DNA of 64,000 nt, from NCBI GenBank assembly GCA_003864455.1, contig BGZN01000003.1:25484-89483 (forward strand), read 5' to 3'. The DNA is from Candidatus Termititenax aidoneus (GTDB taxonomy: Bacteria; Margulisbacteria; Termititenacia; Termititenacales; Termititenacaceae). Positions 1 to 64,000 of the stretch are shown here, one piece after another. A program made the position numbers and the translations under genes. The notes under the pieces were generated by a model. That model made no database searches and was not told where the DNA came from. It worked only from the letters and a program-made list of their open reading frames with translations. How positions within the stretch are numbered: the stretch's first letter is position 1; every line of letters begins with the position of its first letter.

Positions 1-944
1 ACGCGGAGATCCGCCAGTATGAAAATCTTTCCCTGTCGCCGGCGGCTTTGGTTTTGCATTACGCGCCGGAAGTTTTCGAGGGACTAAAAGCTTACCGCCA
101 GCCGGACGGCGGCGTGGCGATGTTCCGTCCGCTGGATAATTTTCGGCGCATGAATGTTTCGGCGGAACGCGTCTGTCTGCCAGCGCTGGACATTGATTTT
201 GCGCTGTCCGCTTTGACCGAACTGGTGCGGCTGGAGCAAAATTGGGTGTCCTCGGACGCTGGCGCTTCTTTATATATACGCCCGACGCTGATCGGCATTG
301 ACCCTTATGTCGGCTTGAAAGCGCCGGAGGAAGCGCTTTTCTATATTATTCTTTCGCCGGTGGGCGCTTATTACGCGCAGGGTTTTGAGCCGGTGTCTAT
401 CATGGTCGAGGACAAATACGTGCGCGCGGTGCGCGGCGGCCTGGGCGCGGCCAAGACCGGCGCGAATTATGCCGCGTCAATACTGGCCGGACAGTTGGCC
501 AAGAAAAAAGGTTTTGATCAAGTGCTCTGGCTGGACGGCATCGAACAGCGTTATGTCGAGGAAGTCGGCTCGATGAATATCTTTTTTGTTTATGGTGAAA
601 AGATCGTCACTTCCGCGCTCAATGGCTCGATCCTGCCGGGCATCACGCGGGATTCGGTCTTAAAATTGAGCAAACACTGGGGACTGGAAGTCGCGGAGGA
701 CAAGTTAGATATTGATCAGGTCATCGCGGATATTGCGTCAGGTAAGATTACGGAAATTTTCGGTTCAGGCACGGCGGCGGTCGTCTCGCCGGTGGGCGCG
801 CTTTATCACGAAGGCCGGGAATACGCGGTGGGCGGCGCTAAAACCAAAGTCGGCGCGTTGACGCAAAAGCTTTACGACAATCTGACCGGCATTCAATACG
901 GCAAAATTCCCGACCCGTTTGGCTGGCTGGTCAGAGTTTTATAA
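1..944 (+). CDS. ilvE: Branched-chain amino acid aminotransferase, 5'-truncated by the window edge (reading frame begins at nt 3)
   Basis: Translation from nt 3 reads ...IRQYENLSLSPAALVLHYAPEVFEGLKAYR... and matches the class IV aminotransferase (BCAT) fold throughout. The ORF is open to the window start. Confidence 0.85.
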   Translation, partial: AEIRQYENLSLSPAALVLHYAPEVFEGLKAYRQPDGGVAMFRPLDNFRRMNVSAERVCLPALDIDFALSALTELVRLEQNWVSSDAGASLYIRPTLIGIDPYVGLKAPEEALFYIILSPVGAYYAQGFEPVSIMVEDKYVRAVRGGLGAAKTGANYAASILAGQLAKKKGFDQVLWLDGIEQRYVEEVGSMNIFFVYGEKIVTSALNGSILPGITRDSVLKLSKHWGLEVAEDKLDIDQVIADIASGKITEIFGSGTAAVVSPVGALYHEGREYAVGGAKTKVGALTQKLYDNLTGIQYGKIPDPFGWLVRVL

Positions 945-1241
945 CAAATTATTTCTTGGACTTTTTCAGCCTTTTGTGAAACAAACGATTGACGCCGAAA
1001 GCGACAATCAGCTTTTCGGTTTCCTTCTTGGTTGTGTAAATATTTTTCAATAAACTAGCAGACATCATACCCCTCCATTTGCCATGGTTACCGAACGTAT
1101 ACCCATTTTTTGCCAATATATACGCGCGTATGCAGCGAAAAAAATTGTTACATTTATGTTGGGTAAGAGTTAAAAAATGGCTTGCTTTTTGCAATGGCCA
1201 AATGTTAGAGTACCGCATCATTTTTTGGGTGGTGTACTATT

Positions 1242-3689
1242 ATGACTAATTACGGTTATTTTGACGATAAAAATAAAGAATACGTGATTACCGATCCCAA
1301 AACTCCGCTCAAGTGGATTAATTATATCGGCACGCTGCAATTTGGCGGTTTTGTCGACCATACCGGCGGCGCGCTGCTTTGCAAAGGCGATCCAGCGCTC
1401 AATCGCATTACCAAATATATTCCGCAAATGCCGGCCGCGGAATTTAAAGGCTCTACATTATATTTGCGGTTTAAAACCAAGGACGGGTATAAGGTTTTTT
1501 CGCCGTTTTTTGTGCCGACGCTGGATAAATATGATTTGTTCGAATCGCATGTCGGTTTGAGTTATCAGAAAATCGTTTCGGAATTTTACGGCATTCGCAC
1601 CGAAGTTACGATTTTCGTGCCCAATGGCGAGCCGGTAGAGATCCGCGATATCACGATCACCAATAAATCCGGACAGCCGCTGGAGATCGATGCGGTGTCT
1701 GTCGTGGAGTACACGCATTTTGATGCGCTGAAACAATTAACCAATGCGGACTGGGTGCCGCAGACTATGACCGCCCGCCTCAATGACCGGCACGGCTTCA
1801 AGATCGTAACGCAATATGCGTTTATGAAAAAAGACACGGCGGTTAATTATCTGACTTCCAATTATCCGATCTCTTCTTTTGAGACCGACCGCAAGAAATT
1901 TTTGGGCGACAATGAATACGGCACTTGGACTAATCCGCTCGCTCTGCAGAACGCCGAGCTGTCCAATTACGAAGCCAATCGCGGCAACAATATCGGCGCG
2001 CTGCTCCAGCGTCTCGGGGTCTTGAAAAACGGCGAGAGCAAACGGCTGGTTGTTCTGCTCGGCCAAGATGAGTCTGTCGAAAAAGCCCTGCCGCTGATCC
2101 AAAAATATCAAGATGTCCGAAATGTCGACGCGGCTTTTCAGGCGCTGGCGGATTTTTGGGACAAATATTTGGCGATCCTGCAAATCGAGACTCCCGACGC
2201 CGGATTTAATTCTATGGTCAATGTGCATAATCCGCGGCAATGCCATGTAACTAAAAATTGGTCGCGCGATCTGTCCTACAATCAACTGGGTTTTGGCGGC
2301 CGCGGCATCGGTTACCGCGATTCGTCGCAGGACATTATCGGCGTCATGGCGCATATGCCAGAGGAGGGCATGACGCTGCTGCGCCAGATTTTGAGCGTGC
2401 AAAAACCTGACGGCTCGGCCATGCATCAGTTTTACGCTTCCACTATGGAGGCCAACGCCGGCGACAGCCGCGAGGAAAAAGGCCACGACTGGTATTCGGA
2501 CGATCATCTCTGGCCGATTTATCCGGTAACCGCGTATATCAAAGAAACCGGCAATACCAAAATTCTTGACGAGGAAATTACTTTTTACGATAAAACCAAG
2601 CCGCTCGAGCAGCGTGAAAAAGCCACGGTTTTTGAGCATCTGGACCGTGCGCTGGAGTTTACGCGCACCCATGTCGGACAGCACGGCCTGCCTTTGCTGG
2701 GTTTTGCCGACTGGAATGACACAGTCAATCTAAAAGGCGACGCGGAATCCGTGTTTACCTGCTGTCTGTACGGCCGCGCTCTGCTCAAAATGATCGAGCT
2801 GTGCGAATTTTTGCAGAAAAAAGATTACGTTGCCAAATACAAAAAATATTACGCGGAAATGAAACAGGCTTTTCAAAAATCAGCCTGGGACGGCGAATGG
2901 TTTGTGCGCTGGTTTGAGGCGGACGGCACGCCGCTCGGCTCGCACAAAAATGACGGCAGCAAACTTTTTGTCAACGCGCAGTCCTGGCCGCTGCTGGCCG
3001 GTTTTGCCGAGCCGGAAAAAGCTAAAATTGCTCTGGAGAGTCTGCGCCAGAAACTCAACACCAAATACGGCGTGAAAATCAGTTGGCCGTCTTACAACGG
3101 TTTTGACTGGCGCAAGGGCGGCGTAACCACTTATCCGCCGGGCGCCAAAGAAAACGGCGGCATTTTCCTGCACACCAATCCATGGGTCATGTTTGCCGAG
3201 ACGCTGATGGGACGCGGCGACCGGGCGTTTGAATACTACAATCAAGTCAACCCGGCCGCCAAAAATGAGATTATCGATATTTTTGAAGCCGCGCCGTACA
3301 ACTATCCGCAGAATATTTTAGGCGACGATCATCCGCAGTTTGGCCTCGGCCGCAATAGCTGGCTGTCCGGCACGGCGTCGTGGATGTACACAGTCAGCAC
3401 GAAATATATTTTGGGCGTGATACCGACTTACGCTGGTTTGCAAATCAACCCTTGCATACCGCAGTCCTGGCCGGAATTTAAGATGACCAGGGTTTACCGC
3501 GGCATTGCTTACCAAATCACAGTTAAGAATCCGGAAAAAGTCAGCAAAGGCGTGAAAAAGATTTTGGTCAACGGCCAGGAAATTAAAGGCATCGTAGTGC
3601 CAGTCCAGTCTCGCGATGCGGCGGTCGAGGTCATTATGGGCCAAGGCGGAGAGACTGACGAACTGTCTAAGATTTACTGGCCGGGCTGA
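1242..3689 (+). CDS. GH94-family glycoside phosphorylase (cellobiose/cellodextrin/chitobiose phosphorylase-like), 815 aa
   Basis: The N-terminus MTNYGYFDDKNKEYVITDPKTPLKWINYIG resembles the conserved N-terminus of cellobiose phosphorylases. The ~815 aa length fits, and an RBS lies upstream. Confidence 0.7.
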   Translation: MTNYGYFDDKNKEYVITDPKTPLKWINYIGTLQFGGFVDHTGGALLCKGDPALNRITKYIPQMPAAEFKGSTLYLRFKTKDGYKVFSPFFVPTLDKYDLFESHVGLSYQKIVSEFYGIRTEVTIFVPNGEPVEIRDITITNKSGQPLEIDAVSVVEYTHFDALKQLTNADWVPQTMTARLNDRHGFKIVTQYAFMKKDTAVNYLTSNYPISSFETDRKKFLGDNEYGTWTNPLALQNAELSNYEANRGNNIGALLQRLGVLKNGESKRLVVLLGQDESVEKALPLIQKYQDVRNVDAAFQALADFWDKYLAILQIETPDAGFNSMVNVHNPRQCHVTKNWSRDLSYNQLGFGGRGIGYRDSSQDIIGVMAHMPEEGMTLLRQILSVQKPDGSAMHQFYASTMEANAGDSREEKGHDWYSDDHLWPIYPVTAYIKETGNTKILDEEITFYDKTKPLEQREKATVFEHLDRALEFTRTHVGQHGLPLLGFADWNDTVNLKGDAESVFTCCLYGRALLKMIELCEFLQKKDYVAKYKKYYAEMKQAFQKSAWDGEWFVRWFEADGTPLGSHKNDGSKLFVNAQSWPLLAGFAEPEKAKIALESLRQKLNTKYGVKISWPSYNGFDWRKGGVTTYPPGAKENGGIFLHTNPWVMFAETLMGRGDRAFEYYNQVNPAAKNEIIDIFEAAPYNYPQNILGDDHPQFGLGRNSWLSGTASWMYTVSTKYILGVIPTYAGLQINPCIPQSWPEFKMTRVYRGIAYQITVKNPEKVSKGVKKILVNGQEIKGIVVPVQSRDAAVEVIMGQGGETDELSKIYWPG

Positions 3690-3694
3690 TTTTT

Positions 3695-4807
3695 TTAGCT
3701 AAGTCTGGGCAGGTTTAATTCATAGCGCACGCTGCGTCCCTGGCCGAATTGTTTTAATATTTTCTGGCGGTAGAGATAAGCGATCTCGCGGGCGGAGGTG
3801 GCCGGGCTGGTTTTGGTCATGGCCGTGTATTTGCGCGTGGTCAGGCCGCCTTCAAATTTTCCCAAGTCCAGCATTTTTTGAATAACTTTTCGCTGCCGGC
3901 TGTTGAGCACGGTATCTTGGATTGTATTCCAAAAAGCGGCCTTGCGGAAAGCGGCGGAAATTATTTCCTGCGAATTTTGCAAAGCGTTGTAGAACATTTT
4001 TAAGAACCATTCACGCCAGTCGTCCAGCCGCTGCGTGCCGCGCTGCGTGTTTTCCAGTATTTGATAATAAGCCTGGCGCTCACGCATGATCTGTGCGGAC
4101 AGGCTGTAGGCGCGAAAGGTAGCGTTTTCGTCCTGCGCCATGGCCAGGTCCGTGATTACGCGCGCCAGACGGCCGTTACCATCGTCATAAGGATGAATAG
4201 TTATAAATTTGAAATGCGCGTCGGCTGCGCGCAAAAGCCCGTTGCTTTGTCCAGCGCTTTGTTTAAACCATTTAAAAAAAACGGCCAACTCTTTTTTAAC
4301 TTGTTTGGCCGGCGGCGCTTCGTAATGGATTTTTTCATGCCCCAGATAGCCGGACACGACTTGCATACCGACCTGACGCGGCGCGCCGGCGGAGATCCGG
4401 CGCAAACCGGAAAACCCCGTTGGAAAAAGCGCCGCATGCCAGCCATTCAGTCTGGCCAAAGTCAGCGGCTGCGCGTGCTGCCGCACGGCGTCCAACAGGA
4501 CTTCCACTAAGCCGTCAACACTGCGGTCTATAGGCCGGCCAAATCCCTGCGGCAGACCGAGCCGGGCTGCCACGGATGAACGCACGGATTCAATGTTTAA
4601 TTCCAGACTTTCGATTTTAGCAGTTTGTAAAGTTTCGGCCAGCAGCAGTTCGCCCTGCGCTTCGGTCTGCAAGCGTAGATTTAGAGCGGATATTTTGCCC
4701 AGCAGTTGTCCCTGCAAAAACCGCGCTTGCGCCACTAGCTCAGCTAATTCCTGGCCGGCCGGCCTAAAATTTTGCCAATTTTTGTTTTGCCAGATATACC
4801 GACGCAT
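3695..4807 (-). CDS. Fic/DOC family protein (AMPylator-type) with an N-terminal Fic-associated domain
   Basis: Canonical Fic motif HPYDDGNGRLAR (HPFx[DE]GNGR) is present. The 370 aa protein is convergent with the GH94 gene. Confidence 0.8.
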   Translation of the reverse strand: MRRYIWQNKNWQNFRPAGQELAELVAQARFLQGQLLGKISALNLRLQTEAQGELLLAETLQTAKIESLELNIESVRSSVAARLGLPQGFGRPIDRSVDGLVEVLLDAVRQHAQPLTLARLNGWHAALFPTGFSGLRRISAGAPRQVGMQVVSGYLGHEKIHYEAPPAKQVKKELAVFFKWFKQSAGQSNGLLRAADAHFKFITIHPYDDGNGRLARVITDLAMAQDENATFRAYSLSAQIMRERQAYYQILENTQRGTQRLDDWREWFLKMFYNALQNSQEIISAAFRKAAFWNTIQDTVLNSRQRKVIQKMLDLGKFEGGLTTRKYTAMTKTSPATSAREIAYLYRQKILKQFGQGRSVRYELNLPRLS

Positions 4808-4916
4808 GTATTCTCCTTGATATGATTAGCGGCATAATCATATCAAAATATGATGTGATTAGCAAGTATAATAGTATCAATTTTTGAGGTGATTATGCCT
4901 TTAGCTTTGGCGCGGG

Positions 4917-5255
4917 TTAGCCGGCGCGCAGCGCGCGCAAAAGCCGGAGCGAAATATTCCTTTTCTCAGGGTTGAGTTTGCGAAACTCAGTCAGGAGTTT
5001 TAACTCAGTCAAATTCTTTTTATGAGGTTTGTCAAAATCCTTGAAAAAATAGTCCAGCGGAACGCCGTAAAATTCTGCCAGCTTAAACAGAGTTTCTAGT
5101 TTGGGCGCACCTTTTTGGCCTTTTTCTAAATATAAATAATTGGGAAAAGCCATGTCCAGCCCCAAAGCAGCGTCCTGTATAGTCAGCTTTTGGCTGACCC
5201 GCAATTCCTTTAAAAGCTGGCCGATATGTGTTTTCAGTTGGCTTAGGTCTCCCAT
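4917..5255 (-). CDS. XRE-family helix-turn-helix transcriptional regulator
   Basis: N-terminal HTH_3-like segment (LKELRVSQKLTIQDAALGLDMAFPNYLYLEKGQKGAPKLETLFKLAEFYGVPLDYFF). Divergent from the tail-collar gene. Confidence 0.6.
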   Translation of the reverse strand: MGDLSQLKTHIGQLLKELRVSQKLTIQDAALGLDMAFPNYLYLEKGQKGAPKLETLFKLAEFYGVPLDYFFKDFDKPHKKNLTELKLLTEFRKLNPEKRNISLRLLRALRAG

Positions 5256-5400
5256 AAAATTTTCCGTTTCTTTTCAAAGTTTTATTCTGTGTAGTTTATG
5301 ATTATGTTGTCCAAAAATATATTTCTTATAATTAATAATACTATTGCTTATAGTTAATAATAGTGGTATAATAGGTATATCAAACACAGGGGGTATGTAT

Positions 5401-6486
5401 ATGGCAAACGCAACAGGCAGTTACTCGGACAATTTTGAAGAGACGCCGTACTATATTAAAAGAGGCGAGCCGCTTTCGGCGGAGGGCATGAACGCCGCGC
5501 TGAATACCAGAGAAAAGATCACCCACAAAGAGGTATACAATACAGAGGCTGATGTTTTGAGCGCCAGCAATGATTATTATCCGTCATCTAAATTGGTTAA
5601 AGAAAGTCTGAGCGCTGCAAAAATGGCTTTGGAGGAGAGTATTGACGCATTGAGTGCTACTGTCAGTTCCAAAGAAGACGCCAGTAATAAGACAGGTGAT
5701 CTTGATTCAGGCGGAAGTAATGCCGCTTTGTATCCCACAGCCCAGGCGGTGAAAACCGCGCTCGACGGAAAAGAGAACGCGAGCAATAAAGCCGCGATAA
5801 TTACCGACGTCAATAAAGATGATGCGGTCAAATATCCAACGACTGGAGCGGTAACGGCCTGGGCAGAAAACAGCAACAATAAAGCCACATCGATTACTAC
5901 TGCCAATAAAGATGATGCGGTCAAATATCCAACGACTGGAGCGGTAACGGCTTGGGCGGCTACTGCGTTAATGGACATTCTTTTGCCAAAAGGAATGATA
6001 ATCGCTATGGAAAATGCGACTTATTACAACAACGCCAGCGCCGAGTTCAAGGCCAAATGGAAAATCTGCGACGGCGGCAACGGCACGCCGGATCTGCGGC
6101 ATAAATTCCTACGCGGCTACCAATCCGGCGATGTTGCTGCCGGCGGCGCAGATAGCCGAAGTTTTGGAATAGGCACAAACAATCTGCCCAATCATAATCA
6201 TACATTTAGCGGTACTACAGCGACTGGCCGCCTCCCTTGTTTGGGCAGTATGCATTATCGAGATGTGGGCGCTAATGGGCGGCCGCCTTCGGGTGTTTTT
6301 AGCGAAGGCAGTCGTGATGGTTATGTTGTTGGTTTTGAAAAATGGTTTCCAAATGAGCCAGGTCTCAGTTTTTCCATGACGCCTCAAGGCAGCGTTACAG
6401 GCGGCGGTAGCACGACGCCGGATAGGATTACGGTAGAAACAGTGCCAAGTTATTATACAGTGATCTACGTAATGAAAGTGGCTTGA
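5401..6486 (+). CDS. Phage tail-collar domain protein (tail-fibre-like) with an internal 31-aa tandem repeat
   Basis: C-terminal region ICDGGNGTPDLRHKFLRGYQSGDVAAGGADSRSFGIGTNNLPNHNHTF matches the phage_tail_collar signature (DGS...PDLRGxFxRG...NxxPxHxH). RBS acaggggg lies 7 nt before the ATG at 5401. The ORF track starts earlier, at 5344. Confidence 0.65.
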   Translation: MANATGSYSDNFEETPYYIKRGEPLSAEGMNAALNTREKITHKEVYNTEADVLSASNDYYPSSKLVKESLSAAKMALEESIDALSATVSSKEDASNKTGDLDSGGSNAALYPTAQAVKTALDGKENASNKAAIITDVNKDDAVKYPTTGAVTAWAENSNNKATSITTANKDDAVKYPTTGAVTAWAATALMDILLPKGMIIAMENATYYNNASAEFKAKWKICDGGNGTPDLRHKFLRGYQSGDVAAGGADSRSFGIGTNNLPNHNHTFSGTTATGRLPCLGSMHYRDVGANGRPPSGVFSEGSRDGYVVGFEKWFPNEPGLSFSMTPQGSVTGGGSTTPDRITVETVPSYYTVIYVMKVA

Positions 6487-6526
6487 TAAAAACACCCGCT
6501 GAAGATATTGCCTGCGGAGGCCTTTA

Positions 6527-6703
6527 CTAAGTGGAAGGTTCTCGTTTAGTATCGTGTTTCTCGACGAATTGCTTAATTTCTTCAATTGCCCCGAGCACTT
6601 TTTTGGCTTTGGCGAGGCCGAAAGAAAAAGGAAAACGGTCGTTTTCGTCGTTTTTGAGGCTAAGCATTGGTTTGCCCATGTATTCAGTTTCTTCGATCAG
6701 CAT
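6527..6703 (-). CDS. Small hypothetical protein, 58 aa (MLIEETEYMGKPMLSLKNDENDRFPFSFGLAKAKKVLGAIEEIKQFVEKHDTKREPST); below the ORF-track size cutoff
   Basis: Strong RBS (AAGGAG) 6 nt upstream of the ATG. It sits between the tail-collar gene and rho. No homology recognised. Confidence 0.3.
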   Translation of the reverse strand: MLIEETEYMGKPMLSLKNDENDRFPFSFGLAKAKKVLGAIEEIKQFVEKHDTKREPST

Positions 6704-6824
6704 GGCGCTCCTTACGGGTTTGATTATACCATGCCGGTTGCGCGTTTTGCCAGCCCGTGTTATACTACACTCATATTTCAGCTAATTTTAGTCTTTTTAG
6801 AAAATTTCACTTGAAGGAGAAATT

Positions 6825-8204
6825 ATGGCAGGCAGACCACCCAAAGAACAGGATAGTCCTGTGCCGGAAAAGAAAGAAATAAAAGAAGAATTCCCCAAAA
6901 CCGAAAGAAATAATGAAAGACCTGCCGAAAAGAATGGCGATAAAAGCAACGAAAAACTGATTGCCTCGCTGGATATTCCGGCGCTGCAGCGCATGAAAAT
7001 TTCTGAATTGTACGCAATTGCCAAAGAATTGAAAATCGAAGAAATGACCACGCTGGAAAAAAGCGACTTGATTTATAAAATCATGCAGCTCAAAACCGGC
7101 GACGAGGGCGCGGTGGCCTGCGAAGGCGTACTGGAGCGTTTGCCGGACGGCTATGGTTTTCTGCGCGTCAACAATTATCTGCCGTCCAGCGAGGATATTT
7201 ATGTGTCCTCGGCGCAGATTCGCCGTTTTTCGCTGCTGACCGGCGACCGCGTGAGAGGCCTGGGACGCAAGCCCAAAGAAGGCGAAAAATATTTTTCACT
7301 GGCGCGTGTGGACGAAATCAACGGCTTGACGCCGGAGGGCGCGCGCAAACGCACTTTTTTCAGCAATCTTGTGCCGATTTTCCCCGACAAAAAAATGAGC
7401 CTGGAGTCCAGCCAGCACAATATCACGACGCGTTTGATCGACATGGTCGCGCCGATCGGTTTTGGCCAGCGCGCGATGATCGTGTCTCCTCCCAAGGCCG
7501 GCAAAACGACGATACTGAAAGACATCGCCAAAAGCATCGAGCTCAATCACCCGGAAGTGGTAATCAAAGTGCTGCTGGTCGATGAACGTCCCGAGGAGGT
7601 TACCGACATGCGCCGTTTTGTCAAAGGCGAGGTGGTGGCTTCGACTTTTGACGAGCCGCCGGAACAGCATGTCAAAGTTTCGGAACTGCTGCTGGAGTCC
7701 GCCAAGCGTTTGGTCGAGCATGGCCGCGATGTGGTGATCCTGCTGGACAGCATTACCCGTCTGGCGCGCGCGCACAATATCGTGGTAGCGCCGTCCGGCC
7801 GCACTTTGTCCGGCGGTCTGGACCCGGCCTCGCTGCACAAACCCAAAAGATTTTTTGGCGCGGCGCGCAATATCGAGGGCGGCGGTTCGCTGACGATTAT
7901 CGCCACGGCTCTGGTCGACACGGGCAGCCGCATGGACGATGTGATTTACGAGGAATTCAAAGGCACGGGCAACATGGAACTGCATCTTGACCGCAAGCTG
8001 GCCAACCGCCGCGTTTATCCGGCTATCGATGTGGTCAGTTCCGGCACGCGCAAGGAAGAACTGCTGCTGGCCGAAGATGTTTTGAAGAAAACAATTATGC
8101 TGCGCAAGAGCATTGATTCCGAGAACGCCACCGAGGAGTTGGTCAATCTGCTCAAGAAAACTAAAAATAATCATGAGTTCCTCAATTCGGGTATTTTCGG
8201 CTAG
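6825..8204 (+). CDS. rho: Transcription termination factor Rho with an extended K/E-rich N-terminal region
   Basis: Rho N-terminal domain (MKISELYAIAKELKIE), RNA-binding OB (GVLERLPDGYGFLR), and a RecA-like core with Walker A (PPKAGKTTILKDIA). Confidence 0.92.
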   Translation: MAGRPPKEQDSPVPEKKEIKEEFPKTERNNERPAEKNGDKSNEKLIASLDIPALQRMKISELYAIAKELKIEEMTTLEKSDLIYKIMQLKTGDEGAVACEGVLERLPDGYGFLRVNNYLPSSEDIYVSSAQIRRFSLLTGDRVRGLGRKPKEGEKYFSLARVDEINGLTPEGARKRTFFSNLVPIFPDKKMSLESSQHNITTRLIDMVAPIGFGQRAMIVSPPKAGKTTILKDIAKSIELNHPEVVIKVLLVDERPEEVTDMRRFVKGEVVASTFDEPPEQHVKVSELLLESAKRLVEHGRDVVILLDSITRLARAHNIVVAPSGRTLSGGLDPASLHKPKRFFGAARNIEGGGSLTIIATALVDTGSRMDDVIYEEFKGTGNMELHLDRKLANRRVYPAIDVVSSGTRKEELLLAEDVLKKTIMLRKSIDSENATEELVNLLKKTKNNHEFLNSGIFG

Positions 8205-8207
8205 GCC

Positions 8208-8615
8208 ATGAATGTCCTGATCGTCGGCTGCGGCAGGGTAGGCGCGGAGTCGGCGCAGATTTTGAGCGCGGCTGGCTGTAATGTCATAGTGCTGGACAAA
8301 AACGAAAGTTCTTTGCAAAGGCTGGGCGCGGATTTCAACGGCTTGACGCTGGTCGGCAACGGCATTGATATGGAGACGCTTCGGAAGGCCGGCGTGGAAA
8401 AATCTGACGCCGCAGTCGTGGTAACCAATGGCGACAACACCAATGTGGTAGCCGCGCAAGTTATCAAAAAAATATTTAAAGTGCCAAAAGTAATGACGCG
8501 GGTGTACGATCCGCGCCGCGCTTATATTTACAAACAAATGGGACTGGACGTAGTCAGCGGCACGACTTTGTTTGCGGCGCTGATTCGCGACCGGATTTTA
8601 GAGGAGCGGAAATAA
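8208..8615 (+). CDS. TrkA-N (NAD-binding) domain protein, 135 aa; first of two split trkA genes
   Basis: Rossmann motif VLIVGCGRVGAESA. The stop overlaps the next start (TAATG). Confidence 0.75.
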   Translation: MNVLIVGCGRVGAESAQILSAAGCNVIVLDKNESSLQRLGADFNGLTLVGNGIDMETLRKAGVEKSDAAVVVTNGDNTNVVAAQVIKKIFKVPKVMTRVYDPRRAYIYKQMGLDVVSGTTLFAALIRDRILEERK

Positions 8616-9280
8616 TGTTTATCGTGATCGCCGGCGCGGGCAATGTCGGCCGGCAGTTGGCCGCCAATCTGCTCAAAGAAAAACATTCACTGGTGTTGCT
8701 TGACCGCCGGCCGGAAGTCTGCGCGCAAATGGCCGAAATTTTTCCGGATGCGCTGGTCGTTTGCGGCGATTGCTGTGACCCGAGCATTTTAGAACAGGCC
8801 TGTCTGGACCGCGCCGAAGTGGTGGCCGCACTGACCGGCGACGATGAGGACAATATTGTGATCTGCCAGTTGGCCAAAGAGCGTTTCAATGTGAAACGCA
8901 CAGTCGCGCGGGTCAACGATTCGCGCAATGCCAAAACTTTTGCCGCGCTGGGTGTCGATGTGCCGGTGGACAGCGGCGCGATTATCACCAGTTTGATTAC
9001 GCAGGAAGTTTCTTCGGTGGAGATGTCCACTTTGTTCACGCTGAAACGCGGCAAGATGGCAATCGTGCAGGTTACGGTTTCGCCGTATTCGCCCGTCATT
9101 GCCAAAAAAATCATGGAGTTAACTTTGCCTAAAGACACAGTTTTAATTTCTATTTTGCGCGGCGAAGAGGTGATCGTGCCGCGCGGCGGCACTGTTTTGC
9201 AGCGCGGAGACGATGTGATCGCGCTGACTTCGGACAGCAGCCGGCAGGCTATGCTCGATCTGCTGGGGACTGAAAAATAA
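8615..9280 (+). CDS. trkA: Potassium uptake protein TrkA (TrkA-N + TrkA-C), 221 aa
   Basis: IVIAGAGNVGRQLA Rossmann motif plus a C-terminal TrkA-C-like region. Lies upstream of trkH. Confidence 0.8.
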   Translation: MFIVIAGAGNVGRQLAANLLKEKHSLVLLDRRPEVCAQMAEIFPDALVVCGDCCDPSILEQACLDRAEVVAALTGDDEDNIVICQLAKERFNVKRTVARVNDSRNAKTFAALGVDVPVDSGAIITSLITQEVSSVEMSTLFTLKRGKMAIVQVTVSPYSPVIAKKIMELTLPKDTVLISILRGEEVIVPRGGTVLQRGDDVIALTSDSSRQAMLDLLGTEK

Positions 9281-9282
9281 TC

Positions 9283-10785
9283 ATGCTGATCAAGCCCCGT
9301 CTGGCCGATCACAAAGTCGTGGGTTTTTATATCGGCTCTATCTTGACCGGTCTCGGCGGCGCTATGATTTTGCCGCTGCTGACCGCGCTGATTTTTCGGG
9401 AATGGTCTGCGCTGCTCGATTATCTTTTGAGCGGTTTGTTGACGAGCGGCTTGGGTCTGGCGCTGCGCCTGCTTTGTTTTACCAAAAAAGAAATTGACTG
9501 GCTGCACGGCTTGACTATCGCCGCGCTGTTTTGGCTGGCCGCGGCCGCGGCTGCCGCGCTGCCGTTTTTTCTCGGCGGCAATTACGCCTCGTATCTAGAT
9601 GCTTTTTTTGAAGCGATGAACGCGCTGGCCACGGCTGGTTTTAGTTTGGCGCGTGATCTAGACCATATCTCCGCGGCGGACAATATGTGGCGGCATTTGC
9701 TGATGTTTTTCGGCGGACAGGGCATCGTGGTGATGGCTTTGAGTTTTCTGACGCTGCGCGGCGCCGCCGGTTTTAAACTTTACGCCGGAGAAGCGCGCGA
9801 GGAACGCATCGTGCCAAATATCATCAGCACCGCGCGCCTGATCCTGCAAATCAGTTTGGTTTTTCTCGTGGCAGGCACAGCCGCGCTGACTTTGATTTTG
9901 CGCTGGGACGGCCTGTCCTGGACGCAGTCTTTTTGGCACGGGCTTTGGCTGTTTATGTCCGGCTTTAGCACCGGCGGTTTCGCGCCGCACTCGCAAAATA
10001 TTTTGTATTATCACAGTTGGCGGCTGGAAATAGCCTTGCTTTTCTTAATGTTTTTAGGTGTTTTGAATTTTCGTCTGCACTATGCTGTCTACACCGGCGA
10101 CCGCCGTGAGCTGTACCGCAATATCGAGACTGTGGTTTTGTTTTGTTCGTTTTTGCTGGCATTTTTTTTGGTCTGCGCCGGGTTGCTTTATTTCCGTGTT
10201 TACCCCGGTCTCGGAGCGGCGTTGCGCCAGGGAGTTTTTTTGCTGGGCTCTAGCCATTCGACCGCAGGTTTTATGACGGTCTATGCCGGGCAGTTTTTCC
10301 GTGAATGGCCGCAGCTTTCTCTACTGGCTTTGCTGGCGGCGATGGCGGTCGGCGGCAGCGCTTGCTCGACAGCCGGCGGTATCAAGGCCTTGCGCATCGG
10401 CATTCTTTTTAAAGCTCTGCGGCAGGATATCAAGCGTCTGCTGCTGCCGCCCGGCGCCGTGTCTGCCGAGCGCTACCATCATGTCAAAGATTATTTTCTC
10501 GATGACAAAGTGGTACGCGGCGCGGCGATTGTAACTTTGCTGTATCTGACGGTTTTTGGCCTCGGCGCGCTGGCCGGAGTTTGTTACGGCTATCCGTTTT
10601 TGCCGGCTTTGTTTGAGTCTATTTCGGCCGCGACGAATGCCGGCCTGTCCTGCGGTATTATCACGCCCGGTCTGCCTGTCGGCCTGAAATTGATTTACCT
10701 GCTGGAAATTTGGGGCGGCCGTTTGGAGTTTACCGCCGTGCTGGGTTTGCTGGCCTACGGCTGGGCTTGCCTGAAAGGAAAATAA
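9283..10785 (+). CDS. trkH: Trk-type K+ uptake membrane protein TrkH, 500 aa
   Basis: Polytopic membrane protein with repeated selectivity-filter-like motifs (STGGFAP, CSTAGG, NAGLS). Operonic with trkA. Confidence 0.8.
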   Translation: MLIKPRLADHKVVGFYIGSILTGLGGAMILPLLTALIFREWSALLDYLLSGLLTSGLGLALRLLCFTKKEIDWLHGLTIAALFWLAAAAAAALPFFLGGNYASYLDAFFEAMNALATAGFSLARDLDHISAADNMWRHLLMFFGGQGIVVMALSFLTLRGAAGFKLYAGEAREERIVPNIISTARLILQISLVFLVAGTAALTLILRWDGLSWTQSFWHGLWLFMSGFSTGGFAPHSQNILYYHSWRLEIALLFLMFLGVLNFRLHYAVYTGDRRELYRNIETVVLFCSFLLAFFLVCAGLLYFRVYPGLGAALRQGVFLLGSSHSTAGFMTVYAGQFFREWPQLSLLALLAAMAVGGSACSTAGGIKALRIGILFKALRQDIKRLLLPPGAVSAERYHHVKDYFLDDKVVRGAAIVTLLYLTVFGLGALAGVCYGYPFLPALFESISAATNAGLSCGIITPGLPVGLKLIYLLEIWGGRLEFTAVLGLLAYGWACLKGK

Positions 10786-10788
10786 TTT

Positions 10789-11265
10789 GTGAGAAAGATT
10801 ATATTTATTTTGCTGCTGACCGTTTTGTCCCTGGCCGCACAGGAGCGTTCGTCCGGTGAACTGCTCGCTTTGCCGCGCGAGTATGACAATATTCCTACAC
10901 TTTACCGCGGCGAAGTAATCGGCGATATTCTGGCGCGCGGTGAAAACGTCTGGTTCAATGTCAGCGACGGCGAAAACGCAATCGGTATTTTTGCGCCGCG
11001 GAGATTAGCCGCGGAAATTCAAACTACCGGAAAATATTTACAGCGCGGCGACACTGTGGAAATTTTAGGCAAATTTAGCCGCGCCTGCGCTGAGCACGGC
11101 GGCGAGCTGGATATTCACGCCGCGCAGATCAAAGTGCTGGCTAGAGGATACGCGCTGGCGCGGCCGGTCAGCAAATTTAAAATTATTTTATCCGTACTCC
11201 TGGCCGGCGTTGTTTTATTCTTGGGCAGACTGGATTGGCAAAGACAGGGCAGGTTTATGAAATAA
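10789..11265 (+). CDS. Hypothetical exported protein (signal peptide, C-terminal hydrophobic anchor), 158 aa
   Basis: GTG start after RBS aaaggaaaa. N-terminal signal-like MRKIIFILLLTVLSLAA. No recognised domain. Confidence 0.5.
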   Translation: MRKIIFILLLTVLSLAAQERSSGELLALPREYDNIPTLYRGEVIGDILARGENVWFNVSDGENAIGIFAPRRLAAEIQTTGKYLQRGDTVEILGKFSRACAEHGGELDIHAAQIKVLARGYALARPVSKFKIILSVLLAGVVLFLGRLDWQRQGRFMK

Positions 11266-11280
11266 TTCCGGCGTAAATTT

Positions 11281-11325
11281 AATTGTTTCATAATTTTGTT
11301 ATAATTGTATCATTATGAAACAATT
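11281..11325. repeat. Perfect 14-bp inverted repeat AATTGTTTCATAAT (17-nt spacer) ATTATGAAACAATT
   Basis: Read directly. Located 16 bp after the stop of the 10789..11265 gene, in the long intergenic region upstream of the lipoprotein gene. Confidence 0.6.
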
Positions 11326-11434
11326 TATGACAAGCCTTTTTAGCCTTTTGCCGTCCGGGTTATGGCTATTTATATACCCCCAAAACATGTTATAATTACA
11401 CCTATGGTGGATAAAGACAAAATTGTAACTATTA

Positions 11435-11444
11435 CCCCCCCCCC
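11435..11444. repeat. Homopolymeric C(10) tract about 165 bp upstream of the lipoprotein gene
   Basis: attaCCCCCCCCCCagttt read directly. The antisense G-run produces the spurious poly-Pro ORF 11432..11887. Confidence 0.7.
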
Positions 11445-11609
11445 AGTTTTTGGCGTACCTGCGCTAAAAATCCAGCATTTTCTGTATTTAAACATCTAAC
11501 AAATTTCTCCTGCGTAACGTAATTTTTGCGATGTCTCGTCGGTCTCGACGGTTCGACAGGCTCACCGTCCGAGGCTCGGTCAATACAAAACACACAAAGG
11601 AGAAAAGAT

Positions 11610-12908
11610 ATGAAAAAAATAATTTTAGCGATTTTCACAGTAATGCTGGCGCTGTCCATATTCGGCTGCGGCAAAACGCAGCAGGCGAGCGGTGGCGGTT
11701 CATCGAGCGGAGGAGGAGGTGGCGGTGGAAACACACCGCAGACTTTTTCGATCAGCGGTGAATCAGATTTGTTAAATGGATATGTTTCTGGATTTTCTGT
11801 TATGGCCGCTGATGATTTTTCGGTAACGCTCCATGACCTCTTGACCGGCGCGACGGTGAATGCCAACGTGAAAATAGAGGATGGCAAATATTCTGTTACC
11901 GGTCTGGATGCCGCTAAAGTTTACGAGGTGCGCCTAAGAAAAAATAGCGACGTGCAGAGTAATGTGGCCGCCAAGCCGCGCTTTTCCGATACGGCGACAG
12001 TTAATGTTAGTGAAAATACTACAACTTTTGCGAATAAGATTATAGAAAAGAAAGATGAGATAAAAGACGCGCTGACTGGCGCTAACGCGGCGGCGGGTAA
12101 GGTAAACGAATTGTTCGCTCTGGCCAAAGATAATGAAAGCAAACTCGTTGAATACGCAAGGCAGATAAAAAATTCTAAACAAGACAAGCTCACCGTGCTG
12201 GCCTGGGACACTAAAAACATTGACGGCAGCACAAGCGATTGGAACAAGAATTATACTGTCTTGTTTGACGCTGACCATCCCCTGTCTGACACCGACAACC
12301 GTCTCACATGGAGAGGTATAGGCAAGGCATATAAAGATTGTTTGGTAGTAAAGAACGTCAAAGTGGCTAGGGACAATGACAATCTTTATTTCTTGTGGGA
12401 GCAACAAGGAAATGGATTTTATACTGACGAGGAAAAAAAGGATAATAACAATATTTGGGATAATCGTGGAAAAAATACAGTAGAGTACATGATGGGAATT
12501 TACATTGCCGGCACGGGTTGGGATGCTGAGGACGAGACGCGTCCGCCATCGTATATGGAAACTCCTGTGCTCGCGGAAATGGGGATGAGTAATACAAAAA
12601 TACAAGACGAAGTCCGGTTTAGCGCTCAGATCTGGAGGAAAGAAGATCCGCACCACAACATCGTGATAAACGATAAAATGCAAGGCAAATTGAGCGGCGA
12701 TAAGAAATTTCTGGAAATAGCCGTGTCAATAAATGAAATCCAGGAACATTTGAGAGGCTATTTACTATCAGACTATGATGATGCTTATGTTATTGGCATC
12801 AAGGTTAAAGGTAATTATGAATGGGTTCCGGGGCCCAACGACGGCGAAGGTAGTATGATCGGGGGTAATTATAATTTTATAACCAATATGTTGTTAGTAA
12901 AGTTTTGA
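11610..12908 (+). CDS. Lipoprotein with a Gly/Ser-rich linker, 432 aa, function unknown
   Basis: RBS aaggagaaaag. Signal + lipobox MKKIILAIFTVMLALSIFGC followed by GGGSSSGGGGGGGN. The ORF-track N-terminal extension (11526) lacks an RBS. Confidence 0.65.
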   Translation: MKKIILAIFTVMLALSIFGCGKTQQASGGGSSSGGGGGGGNTPQTFSISGESDLLNGYVSGFSVMAADDFSVTLHDLLTGATVNANVKIEDGKYSVTGLDAAKVYEVRLRKNSDVQSNVAAKPRFSDTATVNVSENTTTFANKIIEKKDEIKDALTGANAAAGKVNELFALAKDNESKLVEYARQIKNSKQDKLTVLAWDTKNIDGSTSDWNKNYTVLFDADHPLSDTDNRLTWRGIGKAYKDCLVVKNVKVARDNDNLYFLWEQQGNGFYTDEEKKDNNNIWDNRGKNTVEYMMGIYIAGTGWDAEDETRPPSYMETPVLAEMGMSNTKIQDEVRFSAQIWRKEDPHHNIVINDKMQGKLSGDKKFLEIAVSINEIQEHLRGYLLSDYDDAYVIGIKVKGNYEWVPGPNDGEGSMIGGNYNFITNMLLVKF

Positions 12909-12945
12909 CGACAAAAGGGACAGGCACGCATCAGGATTAAGCAGG

Positions 12946-13254
12946 TTGATTGAAAACAATCTGGTCGGTACTAATGAACTGATCTTGACCGAATTATTGC
13001 CGGCTGTTTGGCATCAGAAAGAGCACAAATTGGCGGAATTGCTGAACGCTTTGCCAAAGTACCCTCTGCGCATTGATTGGGACGAGCTACGCTCCTGGCA
13101 AGCCCTCAATCTCAAAAAGGGTTTTAACAACATTGGCATTCCAGATTTATTGATCGCTCAAAATTGCTTGCAAAACCATTTGCAGATTTTCAGCCGCGAC
13201 AAACATTTTCGCTGGCTGGCCAAACATTTGCCGTTGGAGTTATACGCCGGTTGA
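12946..13254 (+). CDS. Possible PIN-domain (VapC-like) fragment, 102 aa, TTG start, no clear RBS; may be a gene remnant
   Basis: C-terminal GIPDLLIAQNCLQNHLQIFSRDKHF resembles the C-terminal acidic motif region of PIN domains. The N-terminal catalytic Asp region was not identified. Confidence 0.25.
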   Translation: MIENNLVGTNELILTELLPAVWHQKEHKLAELLNALPKYPLRIDWDELRSWQALNLKKGFNNIGIPDLLIAQNCLQNHLQIFSRDKHFRWLAKHLPLELYAG

Positions 13255-13296
13255 GGTTGTTCGCTCCCTTCGCCAGCGTATCCGCAGGATACAGGC

Positions 13297-14022
13297 TCAG
13301 GGAGCGCAGAGAGCAATGGGGAGCGGAGAGCGTGGCAGGGCTGAATAATTTTTCAACGCCACATTTAAAAACAAACCCTCTAAATAAATTTGCGCCTGCG
13401 AGATAAGCGTGCCGCTGGGTTTGTGGCGCAACTGCAGTCCGTTTTCCGGTGTCCGCTCCAGCACAAAGCCGCGGCTGCCGCCGTGAAAAATATTGTGTTG
13501 ATTTTTCTCAAAAAAGAGCGTTTGTCCCAGCAGTCCCCAATGAAAATTAACTTTGTAAATATTACTCATGGTCAGAGGGTCGCGCTCCGCCGGACTAAAA
13601 ACATGTGGCGGTAATTCCAGGTCGCGCGGCCGTTGCAGCCTGCCGTCCAGTTTGGTTGGAAAAGTTTCTATTACTTTGTACCGGACATTGGGGTCGATTT
13701 TTTGCGCCAGACGCAGCAGGCCAAAATTGGCGGTGTATTCTATGATTATCCCGTCCGCCGTACCCAGCAAATAGCGCAGTATAGCCTGCCCGAAACCGCG
13801 CCGCAGATATTTGTCCTCCAGCCGCCAGAGCGGAATAATGAGCAGGTGATTATCGCTTTTGCGCAGGAAGATTTCTCCGGCTTTGCCGCCCTGGTAAATT
13901 ATCCGGTATTCATTGCCGTTGAGATAAGCGCTGTATTTTTGAAATTCCAGCCGCAGGTCGGCGTTAATAACAACGCGGCCGGCGGGCTGGCGTTTAAAAA
14001 CGGACACAAGTTTGGTCTGCAT
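13297..14022 (-). CDS. GNAT-family acetyltransferase-like protein, 241 aa
   Basis: GNAT motif A-like RRGFGQAILRYLL. The rest is unrecognised. Confidence 0.45.
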   Translation of the reverse strand: MQTKLVSVFKRQPAGRVVINADLRLEFQKYSAYLNGNEYRIIYQGGKAGEIFLRKSDNHLLIIPLWRLEDKYLRRGFGQAILRYLLGTADGIIIEYTANFGLLRLAQKIDPNVRYKVIETFPTKLDGRLQRPRDLELPPHVFSPAERDPLTMSNIYKVNFHWGLLGQTLFFEKNQHNIFHGGSRGFVLERTPENGLQLRHKPSGTLISQAQIYLEGLFLNVALKNYSALPRSPLPIALCAP

Positions 14023-14044
14023 AGTTGTTTATTTATCGGCGCTC

Positions 14045-14238
14045 CGGCGAAATTATTGCAAAATTTTTGGCCTGTGTTATAATGCCCTACCTTTAGGCTC
14101 TGGCGAGTTTGAGGGAATAAACATCGTTCTGTTTCTGTCTTGCGGTTGCCCGTTCGGGGTGGAAAGACAGGTTTAAAAGCGGAGCGAGAAGTAAAAACCG
14201 CCGGAAAATTCTTTTTTTCGGCAAAAAAGGAGTTCAAT
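14045..14238 (+). promoter_or_regulatory. rpsB-tsf promoter (TTGCAA -35 / extended -10 TGTTATAAT) and structured leader
   Basis: ttgcaaaatttttggcctgtgttataat read directly. The leader contains the stem ctgtctt...aagacag typical of S2-autoregulated rpsB leaders. Confidence 0.4.
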
Positions 14239-15051
14239 ATGGCATTTGACGTAAGCATGCGGCATTTACTGGAGGCTGGTGTGCATTTCGGCCACCAGAC
14301 CAAACGCTGGGACCCGCGCATGAAGCCGTTCATTTATACGGCGCGTAACGACATTCACGTGATCGACCTCAAGCAGTCGCTGGAGAGGCTCGAAGCTGCG
14401 TACAATTTTGTCCGCGACCTGGTGTCCGACGGCGGCAAGGTTTTGTTTGTCGGCACGAAAAAACAAGCGCAGGACGCGGTGAAAGAAGAAGCTCTGCGCT
14501 GCAAGATGCCGTATGTTACCAACCGCTGGCTGGGCGGCGCGCTGACCAATCTGTCGACGATACGCAAATCCGTGCGCAAATACAAAAAACTGCTCGAACA
14601 AAAAGAAAAAGGCATTTTTGCCAAACTTCCGGCCAAAGAAGTTTCCAAATTGACCAAAGAAATGGCCAAACTGGATACTAATCTGGGCGGAATTTTGGAA
14701 ATGACCAAATTGCCGGAAGCGATTTTTGTGGTGGACACGGTGAAAGAAAATATCGCGGTGCACGAAGCACGGCGTCTGGGCATCAAGGTCGTGGCTATCG
14801 TCGACACCAACTCCAATCCGCAGCTGGTCGATGTGCCGATCCCGGGCAATGATGACGCGATACGCGCGGTCAAGCTGATCGCCCAGACTGTCGCCAACGC
14901 CTGCAACGAAGGCACGAAAACTTTCATCGAGAAAAACGGCGGCGTTTACGAGGAGAGCGCTTATATGTCACCGGACGACGCGTTGGAAGCCGCGGCCAGA
15001 CTGGAAAAAGAAGAAGAGATTTTAGAAACCGAAGCGATCGAAAAAGATTAA
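14239..15051 (+). CDS. rpsB: 30S ribosomal protein S2
   Basis: MAFDVSMRHLLEAGVHFGHQTKRWDPRMKPFIY... is the canonical S2 N-terminus. RBS aaaaggag. Confidence 0.95.
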   Translation: MAFDVSMRHLLEAGVHFGHQTKRWDPRMKPFIYTARNDIHVIDLKQSLERLEAAYNFVRDLVSDGGKVLFVGTKKQAQDAVKEEALRCKMPYVTNRWLGGALTNLSTIRKSVRKYKKLLEQKEKGIFAKLPAKEVSKLTKEMAKLDTNLGGILEMTKLPEAIFVVDTVKENIAVHEARRLGIKVVAIVDTNSNPQLVDVPIPGNDDAIRAVKLIAQTVANACNEGTKTFIEKNGGVYEESAYMSPDDALEAAARLEKEEEILETEAIEKD

Positions 15052-15061
15052 AGGAGAAAAA

Positions 15062-15916
15062 ATGACTGAAATATCCGCCGCTGTAGTAAAAGAATTGCGC
15101 GAGAAAACTTTTGCCGGCATGATGGACTGCAAAAAAGCTTTGCAGGAAAACAACGGTGATTTTGAAGCGGCCGTCAAGTGGCTGCGCGAAAAAGGACTGT
15201 CCACCGCTGCCAAGCGTTCAGACCGCGCGGCTTCGGAAGGCCTCATCGATGTGAAATTTAACGACGAGCGCAGCCTGGCCGCTTTGCTGGAGCTGAACAG
15301 TGAGACGGATTTTGTGGCGCGCAACGCTAAATTCCGTGCTCTGCTCAATCAACTGCTCGATCAAGTGCTGGCCAAACAGCCCAAAGATATCGCCGAGCTG
15401 GAAAGTCAGCCTTTTTTGGGCGACGAGTCGAAAAAAATCAATGAATTGATCACCGACGCTATTGCGGTGATCGGAGAAAACATCGTCGCGCGGCGTTTTG
15501 CTCTGTACAGCGTGCCGGCCGGCAATGTGCTGGAGAGTTACGTGCACAACGGGCGCATCGGCGTGCTGGTCGAACTGACCGGCGCGCAGGCGGACAGCGA
15601 GTTGGCCAAAAATATCGCCATGCATATCGCGGCGGCTAATCCGGCGCCGCAGTATTTGCAGCGCGCTGACGTGACCGCCGAGCATCTGGCCAGCGAACGC
15701 GAGATTTACAAAACGCAGATTTTGCAGGACGAGAAAAACGCCAAGAAGCCGGCCAATATTATTGAGAAAATAATTGACGGCAAGGTTAATAAATTTTATC
15801 AAGATGTTTGTCTGCTGGAGCAGGGCTATATCCGCGACCCGGACAAAACGATAAAAGATATTTTGCCAGAAGGCGTGTCGATAGTGCGCTTCACCCGTTT
15901 TGAGCTGGGCGCTTAG
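15062..15916 (+). CDS. tsf: Elongation factor Ts
   Basis: AAVVKELREKTFAGMMDCKKALQENNGDFEAAVKWLREKG is the conserved EF-Ts N-terminus. Immediately downstream of rpsB. Confidence 0.95.
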   Translation: MTEISAAVVKELREKTFAGMMDCKKALQENNGDFEAAVKWLREKGLSTAAKRSDRAASEGLIDVKFNDERSLAALLELNSETDFVARNAKFRALLNQLLDQVLAKQPKDIAELESQPFLGDESKKINELITDAIAVIGENIVARRFALYSVPAGNVLESYVHNGRIGVLVELTGAQADSELAKNIAMHIAAANPAPQYLQRADVTAEHLASEREIYKTQILQDEKNAKKPANIIEKIIDGKVNKFYQDVCLLEQGYIRDPDKTIKDILPEGVSIVRFTRFELGA

Positions 15917-15929
15917 TTTTTTCACACCT

Positions 15930-16004
15930 TCCCCGATCGTCTAATTGGTAGGACGACAGATTCTGGCTCTGTTAATCGAGGTTCGACTCCTTGTCGGGGA
16001 ACCA
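15930..16004 (+). tRNA. tRNA-Gln (anticodon CUG), 75 nt including the encoded CCA
   Basis: Hand-folded cloverleaf: acceptor TCCCCGA/TCGGGGA, D-stem GTCT/GGAC, anticodon stem ACAGA/TCTGT with loop TTCTGGC (anticodon CTG), T-stem CGAGG/CCTTG with loop TTCGACT, discriminator A, then CCA. Confidence 0.8.
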
Positions 16005-17555
16005 ATCCACCCTAGTATCCAACCCCGTTGAATTTAGTCTTTGACGATTCACGGAGTCAATCGGCCTTATCTTAATCCGTACTAAAGAGTCTTTGCTGTT
16101 TTCTTGAGGATAGAGCCGTATTTCGTCAATTATATAGCCTAGCAGTTTTTCTTTATCGATAAAACTTAATTCGTCATACATCTCGTAAAATATCCTAAGG
16201 GTGTCTCTTAGGTCATTATCGGTGGCTTTTTCCTGTTCTTTTAAGGCAATCAATTCATCGAAGTTCGAGCTTTCTAGGCCATATTTGGCAATTTCTTGCT
16301 CATACTTGCGGATAAGGTCGGCTAAATCGGGGTCATTTTTCGATAACTTTTGTAACTTATTTTCTACCCCTATTTTTTTGTTTAATATCCCTTGTTTCTG
16401 GTTGCGTAATTCTTGTATTTCTTTGTTCTGCTGCTTTCGTGCGTCAACTAAAACTTTTTCGAAGGCTAGATTATCCTTAAATAAATTCTTTAACTCCTCG
16501 GCTAGATGTTTTTCAATCAATTCGCTGTTAATTCTTATTCTTTTCTTTTTATTATCTTTAATATATGTATGCACATAATAATTGGTGTTGTTTTCCTTGT
16601 TATAGCCCATCTGCTTTTCAGAATCATTGTAAAACAACAAATCACTCAATATTCCCCTAGAAGCAGCAGACCTTCTTAATTCCGGTTTAGTATTGTCATT
16701 AAATATCTCTTGGCACAGGTTAAATACAGACTCGTTGATAATCTGACAAGACGGATTCCAATTAACAATTTTTCCGTCATGTCTGGCTTTACCAATGTAA
16801 TAGGGATTGTTTAGGACATTTTCCACATTATCCCTTTTGAAAGTTCTGTCTTTATTTTTTAAGTTTTGCTTATTCAAAAAATCAGCCACTTTTTTAGCAC
16901 TTTTTAACTCGATATATTTATCAAAAAGTAATTCAACAATAGGCCGTTCATCTTCATTGATTACAAGTTTTTTTCCGTTTTGGTCATATCCAAGGGGGAC
17001 TCGTCCGCCTCTAAATTGTCCTTCCTCAATCATGCGGTTCATACCGGTTTTAGTTCTTTCCGTGATAAGTTCACGCTCATATTCCGCAAAAGTTAAGATG
17101 ATATTCATCATCATTCGTCCTGCTGCTGTAGCAGTAGAAAAATCTTGTGTTATAGAAACAAGCGATATATCTTTGTACTTCAAATAATCGTTTATAAACT
17201 TGTAAAAATCACTAATGCTTCTGGTCAATCTATCAAGTTTATATATGACAATACAATTTATTTTACCTGCTTCAATATCTCTAACCAGTCGCTCATATTC
17301 GGGTCTATCTAAATTGCTCCCTGGCTTCCCTTTTTCGGCATATATTTCAGTCAGCACCCATCGTTGTTTATCGTCTGTGTCGTTGCGTAATGATATATGC
17401 TTTTTACACAGCTCGATCTGATTGTCCACAGAATCATGCTCTTTTAGTTGGCCGTATTTATCTTTGCCTTGTTTTTGGTCGCTAAATCTAGCATAAATTC
17501 CACAGCGTAATATTTTCTGTTCCTCGGTTTGAATAACAGCATTATTATTTTTCAT
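15972..17555 (-). CDS. Large serine recombinase (integrase) of the element; its last 11 codons are encoded by tRNA-Gln sequence
   Basis: N-terminal resolvase catalytic domain (YARFSDQKQ...; IYKLDRLTRS), recombinase domain and a coiled-coil-rich C-terminus; 527 aa. The stop lies at 15972-15974, inside the tRNA. Confidence 0.85.
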   Translation of the reverse strand: MKNNNAVIQTEEQKILRCGIYARFSDQKQGKDKYGQLKEHDSVDNQIELCKKHISLRNDTDDKQRWVLTEIYAEKGKPGSNLDRPEYERLVRDIEAGKINCIVIYKLDRLTRSISDFYKFINDYLKYKDISLVSITQDFSTATAAGRMMMNIILTFAEYERELITERTKTGMNRMIEEGQFRGGRVPLGYDQNGKKLVINEDERPIVELLFDKYIELKSAKKVADFLNKQNLKNKDRTFKRDNVENVLNNPYYIGKARHDGKIVNWNPSCQIINESVFNLCQEIFNDNTKPELRRSAASRGILSDLLFYNDSEKQMGYNKENNTNYYVHTYIKDNKKKRIRINSELIEKHLAEELKNLFKDNLAFEKVLVDARKQQNKEIQELRNQKQGILNKKIGVENKLQKLSKNDPDLADLIRKYEQEIAKYGLESSNFDELIALKEQEKATDNDLRDTLRIFYEMYDELSFIDKEKLLGYIIDEIRLYPQENSKDSLVRIKIRPIDSVNRQRLNSTGLDTRVDWFPDKESNLD

Positions 17556-17648
17556 AATTATAGATACGCTCCTTTATATAAAGATTATTATTTAATCAAA
17601 CTTGGGGCAGAGATGGGTAAAACCCTCTCTGCCAGTTTCACTAAATCT

Positions 17649-18347
17649 TTAGGCTTTCGCTACTAAAGATTCCTGCGGTTCTGCAACCGTTGAAGTTTGT
17701 TCAGCAGTTGCGGTCAAGGTGTTTTGTAAGTCTCTTAATTCTTTAAGAGCTTCCTCGACTTTGGCAATAGCTTCGCTTAATTGGTTTGGGTTTTTGATAT
17801 TCTTTACAACAATATCTTTTTCCCATCTGTTAAGCGAACGGCTGTTCCTGTTTTTGCAATATTTTTTATATATTGCTTCCAGACCTAGGCTGTCCACTTC
17901 AGCCTTTTTGTCGGGATTCTTAGATAGAAAATCACCCACCTTAGCATATTTCGAGACCAGTGCCTCGGACTTGCTTATTGCGGTGGAGACTTGGGCTTGA
18001 GTAATATCTTTATTATCAAGCACGGTCAAAACCGCTTTAGCAAATTCCGAGGGCATCAGATTCTTTCTCTGACAGTTCTCGGTAAGTTGGGTTAAGATGG
18101 TCTCCACACCATCTTTAGTTTCTGTAACAATCACAGGTACAGTTTCTAAATTGGCTAACTTAGCCGCCTCAAACCGCCTATGACCACAGATAACTTTATA
18201 GCCATCCCCCTCTTTTCTGGCACAGATGGGCTGCATAACCCCATAGGATTGGATGCTTGCTTTCAAGCTGTCCAATTTCCCCATGTCGGCACTCCGGATG
18301 TTCGTGCCGTTTGTTAATTGCTCCATAACCATATTGATCACTGCCAT
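17649..18347 (-). CDS. ParB-like nuclease domain protein
   Basis: ParB/Srx motif region MQPICARKEGDGYKVICGHRRFEAAKLANL. Confidence 0.65.
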   Translation of the reverse strand: MAVINMVMEQLTNGTNIRSADMGKLDSLKASIQSYGVMQPICARKEGDGYKVICGHRRFEAAKLANLETVPVIVTETKDGVETILTQLTENCQRKNLMPSEFAKAVLTVLDNKDITQAQVSTAISKSEALVSKYAKVGDFLSKNPDKKAEVDSLGLEAIYKKYCKNRNSRSLNRWEKDIVVKNIKNPNQLSEAIAKVEEALKELRDLQNTLTATAEQTSTVAEPQESLVAKA

Positions 18348-18671
18348 AATTCTTTACCTTTCTGTACAATCATGTACAATTTTATTTGCCAATTATCTGA
18401 CTTTATATCCAGAGTATATTTTTAAGAGATTGGGCTTATTACTCCACCTGCCTTTCAAGCATTTGTGCAGAAAAGTAATTTGCCGTACTAGACCTTGGCG
18501 AGCCTAGCTTAGTTAAATGTTTTCTTGCACAACAAATTTTGAAAGGGGCGTTTTACTTCCGGCTCAAGCTGTGGTTGGTTGTATGGCCGTTATCATTTAT
18601 TTCGCCCTGTTGTTAAACCACAGGTTTGGCAATACTATCAAACTCGCTATTTCTTGTCAACAGATATTTTT

Positions 18672-19358
18672 TCAATTCAACAAACCCTTAATTTTTTTCT
18701 GTGCCGTACCTGCACTTCTAATAAAATAATTTGTATCGCTTTTCATTTTGTTTTTTAGTTCTGCTAAATTTTCTTTCTCTGCTCCTCGGCTTAATCCGCA
18801 TTGTGCCAGTAAGTAACTTGCCGTAAGTGTGTTTGTCAGATTGTCATTTGTTTGTGGTTCTAAATTTTTTGCCAGAAAAACAATCGCTTTTCTAAAATAC
18901 TCCTCGGTATCAAGTCTGTTATCACGGGGCAGTTCTTTATCGGTTTTTTCAGAGCCTTTTTGTAACAGGTTATCAGTTTCATAGAGTTTATCGGGATAGA
19001 TATAATCGTCTTGCAAACCGGCAAAGTCAGCGTAGATCGATGTGTTGCACAAAGGGAATGAATGATAATAAGCCAGCCTGCCACCGGAGTTACAATTACG
19101 GAAGTAGGTCAGCAAAGCCCCTGTACTGCCTGTCATTATTTTACCGCCCATCTCTTTGATTTGCATGTAAGAGCCAAAGAATACATTGTTTTTTATGTTG
19201 TGCTGTCGGCAGTAGATACTCAATAAGGCTTGGTTTAATACGCTGTAATTCTGTTCACTGGCCATATTGCGGTATAGAAATCCTTGATTGAGAAAATCCA
19301 AACCGTTATTTTCTACATATCCTAAAACATAGTCATTTATAATATTTTCAACACGCAT
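18672..19358 (-). CDS. ArdC-N-like (ssDNA-binding, DUF1738-like) protein
   Basis: Architecture and motifs resemble the N-terminal domain of the neighbouring ArdC-like protein (…YRNMASEQNYSVLNQALL…FFGSYMQIKEMGGKI). A weak call. Confidence 0.4.
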   Translation of the reverse strand: MRVENIINDYVLGYVENNGLDFLNQGFLYRNMASEQNYSVLNQALLSIYCRQHNIKNNVFFGSYMQIKEMGGKIMTGSTGALLTYFRNCNSGGRLAYYHSFPLCNTSIYADFAGLQDDYIYPDKLYETDNLLQKGSEKTDKELPRDNRLDTEEYFRKAIVFLAKNLEPQTNDNLTNTLTASYLLAQCGLSRGAEKENLAELKNKMKSDTNYFIRSAGTAQKKIKGLLN

Positions 19359-19596
19359 AAGATTACCCCTTTTTATTTGATGTAAAAGTTTCGTAACAAA
19401 ACTATTGAAAAATTAGCCCTCGCTTAAAGACACCACCCACCTTATTTTTGAATACGGTTTTTTCTAAAATGTGGAGCGTTATTTTTAAGAAAGGACTAAT
19501 TATTTATTCACTAAGATTTAGCGTTTGATTTTTTCTTGTAAGATTTTCCGCAGAAAATCCATCTCTTTTTGGCTTAGATTAGACTTGAGCAATAAT

Positions 19597-20484
19597 CTAT
19601 CTTTGTTCATGGCACACTTCCTTTCCTGCACCCTCATTTAGCTTTCGTCCAAAAATATAATCTGCCGCCTTGCTTGCCTTACTGCTAGCAGACACAAGGG
19701 CTTCTTTTTGATTTTTTAGAAAGTTAGCCCAGTTATTGATATAGGCTTGTGTATTGGTTTTGTTTATAGGCAAGCCTAACTCTTGCATAATAAAACTGCT
19801 AGCCATTTCCGCTATCAATTCCTCTTGGCTGTATGAATTTCTATCTTTATTAAGGCTTTCCAGAGGTCTATTTAATCTTTTTGCATTTCCCGTCCAGTGA
19901 GACAATTCGTGAAAAGTAACACCGTAGTATTCGTTAGTGTTTATAAATGTTTCGGGTTTTTGTATATAAATAGTGTCCTCACTTGGTATATAGTAATTGC
20001 CGGAAACAGATACAATAAGATTAGGGTTGTTTGCTTTTATAACTCCCTCGGCTTTTTCGATAGGGTTAAAATTATTGTGCTGTTTTTCGGGTAACTTCAT
20101 ATTGGTTTGCTCTATGTTAAAAACATTGTAATAGCGTAATATGGGTATCTCTTTTACTTCTTTTAGACCGTTTTTATTTGTTACTTCTTTTTCCGTGATT
20201 GTCCAGTAGATAACCGGCACGGATTTTTCACCGCAATTTACGCTACCGCCTGCGTTTTTAATCTGTAAGAAAGTACCCCAGATATTATGTTTATAGCTTT
20301 TTTTGTTAGCGATATAAGTTAAATATAAATAATTTATACCTCTATAAGTTTTATTAGATTGTAGATTTTTAGGCAGCTCCGCAGCACAGGGGTTTTGCCA
20401 CGGTATAACACCTAACTCCAATCCTTTAATCAGTTCCTCTACTATTGCCTGTTGCTTCTCTTGTGCGATTGTCATGGTCAGCAC
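19597..20484 (-). CDS. ArdC-like antirestriction protein (ssDNA-binding N-domain + zincin-like metalloprotease C-domain)
   Basis: N-terminal …IPWQNP…YRGINYLYL…TFLQIKNAGGSV. C-terminal HExxH zincin motif FHELSHWTGN. Confidence 0.7.
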   Translation of the reverse strand: MLTMTIAQEKQQAIVEELIKGLELGVIPWQNPCAAELPKNLQSNKTYRGINYLYLTYIANKKSYKHNIWGTFLQIKNAGGSVNCGEKSVPVIYWTITEKEVTNKNGLKEVKEIPILRYYNVFNIEQTNMKLPEKQHNNFNPIEKAEGVIKANNPNLIVSVSGNYYIPSEDTIYIQKPETFINTNEYYGVTFHELSHWTGNAKRLNRPLESLNKDRNSYSQEELIAEMASSFIMQELGLPINKTNTQAYINNWANFLKNQKEALVSASSKASKAADYIFGRKLNEGAGKEVCHEQR

Positions 20485-20586
20485 CGCCTTTCATTGGTTA
20501 GTTATCTGCCAACGACAGAGGACAACTCCGAAGTGCGGTGCAAATATTGAAAGGCGGTTATTGAAGACTATGCGGAAGTTTAGTAA

Positions 20587-20826
20587 CTAAAGATTAGCGG
20601 TGTGGTTACTTTCATCTTTAATATTTATATTATAAGTATGATGGTCTTTAGTTTTTACGGTTACTCGCCATAATGTTGCGTCTTTTAATTTCTTTCGCCA
20701 CCAGATTTTTTCAACAATTTCTTTGTTTCCGACAGTTTCAACTATCAGATTTTCTATGTTGTTTCGTAACTTTATGTTTGTTAATTCATTGTCTATATCT
20801 ATTATTTTTCCCATTTCACCAGCCAT
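20587..20826 (-). CDS. Hypothetical protein, 79 aa
   Basis: ORF with an upstream RBS inside the AT-rich element. No recognised domain. Confidence 0.4.
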   Translation of the reverse strand: MAGEMGKIIDIDNELTNIKLRNNIENLIVETVGNKEIVEKIWWRKKLKDATLWRVTVKTKDHHTYNINIKDESNHTANL

Positions 20827-20870
20827 ATATACGCTCCTAAAATATTTTTACCTTCTTTAGAGACTAAAGA

Positions 20871-21293
20871 TTAGTTATTTATTTTTTTTGTTTCTCTGAC
20901 TTTTTCTAATTTTCTTTTAGCGGCATACGCTTGCTTCAAAAATGAGACCGCTTCTTTGTTGGTCGGCTCTAGTTTGACTACTTCCGTAAAATCTTTTATT
21001 GCCTTATCAAAGTTTTTTGTTTGAGCATACGCACACCCTCGAAAGAGATAAGCCGGTGCAACGCTTTTGCCGAATTTAATCGCCTTAGTAAAATCCGCTA
21101 TGGCCTTGCTCCAATTCTTTAGCTCAAAATAAGCAAGCCCACGGCCAAAATATGCCGTTGAGTGATCCGGCTTTAATTTAATGTATTCAGAAAAACTTTC
21201 GATTGCCTTATCCCAGTTTTCTTTTTCAAGGTACATCTTCCCGGTACTTAGGTACGCTTTTTTAGCTTGCCCTTTTGTCGATTTTTTAATCAT
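20871..21293 (-). CDS. TPR-repeat protein, 140 aa
   Basis: Three TPR-like units (W-LG-Y-A-F-P pattern: AYFGRGLAYFELKNWSKAIADFTKAIKF…). Confidence 0.6.
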   Translation of the reverse strand: MIKKSTKGQAKKAYLSTGKMYLEKENWDKAIESFSEYIKLKPDHSTAYFGRGLAYFELKNWSKAIADFTKAIKFGKSVAPAYLFRGCAYAQTKNFDKAIKDFTEVVKLEPTNKEAVSFLKQAYAAKRKLEKVRETKKINN

Positions 21294-21697
21294 CGATATG
21301 CTTCAGGGTCATATCGTATTGGCTCAGTTTCAAAACCTTTAATGATTTCCATTTGCATATTCTCATTTATTTTTACAAGTCCCCATTTACCATTTTTCAT
21401 TAAGGAAAATTTTCCGGTTGTTTGGTATTCACTAAACCAAATGTTATCATACTCAAAATTAACAATAATTTTTCCTTGTTTACTGATAACTCCCCACTTA
21501 CCGTTATATATTGCAGGAAATAAACCATTGTGATACTCATAAATTCTGACTTTGTCAAAAATACGTTCGCTAATTTGCTTTCCATATTCATCAAAAACTT
21601 TCCATTTAGTACTACTTATTCCCACGGCAGTTAGCCCTTTGTATTCTTGAATTTGAGTTCCCTTATCGTACCTTATATTGAATTTTTCACTACTCAT
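21290..21697 (-). CDS. WG-repeat protein, 135 aa
   Basis: Repeated (N/K)GKWG(V/L)(I/V) motifs (YNGKWGVISKQGKIIV; KNGKWGLVKINEN). Confidence 0.6.
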   Translation of the reverse strand: MSSEKFNIRYDKGTQIQEYKGLTAVGISSTKWKVFDEYGKQISERIFDKVRIYEYHNGLFPAIYNGKWGVISKQGKIIVNFEYDNIWFSEYQTTGKFSLMKNGKWGLVKINENMQMEIIKGFETEPIRYDPEAYR

Positions 21698-21720
21698 ACT
21701 TCACTTCTCCCATAATTTCT

Positions 21721-21948
21721 TTAAAGATTGTCCAAATTCTCAATTTCAATTTTGCCTTTGTGTATAGCTTTATGGCATGGCTGACATACGGAAACAATAT
21801 TGTTTGGATGGGATAGGCCGCCTAAGCCACGAGGAATATAATGATGCCCTGCACAGTTACCTTGTCCGCAAATTTCACATTTGTTTCCGGCTAATATTCT
21901 GCCTTCTCTTTGTGCTTTTATATCAATATAAGTTCTTTTTTTTGACAT
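21721..21948 (-). CDS. HNH endonuclease, 75 aa
   Basis: CEICGQGNCAGHHYIPRGLGGLSHPNNIVSVCQPCHKAIH is a classic HNH (CxxC…HH…N…CxxCH). Confidence 0.7.
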   Translation of the reverse strand: MSKKRTYIDIKAQREGRILAGNKCEICGQGNCAGHHYIPRGLGGLSHPNNIVSVCQPCHKAIHKGKIEIENLDNL

Positions 21949-21966
21949 AAATACTCTTGCACCTAA

Positions 21967-22188
21967 TCAAAATGAAGATAACGTCACATCGTCATTAGTA
22001 ATTTCTACCTCTCTATCGCCATAAGTAATAATACATTCAGTATCGTCAATGCTTACCATTCCATCCTTTTCAAAAATTATTTTAAAAATTTCCACCTTGC
22101 CGTTGGAATGTTTAACGACAATTTTATCATCATAGACATTGAGAACCTCATCACCTTTCTTTAATATTTCCAAGGATATTTTTTTCAT
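21967..22188 (-). CDS. Hypothetical protein, 73 aa
   Basis: ORF in the element's minus-strand gene string. No recognised domain. Confidence 0.35.
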   Translation of the reverse strand: MKKISLEILKKGDEVLNVYDDKIVVKHSNGKVEIFKIIFEKDGMVSIDDTECIITYGDREVEITNDDVTLSSF

Positions 22189-22206
22189 GTTGTCTCCTTT
22201 AAGTTA

Positions 22207-22419
22207 TTATTTCCCTTGCCCTGGCAAGAGATTGCGAAAAATCTGTTCGATTACTTTGCCGCCATACACACCTGTTCTGACTCTCATATCGGATTTGTGT
22301 GTTTTTTTATAGTCTTTTAGTACTTTTTTGACTTTTGGCATCACACGCTTAACATCTTTTGTTTTACCCATTATATTAACTGTGGCCGCACTTACCTCAT
22401 CATTGCTCATACAACTCAT
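22207..22419 (-). CDS. Hypothetical basic protein, 70 aa
   Basis: ORF in the element. Lys-rich. No recognised domain. Confidence 0.35.
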   Translation of the reverse strand: MSCMSNDEVSAATVNIMGKTKDVKRVMPKVKKVLKDYKKTHKSDMRVRTGVYGGKVIEQIFRNLLPGQGK

Positions 22420-22581
22420 CCTCTCTTTATGTTGTTTTAGTCAACAGCTCTGCCAGTTAAACTACAAACTCAAAACCATTATCGTTTTATACAGTTTAGT
22501 TAGAATTATACATTTGTATAGCAATAAAAACAATATCCATTCAAAGATAAAATTAAATGTCTCTTATTTAAGGAGGCATTT

Positions 22582-22971
22582 ATGGAAAATAAAACCACAG
22601 TAGAAAAAAGGTTAAAAACGCTGATCTCAACCAAGCTTCAAGAAATCAGAGAAGCGGCAGGCGGTCAATCGCTTGAGAAAATGGCCGAACAATTAAATCT
22701 AAATTATACTGTCCTGTTTCATATTTATTCGGGCAAATATTTGCCCAGATTGACAACCCTTACCCAAATTTTAGATTTTTACAATCTGCCGATAGAGATA
22801 TTTTTCAAAGATTTAACAAACAAAGATAAGGCCACACTTGCCAAAAATGCAAGTCATGCCACGCTAATTAGCGATTTTGATAAACTCGACAAACCAATGC
22901 AGGCCTCTATCCTAAAAATAGTCCGCAAATTAAATCTAAAAGAGAAAAAGCACAGGTATAGCGGTAAATAA
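22582..22971 (+). CDS. XRE-family HTH regulator of the element
   Basis: HTH-like LQEIREAAGGQSLEKMAEQLNLNYTVLFHIYSGKYLP. RBS aaggagg. It is the only plus-strand gene in the element's interior. Confidence 0.6.
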   Translation: MENKTTVEKRLKTLISTKLQEIREAAGGQSLEKMAEQLNLNYTVLFHIYSGKYLPRLTTLTQILDFYNLPIEIFFKDLTNKDKATLAKNASHATLISDFDKLDKPMQASILKIVRKLNLKEKKHRYSGK

Positions 22972-23047
22972 TTCTAAAAAATCTGTAACGGTTAAGTATT
23001 AAAGTCGAAACAGCATAAGTTTAGTGACTAAAGATTAGCCGTTTTTT

Positions 23048-24004
23048 CTATTTCTTTGACTTTCTTTTTTCGGCTTTTGCCTGTTCTAAATATTCATGTG
23101 CCTGTTTGTTATTGGGATTTAGCTCCACTGTTTTAGCAAAATCTTCAATGGCTTTGTCAAAATCGCCTTTACTGGCATACGCACAACCCCGATAAAAATG
23201 TGCCTCATCATAATCCGGTTCTAAGTTTATTGCCTTTGTATAACTTCTTATTGCCTTAATCCAATCACCTTTTTGAAAATAAGCATATCCTCGATATGAA
23301 TATGCTTGGATAGCAAGTCCTTGTCTCTCACGACTAGGATCAGATTTAATTGCCTCGGTATAATCCTCTATGGCCTTATCCCAATTTTCCTGAGCAGCAT
23401 AGGCACGTCCTCTATGCAGATATGTCAATTCATCTCCCGAATATAATTCAAGTGCCTTGTCGTAGTCTTTAATAGCCTTGTCAATATTTCCCTTTTCAAA
23501 ATACGCAATACCTCGATTGCAATAAACCATGTAATCATCATGCGTATAATTTTTATTCATTTTAATTCTTTTAGTGTAATCCTTTATGGCGTTATCATAA
23601 TCTTCCATATCACTATACGCATTTCCTCGCATGAGATATGCAATTTCGTCATTGCTGTCTAGTTTTGTTGCTTTGGTATAGTCCTCTATGGCTTGATTAA
23701 GGTTGCCTTTTTTGGCATATGCTACGCCTCTATTACAATATGCTATTCCATAATTTTTATCCAGCTTAATTGCTTCTGTATAACTTTTAATCGCATTGTC
23801 CCAATCATTTTCTTCACTATAAGCACACCCTTTATTATAAAACTCTACCGCTTGTTCGTCAGTCGATATACTCCTATCCTTAATGCCTAGTCTTTTTTTG
23901 AGATTCTTATAATACCTTTCTGGATTTTCGCAATAATCCCTATAATTAGGATCATCAAATTCTTTGTATTTATCTATAATTTCTTTTAATTCCGATTCGC
24001 TCAT
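23048..24004 (-). CDS. TPR-repeat protein (about 8 TPR units), ~318 aa
   Basis: Repeated AYxxRGxAYxxxGxxDKAIxDYTxAIKL units. Start chosen at MSESELKE (24004) rather than the ORF-track 24064. Confidence 0.65.
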   Translation of the reverse strand: MSESELKEIIDKYKEFDDPNYRDYCENPERYYKNLKKRLGIKDRSISTDEQAVEFYNKGCAYSEENDWDNAIKSYTEAIKLDKNYGIAYCNRGVAYAKKGNLNQAIEDYTKATKLDSNDEIAYLMRGNAYSDMEDYDNAIKDYTKRIKMNKNYTHDDYMVYCNRGIAYFEKGNIDKAIKDYDKALELYSGDELTYLHRGRAYAAQENWDKAIEDYTEAIKSDPSRERQGLAIQAYSYRGYAYFQKGDWIKAIRSYTKAINLEPDYDEAHFYRGCAYASKGDFDKAIEDFAKTVELNPNNKQAHEYLEQAKAEKRKSKK

Positions 24005-24005
24005 A

Positions 24006-24431
24006 TTAGTTATTCCCCTTAGGTTTACGCTGCCAAAAAGCAAGCCGAGGCAAAAACAGTACAAATCTAAGCAACCAAGATTCTGGCCAAGGATAATTAG
24101 AAAATGGCTTTTTGTTTTTTATTCTTTTTTCTTCATCGTCTTGGCTATATATTTTGGTAATGGACAGAAAAAACATATTAGGAGTAAGTTTTCTTATTAA
24201 CCCATTAGAGGCAGAAACTGCACCGCAACAGAAATCAAGGAACGGTTTTTTATCTGCTGCGTCTAATTCTTTAGTGGATAATATCAGCCAACCTTGAATC
24301 TTTAATATTGTGCCTGCTTGATGCATAGAATCTGCATCTGTTTTTTGCGGTGTATATGTAATGTCAGACAAGCTGTCCCTTATTTGTCCCTCATCTAATA
24401 ACTCCGACCCAGTTTTTTTATTTTTCGCCAT
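24006..24431 (-). CDS. Hypothetical protein, 141 aa
   Basis: ORF in the element. No recognised domain. Confidence 0.35.
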   Translation of the reverse strand: MAKNKKTGSELLDEGQIRDSLSDITYTPQKTDADSMHQAGTILKIQGWLILSTKELDAADKKPFLDFCCGAVSASNGLIRKLTPNMFFLSITKIYSQDDEEKRIKNKKPFSNYPWPESWLLRFVLFLPRLAFWQRKPKGNN

Positions 24432-24661
24432 ATATGCTCCTAAAAATTAAGTATATCATATCCTATTGCTTAACAATAATATATATTATTTGTTCTGCAA
24501 TAAACTAAAATGCCAGTATCAAAATCAGGCAAAATTTTGTGTTTGGACTGCTAAAATATTTATGACAAATTACCATACGGAATTTCGTCACGAAACTTTA
24601 TTATTCAAGGCAGACTCATTGTATATTCTTTGATAATAGTTACCCCCATTTACAGATTATT

Positions 24662-25294
24662 TTAGTTAAACCAGTCTAATTCTGTTTTGCCTTTGTAACC
24701 CTTTTCCCAGATAAACCATGCGTAACAAATGGTGCTATTGGTAGGGAAAGTAACAAAATCACCATTTCTGGCACAATTCAGACGTGAGCTTGAGACCCAG
24801 ATTTTCTTGGGCGGATTTTCAGTAAAAATCTTTTTGCGTGTTTTGCTTTCCAGATACCTAATGGGCAAAAACAACGCTAGCTTGCGGTTACAATCAAGAA
24901 TTTCTAAGGCTTTCTTCATAAATTCATTAGCATATTTATACGGTGGATTGGTAATAATATCGCCATGCCATTTCGATATGTAATCCTGTTTGTCTGTAGG
25001 ACTTGCTAAAAAATCATAATGCTTGCCGTACCCGTAATTATATTTATCAGTAGCCAACTTTAGTATGCCCTGCTTTTTTAACACTTTCGCCATGTGTCCT
25101 TGACCACAGGCACATTCCCATACGTCAGAGAAGTTATCTAGTTCTAAAAGTAATTCGGTTGCCTTTGGCTCTGTGGCGTAAAAGTCATGCATCTCACGGT
25201 CATGCAAGGCAAGATTCCGTGAGCCAATGCTCATATGTACGCTGTGTTTATTGCCTGTCCAATCTTTTGGCTTTTGATTTTTCTTGCCAGTCAT
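24662..25294 (-). CDS. Orphan N6-adenine DNA methyltransferase, 210 aa
   Basis: SAM-binding motif I (DVWECACGQGHM) followed by the catalytic motif IV DIITNPPY. No adjacent restriction endonuclease gene. Confidence 0.75.
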   Translation of the reverse strand: MTGKKNQKPKDWTGNKHSVHMSIGSRNLALHDREMHDFYATEPKATELLLELDNFSDVWECACGQGHMAKVLKKQGILKLATDKYNYGYGKHYDFLASPTDKQDYISKWHGDIITNPPYKYANEFMKKALEILDCNRKLALFLPIRYLESKTRKKIFTENPPKKIWVSSSRLNCARNGDFVTFPTNSTICYAWFIWEKGYKGKTELDWFN

Positions 25295-25335
25295 CTATAC
25301 TTAATAAAAGTTTCGCAACTAAACTTCTTTATTAT

Positions 25336-26574
25336 TCAAGGCGGCCTAATGGCATACTCTTTGAGGTCAACCCCTATCATAGAGCTTGTATAATCTATCC
25401 AGTCTATCAATCCGGCAAAAGCAGACATAACAATTTCATATTTATTTATCAACTCATGCCTGAGTTTTGTATAAAGATTATCAGGCAAAAAATCGGCTAC
25501 TTTATTAAACAGGGCATATATGCGTTTTCTTTCCCTGCACTTAGCCGAAGTGTCATTTTTATCGGAAAACCTATCATTAAGATACTGACTTATATTTAGT
25601 GTGTTAATATCTAAAAGCAAGTTTATTTCTTTCCATGATAAATGTTTACTTAACCAATCCCAAGTAAAAGTATTATTCCACAGACTAGGGTAGGGTTTGG
25701 CCTTGACTGGCAAAAAGTCTTTTAATTCTTTAGTGTAAACTTTCGTAAATAAACTTTGTAAGTTCCGTTTGGAGAATAAACTTTCTGCTGTAAACTTTGA
25801 GCCGTGAATTTTGCCAAAACTCTTTATCCGTTTACTGCCTTTGATTCTCAACTCTGCCCTTAATAGATTTATATCGCCAATATCAAAGTCCTGTTTTTCT
25901 CTTAATTCTTTGGCTTTATCATAAACACATAACAAATAACCCCCTTTTTTACTTCTAATATATAAAGAGCCTTTGAAATACCGGATTTGATTAGCATGAT
26001 GTTTTAAGTTTTCCTCAAAGAATACATAATAATCAGGCGGTCGGTTAGGAAGCTCTACATTAAGGGCTATATCTATTCTTGATATTTTTATATCGCTTAA
26101 ATCGACAACAACCCCGTTCTCTGCTAGAAAATCCTTAAACATTTCCCAAAATTTCCGGTATTGCTCATTAGTAGGCAGGGCTATATTATTACTGTTAAAA
26201 CATTTAGGGATATTTACAGTAATAAAAAGATTGCCGCTCCCTTGGCTTAAATTAAAGTGTCCGTCATTAAGCCAAAAATCCTTACACCGCAAAAAACCAG
26301 TACGCCCATCGTCATATAAAAGAGGGATAACATTATTTTTATCTGCCGTATTGCATTTATACTTTGTTAAGCAGGACTGTTTGATCCTGTACTTCTCGTG
26401 CGGCAGATAAAAAACTACGCTATCTGTGCCTACTACATAATCAAGGTTGGCTAAATTTATAAAGTTAGACTGTTGCCAGGCAAGGTTATCAAGATCAGTA
26501 AACATAATAAAATCATCATCAAATAAATCTGCAATCAAAGTCGCCTTATTATTAGCCAACACTGCTATCCTCAA
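25336..26574 (-). CDS. Rep_trans-like rolling-circle replication initiator / relaxase-like nickase, 412 aa
   Basis: Size and motifs (…LLCVYDKAKELREK… candidate catalytic Tyr in a YDK context) resemble the Rep_trans family found on ICE/IME and RCR plasmids. A moderate call. Confidence 0.45.
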   Translation of the reverse strand: MRIAVLANNKATLIADLFDDDFIMFTDLDNLAWQQSNFINLANLDYVVGTDSVVFYLPHEKYRIKQSCLTKYKCNTADKNNVIPLLYDDGRTGFLRCKDFWLNDGHFNLSQGSGNLFITVNIPKCFNSNNIALPTNEQYRKFWEMFKDFLAENGVVVDLSDIKISRIDIALNVELPNRPPDYYVFFEENLKHHANQIRYFKGSLYIRSKKGGYLLCVYDKAKELREKQDFDIGDINLLRAELRIKGSKRIKSFGKIHGSKFTAESLFSKRNLQSLFTKVYTKELKDFLPVKAKPYPSLWNNTFTWDWLSKHLSWKEINLLLDINTLNISQYLNDRFSDKNDTSAKCRERKRIYALFNKVADFLPDNLYTKLRHELINKYEIVMSAFAGLIDWIDYTSSMIGVDLKEYAIRPP

Positions 26575-26611
26575 TTTTCTTTTATAAATTGTCTGTTATG
26601 CGTTCTTGCCG

Positions 26612-26761
26612 TCATTGTTTTTTGTCCTCATTATTATTTGCCATACTTAATCTCATAGCCCGTCTGCGTTTGGCTTCTTTTATTACATTGCGAGCAATAA
26701 TTTCATTTACGGCCGCTGTCCTTTCCTCTAGGGTTGCATTCATTATCCTTAATAGAAACAT
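26612..26761 (-). CDS. Small basic protein, 49 aa (MFLLRIMNATLEERTAAVNEIIARNVIKEAKRRRAMRLSMANNNEDKKQ); candidate RHH/Xis-like regulator; below the ORF-track cutoff
   Basis: RBS GGGAGGTG 8 nt before the ATG. Immediately upstream of the Rep_trans-like gene, and divergent from the XRE gene across a palindromic operator. Confidence 0.4.
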   Translation of the reverse strand: MFLLRIMNATLEERTAAVNEIIARNVIKEAKRRRAMRLSMANNNEDKKQ

Positions 26762-26782
26762 TACAGAATCACCTCCCGTATT

Positions 26783-26812
26783 AAGCGTATGCTAGAATTA
26801 TAGCATACGCTT
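26783..26812. promoter_or_regulatory. Perfect 12-bp inverted repeat AAGCGTATGCTA-gaatta-TAGCATACGCTT in the divergent promoter region
   Basis: Read directly. Lies between the small RHH-like gene (minus) and the XRE-family gene (plus). Confidence 0.6.
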
Positions 26813-26838
26813 GAAAAAGGTCAACGGCTAGTATATAA

Positions 26839-27420
26839 TTGTGTTCTATGGCGATAAAACAGATAAACCCCGAACAGGCTCAACATTTGAAAAACCTGTT
26901 AAAACAAAAACAGATTAGCCTTGAAAAAATGGGTAAGGCTTTAGGTGTTAGCTTTCAGCTTGTTCATCAATACACTACAGGCCGGTGCAATCCATCGCCA
27001 GAAACAATGGCGGAAATGGCAAAGGTCTTAAGTGTTCCTCTTTGTTATATGTATATTGATTGCACGCAAAAAGCCTTAGAAGTTATTAGCAATTATTTTC
27101 AACAGCATGGCTTTTTCGTCAAAAAAGAGGTAGCAAAAACCTATTCTTGCGACCTGCTTTGCTTAAGCCCCATGCAAAACATTATCATAGCGGCAAATGT
27201 TAAAAAAACTTCGACAAAGAAATTTTCGGACTCAGCATTAAATATTGATTTTATAGAGCAATCTCTTAGAAAGACATACAATATAAAAAACTGTGTTTTT
27301 CTAAAGGTTGAAATAACTCCCGAAAAAGTACACATTAACTATGATAAGAAGTTAGAACATTTGCCCAGTTTACCAAAGTTACTTAAAGCTCTCGACAGTT
27401 TGTCGATTGTCTGGCCTTAG
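26839..27420 (+). CDS. XRE-family HTH regulator with a C-terminal extension, 193 aa
   Basis: HTH-like LKQKQISLEKMGKALGVSFQLVHQYTTGRCNPSPETMAEMAKVL. Confidence 0.55.
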   Translation: MCSMAIKQINPEQAQHLKNLLKQKQISLEKMGKALGVSFQLVHQYTTGRCNPSPETMAEMAKVLSVPLCYMYIDCTQKALEVISNYFQQHGFFVKKEVAKTYSCDLLCLSPMQNIIIAANVKKTSTKKFSDSALNIDFIEQSLRKTYNIKNCVFLKVEITPEKVHINYDKKLEHLPSLPKLLKALDSLSIVWP

Positions 27421-27573
27421 ATTTCTAACTACTAATTTTTTTCTATGACCATAAGCCCACATATTATAATGTTTAATACACAACCCTTTTCCGTGGTGCG
27501 GCTCATTACAACCTAATATAGTACAAGTCTTAATATATGGGTTTGGGAATAGGCCTACCCAAATAACGCTCAT
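27379..27573 (-). CDS. Cys/His-rich small ORF, 64 aa, at the right end of the element; in frame with the recombinase across the inferred attP
   Basis: CTILGCNEPHHGKGLCIKHY motif. The minus-strand frame is open from the element boundary (27618) to this ATG and matches the recombinase frame relative to the 10-bp core. Confidence 0.4.
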   Translation of the reverse strand: MSVIWVGLFPNPYIKTCTILGCNEPHHGKGLCIKHYNMWAYGHRKKLVVRNLRPDNRQTVESFK

Positions 27574-27631
27574 GGTATAATTTGTCCTTGCTCCATTCTT
27601 TGTATTGTAGGGTGGAATGGGGAACCAAAGT

Positions 27632-27730
27632 TACTAAAAGTCCTCCTTGCACGTCGCTACGCTTGTTGGTCTCACTTAACTTCGGGCTTACGCCCTTGTT
27701 AAGCTCGACGCGGGTAACCAAAGTGTTATA
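27632..27730 (-). repeat. Single diverged copy of the 104-bp repeat unit also found in tandem at 37032-37289
   Basis: Minus-strand read …GTCGAGCTTAACAAG[GGCGTAAGCCCG]AAGTTAAGTGAGACCAACAAGCGTAGCGACGTG… versus repeat unit …GTCGAGCTTAACAAG[CGAAGCG]AAGTTAAGCGAGACCCACAAGCACGCGAAGCGGGCGACGTG…. Confidence 0.6.
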
Positions 27731-27899
27731 CTTTAGGCTATGCGAAAGACGAAGCCTAAAAAACTCAAAGCGCGCGACGAAATTTTGCTGCGTCATATCA
27801 CTACCGGCAAGATCGGCTGCGGACCGCACAAAAATAAAATAAAATACAGCCGCCAACGCAGCAAACTCGAAACTAAAAATACCGCCGTGGAGGAACAAA

Positions 27900-28217
27900 A
27901 TGCCAAAACTTAAATTTACGCAGAACAGCAAAACTTACGAAGCGTGCGGCACGGATTTTCAAATACGCGTTTGGCAGGAATTGCGCAAGATCCCCAGAGG
28001 GCAAGTTATTACTTACGCGGAATTGGCGCGGCGCGCAGGCCGCCCGCGCTCCGCGCGGGCCGCGGCGAACGCCTGCGGCGCCAATCCGCTGCCGGTCATA
28101 GTTCCCTGTCACCGCGTTATCCGTGGCGACGGAGGTTTGGGCGGATACTCAGGAGTCGGCGGCGTGCGGAGAAAACGCGAATTGCTGCGCAAAGAGGGTT
28201 ATATTTTACTGGCTTAA
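27900..28217 (+). CDS. MGMT-family protein (O6-alkylguanine-DNA alkyltransferase DNA-binding domain only, YbaZ-like), 105 aa
   Basis: Active-site motif PCHRVI and an HTH (TYAELARRAG) are present. The N-terminal Ada/Ogt domain is absent. Confidence 0.8.
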   Translation: MPKLKFTQNSKTYEACGTDFQIRVWQELRKIPRGQVITYAELARRAGRPRSARAAANACGANPLPVIVPCHRVIRGDGGLGGYSGVGGVRRKRELLRKEGYILLA

Positions 28218-31200
28218 TTTTTTCTCGAGGCGTTTGATGTAATGTTCAGACCGGATTTCACAAAATATTTGCAAGGCTTTATCTAATATTTTTATTCTAT
28301 CGAAATAATTTTCATCGCGGCCTGTGGAATTGAACAACGAAGCGTAGTGGTACATAGATTTGCCCAGTTCATATTTACGGCCGATGAGTTTGCAGTGTTT
28401 TATAGACTGCAAAAATAACTTTTTAGCTTTGTCTTTTTTGTTGACCAGAACATTGTATCTCGCCGCCGCACGCAAAGCTCCGCCGTAATGTGTCGGCCAG
28501 TTTTTAGTCTCCCGTAAAGCTCTTTGGCTGGCTGCCTGAATTTGCCGCAGGAAATTTTCGCTGTCCGGAATTTTAGCCGTGTCGTTTTTATATTTTCGAT
28601 AATAAGCGATCAGGATTTCCGCATGATCATTCAAAATATTGATCGAATACTCTTTATTGAAATTCGCGCCTTCCGCGTTGTAATGCTCGATCGCTTCGGT
28701 GATGTAGCCTTTGGCTTTTTCCAGCTCGCCTTTTTCTAGGTAAAGCATGGACAGCTCGGTCAGCACATTGCAAAGCATTTGCTGTTCATCGCGTTTGTAC
28801 AATTCACGGGCATAACCTAAAGCGGTCAGGCCGGATTTTTCCGCTTGTTCCAGACTGCCTGTTTCAGCCCGAAGACTCAATTGCATCAAATTAGCGGAAG
28901 CCAGGCCGTAAGTGTCATTAGCCCTGGTTACGCGCACAAAGTATTTTTTGTTTAATTCATCGGCTGCGGGGTATTTGGCCAGCGCGTAATACACATAAGA
29001 CATGGAGGTTTGCACGCGGGCGATATGCTCGTTGTCGCCGGCTATGGAAAAATATTTAAGGCTTTTTTCCAGATAATGCTGGGCGCGGCGAAAATCCGCT
29101 TTTAGCCAGAGATAATTATAGGCCGAAAACTGATAAAGCTGCCCTAGACCAAAAGCGTTTTTGTTTTTCTCATTTTTTCCATACAGAATCTCAGCTTTTT
29201 CAAAGTATTTTTGCGCGGAATTAAACTTGCCGAGATTGAGCATGATAAGGCCTAGGCCGCAGTAACTTAAAGCTTCTTCACTGGATTTAGGCAGAAAATG
29301 TCTGGCGATGCCGTTCATTTTCAAAATACAATAGGTTAGTTTTAACCGATCGGTCGTGGAATAATTCCAGGCCAGCGTATTATAGAACCAGATTTTTTGC
29401 GCCGCGCGTTCCTTATCTGCCCGGGATTGTTCTGACGGAAAACTGGCCATAACGTCCAGCAACTGCAGGGCTAAATAGCCTTTCGTAACTCTTTCGGGAA
29501 AACTTTCCTCCAAAATTTTTAAACCATTCAGGCCGTAATATTCACAACTGCTGTAATTGGCTTGTTTATAATACGCGGCGCATAAAAAACTGTAAGCTCT
29601 GGCTTTATCCGGCGGTGAATTTAAAAAAGGCATAATTTTGTTGAGCAGATTTTCCGCTGACGCGACCTGTCCGACCACCAAATACAATTCGGCTAATTTT
29701 AAACCGGACTGGATATGTCCTTCTGAACCTTCCTGCGTGCTGGCGACTACAGACTCCAGCACATTGATCGCTTCTGCATAGGCAAAACCTTGAGCATGCT
29801 TCAGCGCGGCAGTATAACCGTGTTTCCAGGATTGATCCAGGATTACGGCGGATTGACTGTTTTGTGCGTGATAATAAAGGTCTTCGGCCTGCTCAGTTTT
29901 CTCTTCTGTGGTCAAACGGCCGTCCAGAAAATTTAAAGCGGCGGCATGTACAACGCTGCGGATTTTTTCCGGCAGATCATTCAAAAGCACCTGCCGGATA
30001 TAGTCATGGACAAAAACGATTTCATTTTGGTCGTTCAAGCGCACCAACTGAGCCTCCACAGCGTTGCGGATCTTAGTGGCGTTTAATTTCGGACATAGCC
30101 TGCTAAGGTCTTCAACAGTCAGGCTTTGCGCGCCGACCGCCGCGGCATAAATTAGCAAAGCTTTAGTCTCATTATCTAAAACATTCAGTTTGTCATGTAT
30201 CGAATCTTTGGTCAGCGGCGCAATAGAGATTCTTTCAGCCCGTTCTTCCGAGAAAGTCCATTGATTGTTTTTTAAGTAAAGAACCGGCGGGTCTATGGCG
30301 TTCTTTTCTGTGTTGGCGCTTTTTAGTTGTTTGACAATCTCCAGCGCATAGAAAGGATTGCCGCCGCTTTTTTTCTGCACCCAGTTGGCCAGGGCGGAAA
30401 TAGAGCTGTTCCTTTGCTGCAGCTCATTGACGATCATTTTTTCCGTGTCCCGTAAATTAAAATTTTGCAGAGCCAATTCTTTGGCGCTGGCCAGTAAATT
30501 TTCCTTGAGAAAATCAAAATTGACATGCAGCAAAGGCTGGATTTCTTTGTAGGTGCAGACCAGCAGCAGATAAGAACTGGCTAACTGTTCGCGGGATAAT
30601 TTTTCCAAAACTTCCTTGGAATATGAGTCGAGCCATTGTAAATCATTCAGCACGATGACCATGCCCTGTTCAGCCGCGGCCAGACAGAGCAAAAACCGGA
30701 TAAATATATTGCAGAATTTAAGCTGTTCGCTGGAAGAGGTGTCCATTTTGACTGAAAAAGACAAATTTTCGTCATTAAGGTTTAGATCGAGCAGTTCGCC
30801 TAATTGCGGAGCAAAACTCTGAATTTCTTTTTCATAATCTATGCCGTAGTTTTCCATCTGTTTTTTTAGCTCGGCTGAAATCGCTGCTTTTTTGTCGTGA
30901 GGATAACTTCTAAAACGTTTGATATACGTGATCAGTATTTGTTTGAAAGCCAGATAAGGCTGTTGCCGGTCGCCTAGTTCGAATCCGCCTTCCATAAACG
31001 GCTTGAGATTTGCTTTGGCAATAGGTTTCAACTGGCCGGCCAGAGCGGTTTTGCCAATGCCGGATTCGCCGCTGATTATATATACGTTGCCTTGTTTTTG
31101 CAGCGCGCTGTGGAAAGCGTTTTTTAATTGTTTTACTTCAGCAAGGCGTCCGACAAAATTTTCTCCGGAAGGAAAAGCGCTAAGGTTAGACGAGACACCC

Positions 31201-31253
31201 TGCGCTAAAAGCTCTCGATTTGAGTGAATTACTTTATGATGCATAACGTACAA
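28206..31253 (-). CDS. STAND-type NTPase (AAA_16 P-loop + long TPR-like helical C-terminus), 1015 aa, no recognisable DNA-binding or effector domain
   Basis: FVGRLAEVKQL…ISGESGIGKTAL resembles the AAA_16/MalT-type N-terminus. The ~900 aa repetitive helical region has TPR character. The gene is lower in GC than its neighbours. Confidence 0.65.
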   Translation of the reverse strand: MYVMHHKVIHSNRELLAQGVSSNLSAFPSGENFVGRLAEVKQLKNAFHSALQKQGNVYIISGESGIGKTALAGQLKPIAKANLKPFMEGGFELGDRQQPYLAFKQILITYIKRFRSYPHDKKAAISAELKKQMENYGIDYEKEIQSFAPQLGELLDLNLNDENLSFSVKMDTSSSEQLKFCNIFIRFLLCLAAAEQGMVIVLNDLQWLDSYSKEVLEKLSREQLASSYLLLVCTYKEIQPLLHVNFDFLKENLLASAKELALQNFNLRDTEKMIVNELQQRNSSISALANWVQKKSGGNPFYALEIVKQLKSANTEKNAIDPPVLYLKNNQWTFSEERAERISIAPLTKDSIHDKLNVLDNETKALLIYAAAVGAQSLTVEDLSRLCPKLNATKIRNAVEAQLVRLNDQNEIVFVHDYIRQVLLNDLPEKIRSVVHAAALNFLDGRLTTEEKTEQAEDLYYHAQNSQSAVILDQSWKHGYTAALKHAQGFAYAEAINVLESVVASTQEGSEGHIQSGLKLAELYLVVGQVASAENLLNKIMPFLNSPPDKARAYSFLCAAYYKQANYSSCEYYGLNGLKILEESFPERVTKGYLALQLLDVMASFPSEQSRADKERAAQKIWFYNTLAWNYSTTDRLKLTYCILKMNGIARHFLPKSSEEALSYCGLGLIMLNLGKFNSAQKYFEKAEILYGKNEKNKNAFGLGQLYQFSAYNYLWLKADFRRAQHYLEKSLKYFSIAGDNEHIARVQTSMSYVYYALAKYPAADELNKKYFVRVTRANDTYGLASANLMQLSLRAETGSLEQAEKSGLTALGYARELYKRDEQQMLCNVLTELSMLYLEKGELEKAKGYITEAIEHYNAEGANFNKEYSINILNDHAEILIAYYRKYKNDTAKIPDSENFLRQIQAASQRALRETKNWPTHYGGALRAAARYNVLVNKKDKAKKLFLQSIKHCKLIGRKYELGKSMYHYASLFNSTGRDENYFDRIKILDKALQIFCEIRSEHYIKRLEKKLSQ

Positions 31254-31311
31254 TCCATTTCTTGCGCTTCATGTTAGCATGATAAGCAAAATAAAAACAA
31301 TGAGTTAAAAA

Positions 31312-32367
31312 CTACAGGCCGAGGAGTTTTGCTATTTCCTGAATGTCCGCGCTGCTTTTGCTGACCGGCGGAGCGACCGCGATGGCGCGGTCCGGGTCTT
31401 TGAGGCCGTGGCCGGTGAGCACACAGACGGCGGTTTCTCCGCTTTGAAAAAATCCTTCCCGCGCTTTTTTGAGCAGACCGGCGATCGAGGCGGCGGAAGC
31501 CGGCTCGCAAAATATGCCTTCGCGCGCGGCCAGTTTGATCTGGGCGGACGTGATCTCCTCGTCGCTGACTTTTTCGATGATCCCGTGCGATTCGTCGCGC
31601 GCGGCCTCGGCTTGTTTCCAGGAAGCGGGATTGCCGATCTTAATCGCCGTGGCAATAGTGCGCGGATCTTTGATCGGGTGGCCGTCGACTATCGGCGCGG
31701 CTCCGGCGGCTTGAAAACCCAGCATTTTGGGCAGAGCTTTTATTTGTCCGGCGGCTTGCCATTCCTGATAACCTTTCCAGTAGGCGGTGATATTACCGGC
31801 GTTGCCGACCGGCAGGCAGTGATAATCCGGCGCGCGGCCAAGCTGCTCGGCTATTTCAAAAGCGCCGGTTTTTTGGCCATCGATGCGGTGAGGATTGAGC
31901 GAATTAACCAGCGTAACCGGATATTTTTCGCTGATAATTTTTACCGCGGCGAGCGCATCATCAAAATTGCCGTCGATAGCGATGACTTTCGCGCCTTGGA
32001 TCATGGCCTGCGCCAATTTGCCCAGCGCGATATTGCCGTCTGGTATCAGGACAAAACATTTCAGACCGGCGCGCGCCGCGTAAGCTGCCGCGGAAGCCGA
32101 AGTGTTGCCGGTCGAGGCGCAGATCACTGCTTGAGAACCGGCTTCCGCGGCTTTGCTAATCGCCAAAAACATGCCGCGGTCTTTGAAAGAGCCGGTGGGA
32201 TTAAGGCCTTCAAACTTCACGTAAACATTGAGGTCTATTTTTAACTCTTGCCGCACAAAATTTTGTAATTTGATAAGTGGCGTGTTGCCTTCGTGCAGCG
32301 TGATATTCGGCGTTTTGTCCGTGACGGGCAGATATTTCCGATATTTATCCAGTAAACCGGTCCACAT
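31312..32367 (-). CDS. thrC: Threonine synthase
   Basis: PLP-lysine motif FEGLNPTGSFKDRGM plus conserved TGNTSASAAAYAARAG. Start chosen at MWTGLLDKY (32367); the ORF-track N-extension looks spurious. Confidence 0.88.
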   Translation of the reverse strand: MWTGLLDKYRKYLPVTDKTPNITLHEGNTPLIKLQNFVRQELKIDLNVYVKFEGLNPTGSFKDRGMFLAISKAAEAGSQAVICASTGNTSASAAAYAARAGLKCFVLIPDGNIALGKLAQAMIQGAKVIAIDGNFDDALAAVKIISEKYPVTLVNSLNPHRIDGQKTGAFEIAEQLGRAPDYHCLPVGNAGNITAYWKGYQEWQAAGQIKALPKMLGFQAAGAAPIVDGHPIKDPRTIATAIKIGNPASWKQAEAARDESHGIIEKVSDEEITSAQIKLAAREGIFCEPASAASIAGLLKKAREGFFQSGETAVCVLTGHGLKDPDRAIAVAPPVSKSSADIQEIAKLLGL

Positions 32368-32581
32368 GGGCGGTATTATAGCAATTGTCCTGATAAAGGG
32401 ACAGGCATAATTTTGGCATAGGCATAATTTTGGGTATAATTTTAAATTTTGGGACACAACTTTAACTTTAGTACCCAATTATGACTAGAACTTTTTTTGT
32501 TTAGATAAGCCAAATTACATAGTTTGGATAATTTTTACGAGATTTTTGCCAACTGGCATTTTTCTTGCTGTTTTCTAAAAT

Positions 32582-33265
32582 ATGGCACGAATTGCAAGAA
32601 TAAAACCTGTAGGACAGATATACTCGGTAGTTACCAGAGTGAATAATTCTGATTTTGCGTTTGCGGATCGCTCTGTATGCACTGCATTTCTCAAGCATGT
32701 AAAAGAAATAAAGGCCGAGCTTGGTTTTAAGCTTTATGCTTTTGTGCTTATGTCTACACATGTGCATCTCTTGATAGAGCCAAACGAGGCAATCGCGGAT
32801 ATTTCAGAAATTATGTGCCGGATCAACGGGCTGTTTGCCAAAAAATACAATGCTTTCCACAAACGTAAAGGGCATTTCTGGATGCAGAGATTTGGTAGTA
32901 AACTGGTGGAAATGGGGCAATATTTTACCAATACAATTGTCTATTTTATGCTCAATCCGGTAAAGGCTGGAATTACAGATAATCCGCTGAAATATGAATA
33001 CAGCAGCATACATAATATTATTTCCGGTAAATTTTCTGATCTGCTGGACAGGCTTCCACAGGCCTGTGTTGAATATATAAAAGATTTTCTGCGTCAGAAA
33101 AATTTTGTAAAAGTATTGAATAAATGCAAACGCTTCTTGCGGCGGTTCAGTTTTAATCTGCGAAAAACAAGGCGAGAGCAAAAGTTCAGGCATTTTATTG
33201 GCGGCCAACAATTCTATGAGCGATGTATGAAGAGATATATAAATCTTTGTGGCCAGAGTTGTTGA
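32582..33265 (+). CDS. IS200-like/REP-associated tyrosine transposase (Y1 HUH transposase, RAYT-like), 227 aa
   Basis: HUH motif LMSTHVHLLIE and the conserved …FWMQRFGSKLV…Y… C-terminal region. No IS terminal structures are evident around it. Confidence 0.75.
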   Translation: MARIARIKPVGQIYSVVTRVNNSDFAFADRSVCTAFLKHVKEIKAELGFKLYAFVLMSTHVHLLIEPNEAIADISEIMCRINGLFAKKYNAFHKRKGHFWMQRFGSKLVEMGQYFTNTIVYFMLNPVKAGITDNPLKYEYSSIHNIISGKFSDLLDRLPQACVEYIKDFLRQKNFVKVLNKCKRFLRRFSFNLRKTRREQKFRHFIGGQQFYERCMKRYINLCGQSC

Positions 33266-33436
33266 GCTGCCACAGGGAAACTAGCGTCCCAAAATAGAAA
33301 ATTTAGTCAAGAGCGACAAAATCAACACGTCAAATTTTCCAAAAAACGCATGATGTATAGTTTTATACAATAAATCTCAGGAAATTTCTGTAATTACGGC
33401 AGAGAAAATCGGGTAAATGTTAATGTTGCTGCGTGC

Positions 33437-33540
33437 CAGTGCCAAATATGCCAATATGCCCAAGTATGCCTGTCCCTTGTCCGTCCCTTGTCCGGGAATG
33501 GGAATGTGCCTGTCCCTTTTCGTCGTCCCTTTTCGTGTGC
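33437..33540. repeat. Cluster of short direct repeats upstream of miaA (ATATGCC x3; GTCCCTTGTCC x2; GTCCCTTTTCGT x2)
   Basis: gccaaatatgccaatatgcccaagtatgcctgtcccttgtccgtcccttgtccgggaatgggaatgtgcctgtcccttttcgtcgtcccttttcgtg read directly. Confidence 0.6.
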
Positions 33541-33560
33541 TTTCTTTGTTAAAATACGCT

Positions 33561-34451
33561 ATGCGGAAAATCACTCTCATCGTCGGTCCTACCGGCGCCG
33601 GCAAATCGGATTATGCGGTATGTCTGGCGCTGGAACAAAGCGCCGCGATTATCTCGGTGGACGCTTTTCAGGTCTATCGCGGTCTGGACATTGGCACAGC
33701 CAAACTGACTTTATCCGAGCGAAAAGGCGTGCCGCATTACGCCATAGATATTGTCGAGCCGGCAGAGGGTTTCTCTGTGGCGGACTACATTACTTATGTT
33801 TCCAGGCTGCTGGCTGGCGAATTGAGGGACAGGCATATTGTTTTTTGCGGAGGTACGGGATTTTATTACAATGCCTTGATAAATGGTCTGTGCCTGTCCC
33901 TTTCTGTGAAAGACGAAACTGTGCGCCGGAGACTGCGTGCGCAGGCCGCGGAAAAAGGACGGGAGTGGCTGTGGGGCGAATTAAAAAAAGTCGATACGGA
34001 AGCCGCCGCGAAAATTCACGCCAACGATTTATTTAGAGTAGTCCGCGCGCTGGAGGTTTATGAGTTGACCGGCCAAAAAATTTCCGCCCAGCAAAAAAAA
34101 CAGCCGTCAATTTTGGGGACAGGCACGACAGGCATAGATGCTCATATCGGCTACCGCATCATCGGCCTGACCATGCCGCGCGCGGAACTTTATGCCAGAT
34201 TGGACGCGCGCGTGGATAACATGTTCGAGCGCGGCTTGCTAGACGAGGCGCGCGGTCTGCTTGCGCGCGGCTGTACAGCCGAGTTATCATCTATGCAGGC
34301 GATCGGCTACAAGGAGGCGTTGCGTTATTTGCAGGGACTGAGCAGCCGAGAAGAAATGCTCGCGGACATTAAACAAAACACGCGCAATTTTGCCAAACGG
34401 CAGTACACCTGGTTTCGCGCGTTTAAAAATGTGGAGTGGCTAGAACTATGA
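33561..34451 (+). CDS. miaA: tRNA dimethylallyltransferase
   Basis: P-loop ITLIVGPTGAGKS and the conserved DAFQVYRGLDIGTAK. Start chosen at MRKITLI (33561). Confidence 0.9.
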   Translation: MRKITLIVGPTGAGKSDYAVCLALEQSAAIISVDAFQVYRGLDIGTAKLTLSERKGVPHYAIDIVEPAEGFSVADYITYVSRLLAGELRDRHIVFCGGTGFYYNALINGLCLSLSVKDETVRRRLRAQAAEKGREWLWGELKKVDTEAAAKIHANDLFRVVRALEVYELTGQKISAQQKKQPSILGTGTTGIDAHIGYRIIGLTMPRAELYARLDARVDNMFERGLLDEARGLLARGCTAELSSMQAIGYKEALRYLQGLSSREEMLADIKQNTRNFAKRQYTWFRAFKNVEWLEL

Positions 34452-35275
34452 ACTTTGTCAAACTCGAAGGTCTGGGCAACGATTTTATTTTGTTTGACGC
34501 GCTGAAAGATGACTTGAGCGCGATTAACTTTCATGAATTAGCGCCAAAACTCTGCAACCGGCATTTCGGCATCGGCGCGGACGGACTGCTCATCGTGCGC
34601 AAATCCGAAAAAGCCGATTTTTATATGCAGGTCATCAATGCCGACGGCTCGGAGCCGCAAATGTGCGGCAACGGTATACGTTGTTTCGCGCGCTACGTTT
34701 ATGAAAATTACGCAAAAAAAAGCGTGATCTCGGTAGAAACTCTGGCCGGTATTATGCTGCCGGTGCTGGACCCCAAAAACAATATTATCGAAGTCGATAT
34801 GGGCGAGCCAATACTGGAGCCGGCGCGCGTGCCGGTCAAATTTTCCGGCGAAAAAATGCTGAATGCGCCGGTGCCGGTTTTAGACCAGACTTTTGCGATT
34901 ACCGCGGTTTCGATGGGCAATCCGCACGGCGTGATTTTTGTCGCTGATGTGTCCGCGGTAAATGTGCCGGTTTACGGTGCGGCTCTGGAGACGCACGAGA
35001 TATTTCCTGAGAAAGCCAATATTGAATTTTGCCAGATACTGTCGCGCGGTGAAATCAAAATGCGCGTCTGGGAGCGCGGCGCTGGCGAAACTCTGGCCTG
35101 CGGCACCGGAGCTTGTGCCGCGGCGGTGGCTGGCGTGCTGACCGGCCGTCTAGACCGCGATGTTACAGTGCAATTGGCCGGCGGCATTTTAAAAATTTCC
35201 TGGGACGCTGACGACAATCGCGTGTCGATGTCCGGCCCGGCTTTTCAGGTTTTTAAAGGAGAAGTGGTTTTATAA
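34448..35275 (+). CDS. dapF: Diaminopimelate epimerase
   Basis: MNFVKLEGLGNDFILFD and the active-site motif CGNGIRCFARYV. The ATG overlaps the miaA stop (ATGA). Confidence 0.9.
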   Translation: MNFVKLEGLGNDFILFDALKDDLSAINFHELAPKLCNRHFGIGADGLLIVRKSEKADFYMQVINADGSEPQMCGNGIRCFARYVYENYAKKSVISVETLAGIMLPVLDPKNNIIEVDMGEPILEPARVPVKFSGEKMLNAPVPVLDQTFAITAVSMGNPHGVIFVADVSAVNVPVYGAALETHEIFPEKANIEFCQILSRGEIKMRVWERGAGETLACGTGACAAAVAGVLTGRLDRDVTVQLAGGILKISWDADDNRVSMSGPAFQVFKGEVVL

Positions 35276-35276
35276 A

Positions 35277-36464
35277 ATGGTCAGCCGCAATCCCAATTTT
35301 GCCAGACTGCAGGCCGGATATTTGTTTCCCGAAATCGCCAGACGCCGCCGCGCTTTGCTGGAAAAACAGCCCGACGCCAAAATCATCAGCCTCGGCATCG
35401 GCAATACTACCGAGCCGCTGACGCCGATAGTCACCAAAGCTTTGACGGAAGCGGCCGCGCGGCTGGGCACGGCGGACGGTTATTCCGGCTACGGCGATGA
35501 ACAGGGGCTGCCAGCCCTGCGCGAGCAAATCGCCAAAGTTTTGTATCAAGACCTGATCCGCGCGGAAGAGATCACTATTTCCGACGGCGCGAAATGCGAC
35601 ATCGGGCGGCTGCAAATTTTGTTTGGCGGCCAAGTGACTGTGGCCGTGCAAGACCCGGCTTATCCGGTCTATGTCGACGGCTCGATTATCGCCGGCGCGG
35701 ACTCCGGTTTGCAATATATGACTTGTCGGCCGGAAAATGATTTTTTTCCGGATCTGGGCAAATTGCCGCGCGTGGACTTGATCTATTTTTGCTCGCCAAA
35801 TAATCCCACCGGCGCGGCGGCTACCAAAGCCCAGTTGGTAGAATTGGTAAAGTTTGCCCAAAAGAATAAATCCATAATAATTTTTGACGCGGCGTACAGC
35901 GAATTTATCACGGACAAGAATTTGCCGCGGAGCATTTATGAAATAGACGGCGCGGACGAGGTGGCTATTGAGGTCAATTCTTTTTCCAAATCGATTGGCT
36001 TTACCGGCGTGCGGCTGGGCTGGTGCATTGTGCCTAAAAAAATAAAATTTGCCGACGGGACGCTAGTCGGTCAGGACTGGACGCGCGTTATCACCACGCT
36101 TTTTAACGGCGCGTCAAATATTGCTCAAGCCGGCGGTCTGGCCGCGCTGACCGCCACCGGGCGTCAGGAAACCAAAACGCTGCTTGCCTATTATCAGGAA
36201 AACGCGCGGCTCATTTGCGAGGGCTTGCAGGCTTTGGATATTCAGATTTACGGCGGGGTTAATTCTCCATATATTTGGGCGCATTTCCCGGCGCAAAAAT
36301 CCTGGGATATTTTTGAGAAAATTCTTAACGAAGCCCACGTCGTAACCACGCCGGGCGCCGGTTTTGGCCCTGCGGGAGAGAATTTTGTCCGGTTTAGCTC
36401 ATTTGGCCGCAGGGCGGATATACAGGAAGCGGTGCGGCGGTTAAGCAATGTGTTAAAAAATTGA
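35277..36464 (+). CDS. dapL: LL-diaminopimelate aminotransferase (DapL pathway)
   Basis: N-terminal …NFARLQAGYLFPEIARRR… is characteristic of LL-DAP aminotransferases. Fold-type I aminotransferase with SFSK lysine. Confidence 0.8.
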   Translation: MVSRNPNFARLQAGYLFPEIARRRRALLEKQPDAKIISLGIGNTTEPLTPIVTKALTEAAARLGTADGYSGYGDEQGLPALREQIAKVLYQDLIRAEEITISDGAKCDIGRLQILFGGQVTVAVQDPAYPVYVDGSIIAGADSGLQYMTCRPENDFFPDLGKLPRVDLIYFCSPNNPTGAAATKAQLVELVKFAQKNKSIIIFDAAYSEFITDKNLPRSIYEIDGADEVAIEVNSFSKSIGFTGVRLGWCIVPKKIKFADGTLVGQDWTRVITTLFNGASNIAQAGGLAALTATGRQETKTLLAYYQENARLICEGLQALDIQIYGGVNSPYIWAHFPAQKSWDIFEKILNEAHVVTTPGAGFGPAGENFVRFSSFGRRADIQEAVRRLSNVLKN

Positions 36465-36507
36465 GACAGTTTCTGGCTTGTAACGATTAAATTACCGGAG
36501 GCGAGGT

Positions 36508-36972
36508 ATGCGAAATATGCGGCGGAAATTTATCGGCGGCTATGCTTATTTTAAAAAAATGAACGATTTGGCGCGTTTTCTTTCCCTGCAAATCCCGGCA
36601 TTAAAAATAGCGGTGCAAGAAATCCTCAACGAAAAATTTACAGAAGAAGAACGGCTGGCTTTTTACAATGGCCGCAAAATCAACGAATACCCGGCTGATC
36701 TGGGCGCGTATGAAGAGCCCAATATGGAAACTCTAAAAAAGCACGCCGAGGAATACCAAAAACTAGTGCAAAAATTTGACCGGCTTTTGACAGCGACCGC
36801 TATAGGCCGGGTTTTTCAGAATTTACGCGCAAACAACGAATTGTTTGATAAGCAGTTAGAAATGTTGGAGGACGAAATGTACCAGAAGGCGGCAGAACAG
36901 GGTTTGCCAGGAGTAGTGCTGCCCTTGAGCGATGAATATCTCGAGATTTACAGGATACTGGGCGGACAATAG
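36508..36972 (+). CDS. Hypothetical protein, 154 aa, immediately upstream of the tandem repeat and the giant operon
   Basis: RBS ggaggcgaggt. Predicted helical. No recognised domain. Confidence 0.5.
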   Translation: MRNMRRKFIGGYAYFKKMNDLARFLSLQIPALKIAVQEILNEKFTEEERLAFYNGRKINEYPADLGAYEEPNMETLKKHAEEYQKLVQKFDRLLTATAIGRVFQNLRANNELFDKQLEMLEDEMYQKAAEQGLPGVVLPLSDEYLEIYRILGGQ

Positions 36973-37031
36973 CAAATACTTATATGCTCATGGTATAAAA
37001 TTGCTGTTTGAGGGTATTCTTTTCCCAGCGC

Positions 37032-37289
37032 GACGTGATAATTTAAAAAAACGTGCAACGATTTTGGGTTGCTTACGAGTCGAGCTTAACAAGCGAAGCG
37101 AAGTTAAGCGAGACCCACAAGCACGCGAAGCGGGCGACGTGATAATTTAAAAAAACGTGCAACGATTTTGGGTTGCTTACGAGTCGAGCTTAACAAGCGA
37201 AGCGAAGTTAAGCGAGACCCACAAGCACGCGAAGCGGGCGACGTGATAATTTAAAAAAAACGTGCAACGATTTTGGGTTGCTTACGATA
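37032..37289 (+). repeat. Tandem direct repeat, 104-bp unit x ~2.5 copies (period 104; the third copy has A8 in place of A7 and is truncated), ending 48 bp before the giant gene's start
   Basis: Unit GACGTGATAATTTAAAAAAACGTGCAACGATTTTGGGTTGCTTACGAGTCGAGCTTAACAAGCGAAGCGAAGTTAAGCGAGACCCACAAGCACGCGAAGCGGGC. Copies begin at 37032, 37136 and 37240. Contains stems GCAAC/GTTGC and GCTTAAC/GTTAAGC. Confidence 0.9.
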
Positions 37290-37336
37290 TATTAGTAAGC
37301 ATAAAACCTGAAACTCGAAAATGTTAGGAGTAAGGT

Positions 37337-40300
37337 ATGTATCAGTATTTGCTTAAAGTGATTTCCGATATAGCAGGCCCGCCGGCTACAGGGAGAATTG
37401 TTAACCCAAATGTCCCGAATCCTCATAATAATGCAGGGCAGCCGGTTTTGGAAACAGCGCTGAGCCCGTATTTGAATGCGCTGGTTAAAGAAAGTAGTTA
37501 TGTTAAAGGTTTTACACTGCAAGAAAATGGAATTGAGCCTAATATTTTCGCCTACAATATAGACGTGTTCGTAGAAGGATTAGGAAACCCTTTTAAAGGC
37601 GTAGTGATTTATCATGATGTTGATGTTGTTGGAGGAAAGAAAGGCGAGCCTTATCTGGCTGTGGTGAGGGACGCCGCCGGAAATCTGAAACTTTATCAGG
37701 CCAGTCCTGAAAATGTGGCAGCCGGAATAGATAGAATAGTTATTGGAGCTGAAATAACGAATAGCAGAGTGGAAACAGGTGCAAATGGGGAGATTACCGG
37801 AGCGGTGGTAGGGGTGGCGGATATTGTGCCGCACAACGATGGTCTGTCTGAAGCTGCCAGAATAGGAACTGGCGCGGCTGAGAGAATTACCGGAATAAAT
37901 TATATCAATAATATTGATGGCGAGGCTCTTAGTGTAAAAGAAATAGAACGGCTGAGAGTTGCCGGACGTTTGGCGGAAATTCCCAATATAAGCGCTTATG
38001 TAGATGATGTAAATAAAATGTTGACGGAAACTCATTCTATTTCACTGCGGCATAGAGAGGGGCCGCTGGGAATAATCGACTGGGCGGAAAACGGATTGGA
38101 AGGCTTAAAAGAATTCTTAGTGCTCACTAAAGCTTATCCGCGCAAAGGAGTATCTTTTTTAGCTAATGCCACGGCCTTTTTGAGCGTGCTGACACCGCAT
38201 CTGTCTATGCTTGGGAATCAGCAAGTCGCTCCTTTCTTTGCCCTTTTGTTCTTTCAATATTTTTATGGTTCGATTAATTATTTTAATAACAGTATGCGGC
38301 TTTTTGAGAAAGATAGTTATGAATCCAATATAAGCTCGGGCGAAAGTTTTGTGCAAAGGTTGAAACTGGACGAAAAAACGGCTGAGTATTTTAAGGATTT
38401 GTTTTCTAATGCCGCGTTAAAAAGCGGGAAATATAAGAATTTTATAAAACTGATAGAACACACCAAAGGAGCTGACGGCAAAGATCAAGTAAACTCTTTT
38501 GGCGAGAATGCCGGCATTACGGTGGAGAAATTTGCGGACGGCAAGATGACTTTAACTATCAATTATGGCATAGCCGACGAGAATAATGAGGTCTGGCGGC
38601 ACTTTATCCAAGAAGATGTCCTGCAGACAGCCAGGGAACAATTGACCGATCTGAAAAGCAATTGGCCAAAATATAATGGCGGAGCAGTCCCTGCTGAGAC
38701 TTCTCCCGAGTATGCGCAATATCTAAAGTCTCCCGAATATAAGGCTTATAAAAAAAGCGCTGAGGGAAAAAAATATAAAAGCCTGGAGGCTATCGTTGGC
38801 ATTATGGAGTCTGTGTATAAACAATCTCAAATTCGCTTTCTCTTGCCGCAGGCCGGCCGCAGGCAGCGCGCGCGCGCTGGTTTTTGGCTTTTTGATTTGA
38901 AAGAGCTTGGCGTAAAAGACGGTTTTCAACTGGCGGGCGACTTGGCCGGCGGTTTGGGCGCTTATATCCATGAGCCTGGTAAAGAAACAGACAATCGGCG
39001 GCTTTTGCAGATCAATTATCATTTGAAAACCGCGGAATTGGAGAATCTAATAAAAGCTTTAAGCGCAAATGGCGCGGATGAAGCGGCGATACAGAAAATA
39101 CGGATTGCTTACAAGATAGTTTCTCAAAACTTCTATGCGGATGCCCAGGGCAATCCAAATTACCAGATACCTGTAGATCAGCGCGCGACACAAGTGGCTA
39201 CGGATCGGCTGACTTTTACTTCTGCTCCGGTGTGGGATGTTCTTCAAGATATTTACACTGCGGCTGAGCAGGAATTTCATACTTTTATGCGCCTGCAAAG
39301 CAATATTCAAAACAACAGCAACAATTCTCTGGATGACGCTCAATCTAGAGGTTTGGAAATAATGGGACGCGACACCGAAGCGTGGAAAAATGCGATGCGG
39401 GCTGTTTTGCTGGAAGGCGGTGTTACGGGAGAGTTGTTTGCGGCGGTGCAGGATTTAAAAAAGCAACTGGCAAATAAAACCGGCTTAACACAGGCTGGCG
39501 TCAATGCGGCTATTGATAGCGCGGCTTTTAAAGACAAGATTCGCGGAATCATAACGAATTATTTTTCAGCTGGCGGCGATCTAAATATCGGGGCTAGAGT
39601 CGACGGCATTTTAAAAGACCTGAAGCAGGAATTTACTATTGATGCAAACGGCAAACTGCAAACTAATGATTATGGCGTAGGGAACACTTTGTTTTATTAT
39701 GTTCTCCTAAATGGCGCGGAAGCCGGACGGGATCTGCGCAGTGTGAACATATTTGAGTTTTTTACGCAGTTGGCTGATGCTTACGGCCGGCATATACCAA
39801 TGTCGGCGATTTTGGCGGAAGCTGTAGCCAAAGCTTTTCCGTCCGATGATTATTCCCGCGATCAGATACGCAAAGCCCTGAATTTTTGTTATCTAAACGG
39901 CAATATGTTGCTGGATGAGCAGTTATACGTAGAGGACGGCCGTTACAAAGGCCGGCAGTTGTGCATAGACCCGCGCCGCGCCGAAGACAGAAATGCCAAA
40001 AAAGCAGATTCGGCGGTGTCGCTGGAGGATTATTTGATGGAGTTCTTCTTCGGAGATGCTGTAAAAGCGGAAGATTATAAAAAGCATCCTGAAAATATGT
40101 ACAGCTTAAACAGGATAGATATTAAGAATTTCGTGAATATTTTAAATCATAAAATAGCTGTTCAAAAACGAGCGGAATACTTTGCCGAACTGACGTTTAA
40201 ATTGAGAACCGGCGACTCGATGAGCCAAACGGAGATCGACAATTTGGTTACTATGCTTACCGAACGCTACAGCATGGAAGAATTTACGGCCAGGCAATTG

Positions 40301-43300
40301 ATCGATTTTCTACAGACAGGGGCTGTGCGCGGCGCTATCGAGACCAGAACAATGGCTTATGAAAATGCTTTCATAGGCTTTGATAGATTAAATAATGTTA
40401 ATTTTATGAGCGATTTCGCTCCGGAAAAGAAGCGGGATATTTACCTCGCTCTGATGGCCTATCAGAAATGGCAGACTGCTAAACATCATAATAAGAAACC
40501 TACTGCCGTGGAAGGGTTGGAAGCGGTTGATCCGGCAAGACTAAGAGACAAAATAGAGAGAGAGAATTTAAAACAAGAGTTAATCCAAGCGTTTGGTTCA
40601 GCAGAAATAGCGGAAGCTATGCTGAGCACAGACTTTTTTAATGCCGATAAAACTTCCGGCGGCATACGGTATACGTTCCGCGCCTCGATAGAGTATGACA
40701 TCAGGCTGGCTTTTTGCCAGGCTATGCAGCGGCTGTATCACGACAATCGGGTGTATGTGCTGGAGCATCCTGCGAATGTAATGAATAAAGAGAAAATAGA
40801 GAAAAAAGAGGTTAAACTTTCGAATCAGGCGATCAAAATAATCAGCGAAAAACCGTTTAAGGGCGAGATAGAATTTGTGCATTCCAAAGATTTAGGAAAT
40901 GGCAAACGTGAGGGCCAATTAATTGTTGCCGCTGCCAATTCCAAAGAGTTTTTGGATTTAATTATGAACCCGGGGTTGACTCCTGATGATCGCAACGAAT
41001 TAATGAGAATCTATGAGGAGTATCATTATTTGAAAGCGGAATATGCGAAAGCGAAAGAGTCCTCAGGCGATAAAACGGTGCCCTTGTCTAAGGGAACGCT
41101 AGAATTGATCCGGAACAAATATAAAGATATTGTTTCTCCCAATGATGATAACAATGATGCAAAAAAAGTAATCTTGTCTTTTACAAATGATTCTTACAGC
41201 ATGATTGCCCTGCTTTGCGATCCGAGCCTGGATAATGTGCAGGATGCGGAAGCGCTGCGCAAAGTGTTTGCGGACTATTTGGAAATAGCCGTGATCAACC
41301 GGACTATTGAGCTGAGCAAGGCGGCTTTTGCTGTGCTGGACGCGCATAGATTTAATGTAGCTGAAATGCGTGAGTACATGGACGAACTGGCGCGGGCAAA
41401 CCCCTATTTGGCTACGCTGGAGCCTAGACTACAGTATCAACACGCCATGCGGGAAATGCATAAAAAAATACGCAATGAACTGGTAAATAGTTTTGGCGAA
41501 TTTTTTGTCGGCCTAGAACAGGAAGCAGAAATGAATAAGCTGGTGGATACGCTGATGGACGCACTGGCTGAAGGCGAAGCGTTTCAAGAAGCTTCGACTA
41601 ATGGCTTGCTGCAACAAACCAATATGCTGGTTTTAAGCGTGGCGCAGTTGCATAACAAAACAATAATGAACACGAACTCTGCTTTGGGAGAGATGACTAG
41701 AACCAGCAGAGATGAAGTCAATAGCTTGTTGAACAACCGTCCTGAAAAGGTAATCGAAACCTCGGAAGGCAAAACAGAACCAAACCCCCAAAGAGAGATT
41801 TTTGATATGTTCTATAACCTGCTTAAATCTTTTGGCGGAAAAAAACTGACCGGACTGGCCACCGGCGCTTACTGGACAGTGCCTTTTGATATCGCGGCGA
41901 AAGGCCTGGCTGGAGATGTGTACCGCGCTATGAATGATGAGAAAAGACACGCTGGTTTTGGCGTAAATCAAGGTGTTCGCGCTGCGTCCGATTTTGGCGA
42001 ATATGTGGCCGAGACTGCTCTCGGCGGCCAAGAAGGGCATAATATGGTTGACATCAAGGGCAATGGAGACAGGCCGATAGCGATATTCTCCCTGGATAAT
42101 ATTGTCGGCGCCAGCAATATTCATCCCGTGCTGCTGGATCTGACCAGCCAAAAATTTATGCAGAACGGCAAAGTGCGTAGTATTTCGGATATGCATACAC
42201 AGGGCTTTATCAGTAATGAAGCTTGGGATATGCAACAAGAGTATGAGGTCTTGCATGATCGGTTTCTGGAATTAACTAATGAGAGCCTCGGCCGTTTTCT
42301 TACTGCAGCAGAAGAGCGGGAATACCTGGATTTAGAGGCTAAATTTGACAGCGGCAAAATATTTGCTGACGCCGCAAAACAGCAGAAATATGAGGATTTT
42401 TTGATTTTGGCCGGAGCTGCCGGAAAAGACTGGAAAGAATTAAACGGTCATGAGACGCGGGTTTTGAATGATTGTGCCGCGCAATATTTGCGTAAGATAT
42501 TTGAGGCCGCCGGCTTGCCGTCTGCTGCGGAAGGGCATTGGAGCGAATATGATTTGCAAAAAATCATTGATAGCGCCAAAGATTTATTGGCTGCGGAGAA
42601 TGATTTCCGGACCGCATTGGATGAGCTTTTGGCTACGCCGGAGATCGGCCTGAATAGAGACACGGCGATGGTAGCTGTGGATATGCTGTATAAAACATTT
42701 TTAGAAGAAGGAAATGACAATAAAGCGCTCAAAGTAGCCGGCAGCAAAGATGATCTTGGCAAACTGCAGTCCGCAGGGTTTATAGCGATAGATCCGCGGT
42801 TGTTTATTACAAAGTATCATGAGTTGCAAAACGGCAAAGGACACAGTATCAAAGGGACAGACAAGGATCAGCCGGATCTAAATTATTTGACGTCAAACAC
42901 TCTAGGTGATTATATTTTTGCGGCGGCGGATCAGGCTGTTAATTCTGGCTGGCAGACGGAGGCAAGAGAGGCCACGGGCGAGCCGGAAACGATGTTTTGG
43001 CTGGACAGACCGGCAGTCTCGATGGACAGCACTTTGAAGCCGGATACTCTGACCATGGCTTTTACCGGACGGACGCCTTTTGAGAATATGCAGAAGTTGA
43101 TTAAAACGGTTATTCAGTACTGGCGTGAACGGAATGGCGCATATGATCTGAAGACAACTTGGAAAAGATATAAAGAAGAAATGATGTACGACACTATCTC
43201 CGCTACGTTCCAGAATATGTGGTATCGCGGCAATCTTTATCCTTTTTTGCCGGTTTTAGATCAAGTGTTTGCTGAAATGGATAAACTCGATATAAAAAAT

Positions 43301-45271
43301 GCGCAAGGCCAGACGGTAAAAATGTTTTCGCAGAATAATTTGCGCGAACTTTTTGATCTGGATAATAATGGAACTTACAACTATAACCATGAGTTGGACA
43401 TGCAGCGCAATGGCAACAAAAAGCTGGATGAGATTTTTAAACAGGTAATGGAAAAAATACTGGATAAGAATAATCCCAATCCTCTATTTGTTGTGGGCAG
43501 CCGGGAATGGCAGACGCTGGTCTTGACCAATGCCGCCGAAGTAACCATCCGGGAAAAAATTGACGCGGTAGTGCAGGGCACTTTGGATAAAGATTTCAAA
43601 ACTTATTTATTTTATCTAGAGGGCGTTTACAATCTCTGGAAGCCGCGCTTGGACGGTACGCTGGTCAATGTCAACAGTATTCTAGCGCAAGCCGAACAGG
43701 AAATGATGTATACGCTTTTCAATAGTCTCCAGCTCGGCGGACATGTGGATATGCAAATGTTTAATTACATTGCCGCTTATGTGCAGGGACAGATGGGCTG
43801 GGAGCAGGACCAGGGCTGTTCCAATTTCCATCTGCTTAAATGGGATGCTTATTTTCATATGACCCGTATGGCTCTGGAGTTTGCCGCGGCGCCGGCAAAT
43901 ACTCCGCCCAATCTGCGAACCAAATTTATGGTGGAGACACTGCCTTATCTGAGCAGCACAGGGATCATGATGGGGCTGGCTTTAGTCTTGTCCGCTCTGA
44001 ACGCGCCAATGCTGCTGAGCGCCGGTGCACTGCCTGTGGCGCTGCATCAGATGCTGACCAAGTTTGTGCCTCGGTTTCAAGATTGGATACGCGCCAAAGC
44101 GAAGACCACTGAATTATCGGTTAATGCTTTTTATCCCAGTGTCTTGCGCTGGACTCTGGATCTCGTAAAAAAATATTCCGCGGTGGAGGATGCGCGTTCG
44201 CAGACAGAGCAAATTAAATGTTATGACGCTTATGGCCGGCATATCTTTACCATACCCGGCGGCGCTATCGCGGAAGGCGATTGGGCAGTGGCTTATGGCC
44301 AAATGTTCCGCTGGTTTGGGGCGGACACCGAGCTGCGGGTCGTGGAAGGAATAGACGGCAAGCGGTATGAATTGCAAATTAAAAGCAAGAGACTATCCAA
44401 CGCTATTTACCGCCGTTATGTGCAGCATTATAAAGAGGCCGAACAGCATGTGCAGTTTCCCTTGTCCACAAACTACAATTTGCGCTTCCCGACCTTGATG
44501 ATGACCACGCCGCTGGTGGGCATGTCGATGTTTAATTTTAAATCTTCTTTCTTGTCCAACGGTTTGGGAGGCGTGTTTGGCGCTTTGGGCGTTTCGCCTG
44601 AATCTTCCCAGCAGTTTGGCTCGTATGGTGCGATAGGTCTGGTTTCCGCTCTGGCCTTGGTTCATTATTATGGGATACAAAATCAGATCAAACAGACTTA
44701 CGCCAGCTCGGGCGTAACAGAACGGGCGGCGCAGATGGCGGAAGACCGCGCCAATCTTAATGACGGCAAAATGATCGACACCCGTCTGGAAAATGTGCTG
44801 GTTTCTTTTTCCAAAGCGGCGTTTAACACTACAGAGCCGCTGGCTATTCCGGAGTACAAATCTTTTGACGAATTTTATCTAAACCGCGCGGAGAATGATC
44901 TGGCAAAACTAAAAGCAGCGGTGAGTGCCCTGAATTTGATGACGGATAATACCGGACATATTGCTGCTCGAGAGGAATTGTTCGGCCATAAGCTTAGCCG
45001 GATACGGCACTGGTGGAAATTGCATGCTCCGAATGGCGCATTTAATGTGTCTGTCGGGCTGCCCATAGCCACCGCGATTGGTTTGGGTATACAGCATTTT
45101 GCTTATGGCACAGAGCCTCTGATGATACCGCTGCTGGCAGCGGGTTTTGCTGTGCCTTGGTTTGCAAAGCTTTCGCAGAAAAAACTCTTTCTAAGTCCAA
45201 AATCCTATATGAATGAACACGGACTGGTAGGCGTGGCAGGCAAGAAAAAATATGAAGGCACAATAGAATAG
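37337..45271 (+). CDS. Giant protein A, 2644 aa, no signal peptide, several C-terminal hydrophobic helices, no recognised domain
   Basis: RBS taggagtaagg. One uninterrupted ORF. C-terminal hydrophobic segments (GIMMGLALVLSALNAPMLLSAGALPVAL; GLGGVFGALGV…AIGLVSALALV; VSVGLPIATAIGLGI…LMIPLLAAGFAVPWF). Confidence 0.8.
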   Translation: MYQYLLKVISDIAGPPATGRIVNPNVPNPHNNAGQPVLETALSPYLNALVKESSYVKGFTLQENGIEPNIFAYNIDVFVEGLGNPFKGVVIYHDVDVVGGKKGEPYLAVVRDAAGNLKLYQASPENVAAGIDRIVIGAEITNSRVETGANGEITGAVVGVADIVPHNDGLSEAARIGTGAAERITGINYINNIDGEALSVKEIERLRVAGRLAEIPNISAYVDDVNKMLTETHSISLRHREGPLGIIDWAENGLEGLKEFLVLTKAYPRKGVSFLANATAFLSVLTPHLSMLGNQQVAPFFALLFFQYFYGSINYFNNSMRLFEKDSYESNISSGESFVQRLKLDEKTAEYFKDLFSNAALKSGKYKNFIKLIEHTKGADGKDQVNSFGENAGITVEKFADGKMTLTINYGIADENNEVWRHFIQEDVLQTAREQLTDLKSNWPKYNGGAVPAETSPEYAQYLKSPEYKAYKKSAEGKKYKSLEAIVGIMESVYKQSQIRFLLPQAGRRQRARAGFWLFDLKELGVKDGFQLAGDLAGGLGAYIHEPGKETDNRRLLQINYHLKTAELENLIKALSANGADEAAIQKIRIAYKIVSQNFYADAQGNPNYQIPVDQRATQVATDRLTFTSAPVWDVLQDIYTAAEQEFHTFMRLQSNIQNNSNNSLDDAQSRGLEIMGRDTEAWKNAMRAVLLEGGVTGELFAAVQDLKKQLANKTGLTQAGVNAAIDSAAFKDKIRGIITNYFSAGGDLNIGARVDGILKDLKQEFTIDANGKLQTNDYGVGNTLFYYVLLNGAEAGRDLRSVNIFEFFTQLADAYGRHIPMSAILAEAVAKAFPSDDYSRDQIRKALNFCYLNGNMLLDEQLYVEDGRYKGRQLCIDPRRAEDRNAKKADSAVSLEDYLMEFFFGDAVKAEDYKKHPENMYSLNRIDIKNFVNILNHKIAVQKRAEYFAELTFKLRTGDSMSQTEIDNLVTMLTERYSMEEFTARQLIDFLQTGAVRGAIETRTMAYENAFIGFDRLNNVNFMSDFAPEKKRDIYLALMAYQKWQTAKHHNKKPTAVEGLEAVDPARLRDKIERENLKQELIQAFGSAEIAEAMLSTDFFNADKTSGGIRYTFRASIEYDIRLAFCQAMQRLYHDNRVYVLEHPANVMNKEKIEKKEVKLSNQAIKIISEKPFKGEIEFVHSKDLGNGKREGQLIVAAANSKEFLDLIMNPGLTPDDRNELMRIYEEYHYLKAEYAKAKESSGDKTVPLSKGTLELIRNKYKDIVSPNDDNNDAKKVILSFTNDSYSMIALLCDPSLDNVQDAEALRKVFADYLEIAVINRTIELSKAAFAVLDAHRFNVAEMREYMDELARANPYLATLEPRLQYQHAMREMHKKIRNELVNSFGEFFVGLEQEAEMNKLVDTLMDALAEGEAFQEASTNGLLQQTNMLVLSVAQLHNKTIMNTNSALGEMTRTSRDEVNSLLNNRPEKVIETSEGKTEPNPQREIFDMFYNLLKSFGGKKLTGLATGAYWTVPFDIAAKGLAGDVYRAMNDEKRHAGFGVNQGVRAASDFGEYVAETALGGQEGHNMVDIKGNGDRPIAIFSLDNIVGASNIHPVLLDLTSQKFMQNGKVRSISDMHTQGFISNEAWDMQQEYEVLHDRFLELTNESLGRFLTAAEEREYLDLEAKFDSGKIFADAAKQQKYEDFLILAGAAGKDWKELNGHETRVLNDCAAQYLRKIFEAAGLPSAAEGHWSEYDLQKIIDSAKDLLAAENDFRTALDELLATPEIGLNRDTAMVAVDMLYKTFLEEGNDNKALKVAGSKDDLGKLQSAGFIAIDPRLFITKYHELQNGKGHSIKGTDKDQPDLNYLTSNTLGDYIFAAADQAVNSGWQTEAREATGEPETMFWLDRPAVSMDSTLKPDTLTMAFTGRTPFENMQKLIKTVIQYWRERNGAYDLKTTWKRYKEEMMYDTISATFQNMWYRGNLYPFLPVLDQVFAEMDKLDIKNAQGQTVKMFSQNNLRELFDLDNNGTYNYNHELDMQRNGNKKLDEIFKQVMEKILDKNNPNPLFVVGSREWQTLVLTNAAEVTIREKIDAVVQGTLDKDFKTYLFYLEGVYNLWKPRLDGTLVNVNSILAQAEQEMMYTLFNSLQLGGHVDMQMFNYIAAYVQGQMGWEQDQGCSNFHLLKWDAYFHMTRMALEFAAAPANTPPNLRTKFMVETLPYLSSTGIMMGLALVLSALNAPMLLSAGALPVALHQMLTKFVPRFQDWIRAKAKTTELSVNAFYPSVLRWTLDLVKKYSAVEDARSQTEQIKCYDAYGRHIFTIPGGAIAEGDWAVAYGQMFRWFGADTELRVVEGIDGKRYELQIKSKRLSNAIYRRYVQHYKEAEQHVQFPLSTNYNLRFPTLMMTTPLVGMSMFNFKSSFLSNGLGGVFGALGVSPESSQQFGSYGAIGLVSALALVHYYGIQNQIKQTYASSGVTERAAQMAEDRANLNDGKMIDTRLENVLVSFSKAAFNTTEPLAIPEYKSFDEFYLNRAENDLAKLKAAVSALNLMTDNTGHIAAREELFGHKLSRIRHWWKLHAPNGAFNVSVGLPIATAIGLGIQHFAYGTEPLMIPLLAAGFAVPWFAKLSQKKLFLSPKSYMNEHGLVGVAGKKKYEGTIE

Positions 45272-45292
45272 ACGGCTTCAGGAGGCAGGACA

Positions 45293-48200
45293 ATGATTGT
45301 CTTTAGAAAATTGATCGGACAAAAAGACCGGCTGCTGCCGGGCGGAAGCGGCAAGCCGCCTTTGGCTGCGGTTGGCGCTGCGTACGCCGCCGCTGCTTTG
45401 GTTGTCAGCGGCTGCTCAAGTGAGGCTGAGGATTCCGCCGCGCTTCAAGATGTATTAAAGATTGAAGTTTTTGACAAACTGTCTCTGGAAAAAGCGTGCC
45501 AGATTTCTTTGCAGGGGACTTGGGATACGGTTGTAAACAATGATTCTAAAGTTAACGGCCTATTGGTGAAAATAAATAACGCCGCCGGCCAGCCTGTCTA
45601 TTTCTTTCGGGAAAGCATAAAAATTTTGGCTGAATTTACTGACGCGGATTCCGCTGCCAGAAAAATCGCGCAGGATGTTGTCTCGGAGGGCAGCGCCTAC
45701 TGGCTGCGCAATGCCGCCGGATTGGTTTATGCCGGAGTGTCTGCCGAAGCCAGCCGGGAATTTTTTATCAGAACAAAACGCGGTATAGATATGCTGACCG
45801 AACTGCCGGGCTGCTCCGGTGTTTTTCCGGCTTGGGCGGCGCGGATTGTGTCTGGAGAAATAACTTTAAATCCGGACAAGCCGGGGCCGCAAAATTCCGC
45901 GTCTGACGCTGATCATGACTATGTGATGGCTTTGCTGGCGGCGAGAGCCAACTTGGAAAATAAAATTTGGCATGAGGATACCGAGCTGAATATTCAGTTG
46001 ATTGATGCTTGGCTTGCGGAATTGCTGCCGGCCTTGTACGACGAATACATTGAGCCGGGTAAGGCGAATGGTCTTTATGTGTTGAAGCCTTCGGAAGATT
46101 ATGGCGAGGATATAACCCAGACAAATTATCGGTTGGATTATCTTTCGCCGGAAACCTGCTTTGCGATCGAAAAATATCTGCGTGATACAGATCCCAAGAC
46201 AGCGGATAAATGGCGGACTATCGGGGAAAACAGCATGGAAATATACCTGACTTGTCTGACCCAGCCAGGATTAGGCGTTGTGCCGGCCGAAGCTACATTG
46301 AGCTGGGAGGCTGGAAAATTAAAGATCGACCCCAATGGCACCTGGCAGACTTGGGACGGCATCCGCGCGCCGAGCCGTATTGCCGCCGCTCTCCCGTATC
46401 TGGGCGAGGAATGGCTGAATGCGCATAGGGCTGTTCTGACCGCTTATTTGCAGCGCTGGAATGACGGCTATACGGTAAAAGAATTGGATGCGTCCGCGTA
46501 CTTGTCCCTGGCGGTGCATCTGGGTGAAAATGAAATAGCCAGGACAATCGCGCAGACCTTGGGCGGCGGTTTCAGCGCAAAAGGTGTTTATGCCGAAACG
46601 CATAAATATTTTGAAACATCTTTGATAACTAAAAATTTGCTAGAGCTGTTTTATCCTTATGGATTGAAAGCCAGAATAGAGCCGCAGATAACTCACAATT
46701 CTGCTGAATTGGACAAAGTGAAACAGGGCAGCTTTGTGGTGGATGAGGCGGAAAGGTTTTATCGTAAATTTGGCGACACTGGATATGTTTACAATAATGA
46801 TCCTGTGCCGGTAGATATGGGCAATGGCTATATGATTTCCCTAAAGGAATTTGTGCCGGCAGGTTACGATCTGATCAATAGTGAAAGCTTGGTTTATGGC
46901 CTGATGGATGCGCTGGCTGATTTTGTGCGGAACGATCAGGATATGAAGGCAGCCGATAGGATAAAAAGTTTAATCAATACAATATATTTATTGTGCCAGG
47001 AAAATCATCAAGAAACCAACACGACTTTGCGGCTGCTGCCCTGGGCGGCTATGTCCAATGGCCTGGATTTTCAGATTATTCAGAGGCCAAATGTGCAGAA
47101 TTACGGCAATGCCTCAGCTTCTGATGCCGACCTGCTGCTGATCGCTACTTTAATTAAGATCAAAGAAATAATTAAGGTCAAAGAAAATAGCGCCAGAATC
47201 GGCCTGGATAAAAATATTCTGGATTACTTTATCCATCGATATACGGATAATTTTGTGGAGCGCGTGCTAAAAACTTATAGAGGCGCGGACAAAAAGCTTC
47301 ATTTTATTATGACCGCCGGCGGCTTGGTTACTGTGGATAAAGACCCTTTGACCGGCGAGCCGCTGTACCGAATCAACACTTCATATATCAATTATGGAGC
47401 TATGCAAGTGATCAAACAATATTTTGCCCAGGAGTCCAGAAATGGTATCTGGACGGCAACCGGTTTGGGACAGGGTAGTCTCGCTGATTATTCAAGCTAT
47501 GCCGAGGTTTTTGCCCAATTAGAAAATGACACTAGAGCGTTAATGGCTTTGCTTACTTCAGACGAAAATTTTCCCTTGTCTTTGGGAAAAGATTTTCCTG
47601 AGGTGGTTTATGTGCGCGCTTCAGCGGCGAACGGCTTGGAGGTATTAAAAGAAGACAGCGCTGAAAAGGACGAGAGGTACAAACCGTATCAGCCGCAAAA
47701 GGACAATGTAGCCGGCTGGCGTCTGGCGCTGAATGGGCTGGTCCCGACAGACAGTGTTTGGGGCGAATCTTTTAACTCTGCGTACGACGGCCAAAGATAT
47801 TACCACTACTATCTGAAAAATTTAATAGACAAACTGGATTTTTCCGGCGGCGCGGCGGGAAAACTGGATTTTACAACTACCAGCGCTCGATACAGCTTGA
47901 ATGACACCATATACAATAACGGCTGGCTGGCCGGAATCCAACATCATATTGTCTCCAATATTATTCCGTTGGGACAATTTTCTCTCAGACGCGACGAAAT
48001 GTTTCCAAGTGTGAATTATAAGCCGCCGTTTGCTTACAGAGAAAACGCGGCGCTGCAAAACTGGTATAGCTCGACCTCGCCGGAAAAACTCTATAAATTG
48101 GGGTTGACTGGCTTGAGAGACGGCATGAAATATGCCATTGATCTGAAAAGCGACACCGCGCATATTTATAAAGGCTTTGAAGTTTATCGGACTATGATTT

Positions 48201-49993
48201 TGGCGGGATTAGAGATGCTGCCTGATAATGCTGACGCTGTTTCTTATATTGGCCAGCAGATTTATATGGTGGATAATTATTTAGAGGCTTTGATCAACCG
48301 CGGCTGGGACGACGACCGGATCATCCAGGAGATAAATGTCCTGCTGGCTATCGCCGATCAAAAAGAAGCGAGCTTGCAGCATCCGATAGTAAAAGCGCTG
48401 TGGGGGCACAAGCTCCTGCGTTACGCTTCTTTGCCTCCTTATGAAAGGGAGCTGCTGAAAACGGCGGCTGTGGAATACGGCTGGGCTGAATTGATTGATG
48501 CTAAAACCGGCCAGCCGCCGACAGAAGCTGCTCGGCCTGAGGATATTGTGGTTCAGCCGAAGCCGGACAGTGTTTATGACCGCCTGCAAAATCCGCCCCA
48601 GGATCAGTTTACCTCTACTCGTCTTTGGCTGGATTGGGAAAGCAAGCATCTCGATACGGCGGCAACCAATGGGCGCGGGGAATATGTTTTGACGCTAAAT
48701 GACCTTAAAGATAAAAATAAAAAAGTCTTTTGGGGCATCGGCCTTAATTTGGCTGGAAGCACGCAGCGGCAGAGAGATTTGCTGGCCGAATATGCAGCCA
48801 GAAGGGATGTCTGGAATATAATCCAGGCCAACTCTCCGGCGGAGACCGAGGAACAGATCAAAAAACTGCAAAAAGAGTTGATGGATTATATAAATAAACA
48901 GCCGCAGGAATCCAGAAAAATTTGTTTAAGTCCGCTTATTTTTCCGGCGGATAGGCCTGACCAGCGCGGTGTAAATTTGATCGACAGTTCGATAAATGAA
49001 TATTTTATTCGAGATGTTCTGGAAAATCCAGCCAAGTATGATCTCCATCCAGAGGAAGAAGGAAAACAAGACATTTACGCTGATATATATAAAATGCTCT
49101 GGGAAGCTTATGTGTTAATACAGTACAGAGCGGTAGATGCTCTGCTAAAACAGTTTAGAGAGAATGCCGATTCGATAACTTCTGACAATGCGGCGGCGCT
49201 GAATCATAATTTGGCCAAGCTGCTGTCCGCACTGGATCTGGCCAAACAGACTGGTGTCAGCGGTTTTGAGGCTTTCTTGTTGCCGGACGATAAAGAGTTT
49301 CTAAATCTTTTTGCCTCCAAACAATATAATGTTTTTCTGGATAAGTATTCAGGCCGATTTGTCAGCGCTTTGCGCGGTATTCTCAATAATCTTTACTGGC
49401 CGGCCAGGAATCTGGAGCAGTTGCTGCGTAAAACGCCGTCTGATCTGTCCAGCCCGGCGGCGCAGGCTGAAGCGGAGAGATATGCGGAATTAGCAGGACA
49501 TCAGGAATTGTACCAAAAAATTAAACCGGCTGTGCTTAATCTGATAAACTGGTATAAAGAACTTAACACTAATTGGGCGGAAAATATCGGCCTGCGCGTG
49601 CAGATGCGCGGTATCGAACTGCGCGAAACGTCAGAGCTGGATATTAACGAGGTTGTGGCGGAACTGCATGAACTGCAAAACATGGCGGATATTTACGGCG
49701 AGGATGAGGCCTATGCGCAGTGTAAGCTCATAGAGGCGGAGTTGTGTTTGAAATCTATTTACACAGGGTCTGACGAGTATGGAAATGAGAAAAACGGGTA
49801 TGATTATTATCTAGATATGGTTGAAGATCCTAAGATGTATAAATATTGGTATATTGAAGACTCACTAACAAATATGGGGCCTTTTATAAAAGGGCAATAT
49901 GAGAAAGGCGAAAGAACAGAAACTGGCTCAGATATAGAGCCAAATGGTGTAAGTATTCCTGATCTTCCGCCGCTGTTAGATATCAGCGATTAG
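45293..49993 (+). CDS. Giant lipoprotein B, 1566 aa
   Basis: N-terminal signal with lipobox …AAAALVVSGCSSEAED. It starts 22 bp after gene A. No recognised domain. Confidence 0.8.
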   Translation: MIVFRKLIGQKDRLLPGGSGKPPLAAVGAAYAAAALVVSGCSSEAEDSAALQDVLKIEVFDKLSLEKACQISLQGTWDTVVNNDSKVNGLLVKINNAAGQPVYFFRESIKILAEFTDADSAARKIAQDVVSEGSAYWLRNAAGLVYAGVSAEASREFFIRTKRGIDMLTELPGCSGVFPAWAARIVSGEITLNPDKPGPQNSASDADHDYVMALLAARANLENKIWHEDTELNIQLIDAWLAELLPALYDEYIEPGKANGLYVLKPSEDYGEDITQTNYRLDYLSPETCFAIEKYLRDTDPKTADKWRTIGENSMEIYLTCLTQPGLGVVPAEATLSWEAGKLKIDPNGTWQTWDGIRAPSRIAAALPYLGEEWLNAHRAVLTAYLQRWNDGYTVKELDASAYLSLAVHLGENEIARTIAQTLGGGFSAKGVYAETHKYFETSLITKNLLELFYPYGLKARIEPQITHNSAELDKVKQGSFVVDEAERFYRKFGDTGYVYNNDPVPVDMGNGYMISLKEFVPAGYDLINSESLVYGLMDALADFVRNDQDMKAADRIKSLINTIYLLCQENHQETNTTLRLLPWAAMSNGLDFQIIQRPNVQNYGNASASDADLLLIATLIKIKEIIKVKENSARIGLDKNILDYFIHRYTDNFVERVLKTYRGADKKLHFIMTAGGLVTVDKDPLTGEPLYRINTSYINYGAMQVIKQYFAQESRNGIWTATGLGQGSLADYSSYAEVFAQLENDTRALMALLTSDENFPLSLGKDFPEVVYVRASAANGLEVLKEDSAEKDERYKPYQPQKDNVAGWRLALNGLVPTDSVWGESFNSAYDGQRYYHYYLKNLIDKLDFSGGAAGKLDFTTTSARYSLNDTIYNNGWLAGIQHHIVSNIIPLGQFSLRRDEMFPSVNYKPPFAYRENAALQNWYSSTSPEKLYKLGLTGLRDGMKYAIDLKSDTAHIYKGFEVYRTMILAGLEMLPDNADAVSYIGQQIYMVDNYLEALINRGWDDDRIIQEINVLLAIADQKEASLQHPIVKALWGHKLLRYASLPPYERELLKTAAVEYGWAELIDAKTGQPPTEAARPEDIVVQPKPDSVYDRLQNPPQDQFTSTRLWLDWESKHLDTAATNGRGEYVLTLNDLKDKNKKVFWGIGLNLAGSTQRQRDLLAEYAARRDVWNIIQANSPAETEEQIKKLQKELMDYINKQPQESRKICLSPLIFPADRPDQRGVNLIDSSINEYFIRDVLENPAKYDLHPEEEGKQDIYADIYKMLWEAYVLIQYRAVDALLKQFRENADSITSDNAAALNHNLAKLLSALDLAKQTGVSGFEAFLLPDDKEFLNLFASKQYNVFLDKYSGRFVSALRGILNNLYWPARNLEQLLRKTPSDLSSPAAQAEAERYAELAGHQELYQKIKPAVLNLINWYKELNTNWAENIGLRVQMRGIELRETSELDINEVVAELHELQNMADIYGEDEAYAQCKLIEAELCLKSIYTGSDEYGNEKNGYDYYLDMVEDPKMYKYWYIEDSLTNMGPFIKGQYEKGERTETGSDIEPNGVSIPDLPPLLDISD

Positions 49994-50010
49994 ATTGTTT
50001 GTAAGGAAGT

Positions 50011-53000
50011 GTGATTATGGCAGATGTTGTGCTCAATAATGATGGTTATTTAAGCAGCAGAGAGTACGAGCTTCTTTTACGACGCCAGAAATTGCCGTCT
50101 GCGGATAAAAATGACGCCGGAAATATTAAAGAACTTACGGGCGGATTAAATTATGATGATTTTATTCAAAGTATTTTTGATGAAGCGAAAAATCTTGATT
50201 TAACAAAAAAAAGAGAATCTCTGACGAATTTAAAAGAGATTTGCGGCAATTCTATGGAGAGTAATTCCCGTTATAATGCAGATCAACGAATTTCGCTTTA
50301 CTATGCTTTAATCAGTTGGACTATGCAGAGCGGCGATTATACGCAAGCCAAGAAACTGCTGCACAATCTTAACCCTGATCTCAAAAAGCTTGAAGAATTT
50401 AATAGTGATGTATTTAATACAGAGGCCAACACATACAATCCGCCCCTTACTCTTCTTAAAAATCTAACTATAGGCGTTGATTCTTATTCTGATAAACAAA
50501 TGTGGTTTGTTTCCATGTTAATAGAATTGGCAGAGAAAGGGCAGATTGCCAGCCTAAATGATGATCTGATTAAAATTTTAAATTCTTTGATAAGAGATGC
50601 CACTGGTGATTTAAAGACTTTCTTTCAAAATGCTAAAGAATATTTACGGCTCAAAATTCAAGTTGATTATGTTGCCGCAGACTGGAGAAATTTGTACGCT
50701 AAGACTATCGTAGTTAGAGATAAACAGGACACCTTGGATTTTTTAAACAAATTCTTGCGCGTGAAAGTTTTGACAGAAATTATGACTAATGACCCAGATC
50801 CTAATCGATACTTCACAGAAACAGAAAATATTAACTTGGGTGATTGGAAAAATAGACTTTCAAATGAAGCGCCAAAGGCTATAAGCAATGCCCAGGAACG
50901 TATAAGAATACTTATCGATTATTATTGGGAAACTATAGGGAATCTAAATAGTAATCAGGCGAGAGAAATGAGAGATACTCTGGTAAGAGAACGAGATAAG
51001 AGTTTGGACAATTTGGCTTTGTGGCAGCAGATAAGCGGCGTGTTGACCCAATATTTTATACTTTTGGCTGAAACTTACAAAACGCAAGGGAATTATACAG
51101 CTCTGGCCACTCATCTCGATTGGGCGGAATCCAAAATTTTTCAGCCTCTGGAGAAAGACAAAGACAGAAGAGTTAAATCCCTGCGGGACAAAGAAGGCCA
51201 CTATATGGCTAAATTTATAGATTTTGCCAGAGTAGATGCTGCCTTGCTGCGCGCCAAAGCAGCGCCTACAGACCAAAATATACCCGCTGTCTTAACACAG
51301 GTGCAGACGTTGGAAGGACAATACCAGTCAACGCTTTTGCCGGCGGATAGACAAAGACTGCATTATGCCCGCGCGGATTATTATCAGCTGTGCATCAAGC
51401 AAGCGGAAAAAGCCGGTAATAAAACGCTGGCCAATAGTTATAGAAATGAGCAGTTAGAACGGCTGACCGGTACTGTATTGACTATAAACGAATCGGTTAA
51501 TAACGTCAGCGCTGTTTTAAATACTAGTTATCGAAAAAATACACAGTCCTTGCTTGGCGAGGATAAGAAATTTTTCTTGAATGCCCTTTGCGAAGCGGCG
51601 GAGCTGCATACAGGGCTGAAAAACAAAGCTACAGCTGAAAAATATTATAATGTAATTTTGAGACAGAGCAGTGAGTTGGCTGGTTTGTTAAATTCTTACG
51701 CCAATAAAACAGCGTTTAGTGAATTAGAATCCCGCTTTCTCATCCTTGCTGCGCAATTTATTGTCCCGTCTAAGAACGCAAGGCCTATTTTGGAGAAAAT
51801 TACCGCGGTTTGCCCGCCTAATTCCGACGCCTATATCGGCGCACAAAAAATGCTGGAAGCTTACAAATTCGTTGACCTTTTGGATAGGTTGGAGATATGC
51901 AAAAAAACCGGAGAGTGGCAGAAAGGTCTGGCTGATATTGACGAGGCGTACCAGAAAAAGATTTTTAATGTGCCTGATAATGCGGACGACGACAGAGCAC
52001 GTAAAGAGGAATTAGTTTTCCAAATCGCCGAGTTTCAGGAGCTGCGCGCCGCGGCTGACCGCACTTATTCTCCGGCTGTGTGGATCGGCGATCTGCCGGC
52101 AAAGATAAACGACACGCTGGGGAATACGACGCTGAATGATATTGGCATAGATAACACTCCGCCCAATCAGCAGCGCAGAATGTATCTCGAGTTATCAGCT
52201 TTGAGCCGCCGGAAAGATTACGCCGGTATTTTACGCCTGCTGAATAAATTTTTTGTGAATGATGTTAACTCCAAAATCTCTTTGCGCGGGCTGGATAACA
52301 TAGGAACGCCAAGTGTTAATTATCTGATAGACGGCAACAATAATAAAAATGAAAACGAAACTCCTGAAGAGCAGAATGCCCGCTTCCGCGACAACCTCGC
52401 CTGCGCCTATCTGGAAGCGCTGAATACTTTGCGAACTTCCGAACAGACTGTGCCGGCCAATGTTTTTGCGCCAAGCGATTTGGCCGCGGCGTTCAGCTCT
52501 CGTTTCTCGACAACGCGTTTATTCGGCGTGAATGGACAAGACGGTATTTTGCACAAAAAAGACGAAACTGGCCAGACGGCGGACTGGACAGATACCGAGC
52601 GGCGGATCATGTTTCTCGCCGCGCAGTGTCTTAAAAATTGGCCAAAAGATATTTCCCAAAAAGAAGTTTACGAGGAAATTATCAGGCGTTATCCGCTGCC
52701 GTCGCCGTTGGGCTACACGCCGGTCAATGGAGTTCTGCAGACTTATTATTACAATTCCGACGCCAAGCGCGCCTACTGGGAAGCCCAAGCCGGTCTGGTC
52801 AATTATTACGCTAAACAAAAGAATTTTGACGAGCAAAAAACAGTGTTTGCTAAAATCGAGGCTGAATACAAAAACCGCGTTAATCCGCAAAGCGTTACTA
52901 GTTATGCCGCTGATGCCGCCTATATCAAAAATCTTTATTTCAATGCGCTGTTGATGCAATGCCTGTCCGATCTGGAGCAAGAAAACCGGGCTGCAGCCCT

Positions 53001-56000
53001 GAAAAATCTGCAAACCTGGAAAACGCTGCGAAATGATGTTGATATTTATAAACAATTAACTGACGCCGACCGCGAACGGCATACTTATACTCTGGTGGAA
53101 ATGCTGACCCGTGCGGCTATGCTGTTGGACACGCAGGAAGACCGGCCGCAGGCTGCGCTCGACGAATTGCTGGGGATTTACAGGAACGAAGAATACAATT
53201 TGTCTCGACCACAAACTGCCGCCGCCAAACTCTGCGCCGACATTATCCGCGGCAATGTCGCGGCGCTGGTCGCTGCGAATAAAGAAAAAACTATTGCGCG
53301 TCAGCGTCTGGTCTGGCCTGAAGGACCTGACGGCATTTCTAGAGATTACTTTACGACTGGTTTGGCGGATAATAATTATGAAAAACTAGAGGATAATTAT
53401 AAGGAACTGACGCATAGTTACGAGAAGCGTTTATTTATCTCTTTTCTGCTCAATCAAGCCAAGCTGGGTGATCAACAAGCGTTTAAGCTTTTGCAGGCTT
53501 TGCTGGACAGGGAACAAACCAAAGAAGACGTCGGAGAAGATTTCTTTAAACAGATTGAGCAGCGCTTTGAGTTAGATACGGCGTGGAATTCTCTGGACGC
53601 TGAATACCGCGGCTATCAGCCTGAAAATATCGATGCTGAAAGTATTGCCAAAAAATATCTGGCTTCCTCGTATTCCGCCAACACACGCGACGAAGCGGAA
53701 GATTTGCTCCGCCTGGCTTGGTCAAAAGGCGCTGATCCGCAGAAAGCAATATTGGACGATGGCCAGACCAGAGGTTATGCCGCGCTAATTGTTGAGCCGA
53801 TAGATTTTGCCGACAAACGTGTGCGCGGCGCTTTGGATAATCTGATTTCGTTGTACGCTTACAAGCCTCAAACACGCGATGCCGAACAAAACAAAGGCAA
53901 ACTAGACGCTTTAGTGAAAAGTTTACAGGCCGCTTATGATAGGGCATCTAACGATTTACGCGGCAAAGAATTGTATGTCAAAGCTCTGCTAGCGCAGGCG
54001 GAAACTTATTATCGGCGGAAAAATATGACTGAAAAGGAAAAAGTACTGGAGATAGAAAAAGCGCTGGATATAGTAAAAAGTCTTTTAGCCGAAGAGATTA
54101 GTATTCCCGAAAAAACCGCGCAGTATTATGTTTACTGCGAACAACGCATCCGTCTATCCTTGAGGCAAGCGCAGGACAGCAATAAAACGCCGCTGGAAAT
54201 TGACCGCGCTTTGGAAACTTTGCGTCAGGAGTTCAATTTGATTAGTCCTGACGATTTTCCGACCAATTTGACCGAAAAATTATTAAATTCTTTTATTACA
54301 ATCAACAAACCTGGCCTTACAGATAAAGAGATTGCCGCTGTCCTGACGGATTTGGGCAAGAATTTCGAAGACTGCTTTAAGGATTTTGGCGAAGACCCCA
54401 AAAAAGACATTGAAGCCTGCCGAGAATTTTTTGAGAATATTTGCCAGACCAATTATCAGCGCCGTTTATTTATCAGCATTTTGTGCAGTCTCGCGAATGA
54501 GACATCTGCGGCGCTTGATCCTGATACCGAGAGTGAGCGTGCGGCTCTCATTCAGCATGGCGACAATGATGTCTATGAGCAGGCCGTCGAAGCTCTGCTG
54601 CTGGATAGTGAATATCTGCCTACAGCCCTGGCGCTGGAACTTCTGGGTTCAGAATTTGCGGAGACGATCAAGCCGCGTCTGCGTCTGAACATGGCCTGGC
54701 GTGGACTGACCGGTGAAAATAAGGAATCTGTCGATCATGTGATCTCACCCGATTGGCTGACGGTAGCTGCTGAAGTGGTTGAAGATATTGATATTTTGAC
54801 CGCGGCCAATCCGACGCTAAAAGCCGAATTGCAAGACGAAGTTAATTCTTTGCGTTATTTTGTCCTGATTAAGAGTAAAGATACCGAGAACATCAATACA
54901 GCTTTGCAAGATTATTACCTACCGCGAATTGCAAATGGTATTGCGGACGCGGACGAAAAAACTCTGGTGATTGGCGCTTATGCCTATGATTTGCGTGATT
55001 ACACTGCGGCATTGAGTTATATTGATAAAAATATTCAATATACTGACGAAAGAGACATTCAATCTGACACCGCGCTTGACCCAATACTTTTCTCTATAGT
55101 GGTGGACTGTTGGAGCAAACAAGAGCCAAAGAAGGACATACCCGAAGCCATGGTGCAGCAATACATCAAGGCCATTCAAACCCGGCCAGAACTTTACGCT
55201 AACGACAAAGCCAAGACCGCGCTGGCCAATATCGTCTGCGCTTATGTTGCGCAACAATTGGAAAACGGCAAGGCAGATGCCGCCGGCTGGCTGGACAGCA
55301 TTCTTACTGATTTGGAACACTCCTCGCTGACGCGCTCATATATTGAAAACAGAATAAAAACGCTTCAAGCCAAAGCGCGGATCATACAAAATAAATATAC
55401 AGAAGCGAGCAAACTTTTGCATGAGGTTTTGGAAAAATTTACAAAACCAGCAGAATTGGAAGCCTATAAGGATAAGTTAGAACCGCAGCCTTTTGCTTAT
55501 ATTCACAACGACGCTCTACGGCAACTGGCGCAGGTCAAAGAAGCGCAAGGTGATTATAAAACCGCGCTGGATTTTCTAGATAAATTGCCAGAGACAGAGG
55601 AAAAATATCCCGGCGATGATCCAAAAGAAAAAACCCGGGCCTGGCTTTATGACCGGCTGCAGAGCGCCGGCATCCTAATGAAGCAGGGCAAATATCCGGA
55701 AGCGGAAACCAAATTGCAGACCGTGCGGGAGCAGAATACTCAATTTACAACCGCGGATGACCGCGGCTTGGTTTATTTTAAATTGCTGGATTTGGCGCTG
55801 GCTGAGGCGCGGCAGGCGGAGACTCGGCCAGGATCAGAATTGCGGAGCGCCGCCGAAGGCTGGCTGGCAGACCTGGACGCTCTCGGCCTGCGCCGGCCGG
55901 AAAATATTTTCTTGCGGGAAATCCAGCGCGCGGCCTGCCGCAAACTGCTGTCGTCCGCCGCGCCGGAGACGCTGTACACCGCGGCGAAAAAAGCGCTGGC

Positions 56001-59000
56001 TGCTGTGCCGGCCGGACCGAAACGCGAGGCTTATGCGGATTTGCTGGACGAGCTGCAAGCCTATGCAGATTTAGAGAGCCGGAGTTATTTGCGGCCGGAC
56101 AGCGGCACGAGCATTGCGCCGGCCGAGCTGCCGGAGTATTTTGAACCGGCGGACGGCTTGGCCGCTGAGGAGCATGCGCTGACTCTGCGGACTATTTATC
56201 TCAACAGTCTGCTCACCGCCGGCGACACCGCTGTTTTAACCAAAATAAACGACGATCTAAGCCGGCTCGAGACCGAGCTTGCCAAAACAGACAGCGCCGC
56301 GGACAGTGAAGGCCTGCGGCTGGCTTTGCAAAAATACCGGGCTGAGCTGAATTTATTGAAATACAGTTTTCTAAAAACCCATTTCCAATACGACAAAGAC
56401 GGCAGGGAAATTACCGAGCGTTGGCCTGAGGAAAAAGTGCGCGGCTCTTGGTCAGAGCTGCCGCCGGTTTTTGCCGTTGATTTTGAAAAACGCTTTGCCG
56501 ATTTGCTGCAAACTTCCGGCAGCGACACGCCGCCGTATAATATTTTGGAAGAAAAAACCAGCGAACGGCTGGCTGATTTTGACCAGGCTGAGGACGACGC
56601 TTCTGCAAAACTGGAGTTCTGGGAGTACAAGAAAAAAATTGACGATTTGTTAAATGATCTTGTGGCTTTGGGCGGCAGTTCGCTGGCGGGTGCGCCGGAA
56701 CTGGCGCAGGCGGTCTGCGCCTTGTACGGCTTTGACCCCGCTCTGGCCGAAGCCGAGATTATAGCAAACGGCCAAGAGCCGCGCGGCGGCATTCTGGCCA
56801 TAGTTCGCGCTTTCCGCGCGCAGTTTAAACCGCAGTTTGACGCCGGATTGGATTTCACCGCTGAGGAAAAAGGCTACGGCTATTATTTGCTTTCGCGGCT
56901 TTTGATTAAAGAAGAGAAAGATGTGTCCCGGCTGCTGGAAATCTTGGTGGACGGACATTATTTAGACGGCAAATCCGGCGGCTATTATGCGGAGTCCGGC
57001 GCGCTGCTGATTGATTTTTGGAATAAACAAATCAAGCGCAACAGCGAAAACAAACTGCCGCAGGCAGAATGGAACGCCGTTTTGTGGGATTTGTCTGTAA
57101 GAAAAAAACAGTCCGGCTCAGACTTTCTGCCGGACATTGAGTACACGCCGCGCGGCGGCAATATAGTTTCCAATTACGGCGAAATGAGCTTGACCAAAAA
57201 TTTAGAAAAAAAGATCAAAATTGCGGAAAGAGAGACAGCGCTTGATCTGCCGTCCGGCTTTGCGGAGTGGAAAGAGAAATACAAAGACCGGCTGACTATG
57301 GCTTTGACCGGCAAATACCAATATACCGCCGGCAAAATGCTGCTGGATTATATTGGCGTTTTGATTCGGCGGCGCGCTGAAGAGCAGTTTGTTCCTAAAC
57401 TGGGCGAATTGCAGCAAAAGATCGAGCTGTTGTTTGATTTTGTAGATGATTTTATCAATGCTTTGCCGCCGGACGAGCTGGCCGCCGGCACGTATTATTA
57501 TTATCAGCTCAGAACGGCGGTCCTGAAAACCCAGTATTCCCTGGCGGCTTTGCCTGACGGAGATCAGACAAATGTTTGGAGCGGATATAAAACTGCTTTG
57601 ACTCAAAATTTAAATGAGGTGCGGACTCTTTTGCTGGACAGAAAAGATGTTCTGGATGCTGCCGCGGTTCAGAACGCGGAAAGCGCTTTGCTGCAGTATT
57701 TGTTGACGGTCTGGGACCAGCCGGCCGCTGCCGAAATTGATTCCAGCCAATTGCCGGAAGAAGCTTACTATCTCTATGTGGATTTGTTCTATCGTTTTAT
57801 CGAGGCGCTGTTGATCCAGTATGGGAAATTGAACAAGACCGAAAAAAATCATCTTGATACAGCGATCTCTGTATTTGGAAGCATACTCCAGGAGGAACAC
57901 ACCGGACTGCCTTATCTGAAAAATAATCTTGGCAATGCGGCGAGCCGGCTGACAATCGGGCTGCGTTATTTGTTCGACTGGATCGAGTCCGGTAGTAAAT
58001 CGACCTGGGATACTATTACGACTAACCCAGGGGCTGCCGATGGCGGACAAAAAAACGAAGGTAATACTTCCGATTCCTCAAGCACAATGCAGATACACAC
58101 TTTGGAGCTTCCCCTGTCTTATACGCCGCTTGATTGGCTGACTTTACGCGCCACCGCCGGCGTTAGTTTCTTTAATACTGACTTCAATGAATCGATGACA
58201 CGATTTGAGCGGCGCGAGGGCATGCCGCAGCCATACCCCGACAACGGCGGGCGTCCTCCGCTTAATCTGGAGGAGTTTAAATTCTCTAAATTTGGGCTGG
58301 GCGTGGATTTGGCTACGCCGACCCTGGGCTGGTGGACAGGTTCGTATAGCGCGGATGTGTGGTGGAATCAGACTCCGCAGCTGCGTTCGCCCATTGCCGC
58401 GCAGCGTTACGGCGAGGATGTTTTCTGGAATCAACAGCTGGGGATTAGCGCTTTTGTGGGCAATAAATTTAACCTTGTGCCGAATTCCTTGACCTTCGAT
58501 ATCGATGAGGCGGCTAGCTTTAATCAAACCGCCCGCATCGAAGCTGTTGAGGATTACCGGGGCTACCGAGAAACAAGGGTTTTGGATTCAGTATTCCAAA
58601 ACCGCCTGACCGGACGCTTGAATTTTTCTTTTGGTCAGGGCTGGTCTGCTTACGCTGGCGGCGGCTGGCTGTTTGAGAACGCTCAGGACAGGCGCAGTCT
58701 TTGGGAAGGCAATATTCGTAACGGCTGGCTGGGGGAGCTGGGCTTGTCTTATTACGGCGAGTCGCTGACCTGGGGGCTGGATTTAAATGCCAGCATGCTG
58801 GGACGGGCTTTGAACGCAGGGCTTGGTCTGCGCCTAGAGCCGTTCAGTTGGCGAGGCGTTAGTTTGTTGGCCGGAGTAAGTTATGGTTACTACCCGGAGG
58901 TTACTCTGAGCAGACAAAACACAATTCTGAATAATGGCATGCCGACAGTTACCAAGACGACGGAAACACAGTCTGCACAAAAAAACTGGAAAGGATTTTT

Positions 59001-59040
59001 GGGTTTTAACTGGAATATTGGCGGCGGCAGAAAAAACTAG
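50011..59040 (+). CDS. Giant protein C, 3009 aa: ~2600 aa alpha-solenoid/TPR-like region plus a ~400 aa C-terminal Gly/aromatic-rich beta-barrel-like domain
   Basis: Long Leu/Ala/Glu-rich helical repeat region. The C-terminal segment shows an alternating-aromatic pattern typical of outer-membrane barrels (…LGLRLEPFSWRGVSLLAGVSYGYY…GFLGFNWNIGG). No N-terminal signal peptide is evident. Confidence 0.8.
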   Translation: MIMADVVLNNDGYLSSREYELLLRRQKLPSADKNDAGNIKELTGGLNYDDFIQSIFDEAKNLDLTKKRESLTNLKEICGNSMESNSRYNADQRISLYYALISWTMQSGDYTQAKKLLHNLNPDLKKLEEFNSDVFNTEANTYNPPLTLLKNLTIGVDSYSDKQMWFVSMLIELAEKGQIASLNDDLIKILNSLIRDATGDLKTFFQNAKEYLRLKIQVDYVAADWRNLYAKTIVVRDKQDTLDFLNKFLRVKVLTEIMTNDPDPNRYFTETENINLGDWKNRLSNEAPKAISNAQERIRILIDYYWETIGNLNSNQAREMRDTLVRERDKSLDNLALWQQISGVLTQYFILLAETYKTQGNYTALATHLDWAESKIFQPLEKDKDRRVKSLRDKEGHYMAKFIDFARVDAALLRAKAAPTDQNIPAVLTQVQTLEGQYQSTLLPADRQRLHYARADYYQLCIKQAEKAGNKTLANSYRNEQLERLTGTVLTINESVNNVSAVLNTSYRKNTQSLLGEDKKFFLNALCEAAELHTGLKNKATAEKYYNVILRQSSELAGLLNSYANKTAFSELESRFLILAAQFIVPSKNARPILEKITAVCPPNSDAYIGAQKMLEAYKFVDLLDRLEICKKTGEWQKGLADIDEAYQKKIFNVPDNADDDRARKEELVFQIAEFQELRAAADRTYSPAVWIGDLPAKINDTLGNTTLNDIGIDNTPPNQQRRMYLELSALSRRKDYAGILRLLNKFFVNDVNSKISLRGLDNIGTPSVNYLIDGNNNKNENETPEEQNARFRDNLACAYLEALNTLRTSEQTVPANVFAPSDLAAAFSSRFSTTRLFGVNGQDGILHKKDETGQTADWTDTERRIMFLAAQCLKNWPKDISQKEVYEEIIRRYPLPSPLGYTPVNGVLQTYYYNSDAKRAYWEAQAGLVNYYAKQKNFDEQKTVFAKIEAEYKNRVNPQSVTSYAADAAYIKNLYFNALLMQCLSDLEQENRAAALKNLQTWKTLRNDVDIYKQLTDADRERHTYTLVEMLTRAAMLLDTQEDRPQAALDELLGIYRNEEYNLSRPQTAAAKLCADIIRGNVAALVAANKEKTIARQRLVWPEGPDGISRDYFTTGLADNNYEKLEDNYKELTHSYEKRLFISFLLNQAKLGDQQAFKLLQALLDREQTKEDVGEDFFKQIEQRFELDTAWNSLDAEYRGYQPENIDAESIAKKYLASSYSANTRDEAEDLLRLAWSKGADPQKAILDDGQTRGYAALIVEPIDFADKRVRGALDNLISLYAYKPQTRDAEQNKGKLDALVKSLQAAYDRASNDLRGKELYVKALLAQAETYYRRKNMTEKEKVLEIEKALDIVKSLLAEEISIPEKTAQYYVYCEQRIRLSLRQAQDSNKTPLEIDRALETLRQEFNLISPDDFPTNLTEKLLNSFITINKPGLTDKEIAAVLTDLGKNFEDCFKDFGEDPKKDIEACREFFENICQTNYQRRLFISILCSLANETSAALDPDTESERAALIQHGDNDVYEQAVEALLLDSEYLPTALALELLGSEFAETIKPRLRLNMAWRGLTGENKESVDHVISPDWLTVAAEVVEDIDILTAANPTLKAELQDEVNSLRYFVLIKSKDTENINTALQDYYLPRIANGIADADEKTLVIGAYAYDLRDYTAALSYIDKNIQYTDERDIQSDTALDPILFSIVVDCWSKQEPKKDIPEAMVQQYIKAIQTRPELYANDKAKTALANIVCAYVAQQLENGKADAAGWLDSILTDLEHSSLTRSYIENRIKTLQAKARIIQNKYTEASKLLHEVLEKFTKPAELEAYKDKLEPQPFAYIHNDALRQLAQVKEAQGDYKTALDFLDKLPETEEKYPGDDPKEKTRAWLYDRLQSAGILMKQGKYPEAETKLQTVREQNTQFTTADDRGLVYFKLLDLALAEARQAETRPGSELRSAAEGWLADLDALGLRRPENIFLREIQRAACRKLLSSAAPETLYTAAKKALAAVPAGPKREAYADLLDELQAYADLESRSYLRPDSGTSIAPAELPEYFEPADGLAAEEHALTLRTIYLNSLLTAGDTAVLTKINDDLSRLETELAKTDSAADSEGLRLALQKYRAELNLLKYSFLKTHFQYDKDGREITERWPEEKVRGSWSELPPVFAVDFEKRFADLLQTSGSDTPPYNILEEKTSERLADFDQAEDDASAKLEFWEYKKKIDDLLNDLVALGGSSLAGAPELAQAVCALYGFDPALAEAEIIANGQEPRGGILAIVRAFRAQFKPQFDAGLDFTAEEKGYGYYLLSRLLIKEEKDVSRLLEILVDGHYLDGKSGGYYAESGALLIDFWNKQIKRNSENKLPQAEWNAVLWDLSVRKKQSGSDFLPDIEYTPRGGNIVSNYGEMSLTKNLEKKIKIAERETALDLPSGFAEWKEKYKDRLTMALTGKYQYTAGKMLLDYIGVLIRRRAEEQFVPKLGELQQKIELLFDFVDDFINALPPDELAAGTYYYYQLRTAVLKTQYSLAALPDGDQTNVWSGYKTALTQNLNEVRTLLLDRKDVLDAAAVQNAESALLQYLLTVWDQPAAAEIDSSQLPEEAYYLYVDLFYRFIEALLIQYGKLNKTEKNHLDTAISVFGSILQEEHTGLPYLKNNLGNAASRLTIGLRYLFDWIESGSKSTWDTITTNPGAADGGQKNEGNTSDSSSTMQIHTLELPLSYTPLDWLTLRATAGVSFFNTDFNESMTRFERREGMPQPYPDNGGRPPLNLEEFKFSKFGLGVDLATPTLGWWTGSYSADVWWNQTPQLRSPIAAQRYGEDVFWNQQLGISAFVGNKFNLVPNSLTFDIDEAASFNQTARIEAVEDYRGYRETRVLDSVFQNRLTGRLNFSFGQGWSAYAGGGWLFENAQDRRSLWEGNIRNGWLGELGLSYYGESLTWGLDLNASMLGRALNAGLGLRLEPFSWRGVSLLAGVSYGYYPEVTLSRQNTILNNGMPTVTKTTETQSAQKNWKGFLGFNWNIGGGRKN

Positions 59041-59100
59041 CCGCGGCTGCAATAAAGGGCAGCTAATTACGATATCTATATAGATAGAAAGAGAGGGAAT

Positions 59101-61023
59101 ATGTTATTACTTAAACTTATAGCTGATAAAGGCCAACCGCACAATACGCCCGCTGCGCCGGGCGGCAATCCGGATCCGCCCAAAAAATCAAACGTGGTGA
59201 AAGCGGCTGAAGCGGCTGTTTTTGCTGCTTTGGCGGGAACTACAATTAGCTGCACTAATGTTTTGGGGCAGGAAGAAGAGATCTATAATGCGCCGCCTGA
59301 AACCACTGGATATGCCGATCAGGGCTTACCTTACGGCAGTATCGAAATCAAGACGGCCGAAGGCGCTAACAACGCGTTTATTGTAACCGTGCGCAACAGC
59401 CGCAAGCAGGAAGATGAGAATACTCCGGAGAAAGATGTAACCGGCTTAAAAATTCTGCTGAATGAGTTTTATAAAAAATATCCCAATGCGGAAAGCATTA
59501 CTTTTACATTTGAGGATCTGGGCAATTTTGATTTTACCCGGCTGATAGTCAGTCTGCTGGATAAAAACACCAGAGATTATGAATATCTGGGCGATAACAG
59601 CCGTCCGGAGTACGAACAAGTCATGCAGGGCGCGATTTTTGCGGCGCTTTACAAAATGGACTTAAACAGCGGGGGGCTTAATCCGGTCAGCGCTGAGCCT
59701 TATGCCTGGAATAATCCCGCGACTTACGGCATCGCTGTGAATACGGCCGACAAATCCGTAACTTTGGATTTGCGTAAACGCGCCGTGCTTATCCATAATT
59801 TGGAGCATAGAGACCCCCTCACACAGCAGTCCAATGTGGTCATTGCTGATGTGCTGGACAATGCGGGTGAAAGAACTGTCCGGTTTGGGCTGTTGTCCAC
59901 GGAAGGCTTGCCAAAAGACCAGCGCTGGTCGTACCTGGGCTTTAATCTGGAAGACCTGATCGATAAAAACGGCGTGCCAATGAGCGTGAACGGCAAAGTG
60001 TCCTTTAAACTTAGCGGCGCGGCGGGAGCGGCTTTACCGGCGGATTTTGAGTATCGGGTAACGGCCAAAAATACGGACGGCCAAGACCTGGTGTTTTATC
60101 CTGAGGAGCATCTCGGTTTTACCGAACTGCTGTGGAGTGATTTTCATGAAAGTTTTTATCAAACGGCGCATGCAGCCGCAGCGCAGTATCAAAACGACGC
60201 GCTGACGCTGAATTTTGCCAATATAAACTCTTATGTTACAGTCAGCGATGAAACCCCGAAGCTTGATCCTCAGGCGGCTTTGGCTAAAATCAATCTTTTC
60301 GCCAATTATTACAACGCTGCCGGCGGAGAATTGTCTTTGCAGGTCGAGGGCACTGCGGATTTTGATGTGCAAAAATTCCTCAAAGATATTCGGCTGACTC
60401 TCAACTGTGAGGACAGCGGCGGCGGGGCAGTTTATTATTCGCTAGACAAGCAGTTTGCCTATTCCGAGGAGGAATTAAAAAAATTGAGCGGTTTGGCCGT
60501 ATACAATGACGCCGGATACTGGGACATTCGTATCCCGCTGAGTTGCGTAAATACGGAAAAAGGCTTGCCTGCTGGAGAGCTGACTGTTACAGGCGTCTCT
60601 TTTGGCGTGAATAAAGATTCTTTTACTCCTGCTGCGGAAAAAAGCTATGATTATGCTGTCCGCCAAATTGCTATTAAGGCTGAGGCTAATTCGGAGAAAC
60701 ACATTTTTCCGTTCTATAGCGTGGGCAAAACGACGCCTTTAAAATCCATCGGTATTGCCATGCAATGCCAAAACGGAGACACTGTGTCCGGTTTGCAGTT
60801 GAGTGATTTTACTTTGTGTTCAGACGGTGCGGAAAAACCGCTGCCTTATTTGCGCCAGCAGAGCAATTTGCAAAGCGAGGGGCAGGCTGTGAGTTTCGTG
60901 GTGCATACCGGCACACATATTAATGAGGACACGCCGGATGAATATTTTGTGCCGTATCCGGAGGACAAATTGCCGATTAAATATAAAATAACAGCCAGCG
61001 GTGATATTATTAATGTATATTAG
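59101..61023 (+). CDS. Paralog D, 640 aa, Pro/Lys-rich N-terminus then a hydrophobic segment ending in Cys (AAVFAALAGTTISC)
   Basis: RBS agagggaat. Architecture and N-terminal organisation parallel gene E. No recognised domain. Confidence 0.75.
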   Translation: MLLLKLIADKGQPHNTPAAPGGNPDPPKKSNVVKAAEAAVFAALAGTTISCTNVLGQEEEIYNAPPETTGYADQGLPYGSIEIKTAEGANNAFIVTVRNSRKQEDENTPEKDVTGLKILLNEFYKKYPNAESITFTFEDLGNFDFTRLIVSLLDKNTRDYEYLGDNSRPEYEQVMQGAIFAALYKMDLNSGGLNPVSAEPYAWNNPATYGIAVNTADKSVTLDLRKRAVLIHNLEHRDPLTQQSNVVIADVLDNAGERTVRFGLLSTEGLPKDQRWSYLGFNLEDLIDKNGVPMSVNGKVSFKLSGAAGAALPADFEYRVTAKNTDGQDLVFYPEEHLGFTELLWSDFHESFYQTAHAAAAQYQNDALTLNFANINSYVTVSDETPKLDPQAALAKINLFANYYNAAGGELSLQVEGTADFDVQKFLKDIRLTLNCEDSGGGAVYYSLDKQFAYSEEELKKLSGLAVYNDAGYWDIRIPLSCVNTEKGLPAGELTVTGVSFGVNKDSFTPAAEKSYDYAVRQIAIKAEANSEKHIFPFYSVGKTTPLKSIGIAMQCQNGDTVSGLQLSDFTLCSDGAEKPLPYLRQQSNLQSEGQAVSFVVHTGTHINEDTPDEYFVPYPEDKLPIKYKITASGDIINVY

Positions 61024-61040
61024 TAGAAAGGAGAGCCATT

Positions 61041-63011
61041 ATGCTGTTAAAAAATATAAATTTTGAAGATAAACCGAAAACCGGCGGCGGTGTTCCGCCC
61101 AAAGATCCGGCATTGCCTGCTGTGGCTAAAGCGGCTATCGGAGCGGCTGGCGGAGCGATTATGAATAGCTGCGGTAATCCTTTTGATCCCATTGTGGTAG
61201 ACCTTGGCTCGACGACGACCGAAATACCCTCGGATAAACCGGAGGAGAATACGCTGGAATGGTGGAAAGATCAGTATCCGGGTTACCATGTGGATTATAC
61301 GACGGGCGAGCCGCTTTTCCCCCAAATGTCCGGACCGTCTATACCGCCCGACGTGAAAAGCCATGTTGTGGTTTGGGGCAATGCAGGCAACATAATTTTT
61401 GATGATTACACGACAGAAATCTTGATTAGAGACAGCCGTTATCACCCGACGGACAAAAATCAATTGGCGGCGATGAAAGTTAATTTAGCTTATTTTTATG
61501 AACAATATCAAAAAACGCATGGCGTAACGCCGACCGAGATTACCTTTACGATTACGGACATCAAAGGACAAACGCCGCTGCAGGAGTTTCGGTTTTACCT
61601 TTTGGATTCTGTCAGCAGCAAGGAAGCGGAATTAGCCCAGACCGACGAGTACAAGAATGATCCGGAGGGATTAAAAGCCCTGATGCAGGCGCACACCATT
61701 TCCGTTAAGCTGGGCGACACCGCTGAATTGGCGAGGGCTGGTTTTACTTTCAACGAGGCGGAGGGAAGCATTACGATAGATTTAACAAAACGCAGTCTGT
61801 ACCCGGATACTGTCATGCTGGACGAAGGCGAGGGTGATGATCCGGCAGACGCGTCTTACATTGACGGTTATTCTATTGGCAGCGCGGGAGAAATTACTTT
61901 TAAACTGAGAGCCAGACCGGACGGCAAAAAAAGCTGGGGTTTTGTAGGCGTTTATACAGCCGCCGGATTCGATTTGACTGCGGATTCTGTGTTCAGCTAT
62001 ACATTGGGAGATTTTCAGCCGCCGATTTATCCGAATTACTCTGTGCAGGACAAAGGTTATCGCGTTGTTTTCAGCTATGGCAGTGAAAAAAACGGCAATT
62101 ACAGAGAATTAATTTACGACCCCAATGAGTTTTCGGACAGCAGCCCGTCTGCCGTGAATGTGCCGGCTGAGCGCGCGCATGAAAAATATTTAGCTTTGCG
62201 CGACGCCGAGGCTTTGGCTTTGGGCAATAATAATCTGAGACTGAAATTTTACGGCAAAGACTCGCGCGTTACGATCAATGATACTGTGGAGAGGCCGGAG
62301 GATAAGTTTAAGTTTGATGTGGATCATGATGATATGAGTGATTCTACACGAATAAGTTATCTGAAATTTAAGGTGCGTAAAACAACAGGGTTGAGCGGCA
62401 AGGCGGATTTTTTCAGCAAAGTCAGAGTTGGCTTGAAACTCGAAGATGTTGCTGACGCAAACCAAGATGCGAGTTGTCCAGTTGCCTTGAATGGAGGACG
62501 TATGAACTATATTCTAGAAGAGGATTTGGATGTTAATTATTATGAAATATCCGTTCCGCTTTTGTTTGTGGAGGGCATTGGATTTGACAGGCAAAATGTT
62601 TTGAGTGGAGTTTATTTTGAAAGCCTTGAGGCCTTGGAGGGTTTGGAAATCAAGGATATACAGATCACGGCCGTCGAGCAAGGAGACAGGTCATTGCCTT
62701 TGGTTCAAGTTGACAGGACGGGATTTAGCGGTTTTGGCGCGGCGCTGGATAATAAAGACGCGCAAGAAGCCGTGATCTTGCGGGATTTGAAAATCGGCGG
62801 CAGAGAAATTCTGCAAAAGATCGATCTGGACAGCAGAGTTGAGGAGATTTCTATACTGGCTCTCACCGGCACGTATGAAAATGATGATATGTTTAACGGC
62901 GAATTTACCTCTACAGGCCAGGTGATATATACCCTGAAAGCTTCAGAGCCTATTGTCAATAGCAAAGCAATTTTTGGCATTCCGGAAGATGAGGAACAAA
63001 CGGATCAATAA
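61041..63011 (+). CDS. Paralog E, 656 aa (N-terminus …PKDPALPAVAKAAIGAAGGAIMNSC)
   Basis: RBS aaaggagag. Shares N-terminal architecture and scattered motifs with D (…TF.D…F.LLD…; …DL.KR…). Confidence 0.75.
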   Translation: MLLKNINFEDKPKTGGGVPPKDPALPAVAKAAIGAAGGAIMNSCGNPFDPIVVDLGSTTTEIPSDKPEENTLEWWKDQYPGYHVDYTTGEPLFPQMSGPSIPPDVKSHVVVWGNAGNIIFDDYTTEILIRDSRYHPTDKNQLAAMKVNLAYFYEQYQKTHGVTPTEITFTITDIKGQTPLQEFRFYLLDSVSSKEAELAQTDEYKNDPEGLKALMQAHTISVKLGDTAELARAGFTFNEAEGSITIDLTKRSLYPDTVMLDEGEGDDPADASYIDGYSIGSAGEITFKLRARPDGKKSWGFVGVYTAAGFDLTADSVFSYTLGDFQPPIYPNYSVQDKGYRVVFSYGSEKNGNYRELIYDPNEFSDSSPSAVNVPAERAHEKYLALRDAEALALGNNNLRLKFYGKDSRVTINDTVERPEDKFKFDVDHDDMSDSTRISYLKFKVRKTTGLSGKADFFSKVRVGLKLEDVADANQDASCPVALNGGRMNYILEEDLDVNYYEISVPLLFVEGIGFDRQNVLSGVYFESLEALEGLEIKDIQITAVEQGDRSLPLVQVDRTGFSGFGAALDNKDAQEAVILRDLKIGGREILQKIDLDSRVEEISILALTGTYENDDMFNGEFTSTGQVIYTLKASEPIVNSKAIFGIPEDEEQTDQ

Positions 63012-63070
63012 AAATTATATTTTCGCTGTAAAAGGGGGGCAGGAATATGTTAAAATAGTTTGGAGACATT

Positions 63071-64000
63071 ATGCGAAAACTATATAAAATTTTAATGATT
63101 GTTATGGTTTTCTTTCTATCTGTTCCTGCCTTTGCTATGCAAGTGAAGATTTCGACCACGGGAGCAAGTCTGACTTATCCTGTTACCTTGTGGTTGGAAG
63201 ATACAAGCGCTTTAGAGATTAAAACTTATTCTTTGGCTAATGCTAGTGGCACTAGCATAAATGAGGGTAATTATCGCTTCAAGTTGTACTCTAGTAATGT
63301 TGTTGCCGCTTATTCTGGGGGAAAACATACTTACAAAACGGCTTCTATAGTTAATGTTCCATTTACTACAATTACAGTTGCCTTTGATATTCCCAGCCAC
63401 ACCCTCACCGGCTACGTCAAAAATGCCAGCGGCGGCGCTATATCCGGCGCGACAGTCCATATTTTCGAGGCGGATTCTGCCGATGATCCCGCGCATTACT
63501 GGCTGGCCTCGACAACGACTGATGGGAGCGGCAAGTATGAATTTAAGGGCGTGTACAGCGATGTGAACTATCACATCAAGGCCGAGAAGAGCGGTTACTT
63601 TCCAATGTTTGCCTCCAAAACAACAGACGGCGGCGAATATAGTCCGGTCAATATCAAGGGCGGCGAAACTGTTAAATATATAACGCTGCGCGCCGCGCAA
63701 ACAATTCAAGGTACGATTACCAATGGCGATGCCAGCACGGAAGTTTCCGCGTTTTTGGCGGATTCGAGCTTATTAAATAATGACCAGTATGTTTGGGTTA
63801 GTAAATTTGAGGGAAGCAATCCCAGTCCTTATACTTTAGATGTTCCTGCCGGCGTGCCGGTAATAATTCAGGCCAAGCGCGGTAATTATATCACGGCCTT
63901 TTATAAAGCGGGCAGCAGTCAATGGTATGATGGTAAAACAGCGTCCTCGGTGCAAGGCGGAGCTGCTGGCGTGAATATTACTCTGGAGCAGGCCGGCAGT
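63071..64000 (+). CDS. Secreted protein with a CarboxypepD_reg-like (transthyretin-like beta-sandwich) domain, 3'-truncated by the window edge
   Basis: Signal peptide MRKLYKILMIVMVFFLSVPAFA. Motif TGYVKNASGGAISGATVHIFEADSA…TTTDGSGKYEFKGV is typical of CarboxypepD_reg domains. The ORF is open to the window end. Confidence 0.7.
   Translation, partial: MRKLYKILMIVMVFFLSVPAFAMQVKISTTGASLTYPVTLWLEDTSALEIKTYSLANASGTSINEGNYRFKLYSSNVVAAYSGGKHTYKTASIVNVPFTTITVAFDIPSHTLTGYVKNASGGAISGATVHIFEADSADDPAHYWLASTTTDGSGKYEFKGVYSDVNYHIKAEKSGYFPMFASKTTDGGEYSPVNIKGGETVKYITLRAAQTIQGTITNGDASTEVSAFLADSSLLNNDQYVWVSKFEGSNPSPYTLDVPAGVPVIIQAKRGNYITAFYKAGSSQWYDGKTASSVQGGAAGVNITLEQAGS

Follow-up and report, generated by a model that had tools for sequence, protein, structure and literature searches.

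A conserved six-gene operon of termite-gut Margulisbacteria, tentatively read as a glycan-handling surface complex

The closest known architecture to the locus described here is that of the synthase-dependent exopolysaccharide systems (Bcs, with BcsA/B-BcsZ-BcsC; Pel; Pga; alginate). All four systems are defined by a hydrolase paired with an alpha-repeat-plus-porin protein (PMC9384988). In E. coli, bcsZ and bcsC follow each other in this hydrolase-then-porin order.

We have analyzed a 64,000-nucleotide stretch of DNA (the window) from Candidatus Termititenax aidoneus (Margulisbacteria), from the termite gut. Ca. Termititenax is described, in a 2019 work among the references of PMC7608387, as an epibiont attached to other bacteria. 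The window carries six intact, co-directional genes, A-B-C-D-E-F, in which a gene for a GH8-like lipoprotein (B) lies directly upstream of one for a putative helical-repeat and barrel protein (C).

Layout, conservation and divergence of the operon

The genes and the elements upstream of them are the following.

36508-36972, + strand: 154-aa gene (ORF call)
37030-37287, + strand: 104-bp tandem repeat (TRF: period 104, 2.5 copies, 99% matches)
37241-37429, + strand: conserved leader, ~95 nt ahead of the A start codon (ATG) and ~93 nt into its CDS
37337-45271, + strand: gene A, 2644 aa, no signal peptide, no known domain
45293-49993, + strand: gene B, 1566-aa lipoprotein, two tandem GH8-like domains, then ~650 aa with no assigned domain
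50011-59040, + strand: gene C, 3009 aa, GTG start (the NCBI start is 2 codons later)
59101-61023, + strand: gene D, 640-aa lipoprotein; box MLLLKLIADK, G/P-rich linker, h-region, Cys51; no known domain
61041-63011, + strand: gene E, 656-aa lipoprotein; box MLLKNINFEDK, G/P-rich N-terminus, h-region, Cys44
63071-64000, + strand: gene F, 5' part, at least 310 aa, running off the window; Sec signal peptide at aa 1-22

The A-F gaps measured 21, 17, 60, 17 and 59 bp; an AGGAG-like ribosome-binding site was present in every one, and no + strand terminator-like site was found in any of the five. The same-strand layout, the spacing (given earlier as 18-60 bp) and the giant lengths of A, B and C proposed by a sequence-only reading were thus confirmed. 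The gene order was kept, again with short gaps, on the independent MAG contig JAIRZV010000016 (termite-gut Margulisbacteria). All six genes have intact orthologues there, and the long ORFs are thus no frameshift or assembly artefacts. The order also recurred in part on two further contigs, with B''-C'' adjacent on JAITIS010000033 and C'''-D'''-E'''-F''' together on a JGI contig. The cluster was found on four contigs only, counting the present one, each of them from termite-gut Margulisbacteria by assignment or by source. A-F behaves as one conserved unit and is probably a single operon. Its GC content (~0.47, the neighbouring housekeeping DNA having 0.48-0.50) agreed with the native origin proposed before, and we tentatively regard the operon as native, restricted to this lineage and quickly evolving. 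The 154-aa gene, noted before as lying immediately upstream, is not conserved with the cluster, an AbiE toxin-antitoxin pair occupying that place in a related MAG; it lies outside the system.

The tandem repeat, already noticed in the letters, duplicates the upstream half of the leader of gene A (alignment overlap), and exact copies occur only at this place in the window. DNA alignment showed the leader to be 84-92% identical to the orthologous locus (84% over 194 nt by blastn), whereas identity between the A proteins themselves is just 29%. It matched no Rfam family and its predicted fold was not unusually stable (z=-0.7). The leader probably serves as promoter, 5'UTR or translation-initiation element.

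Searches of the cluster proteins against Pfam, NCBIfam, PADLOC, PHROGs and PDB sequences returned nothing except GH8 and CarboxypepD_reg; the adhesins, RTX/T1SS substrates and Tc toxins named earlier as matches that would refute novelty did not appear. Only 2-3 relatives were found in 5.8 billion and 1.84 billion proteins, all in the same lineage, and none for A or the C barrel outside it. Protein A is identical (100%) to NO1_0359 of Ca. Termititenax aidoneus, and its one other homologue is P0002; none was found in the other published Termititenax genomes searched, whose assemblies are incomplete. Between two genomes the cluster proteins are 27-52% identical, compared with 88.5% for the adjacent DapL. 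Such rapid divergence is expected of surface or partner-interaction proteins.

Predicted features of the encoded proteins

Within the genes, the following regions were delimited.

43961-45175, + strand: membrane-anchoring part of A, with soluble loops between its three hydrophobic hairpins (aa 2209-2244, ~2386-2447 and 2567-2613)
45665-46672, + strand: GH8-like domain 1 of B (aa ~125-460); S-E132-G acid, N-S-A-S-D205-A-D207 GH8 signature, W-D355-G-I-R-A base
46850-47452, + strand: GH8-like domain 2 of B (aa ~520-720); N-S-E531-S-L-V-Y-G, A-S-A-S-D611-A-D613 and YRINTSY, invariant columns in the alignment
50011-57948, + strand: N-terminal ~2646 aa of C, putative alpha-helical repeat scaffold, no signal peptide
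57949-59019, + strand: predicted C-terminal outer-membrane beta-barrel of C (aa 2647-3003; structure prediction, fold search)
63401-63607, + strand: CarboxypepD_reg beta-sandwich of F (aa 111-179; PF13620, E=4.6e-9)

Protein B starts with an extended signal peptide (aa 1-41), an h-region followed by the lipobox V-S-G-C41, in line with the lipoprotein proposed earlier. At the sequence level, B is GH8-like by three independent tests. Its orthologue B' matched Pfam PF01270 (E=3e-6, 27.0 bits, cut-off 24), but B itself gave no Pfam GH8 match, which weakens the assignment. The hhalign comparison of domain 1 with E. coli BcsZ (P=0.0013) placed NSASDADHD on NSASDGD and WDGIRA on YDAIRV, with D355 on the base D243. 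In a profile search of PDB sequences with B, the top two matches were C. thermocellum CelA (GH8), with E=0.03-0.05. The acid-motif dipeptide S-E was present in all three B orthologues. Domain 1 keeps the complete Glu/Asp/Asp catalytic set and is a predicted glycanase, the retention of all these residues favouring catalysis over binding alone. Domain 2 also aligned to BcsZ with the correct motif order (P=0.018). It is weaker and possibly degenerate: B' has Gly in place of D611, and no Asp that could act as base was recognised. The earlier statement that no enzymatic domain is recognisable in the cluster therefore had to be abandoned.

Protein C is taken to be a helical-repeat scaffold fused to an outer-membrane barrel. 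The predicted model showed helical hairpins at aa 2400-2643. The only TPR matches were below threshold (aa 1793-1864, TPR_14, 20.6 bits against a cut-off of 23.5), whereas canonical TPR proteins elsewhere in the window reached E=1e-63. Accordingly, the barrel of the alpha-solenoid and barrel once proposed was recovered by structure prediction and fold search, but Pfam did not find a canonical TPR array. DSSP assigned 16 strands to the barrel, although its best structural matches are 14-stranded, in an AF2 model built on 3 sequences with a mean pLDDT of 62.9. The model was closer to the 14-stranded uptake channels CymA, OmpG and FadL (sequence identity 7-10%) than to the exopolysaccharide porins BcsC, PelB and PgaA, and no sequence similarity to BcsC was found (P>=0.13). 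One C orthologue ends in a classical C-terminal Phe beta-signal, suggestive of BAM insertion in the cell's own outer membrane. Neither C nor its orthologue C' has a hydrophobic N-terminus, and in three genomes an in-frame stop lies 2-5 codons ahead of the start (2 codons here), which leaves no room for a hidden signal peptide.

In B, D and E, the h-region is followed by Cys in 9/9 orthologues examined. D and E are remotely paralogous, with 22% identity across ~595 aa by BLASTP (E=8e-8), in agreement with a six-sequence alignment including orthologues, and both the paralogy and the Cys-ending hydrophobic segment noted before were borne out. The E orthologue E''' (L006) carries an inserted PKD-like domain (PF22352, E=3e-21). 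For F, the predicted signal peptide, of classical type, and the CarboxypepD_reg domain were likewise recovered; its orthologue F' has 2294 aa, with three CarboxypepD_reg stretches in the first 2058 aa. Signal sequences are therefore carried by B, D, E and F, and absent from A and C in every genome examined.

The N-terminal 11 residues of A (MYQYLLKVISD) are identical in its orthologue, and an N-terminal box is common to A, B, D and E. Hydropathy of A and its orthologue revealed no hydrophobic segment at the N-terminus. The C-terminal third is predicted to be all-helical, and its hydrophobic segments (aa 2209-2613) are kept in the orthologue by hydropathy and alignment. The lack of a signal peptide and the C-terminal membrane segments reported earlier thus hold, but just one segment is strongly hydrophobic (Kyte-Doolittle 1.89). 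A conserved motif, YSAVED-x36-QxxRWFGA, lies at aa 2280-2329 (nt 44174-44323). No Walker A motif was found in A, and hhalign with BcsA was negative (P 0.25-0.44). Pairing of the segments as hairpins would leave nearly all of A on the cytoplasmic face and almost nothing in the periplasm, which suggests an almost wholly cytoplasmic-face protein.

Readings of the cluster

We tentatively favour a fast-evolving, lineage-specific, glycan-handling surface complex of the cell envelope, organised round an outer-membrane pore. C would supply a 14-16-stranded barrel fused to a ~2,650-residue helical-repeat scaffold, and B, a lipoprotein, would contribute two GH8-like glycanase domains of (alpha/alpha)6 fold in tandem, of which the first has a complete catalytic set. 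The paralogues D and E would be accessory lipoproteins, and F a Sec-exported giant with repeated CarboxypepD_reg beta-sandwiches, acting as a surface fibre or adhesin. A would be a giant helical protein whose three hairpins fix it to the inner membrane from the cytoplasmic side, where it might serve as a positional anchor. In its working principle the complex would most likely be comparable to those parts of synthase-dependent exopolysaccharide machines that lie in the periplasm and the outer membrane (BcsZ-BcsC, PelA-PelB-PelC, PgaB-PgaA). With B and the other lipoproteins kept near the pore by the repeat scaffold, C would let a beta-linked glycan through, the chain being trimmed at that place; contact with partner cells would then depend on the surface so formed and on F. 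We infer, with the same reserve, the mutual assembly of the products, the periplasmic place of the scaffold, the glycan substrate and which way it moves, the part played by A and any link to attachment.

The gene order and its conservation, the lipoprotein and Sec signals, the GH8-like motifs, the barrel fold, the orphan status and the fast divergence are directly supported. The bcsZ-bcsC-like order of B and C, pairing a hydrolase with a repeat-porin, supported the exopolysaccharide-like pore. This pore is weakened by the lack of any glycosyltransferase or other synthase in the cluster or in the upstream ORFs scanned over ~37 kb, and by the lack of a C signal peptide in three genomes, which leaves its route to the outer membrane without explanation. 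It is further weakened by the affinity of the barrel to uptake channels, the small basis and confidence of the barrel model, the sequence dissimilarity of A and C to BcsA and BcsC, and hairpins that would place almost nothing of A in the periplasm. The envelope-spanning assembly first suggested thus stands in part: five of the six products have envelope features (lipoprotein signals in B, D and E, the barrel of C, the signal peptide of F), but spanning was unsupported. Overall, the observations, single unit and orphan proteins of that reading held.

A rival reading is a glycan-foraging import complex, in which beta-glycans derived from (hemi)cellulose or from the partner are cut by B on the cell surface or in the periplasm, substrate is bound by D, E and F, and oligosaccharides enter through the CymA/OmpG-like barrel, loosely like Sus-like or Fibrobacter-type outer-membrane cellulolytic complexes. 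We consider this unlikely. The barrel likeness is mostly one of strand number (identity 7-8%), and neither a TonB-dependent transporter nor a SusD or CBM domain turned up. The 2,650-aa scaffold and the 2,644-aa inner-membrane-anchored A have no obvious uptake role, so fast a divergence is unusual in nutrient-uptake machinery, and the missing C signal peptide is a difficulty here too.

Also doubtful is a structural attachment organelle that transports no polymer, a polar scaffold with A inside, C in the outer membrane and F as a fibre gripping a spirochete partner, the GH8-like domains being lectin-like binders or local cutters of partner surface glycan. The epibiont habit, the restriction to four contigs from termite-gut Margulisbacteria, the divergence relative to DapL, the repeated beta-sandwiches of the 2294-aa F', the PKD domain of E''' and the hairpin-anchored, mostly helical A would all fit it. 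However, the intact catalytic set of B domain 1 favours catalysis over binding, no known adhesin domain (e.g. cadherin, Big, FN3) exceeded Pfam thresholds in A-E, and A homologues were not found in the other, incomplete, Termititenax assemblies.

It is very improbable that A and C are effectors which leave by a non-Sec route and insert in partner membranes, with C forming a pore in the outer membrane of the spirochete, A resembling Inc proteins in its bilobed hydrophobic hairpins and B, D and E serving delivery. The absence of signal peptides from A and C alone, the closely spaced hydrophobic pairs of A and the rapid divergence would agree with it. Against it, no secretion-system component or ATPase was found in the cluster (PADLOC and Pfam negative, no Walker A in A), and the beta-signal of the C orthologue points to the cell's own outer membrane. 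Proteins of ~3000 aa are larger than the cargo that contact-dependent injectors are known to carry. Finally, unrelated neighbours or decaying remnants are hardly credible: the orphan proteins are very poorly conserved, but every one of the ORFs runs uninterrupted for 8-9 kb, the gene order is kept in independent genomes, and motifs, signals and leader are conserved.

Comparison with known systems

Like Bcs, the locus has a hydrolase of the BcsZ family (GH8), here the lipoprotein B, directly upstream of a helical-repeat and barrel protein. Like Pel, it has further lipoproteins, D and E, beside the porin gene (compare PelC), and like synthase-dependent operons it starts with a large inner-membrane-associated protein. 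Unlike Bcs, no glycosyltransferase or c-di-GMP receptor was found in the cluster. At ~2,650 aa, the helical region of C has over three times the length of the entire N-terminal part of E. coli BcsC, a protein of 1157 aa in all; in contrast to BcsC, the repeats of C are not canonical TPRs, it has no signal peptide and its barrel fits 14-stranded channels better than BcsC, PelB or PgaA. Unlike BcsZ, B is lipid-anchored, with two GH8-like domains and ~650 further residues. Membership in the synthase-dependent systems was rejected for want of a synthase, of BcsC or BcsA homology and of a C signal peptide.

CymA, OmpG and FadL are stand-alone channels of 250-450 aa with signal peptides, whereas C has its long extension, no signal peptide and 7-10% identity to them. 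B shares with GH8 enzymes (BcsZ, C. thermocellum CelA) the A-S-D-A-D motif, the acid Glu in SEG and the base Asp in (W/Y)D(G/A)IR, in the same order, but it is very divergent, itself below Pfam detection, and tandem-duplicated within a 1566-aa lipoprotein, the likeness being one of sequence. Type V (autotransporter) secretion also differs: C has no signal peptide, its passenger-like region is helical rather than beta-helical and its barrel exceeds 12 strands; the N-terminal box is here on the lipoproteins B, D and E and on A, not on C.

Nothing like A-F was found outside its own small lineage in searches of billions of proteins. The GH8-like domains of B, the three conserved hairpins of A, the box shared by A, B, D and E and the 2294-aa length of F' are new. 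The giant proteins of Omnitrophota and others, for which attachment and carbohydrate degradation have been proposed (West-Roberts et al., bioRxiv 10.1101/2023.11.21.568195), exceed 30,000 aa and have many transmembrane regions, SecA-like helicase domains and T2SS genes nearby; none of these was found here, nor any sequence relation. What the two share is a life on other cells and very large proteins that mostly lack annotation.

Organisation, conservation and divergence of the gene cluster

The six genes of the cluster, A to F, are encoded on the + strand, with F running off the end of the window, and are preceded by a gene for a 154-aa protein:

36508-36972, + strand, 154-aa gene (ORF call)
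37337-45271, + strand, A, ORF of 2644 aa
45293-49993, + strand, B, ORF of 1566 aa
50011-59040, + strand, C, ORF of 3009 aa
59101-61023, + strand, D, ORF of 640 aa
61041-63011, + strand, E, ORF of 656 aa
63071 to window end, + strand, F, ORF of at least 310 aa

The gaps from A to F measure 21, 17, 60, 17 and 59 bp, an AGGAG-type ribosome-binding site is present at every start, and no gap contains a terminator-like hairpin on the + strand. The tandem repeat at 37030-37287 is real (period of 104 bp, 2.5 copies, 99% matches). The ORFs, the short gaps, the tandem repeat and the GC content had been described in the sequence-only reading, and this description stood when checked. Upstream of the cluster, an IS200-like (Y1_Tnp) transposase gene (32582-33265) is followed by miaA, dapF and dapL. 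The cluster has a GC content of ~0.47 and the housekeeping DNA on its flanks one of 0.48-0.50. As previously proposed, the cluster looks native rather than recently acquired. The PADLOC and PHROGs models contained no family for A to F, and a defence-system or prophage origin was rejected.

Elsewhere in the window, a low-GC island (~15970-27900; 0.34-0.38 vs. ~0.48-0.50) probably represents an element that resembles a plasmid, an ICE or an inovirus and has become integrated. Its products are a serine recombinase, a ParB-like protein, HTH regulators, canonical TPR proteins, a replication protein of the Rep_trans/Phage_CRI type and two ArdC-like anti-restriction proteins, of which one has a zincin peptidase domain. 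It is adjoined by a gene for a 1015-aa AAA_16 and TPR protein resembling STAND/MalT ATPases (28206-31253, - strand). A Fic/DOC protein is encoded at 3695-4807 (- strand).

Relatives of the cluster were few. A and C are 100% identical to the hypothetical proteins NO1_0359 and NO1_0361 of Candidatus Termititenax aidoneus, respectively. Among 5.8 billion clustered proteins, A retrieved itself and one relative, P0002 (2849 aa, from a Margulisbacteria MAG), and a full HMMER pass of the C barrel over 1.84 billion representatives retrieved itself and two relatives only. Homologous-protein searches returned only the query for full-length C and no match for its residues 2400-3009. A profile of B identified two loci in 185,579 species genomes, both on Margulisbacteria MAG contigs, and two scans of metagenome contigs yielded nothing further. 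No meaningful match emerged when the PDB was searched by sequence and by profile with A, C, D/E or full-length B.

The sequence-only reading had suggested a search for co-occurring homologues of A, B, C and D/E. The A to F order is found in full on contig JAIRZV010000016 (likewise a JGI contig) as dapL, an AbiE toxin-antitoxin pair, A' (2849 aa), B' (1593 aa), C' (3433 aa), D' (626 aa), E' (622 aa) and F' (2294 aa), with F' stopping ~100 bp short of the contig end. Parts of the order occur on two other contigs: B'' and C'' adjoin on another MAG contig, which derives from a sample of a lower termite, and C''', D''', E''' and F''' run together on a JGI contig. Since gene order is kept on these contigs, the six genes travel together as a conserved unit, which so far has been seen in no group other than termite-gut Margulisbacteria. 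The gene for the 154-aa protein is not conserved alongside it; in the related MAG (contig L001, 1566-2886), an AbiEi/AbiEii toxin-antitoxin pair between dapL and A' replaces this gene and the tandem repeat.

Compared with its housekeeping neighbour, the cluster has changed far more rapidly. DapL of the window and DapL of the Gx481 MAG are 88.5% identical, whereas identities are 29% for A, 27% for B, 39% for each of C, D and E, and 52% for the N-terminal portion of F. Rapid divergence is usual for surface proteins and for those that interact with a partner.

One stretch of DNA is conserved to a much higher degree than the proteins. A leader at 37241-37429, comprising ~95 nt 5' of A and the first ~93 nt of A (~31 codons), is 84-92% identical to the orthologous locus (L001, ~2986-3178), synonymous sites included, whereas the A proteins share only 29% identity. 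The tandem repeat is a duplication of the upstream half of this leader, which also contains the hairpin CTTAC-GATATATTA-GTAAG. A known riboswitch or other RNA was rejected, with no Rfam match at E<=10 and a fold no stabler than that of shuffled sequence.

A putative lipid-anchored glycanase and a giant barrel protein

B starts with an h-region followed by the lipobox V-S-G-C41, in agreement with its earlier description as a lipoprotein. The companion remark that no enzymatic domain was recognised in any protein of the cluster does not hold for B. Pfam GH8 gave no match at E<=10 in B, and none in B''; B', a full-length orthologue with 27% identity to B, matched Glyco_hydro_8 (PF01270) with 27.0 bits (cut-off of 24, E=3e-6). 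A profile built from B, B' and B'' aligned with E. coli BcsZ (hhalign, P=0.0013), placing N-S-A-S-D205-A-D207 of B on the GH8 signature NSASDGD and W-D355-G-I-R-A on Y-D243-A-I-R-V. In addition, S-E132-G matches S-E55-G of BcsZ, the S-E dipeptide being present in all three orthologues. E132, A203-S-D205-A-D207 and D355 of the first domain align to E55, D116/D118 and D243 of BcsZ and are kept in the three orthologues; E55 and D243 are the acid and the base of BcsZ, respectively. When the same family profile was run against all PDB sequences, both of the best hits were CelA of C. thermocellum, the archetypal GH8 enzyme, with an E-value of only 0.03-0.05.

A second stretch of B (residues ~520-720) repeats the motif series as NSE531SLVYG, ASASD611AD613 and YRINTSY (BcsZ, P=0.018), with only the Glu and the GH8 signature present. 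Judged from these motifs and alignments, we conclude that B is a putative lipid-anchored protein with two tandem GH8-like domains; domain 1 has the full predicted catalytic set and domain 2 may be degenerate. The C-terminal ~650 residues have no assigned domain.

C, C' and C'' all lack a hydrophobic N-terminus, and each of the three starts is preceded, at a distance of 2-5 codons, by an in-frame stop. The absence of a signal peptide from C is therefore real and conserved. Two ways around it were rejected. In-frame stops 1-11 codons upstream leave no place for an overlooked earlier start of C or A, and a B-C fusion through read-through or frameshifting, which would supply C with a signal peptide, is opposed by frame offsets of 2, 1 and 0 in three genomes, so that no consistent recoding emerges. 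In the MAG Pcl387_bin129 (contig L002, 4465-4477), B'' and C'' are in frame, one stop codon and three codons apart; the shared frame is probably coincidental because the frames differ in the other two genomes.

An AF2 model of C residues 2400-3009, built from a three-sequence alignment, consists of helical hairpins and, after them, a set of 16 long strands at residues 2647-3003, with a pLDDT of 70-90 through most of the barrel and an overall mean of 62.9. Foldseek matched the barrel to FadL/TodX (E~6e-12), hydrophobicity alternates along its strands, and the last residues of one C orthologue, KLPF, form a beta-signal of the classical terminal-Phe kind. The C-terminal beta-barrel proposed for C was thus supported by both the modelled strands and the structural match. 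As for the long alpha-solenoid proposed to precede it, helical hairpins are modelled before the barrel at low pLDDT, and canonical TPRs fall below the Pfam threshold. The best Pfam match in the N-terminal ~2,650 residues was TPR_14 with 20.6 bits (cut-off of 23.5), and Pfam TPR matches were absent from C', C'' and P0004; genuine TPR proteins elsewhere in the window scored E=1e-63. Internal repeats in A or C were also sought and not found (BLASTP, E<=0.01). C was rejected as a BcsC homologue, as the whole family and the barrel gave hhalign P values of at least 0.13 and only the architecture is in common.

Protein A, proteins D to F and a shared N-terminal box

Neither a signal peptide nor a domain was detected in A in any library searched. 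Conservation between A and A' peaks at residues 1736-2519 (32% identity), and three pairs of hydrophobic segments (residues 2209-2244, ~2386-2447 and 2567-2613) are all conserved in A'. As an even number of membrane passes follows a signal-less N-terminus of 2,200 residues, we infer that nearly all of A lies on the cytoplasmic side.

A and A' share the motif YSAVED-x36-QxxRWFGA (A residues 2280-2329; window 44174-44323), in which the Asp-to-Gln offset is 37 residues, vs. 36 in TED-QRIRW of the E. coli cellulose synthase-system protein BcsA (T455-E-D, Q493-RIRW). A was considered as a divergent GT2 processive synthase and rejected: hhalign of its C-terminal region against BcsA gave P=0.25-0.44, Pfam GT matches were absent, the interval from the first hairpin to the motif is too short for a GT-A domain, and the low-confidence AF2 model is all-helical. 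Glycosyltransferase families were absent from A to F in Pfam and NCBIfam, including pieces of A searched to E<=10 and A'. This AF2 model covers the C-terminal third of A, is based on two sequences and, with a mean pLDDT of 32.6, is too poor for use. With the hhalign comparison negative and no space for GT-A, we do not take the likeness of the motif as evidence for a synthase. A Walker A motif was also looked for in A and is not present.

D and E are distant paralogues whose orthologues align throughout, and all six sequences of the family have an h-region followed by Cys, which bears out the earlier description of both proteins. The Cys is aligned in five of the six, the sixth being shifted by a PKD insert; this PKD-like insert, in one E orthologue, is the only known domain found in the family. 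The lipobox reads L-F-G-C in D' and D''' and L-A-G-C in E''', while T-I-S-C51 of D and M-N-S-C44 of E deviate from the consensus [LVI][ASTVI][GAS]C at position -3. On the basis of h-region and lipobox, B, D and E are predicted lipoproteins. For F, both the classical signal peptide and the CarboxypepD_reg beta-sandwich noted before were detected, and the first 2058 of the 2294 residues of F' contain three CarboxypepD_reg stretches.

A, B, D, E and most of their orthologues start with a related box of the M-x-x-K-L-I-x-D/E type, followed by a G/P-rich linker. The box reads MYQYLLKVISD in A, MIVFRKLIGQKD in B, MNKWLTKILSDEE in B', MLLLKLIADK in D, MFNKLINDEQ in D', MLLKNINFEDK in E and MYTNLKAFEDK in E'. 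Its sites are at 37337, 45293, 59101 and 61041 in the window, and at 20317 and 22200 (L005) and 3138 and 4886 (L006) on orthologous contigs. Among the real genes of the window, only these four carry the pattern, which is a protein-level feature. In the three predicted lipoproteins, an h-region comes after the linker; in A, none does. B'' has a plain lipoprotein signal in place of the box. The box is reminiscent of the ESPR extension of type V signal peptides.

Possible roles and comparison with known systems

We tentatively favour a lineage-specific envelope complex that would act on a beta-linked glycan at the surface of the cell, and that is probably tied to the epibiotic lifestyle. In such a complex, C would act as scaffold and pore, organising the glycanase B, two lipoproteins and F as a surface fibre, with A as an anchor on the cytoplasmic face. 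Ca. Termititenax aidoneus belongs to a Margulisbacteria lineage that, according to the title of Utami et al. [quoted passage not shown] If the assembly is as proposed, it would be the first molecular candidate for the means by which Margulisbacteria epibionts grip, or feed from, spirochetes.

Import of a glycan is a rival that we consider unlikely; the window also encodes a GH94 cellobiose/cellodextrin phosphorylase (1242-3689; E=4e-126), which points to cellodextrin use by the organism. An organelle for attachment with a purely structural role is about as unlikely. Translocated effectors are a very unlikely explanation, and that the six genes form no functional unit is hardly credible.

A more novel reading is an undescribed envelope machine, in which signal-less C would be exported and assembled by a dedicated route involving A and the box-marked lipoproteins. 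Its product would be an organelle that attaches to another bacterium of a three-layered symbiosis and processes the surface glycans of that partner. This reading is unlikely. We know of no machinery for bacterium-on-bacterium attachment of such a kind, and this possible link, together with a giant barrel protein devoid of a signal, is the surprising aspect of the cluster. For envelope biologists, the interest would lie, irrespective of function, in a 3,000-residue protein with a predicted outer-membrane beta-barrel fold, signal-less in three genomes, in a putative tandem, lipid-anchored GH8-like enzyme, and in an N-terminal box common to three lipoproteins and a cytoplasmic giant. In practical terms, the organism is uncultured, the family is known from only four contigs and every functional statement is inferred.

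We know of no system with the composition of the cluster, and for four of the six proteins no relatives could be detected beyond the clade. C differs from type V autotransporters in being signal-less, in having a predicted barrel of 14-16 strands vs. 12, and in lacking a Pfam Autotransporter match. SusC/SusD loci share only the CarboxypepD_reg domain with the cluster; Plug, TonB_dep_Rec and a SusD-like lipoprotein were absent from A to F and from the first 2058 residues of F'.

[quoted passage not shown] In E. coli, bcsZ (GH8) lies immediately 5' of bcsC, and the B-C pair would repeat this hydrolase and repeat/porin layout. However, the cluster has no recognisable synthase, C has neither similarity to BcsC (P of at least 0.13) nor a signal peptide, and its barrel looks closer to a 14-stranded uptake channel. 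The missing synthase, unrelated sequences, signal-less C and barrel type argue for likeness in design, not membership. The cluster suggests that a hydrolase and alpha-repeat/porin layout is possible without a recognisable synthase, and the arrangement of B and C, with D and E as possible counterparts of PelC, is its only specific likeness to a known system.

Follow-up and report, generated by a model that had tools for sequence, protein, structure and literature searches.

Background

Intergenic minisatellites near bacterial promoters are exemplified by the mycobacterial MIRU-VNTR loci and by phase-variable promoter repeats. In Neisseria, the Correia elements are miniature elements that carry promoters and have terminal inverted repeats and target-site duplications. 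Promoters read by ECF (group 4) sigma factors, such as those of sigW, sigX, sigM and sigV in Bacillus subtilis, have a -35 element tgaAAC, a -10 element CGTA, CGTC or CGAC and spacers of 14-17 nt (PMC5758882). REP sequences carry a GT(A/G)G head, two of them in inverted orientation flank the rayt gene, and there are usually more than 100 copies per genome (PMC2817692).

We compared with these systems an array of 104-bp repeats located directly before an operon of giant proteins. The array lies in a 64-kb stretch of DNA, called the window here. With VNTRs, the array has in common head-to-tail non-coding units of about 50-100 bp between genes, with a copy number that varies between relatives. 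It differs from them in its composite unit, made of a promoter core and a hairpin, and in a repeat junction that disables the -10 element in all but one copy; its variation is known from species-level relatives only. With tandem promoters and Correia elements it shares serial promoter-like sites before one operon and a small repeat at a promoter sequence. However, the hairpin part (E) has neither terminal inverted repeats nor target-site duplications, and one of the three promoter-like copies (P) keeps the consensus -10.

The motif in P resembles the ECF promoters (PMC5758882) in being bipartite, with a -35 element that ends in AAC (TGCAAC or TGAAAC here), a -10 element that starts with CG, a fixed short spacer (16 nt here), a T-run after the -35 and a tight consensus. 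It differs in its -10, CGAT(AT), which is extended to cTTACGATAT, and the likeness is one of sequence alone. No cognate sigma/anti-sigma pair was seen among the window ORFs scanned. Like REPs and BIMEs (PMC2817692), E is a short extragenic imperfect palindrome with covarying arms, dispersed and also clustered in an array, and a RAYT-like gene is present. Unlike them, it occurs at low density and in direct orientation, and alternates with promoter copies instead of BIME linkers. Rather than a system of a new kind, the array is a modest oddity of regulation, whose components all have known counterparts: minisatellites in promoter regions, ECF-like promoters and REP-like palindromes. We consider it probable that the array is a copy-number-variable tandem duplication of a putative alternative-sigma promoter region, interleaved with a hairpin repeat, in which the proximal copy alone is intact.

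Structure of the array and its genomic context

Tandem Repeats Finder, applied to the 64-kb window, placed the array at 37030-37287 of the forward strand, with a period of 104, 2.5 copies, 99% matches and a score of 507, about six times that of the runner-up array in the window. The 104-bp repeat is real. The first-pass annotation had already described 2.5 copies of it, in the equivalent phase that starts at 37032, 37136 and 37240. The two full units (37030-37133 and 37134-37237) were 100% identical in a repeat search, and the third, partial copy matches them at 37 of 37 nt except for one added A. This extra A, also reported at first pass, makes an A8 run in the third copy (37253-37260) against A7 in the first (37045-37051). 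Homology to the array stops at 37287 and the ATG of the next gene follows after 49 nt, at 37337; the gap had been placed correctly before and given as 48 bp. With at least two head-to-tail copies, far above chance, the locus is a tandem repeat of the VNTR kind.

The array sits in a gap of 364 nt between a 154-aa ORF (36508-36972) and a 2644-aa ORF that starts at 37337. Its layout is P1-E1-P2-E2-P3, where P is a promoter-like part of 50 nt and E the 54-nt second half of the unit. Each unit contains GCGAAGCG twice and two stem-loops, GCAAC-n8-GTTGC and GCTTAAC-n12-GTTAAGC, in agreement with the annotation, which had missed the composite make-up of the unit (promoter and dispersed hairpin) and the copy of the GCTTAAC hairpin elsewhere in the window. 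The whole 104-bp unit has no other occurrence within the 64-kb window, where only its E part has a paralogue, at about 27.7 kb. Exact-pattern scans with CGTGCAACGATTTTGGGTTGCTTACGA in genome contigs and with GCAACGATTTTGGGTTGCTTACGA in metagenome contigs gave no match, and searches of plasmid and phage collections showed no similarity. A leader 19-mer had eight matches in metagenomes, all of 19-22 nt without flanking homology, and these were set aside as chance.

A CRISPR array, discounted earlier for want of unique spacers, can be dismissed, since its would-be spacers do not differ from each other and are not confined to the array. The repeat would be the 50-nt part, and both 54-nt 'spacers' are homologous to a segment in the related genome L012 and to the 27.7-kb copy. 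There are eleven small ORFs of at least 20 aa here on the two strands. One of them is the ORF 36932-37150, rightly said to merely run through the array. As most relatives have no E segment, conservation over the full length is impossible for any of the eleven. A coding reading of the array was also rejected, since the repeated 29-aa ORFs fall on sequence that is missing from relatives.

The first gene of the giant operon (37337-45271, forward strand) encodes the 2644-aa protein. This protein matches NO1_0359 from Candidatus Termititenax aidoneus (Margulisbacteria) with 100% identity and has one other homologue in 5.8 billion proteins, with 32% identity over 30% of its length. The operon extends over 25.7 kb and encodes five proteins (2644, 1566, 3009, 640 and 656 aa). 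None of the five, NO1_0359 included, belongs to a significant Pfam or NCBIfam family, the lone match being a sub-threshold TPR, and they are essentially without homologues beyond Termititenax-like bacteria. The operon may be involved in the attachment of this ectosymbiont to spirochaetes. Upstream of the array lie miaA, dapF and dapL, the last encoding LL-diaminopimelate aminotransferase. Relatives were obtained in two ways, through the single homologue of the giant protein (L001, the same contig as L002) and through close dapL homologues (L011-L021). A search for the locus with an alignment of the giant protein returned only the L001/L002 contig, and one with an N-terminal profile only L012's own fragment.

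The promoter-like part of the unit

P1 (37045-37081, forward strand) begins with the A7 run (37045-37051), followed by a -35 element TGCAAC (37054-37059), a spacer of 16 nt and an altered -10, CGAGTC (37076-37081). P2 (37149-37185, same strand) is identical, with its -35 at 37158-37163 and CGAGTC at 37180-37185. P3 (37253-37290, same strand) has the A8 run, TGCAAC at 37263-37268, again 16 nt of spacer, and CGATAT at 37285-37290. Its motif (37263-37290) lies 46 nt before the ATG and is the sole copy in the array that keeps CGATAT. The repeat junction falls inside the -10, P3 reading CTTACGA|TAT and both P1 and P2 CTTACGA|GTC(GAG), and only P3 is intact because this duplication junction cuts the element. 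The earlier proposal of a reiterated promoter holds in that a conserved promoter-like core is repeated, but a single copy of it is complete.

The core, TG(C/A/G)(A/G)A(C/T)-N16-CGATAT, was found at 15 sites, always with exactly 16 nt between its halves; we calculate that chance alone would give about 0.3 matches in the roughly 440 kb of strand scanned. In the window, TGMAAY-N16-CGATAT has only two exact matches, each directly upstream of a gene of the giant operon. The second (59048-59075, forward strand; TGCAAT-N16-CGATAT) is inside the operon, 25 nt before the ATG (59101) of the 640-aa gene. Across the window and the relatives, the motif with unrelated spacers precedes six or more further genes, some of them sRNA-like, and is always oriented towards them. 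These include a HAD hydrolase gene (L012(-)1950, minus strand), a 680-aa gene (L016 4923), the gene that follows dapL (L014 6088, where the -10 is CGATTT) and three orthologous sRNA-like genes (L016 7054, L018 5704 and L014 1134). The end of the -10 is 10-46 nt from the start codon (window 37263 and 59048, L012(-)1950, L016 4923, L014 6088 and the giant-gene orthologues). In the three sRNA-like genes, 6 nt separate the -10 from the first helix, which thus starts at the seventh nt past CGATAT, and the 3' end is a hairpin with a U-run, i.e. a terminator. An A-tract or AT-rich sequence is found just 5' of the -35 at most sites. The promoter pattern was also searched for in viral contigs, where its 50 single matches equal the chance expectation and were disregarded.

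In this organism, rpsB has a sigma-70 promoter of the canonical form (TTGCAA-16-TG-TATAAT), and the P motif would therefore represent a distinct promoter class. A scan for canonical sigma-70 promoters (TTGACA-(16-18)-TATAAT, at least 9 of 12) gave no site in the 36973-37336 gap, and the window ORFs that were scanned did not include a gene for a sigma factor. The AAC-core -35, the -10 starting with CG, a spacer within 14-17 nt and the position upstream of genes and facing them are those of ECF-type promoters; against such an assignment, the -10 is CGAT and not the CGTA, CGTC or CGAC of Bacillus. The consensus of sigma-28-type promoters is TAAA-N15-GCCGATAT, and the P motif aligns with it equally well and in register. 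The motif is thus a predicted promoter, and what suggests an ECF-like one is its architecture only.

The GCAAC-n8-GTTGC hairpin arises simply because the -35 element is complementary to a stretch of the spacer, and it is not conserved in L001, L011 and L012. A stand-alone sRNA, which had been among the early suggestions, gains no support from this or from Rfam: between 35500 and 38500 the only hits were of 16.8 and 14.6 bits, far below the gathering scores. Read on the minus strand, the long hairpin and GCAAC-n8-GUUGC followed by U7 could be a terminator or an sRNA for antisense transcription. A terminator scan does mark three sites there, one per copy, and a hairpin of 10+7 bp forms if G.U pairs are used. 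However, three sites against 1.8 expected are no enrichment, the stem has only 5 bp with a loop of 8 nt, and neither the GCAAC/GTTGC pairing nor the A/T run is kept in L001, L011 and L012. The extended helix is missing from the E copies at 27.7 kb and in L011, there is no minus-strand gene nearby, and the covariance model of E gives 55.9 bits to the sense strand (forward at the array) and 12.4 to the antisense. A minus-strand function is, in our judgement, extremely unlikely.

The hairpin part of the unit

E1 (37079-37114, forward strand) reads GTC-GA-GCTTAAC-AAGCGAAGCGAA-GTTAAGC-GA-GAC, scores 55.9 bits with the covariance model and continues in a 3' tail, CCACAAGCACGCGAAGCGG, to 37132. E2 (37183-37218, forward strand) is identical. 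The paralogue is on the minus strand at 27642-27709, with its hairpin at 27669-27709, an apical stem GGGC-GTAA-GCCC and the tail CAACAAGCGTAGCGACGTG; it was supported by blastn, by nhmmer (E = 2e-18) and by the covariance model (60.1 bits). This copy sits at the edge of a low-GC island. It was considered as a whole P-E unit, which was rejected, as the sequence upstream of its E has no significant similarity to P (local p = 0.5; anchored 0.03). Another copy is found in L011 between miaA and dapF (57.6 bits), and a minimal one in L001, just past dapL. In 82 kb of relatives, exhaustive covariance-model searches detected the full copy of L011, one minimal copy and no further full one, and the E pattern had no match in viral contigs.

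The hairpin has 36 nt and a conserved base, GTC-GA-GCTTAAC ... GTTAAGY-GA-GAC, in which two pairs covary. The apical stems vary (GC-GAA-GC, GGGC-GTAA-GCCC and GCACA-GGG-TGTGC). Overall, 97.7% of the cells are paired, and changes on both sides occur in 4 of 14 pairs. The observed covariation score was matched in 12 of 500 shuffles, and sliding the partner by 1-3 columns left at most 34% of the cells paired. In four of the five copies, the sense strand folds more favourably. We conclude that E is a genuine element, a member of a small structured palindrome family.

The presence of a RAYT-like Y1 transposase gene (32582-33265, forward strand) raises the question of mobility. This gene (PF01797; NF047646 78.9 bits for a cut-off of 80; IS200 model 20 bits) lies 3.8 kb upstream of the array and is syntenic in L012. 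Its product might have moved E, or the TTAC-bounded 104-bp unit, leaving the array as a by-product with no regulatory role. In favour of this, E is a dispersed intergenic palindrome with compensatory changes in its arms, as in REPs (PMC2817692). E, or its 3' half, is also located just upstream of a P-type promoter at another locus in L016, and in L020. Also on this side is the apical GCGAAGC, which we take to be a very stable single-stranded DNA mini-hairpin motif. However, E lacks the GT(A/G)G head and starts with GTCGAG or CTCGAA after ACGA, CCGC, TTGG or GGGT. No E flanks the RAYT-like gene, where the lone nearby match has 8 bits (E = 7.8), and E occurs three times at only two loci in 64 kb. 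Moreover, the array copies are in direct orientation, in contrast to the alternation seen in BIMEs, and the other E copies have no TTAC flank. An IS608-like insertion 3' of TTAC was likewise rejected because this flank is missing there. We did not class E as a REP, as it has no GT(A/G)G head, is sparse and leaves the RAYT-like gene unflanked, and a mobile or REP-like nature of the unit seems very unlikely.

Elements on both sides of the array

Element X (36992-37019, forward strand) consists of GGTATAAAA-n11-GGGTATTC and has two GTAT motifs 21 nt apart. It is found upstream of the giant gene in the window and in L001, L011, L012 (twice), L013, L016, L019, L020 and L021. In non-coding sequence it is confined to the modules upstream of the giant gene, including the second module in L012. 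In each relative, X begins straight after whichever gene lies upstream, and between 18 and 56 nt separate it from the -35. X could be the site of an operon-specific regulator or a second promoter, with a sigma-70-like -10. Readings of X as a sigma-54 promoter (GG-N10-GC) or a sigma-28 -35 were rejected by eye, as either spacing or key bases are not conserved. The cyanobacterial SigF promoter has the form TAGGC / GGTAA (PMC2532724); GGGTAT is present in X, and TAGGC also in L019, with a spacing about 3 nt too long.

Element Y (37288-37336, forward strand) runs from the end of the array to the ATG and contains a Shine-Dalgarno sequence, AGGAG, at 37326-37330. Within it, GTAAGC (37295-37300) is complementary to GCTTAC (37280-37285). 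The window and L001 share 84% identity over a stretch that runs from the array end through Y into the giant gene, of which it covers the initial 93 nt. We infer a transcription start at about 37295-37299 because the first helix of the sRNA-like genes starts 7 nt past CGATAT.

Transcription could instead begin upstream, the array being a 5' leader, because X is as conserved as P and contains TATAAA (36994-36999). A leader of about 330 nt would result. Its E modules, and a hairpin that P3 and Y form just 5' of the Shine-Dalgarno sequence, would act on translation or on the stability of the mRNA, and such a leader could coexist with a promoter at P3. Besides the conservation of X in every relative, the E hairpin looks like RNA in the sense strand: its loop (GUAA) is of the GNRA type, it has tandem G.A, and some of its pairs are G.U, for which the opposite strand would have A.C. 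The P3/Y stem, UUUYRGG..CCUGAAA, tolerates UG/CA/CG/UA variants only as forward-strand RNA. It is kept in four relatives, with 84.6% of the cells pairing, several of them through wobble changes that suit the forward strand only, which fits an RNA structure. Distant relatives also retain a hairpin after CTTACGATAT, built from different sequences, and the forward strand of the whole intergenic region folds with z = -3.4.

Nevertheless, such a z-score is expected of any tandem repeat that contains a palindrome. Covariation, which the first pass had recommended checking in relatives, favours E through its both-sided changes; in the P3/Y stem it does not differ from shuffles, 204 of 500 of which reached the observed score. 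The sigma-70 scan shows no promoter at X, where there is no conserved -35 either, and Rfam has no match to the region. In L012 the 5' hairpin arm is gone from the counterpart of E (E'), and E would be dispensable for the operon, since most relatives are without it. A structured leader that starts at X is, on this balance, rather unlikely.

Copy number in related genomes

The nucleotide identity of dapL to the window is 87% in L011 and 86% in L001, and decreases to 72% in L019. The relatives preserve the synteny between dapL and the giant gene, and the intervening gap contains different cassettes in different genomes. Every relative has a module of X, P (the first 50 nt of the unit) and Y upstream of its giant-gene orthologue, with an intact motif near the start codon, at the same distance in all of them. 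What is conserved of the unit is P, found in all relatives examined; E is absent in most.

At the orthologous site there are three P copies in the window, two in L012 (P-E'-P) and one in the other relatives (seven loci). L001, L011, L013, L016, L019 and L021 have a single P and no tandem repeat, and P3 is the orthologue of this single copy. The VNTR property of a copy number that varies among related genomes is thus present here between species-level relatives, and the array is copy-number-variable as the first-pass annotation had supposed.

The E' of L012 has 37 nt, is homologous at both ends to the 54-nt E of the window, and has the identical junction, CTTACGA|GTCGAGC. The upstream P of L012 also has CTTACGA|GTC at its -10. 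Its P copies have diverged (3 of 25 nt differ from the -35 to the junction), and those of the full units of the window are identical. In L020, the P copy is preceded by what remains of E', its 3' half. In a neighbour-joining tree of dapL, the nearest relatives, L011 and L001, have one P, and the more distant L012 has two. The simplest history would be an old P-E-P arrangement that collapsed repeatedly by P-P recombination, with a recent re-amplification or homogenisation in the window lineage. The tandem amplification of this promoter region is probably recent and lineage-specific. These data are evidence of a promoter region that appears structurally unstable between close relatives.

The copy number itself could be an artefact, the true locus being P-E-P or a single P and the extra unit coming from the assembler or from multiple-displacement amplification. 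The genome was reportedly rebuilt from amplified DNA of few cells, and the 100% identity of the full units is what a loop in the assembly graph would yield. On the other hand, the P-E'-P of L012, with its identical junction, comes from an independent metagenome assembly. In the window, one A and the sequence that follows set P3 apart from P1 and P2, implying at least two distinct P contexts plus E in the reads, and an array of 258 bp is short enough for read pairs to span. At least P-E-P must be real, because L012 was assembled independently and P3 differs from the other copies, and an artefactual count seems quite unlikely.

Possible function of the repeated promoter region

If the array arose by amplification of the promoter region, RNA polymerase with an alternative (ECF-like) sigma factor would start at about 37297 and produce an mRNA with a leader of about 40 nt carrying the Shine-Dalgarno sequence. 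P1 and P2 would be crippled duplicates, either weak, inactive or read by another sigma factor; a transcript from one of them, should it fire, would open with the E hairpin. The extra units would provide the alpha C-terminal domain and sigma region 4 with two more -35/A-tract sites, and they place X 208 bp further out, 250 instead of 42 nt from the intact -35. The copy number would change when P copies recombine unequally or slip, which would explain why relatives have one, two or three of them.

A broader proposal is that P-E forms a portable cassette of an alternative-sigma promoter and a REP-like hairpin, spread or amplified by RAYT-like single-stranded DNA transposition or by recombination at the promoter core, with the copy number as an evolvable dial for the giant operon and its orphan, fast-evolving proteins. 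Changes in copy number would then move X off the intact promoter and add decoy sigma-binding sites. We regard this as speculative and give it little probability; on sequence alone, the locus would be an ordinary duplication of a promoter region before an orphan giant-protein operon.

The motif provides a candidate alternative-sigma signal for an uncultured termite-gut lineage, which may be used to define a regulon, and E is a new family of small hairpin repeats. The P-type motifs also give indirect support to the new sRNA-like gene in the relatives. The period of 104 bp would be close to ten helical turns. If the copy number affects expression, the array would give a symbiosis of one bacterium on another a simple genetic switch, acting on what is probably an apparatus of the cell surface.

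The giant operon and the gap upstream

The giant operon extends over 25.7 kb (window 37337-63011) and comprises five genes, which encode proteins of 2644, 1566, 3009, 640 and 656 aa. No significant Pfam or NCBIfam family was detected in any of the five. Homologs were found in Termititenax-like genomes only, with 26-32% amino-acid identity versus 89% for the adjacent dapL protein. In a simple hydropathy scan, a single TM-like segment was detected in each of the first two genes, near residue 2208 in the first and at residues 23-41 in the second. Genes in or near the operon have an N-terminal motif in common, both in the window (MYQYLLKVISD at 37337, MLLLKLIADKG at 59101 and MLLKNINFEDK at 61041) and in the related loci L016 (MSYLYLLKQIANS at 11481), L019 (MYRYLLKVIAE at 12797) and L014 (MLLRKLYGFGE at 6147). 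It is a possible signal for targeting or secretion. Several of these genes carry a P/N/G-rich stretch after it.

The stretch that separates dapL from the giant gene (window 36465-36990; L001 1316-2960; L012 5007-6340; L019 11186-12460; L020 955-1560) is a cassette hot spot, whose content differs between the window and its relatives. It holds an ORF of 154/151 aa in the window and L013, a DUF6088 and AbiEii pair in L001, an AAA_14/DUF4143 ATPase in L012 and L019, and a nucleotidyltransferase in L020, while it is empty in L011, L016 and L021. The L001 cassette has a 45-bp direct repeat on either side, which matches the DUF4143 ATPase gene present in L012 and L019 at that gene's 3' end.

Promoter-like sites and duplications

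A site resembling the predicted promoter motif P (TGCAAC-N16-CGATAT) with one mismatch, TGCAAT-N16-CGATAA, lies at window 14033-14060(-). It ends 10 nt ahead of the ATG at 14022 of a 241-aa gene without a family, and overlaps, on the opposite strand, the canonical sigma-70 promoter of rpsB (14056-14083). The P-type site at L016 4923 has identical geometry relative to its ATG at 4961. This shared geometry suggests that promoters of this class would yield leaderless transcripts.

In L013, where the promoter module stands before a different N-terminus (MIRWFLK...), the 5' part of P is itself duplicated internally over about 19 nt (3322-3364; GTGAATAATGTTTAAAGAA / GTGATAAGTTGAAAAAA), a further sign of a slippage-prone promoter region. 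In the window, ORF 5344-6486 (380 aa), in which no Pfam family was found, contains a 93-bp tandem duplication with 83% identity (5772-5957).

A P-type promoter also precedes an sRNA-like gene in L016 (7054-7188), L018 (5704-5842) and L014 (1134-1266), for which no counterpart was found in the window. Its first helix opens with GUAAGCAG, 7 nt past CGATAT, and has the loop CCUCCCUCCCCCC; after it come a terminator hairpin with the loop CCCCUCCCCCC and a U-run. Shine-Dalgarno sequences are potential pairing partners of the C-rich loops. No Rfam family was assigned, the sole match being ar14, which at 24.8 bits falls below its gathering score of 58.8.

A probable mobile element and repeats

A low-GC island (window 15930-28200; GC 0.34-0.38 versus about 0.46-0.54 in the flanks) starts at tRNA-Gln(CTG) (15930-16004). 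Genes for a serine recombinase (15972-17555, minus strand), ParB, ArdC-like proteins and TPR proteins lie within it, together with internal repeat families at 20579-24145, and the island is probably an integrated mobile element. At its right edge, a paralog of the array's hairpin element E adjoins a small HNH-like ORF (HNH called by eye only). A 1015-aa STAND-type NTPase with AAA_16 and TPR/MalT-like repeats (28206-31253(-)) adjoins the island edge.

The RAYT-like tyrosine transposase gene (window 32582-33265) is single copy, with synteny kept between the window and L012. Short repeats, GTCCCTT(G/T)TC and TGCCAAATA, occur at window 33440-33540, just 5' of the apparent miaA start; ATG 33562 looks like the true one. 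The same GGGACA-type motif is found again in L012, including beside its promoter modules (L012 coordinates for gene and repeats: 41-712, 1950-2060, 6443 and 6690).

Follow-up and report, generated by a model that had tools for sequence, protein, structure and literature searches.

Gene D of Candidatus Termititenax aidoneus encodes a giant protein with a predicted outer-membrane-type barrel and no recognisable signal peptide

In the exopolysaccharide exporters of TPR-plus-porin type, BcsC (PDB 6tzk), PgaA (4y25) and PelB (9h80), a single polypeptide combines a long N-terminal part made of helical repeats with a C-terminal outer-membrane barrel that serves as anchor or pore, and a periplasmic glycoside hydrolase of the BcsZ type (GH8) is associated with such exporters. 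In type Va autotransporters, too, a large N-terminal region is followed by a C-terminal barrel. The type I-secreted adhesins (LapA, SiiE, RTX adhesins) are giant, acidic surface proteins of Gram-negative bacteria that carry no signal peptide. We know of no bacterial outer-membrane barrel protein without a Sec signal; all those known to us cross the inner membrane by means of an N-terminal signal and Sec.

Gene D (NO1_0361) lies in the window studied here, which is the whole 64,000-nucleotide stretch of DNA analysed. Its product matches, with 100% identity, GBR72904.1 from the termite-gut ectosymbiont Ca. Termititenax aidoneus (Margulisbacteria). D would share the helical-plus-barrel design of BcsC, PgaA and PelB, and a tentative GH8 domain may be encoded beside it. 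It also resembles the autotransporters in its two-part layout, for which a surface adhesin role would be plausible, and the type I-secreted adhesins in being giant, acidic and free of a signal peptide. The analysis of D is computational throughout and is based on three sequences from uncultured organisms.

Reading frame, start and export signal of D

The sequence-only reading had described a 3009-aa protein. An open reading frame of 3,009 codons starting with GTG is indeed present at 50011..59040 (+), but the ATG at 50017 is likely to be the true start rather than the GTG at 50011, giving a product of 3,007 aa plus stop (50017..59040, + strand). A ribosome-binding site, AAGGAAG (50003-50009), was read 7 nt 5' of this ATG. 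It is overlapped by an in-frame TAA (50002-50004; whole element 50002..50009, +), so the reading frame of D cannot extend upstream and there is no room for a signal peptide. The same layout is found in the orthologous locus L001, where the 3,433-aa ortholog (P0003) has a homologous start (MTDVV, compared with MADVV in D) and its own ribosome-binding site. The in-frame stop, TAA in both, precedes the start codon by five codons in D and by six in P0003. Alignment of the N-terminal 90 aa of the two proteins gave 37-44% identity.

The suspicion that a mis-called start might hide a signal peptide, which was to be settled by inspecting alternative starts and the upstream sequence, was thus not borne out in either locus. 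A wrongly called start, or decay of the gene, with a signal peptide present or formerly present upstream, would agree with the prior assumption that a Sec signal is required by any outer-membrane protein, and no evidence was found for it. It is at odds with the upstream in-frame stops in two orthologs sharing 48% identity, with the good ribosome-binding sites and retained first residues (MxDVV) in both, with a reading frame of 9 kb that is intact in both, and with the upstream gene C, which lies in a different frame and has a conserved C-terminus of its own. We consider its probability negligible, and the existence of an upstream signal peptide essentially refuted. Fusion of C and D by readthrough or frameshift was also ruled out, the two genes being in different frames with two stops between them.

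The N-terminus itself was said to carry no signal peptide, and hydropathy analysis agreed: the highest mean Kyte-Doolittle value of any 12-residue window in the first 90 aa of D was 0.33. No 19-residue window reached 1.6 in the whole protein, and an internal transmembrane anchor is not present. P0003 likewise has no hydrophobic stretch at its N-terminus, so the possibility raised earlier, that orthologs might display a signal peptide there, did not hold for it. D and P0003 therefore both lack the N-terminal Sec signal (SPase I or II) of outer-membrane barrel proteins. A candidate Tat signal in D, the stretch LLLRRQKLP, was rejected, having no h-region and not being conserved. Canonical Sec and lipoprotein signals occur elsewhere in the window: gene G begins MRKLYKILMIVMVFFLSVPAFAMQ, and the open reading frame at 11526 has MKKIILAIFTVMLALSIFGC. 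Ordinary signals are therefore in use in this organism, and D is without one. As far as can be judged from both loci, the start codon of D is correct and the protein has neither a Sec nor a Tat signal. Since the Sec signal is missing, D may not be a conventional outer-membrane protein. Of the three explanations offered initially (a different start, non-classical export or a soluble C-terminal domain), non-classical export is the candidate that remains.

The C-terminal beta domain

The last ~300 aa of D have a composition markedly unlike that of the remaining protein (G 11%, W 4.7%, F 6.3%, K 2%), and their period-2 hydrophobic moment exceeds that of shuffled sequences (z = 2.4). Here the beta moment is larger than the alpha moment, the reverse of what was found for the first 2,680 aa. 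AlphaFold2, supplied with an alignment of three sequences only, modelled this part as an up-and-down meander of 15 long antiparallel strands (mean pLDDT 68, pTM 0.54, with pLDDT 77-90 in the strand blocks); prediction from the single sequence gave a pLDDT of 29. The domain thus models as a barrel of outer-membrane type, predicted at aa 2646-2999 (57952..59013, +), and the model has the antiparallel up-and-down fold of integral outer-membrane beta-barrel proteins. It lends support to the barrel proposed in the sequence-only reading and disfavours a soluble beta-sandwich. The domain comprises ~360 aa (aa 2646-3007) instead of the ~400 aa originally assigned to it, and the two strands quoted, GLGLRLEPFSW (aa 2935-2945) and VSLLAGVSYGYY (aa 2948-2959, counted from ATG 50017), coincide with strands 11 and 12 of the model.

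In most of the modelled strands, one face is hydrophobic and the other polar. DSSP counted 15 strands, an odd number. The barrel probably has 14 strands (14-16 overall, as inferred from the model): in our reading these would be an additional putative strand at aa 2646-2659, AlphaFold2 strands 1-12 and strand 15, with strands 13 and 14 as a hydrophilic hairpin at the surface. If the topology is traced backwards from a C-terminus in the periplasm, the periplasmic turns would be 2-6 aa and the external loops 29, 31, 12, 5, 7, 2 and 28 aa long, with 36/49 of the gap columns in loops L1 and L2. Under this topology D would display the short turns and the long, variable external loops of outer-membrane barrel proteins. 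A conserved helical segment, GLPYLxxNxxNAxSRL, directly precedes the first putative strand.

No Pfam family, outer-membrane or other, matched aa 2680-3007 even at E <= 10, and no PDB sequence did. When the model was used as a Foldseek query, TonB-dependent transporter barrels and FadL were found (E ~1e-4); the viral structure library gave nothing significant, its weak matches being again OMP-like. The C-termini of the three sequences differ. P0002 ends with ...FFGVEMKLPF-COOH, a classical Phe beta-signal, which suggests that the BAM of its own cell assembles it. In P0003 a 6-aa tail, DKHNKK, comes after ...PLSPF, and D ends with ...GFNWNIGGGRKN (...NWNIGGGRKN), which has no terminal aromatic residue.

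It is unlikely that D is instead a cytoplasmic or inner-membrane-associated scaffold, for instance a tip or attachment cytoskeleton formed with gene product B, whose beta domain is soluble or oligomeric and was over-read by AlphaFold2 as a barrel. The only moderate confidence of the model, the odd number of strands and the hydrophilic character of strands 13 and 14 are compatible with such a role, as is the absence of an export signal from D and also from B, a membrane protein whose soluble regions are very large. However, at least 13 long strands show alternating hydrophobic faces and enrichment in Gly and aromatic residues, a barrel with a hydrophobic exterior would be insoluble, and the terminal Phe of P0002 is difficult to reconcile with a scaffold.

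The presumed helical region and the operon

Residues 1-2645 of D (50017..57951, +) are hydrophilic and rich in Leu, Ala and Glu, with no signal peptide and no transmembrane helix. Taking into account this composition and the excess of alpha over beta moment, we presume that the first ~2,640 aa form an alpha-helical solenoid. This region had no sequence match in Pfam, NCBIfam or the PDB. The sole TPR-like signal, at aa 1791-1862 (55387..55602, +), was sub-threshold (Pfam TPR_14, 20.7 bits with a cut-off of 23.5; TPR_19, 15.4 bits with a cut-off of 25), and the best PDB profile match was a designed PPR protein (E 0.65). A single weak internal repeat was detected, between aa 1108-1196 and 1468-1567 (hhalign E 1.2e-4, probability 55%).

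D lies in the operon B-C-D-E-F-G. B (37337..45271, +; 2,644 aa) has no signal peptide, contains hydrophobic helices at aa ~271-292 and ~2209-2613 and has an ortholog in L001; we presume it to be a polytopic protein of the inner membrane. A conserved QMFRW occurs in B (aa 2322) with no preceding GT-A domain, probably by chance. C (45293..49993, +; 1,566 aa) is lipoprotein-like, with the lipobox VVSGC and its Cys at ~aa 41. So are E (59101..61023, +; 640 aa; lipobox TISC) and F (61041..63011, +; 656 aa; lipobox MNSC), which are paralogs (22% identity over 595 aa, E 1e-6). G (63071..64000, +) runs past the window end; it combines a classical signal peptide, of the cleavable kind, with CarboxypepD_reg beta-sandwich repeats, and its ortholog is 2,294 aa long. 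The gene order in L001 (2849/1593/3433/626/622/2294 aa) mirrors that in the window, where the intergenic gaps are 17-60 nt. By this comparison the order of the operon is conserved.

Residues ~120-460 of C may tentatively be regarded as a GH8-like (alpha/alpha)6 glycanase region. The ortholog of C (C1) matched Pfam Glyco_hydro_8 (PF01270) with 27 bits (cut-off 24, E 2.8e-6), shares with C the motifs VSEGSAY, FPAW, NSASDADHD and WDGIR, and gave E 0.001 in BLASTP with an approximate E. coli BcsZ sequence. C itself had no Pfam match, Glyco_hydro_8 included, and a two-sequence profile of C and C1 scored no better with this BcsZ sequence than shuffles did. Searches of Pfam, NCBIfam, PHROGs and PADLOC yielded nothing significant for B, C, D, E and F, single-sequence and profile searches of the PDB gave no match for B, C and D, and a search of Rfam revealed no riboswitch in front of the operon.

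The D family appears to be extremely narrow. An exhaustive HMMER search of 1.84 billion representatives with the barrel domain gave three sequences only, each a singleton cluster, and a search with full-length D returned D alone. Scanning of genome contigs detected only L001 (= L003, MAG Gx481_bin108), and scanning of metagenome contigs none. This confinement to one lineage, the lack of a Sec signal in both orthologs and the variability of the putative surface loops, which are the most variable parts, would be compatible with D leaving the cell, through lysis or a dedicated secretion route, and with its barrel inserting into or docking onto the outer membrane of a partner Treponema as adhesin or pore-former; the organism reportedly lives attached to spirochetes. 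D is, however, unlike known pore-forming toxins, its structural matches are all BAM-type barrels, P0002 carries the beta-signal described above, and no holin, endolysin or secretion genes were found nearby. We regard such delivery as highly doubtful.

We give an even chance to the reading that D is a lineage-specific giant envelope protein, consisting of a helical solenoid and an outer-membrane-type barrel of 14-16 strands, and the outer-membrane component of a conserved surface-apparatus operon. In such an apparatus, which would span the envelope, B would be the giant polytopic membrane protein, C (tentatively GH8-like), E and F the lipoproteins, and G a Sec-secreted fibre of Ig-like repeats. 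It could plausibly serve to attach the cell to its partner spirochete or to handle a surface glycan, and D would have to cross the inner membrane in a non-classical manner, conceivably via B or together with it. The operon encodes five or six large proteins that are almost without detectable relatives, and the defining trait of the organism is attachment to another bacterium; the operon is therefore a candidate for the machinery by which this 'ectosymbiont of an ectosymbiont' attaches itself. It is distinctly unlikely that D is a bona fide outer-membrane beta-barrel bypassing Sec, whether by an operon-encoded translocon, for which B is the candidate, or by external delivery, in which D would enter the partner spirochete's outer membrane and act as an anchor between the two bacteria; either version, if true, would represent a new route of bacterial beta-barrel biogenesis. 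A conserved, intact protein of this size with a modelled outer-membrane-type barrel and no signal would be either an exception to the Sec rule or a case of a membrane-barrel fold serving another compartment.

Comparison with known systems

In contrast to the type I-secreted adhesins, D contains neither GGxGxD (RTX) nor Ig-like repeats, no ABC transporter, MFP or TolC-like domains were found in B-G with Pfam and NCBIfam, and its C-terminus is modelled as a barrel rather than a type I secretion signal. The 14-stranded barrels of FadL and OmpG and those of TonB-dependent transporters resemble the D model in their long strands, in periplasmic turns that are short and in a conserved loop L3 bearing a helix, but not in sequence (5-12% identity); D has no plug domain, and its barrel is fused to a presumed helical region of 2,640 aa that lacks a signal peptide.

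There is a slim chance that D is an autotransporter-like (type V) adhesin, with the helical region as passenger displayed on the surface by the C-terminal barrel. The architecture, the conserved helical segment preceding the first putative strand, the presence of the BrkA beta-domain in the Foldseek list (rank 22, E 1.4e-3) and the attached lifestyle, which an adhesin would suit, speak for it. Unlike type Va autotransporters, however, D has neither a Sec signal nor an ESPR, does not match the Pfam autotransporter beta-domain (PF03797), has 15 strands in the model instead of 12 and would have an alpha-rich passenger rather than a beta-helix, and in structure it resembles BrkA weakly (TM-score 0.28).

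The barrels of BcsC, PgaA and PelB have 16 strands, whereas that of D probably has 14. D further differs from these proteins in the lack of a signal peptide, in a presumed helical part that is ~3 times longer and not recognisably TPR, in a barrel without sequence match to their barrel families (e.g. Pfam BCSC_C) at Pfam E <= 10, and in an operon (B, C, E, F, G) in which no synthase or glycosyltransferase was found by Pfam and NCBIfam; nor are they the best structural matches of the D model. D thus departs from defining features of both BcsC/PgaA/PelB and the autotransporters, although its overall design is similar to theirs.

Start codon and N-terminus of the giant protein

The open reading frame proposed at 50011-59040 was found in the ORF list of the window, and its translation was identical (100%, full length) to GBR72904.1 / NO1_0361 of Candidatus Termititenax aidoneus, phylum Margulisiibacteriota. 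The ribosome binding site of this gene (D) is AAGGAAG at 50003-50009, a good site that ends 1 nt before the GTG at 50011 and 7 nt before the ATG at 50017. On this spacing, and because the database entry likewise comprises 3,007 aa, the ATG was taken as the start. A TAA at 50002-50004, in the frame of D and upstream of the start, makes upstream extension impossible.

The first 90 residues of D are hydrophilic (highest 12-residue Kyte-Doolittle mean 0.33), no 19-residue window in the whole protein reached 1.6 in the hydrophobicity scan, and D has neither a Sec, lipoprotein or Tat signal nor an internal anchor. The ortholog P0003, which has 3,433 aa and is encoded in a Margulisbacteria MAG, starts with MTDVV..., D with MADVV...; the ribosome binding site of P0003 is GGAGGAAAG, a TAA in its frame lies six codons 5' of the start, and its N-terminal region is 37-44% identical to that of D. 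The start and stop layout of P0003 and the N-terminal alignment show that the missing signal is a conserved property, not an annotation error. Thus the lack of an N-terminal signal noted in the sequence-only reading was borne out by hydropathy, in-frame stop and ortholog, whereas its option of a mis-called start had to be rejected, as an in-frame TAA lies upstream in both D and P0003. Ordinary signals do occur elsewhere in the window, examples being the start of operon gene G, MRKLYKILMIVMVFFLSVPAFAMQ, and MKKIILAIFTVMLALSIFGC in the ORF at 11526. We consider D almost certainly devoid of a signal peptide; the remaining readings are a non-classical export route or a protein that is not exported. 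A rival reading of the missing signal and the C-terminal domain described below is that D might be delivered into the membrane of a partner cell.

Presumed helical region and C-terminal beta domain

Residues 1-2645 of D are rich in Leu, Ala and Glu, and helical amphipathicity dominates. TPR matches in this region were only sub-threshold (aa 1791-1862), the single internal repeat was weak, and no PDB profile matched; the region is presumed to form a solenoid. In the last ~300 aa the composition shifts abruptly (G 11%, W 4.7%, F 6.3%, K 2%), and period-2 amphipathicity exceeds both helical amphipathicity and that of shuffled sequences (z = 2.4).

The C-terminal domain gave no Pfam or PDB sequence match even at E <= 10, and its single-sequence AF2 prediction failed. 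The matches listed with figures were porins (OccAB1 13.4), BcsC (12.7), PelB (12.4) and PgaA (12.3), BamA, FhaC, OmpG and Sam50 being listed as well. Foldseek agreed with these matches, returning transporter barrels and FadL (E ~1e-4), and a viral structure library contained no significant match. Most strands are two-faced, one side being 62-100% hydrophobic and the other mostly polar; in AF2 strands 13 and 14 (aa 2962-2985) both faces are hydrophilic. Just upstream of the modelled segment the conserved, alternating residues of SRLTIGLRYLFDWI (aa 2646-2659) look like one further strand. If the membrane strands are taken to be this additional one plus AF2 strands 1-12 and 15, and the chain is read backwards from a periplasmic C-terminus, the predicted barrel would have 14 strands and two periplasmic termini, with periplasmic turns of 2-6 aa and external loops of 29, 31, 12, 5, 7, 2 and 28 aa. 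Loops L1 and L2 hold 36 of the 49 gap columns of the alignment, and the most conserved segment is the helix-bearing loop L3 (PQxRSPxxAxRxGE). P0002 (a C-terminal fragment of 1,031 aa) has the terminus of a textbook OMP, ...FFGVEMKLPF-COOH; in P0003 and D a short tail follows the last strand.

An outer-membrane-type barrel is the likely fold of this domain, and the soluble beta-sandwich left as an option by the sequence-only reading is disfavoured; its title, an OMP-like C-terminal barrel on a protein with no N-terminal Sec signal, was correct. A less likely rival is that D is a cytoplasmic scaffold whose beta domain has been over-interpreted; the missing signal speaks for this reading and the two-faced strands against it.

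Relatives and operon neighbours

When aa 2680-3007 of D were run exhaustively with HMMER against 1.84 billion representatives, only three proteins were retrieved, D, P0003 and P0002, each a singleton cluster among ~15 billion proteins. Identity between D and P0003 is a mosaic, 60-80% at aa ~890-1780 and 22-50% elsewhere, and P0003 has ~430 additional residues after ~aa 1245. The best conserved part is the central third (window 52685-55360); identity is as low as 22-47% over the N-terminal 890 aa, and at aa ~890-1070 codon identity at conserved residues is raised (0.69-0.86). Such a pattern points to recombination or an exchange of modules, or else to constraint that is very uneven.

Five or six genes follow one another in the same direction with gaps of 17-60 nt, and D is the third of them: B (2,644 aa, which lacks a signal and has hydrophobic helices at ~271-292 and ~2209-2613), the lipoprotein-like C (1,566 aa), D itself (3,007 aa), the lipoprotein-like paralogs E (640 aa) and F (656 aa), and G, which is cut by the window end and has a signal peptide and CarboxypepD_reg repeats. 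Gene order is the same in the MAG locus L001 (2849/1593/3433/626/622/2294 aa), and a second locus, L002, retains D-E-F-G.

Searches of Pfam, NCBIfam, PHROGs and PADLOC with B-F gave no match, with one exception, the ortholog of C, which scored just over the gathering score of Glyco_hydro_8 (27 bits, cut-off 24, E 2.8e-6). It also aligned with a sequence taken to be that of E. coli BcsZ (E 0.001 over 298 aa). C and its ortholog have the motifs VSEGSAY, FPAW, NSASDADHD and WDGIR in common. Because GH8 was not detected in C itself and a two-sequence profile test was negative, the GH8 link of C is tentative. At aa ~605-614 of C (window 47105-47135) a second NASASDAD-like motif, partly conserved in the ortholog, lies ~400 aa past the first and hints at a second GH8-like (alpha/alpha)6 domain, degenerate and in tandem. 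In B, QMFRW (aa 2322-2326, window 44300-44314) conforms to QxxRW, a motif of processive GT2 synthases; the ortholog keeps Q, R and W unchanged, as well as the FGA that comes next. With no GT-A domain ahead of it and no glycosyltransferase seen by Pfam, the motif is probably due to chance (expectation ~0.07 matches per protein of this size).

C, E, F and all their orthologs in L001 and L002 carry a conserved N-terminal extension of 20-35 aa before the h-region and lipobox Cys (window 45293-45420, 59101-59260 and 61041-61180, respectively; examples MFNKLINDEQNYLTGSGGGNP and MNKWLTKILSDEELLRRVRMGGGSKPP). Its pattern is M-x-x-(K/N)-L-(I/K)-x-(D/F)-(E/K)-(D/Q) and then Gly/Pro-rich GGG(S/N)xPP, and the genes have ATG starts with strong ribosome binding sites. 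The start of B, MYQYLLKVISDIAGPP, resembles it but has no h-region, and D has no extension. The layout is like that of bipartite ESPR or double-glycine leaders, yet the extension matches neither.

Upstream of the operon, in the 365-bp gap between genes A and B, a 104-bp tandem repeat (37030-37287, 2.5 copies, 99% identity) without Rfam match carries a stem-loop and T-run on the minus strand in every copy; it may have a regulatory role or vary in copy number. The low-GC island at ~15930-27500 (34-38% GC, flanks about 46-54%) is an integrated mobile element; it begins at a tRNA gene (15930-16001) and encodes a large serine recombinase, ParB_N, a rolling-circle Rep-like protein, an HTH regulator and a pair of ArdC-like antirestriction proteins, one of which includes a zincin peptidase. 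Between this island and housekeeping genes, the minus strand (28206-31253) encodes a protein of 1,015 aa in which an AAA_16 ATPase domain precedes TPR/MalT-like repeats, a domain combination typical of STAND-type regulators.

Comparison with known systems

In our reading D is the outer-membrane part of an envelope apparatus that is specific to the lineage and has a plausible link to the attached lifestyle; for the operon-level model as a whole the chances are about even. A further rival is that D is an autotransporter-like adhesin, autotransporters being the second closest design. D has no signal peptide, belongs by sequence to the barrel family of neither the autotransporters nor the TPR-plus-porin proteins, has no synthase in its operon and has a different predicted strand number. 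As these tested defining features of both families were not found, D is filed under neither, the TPR-plus-porin proteins BcsC, PgaA and PelB representing the closest known design.
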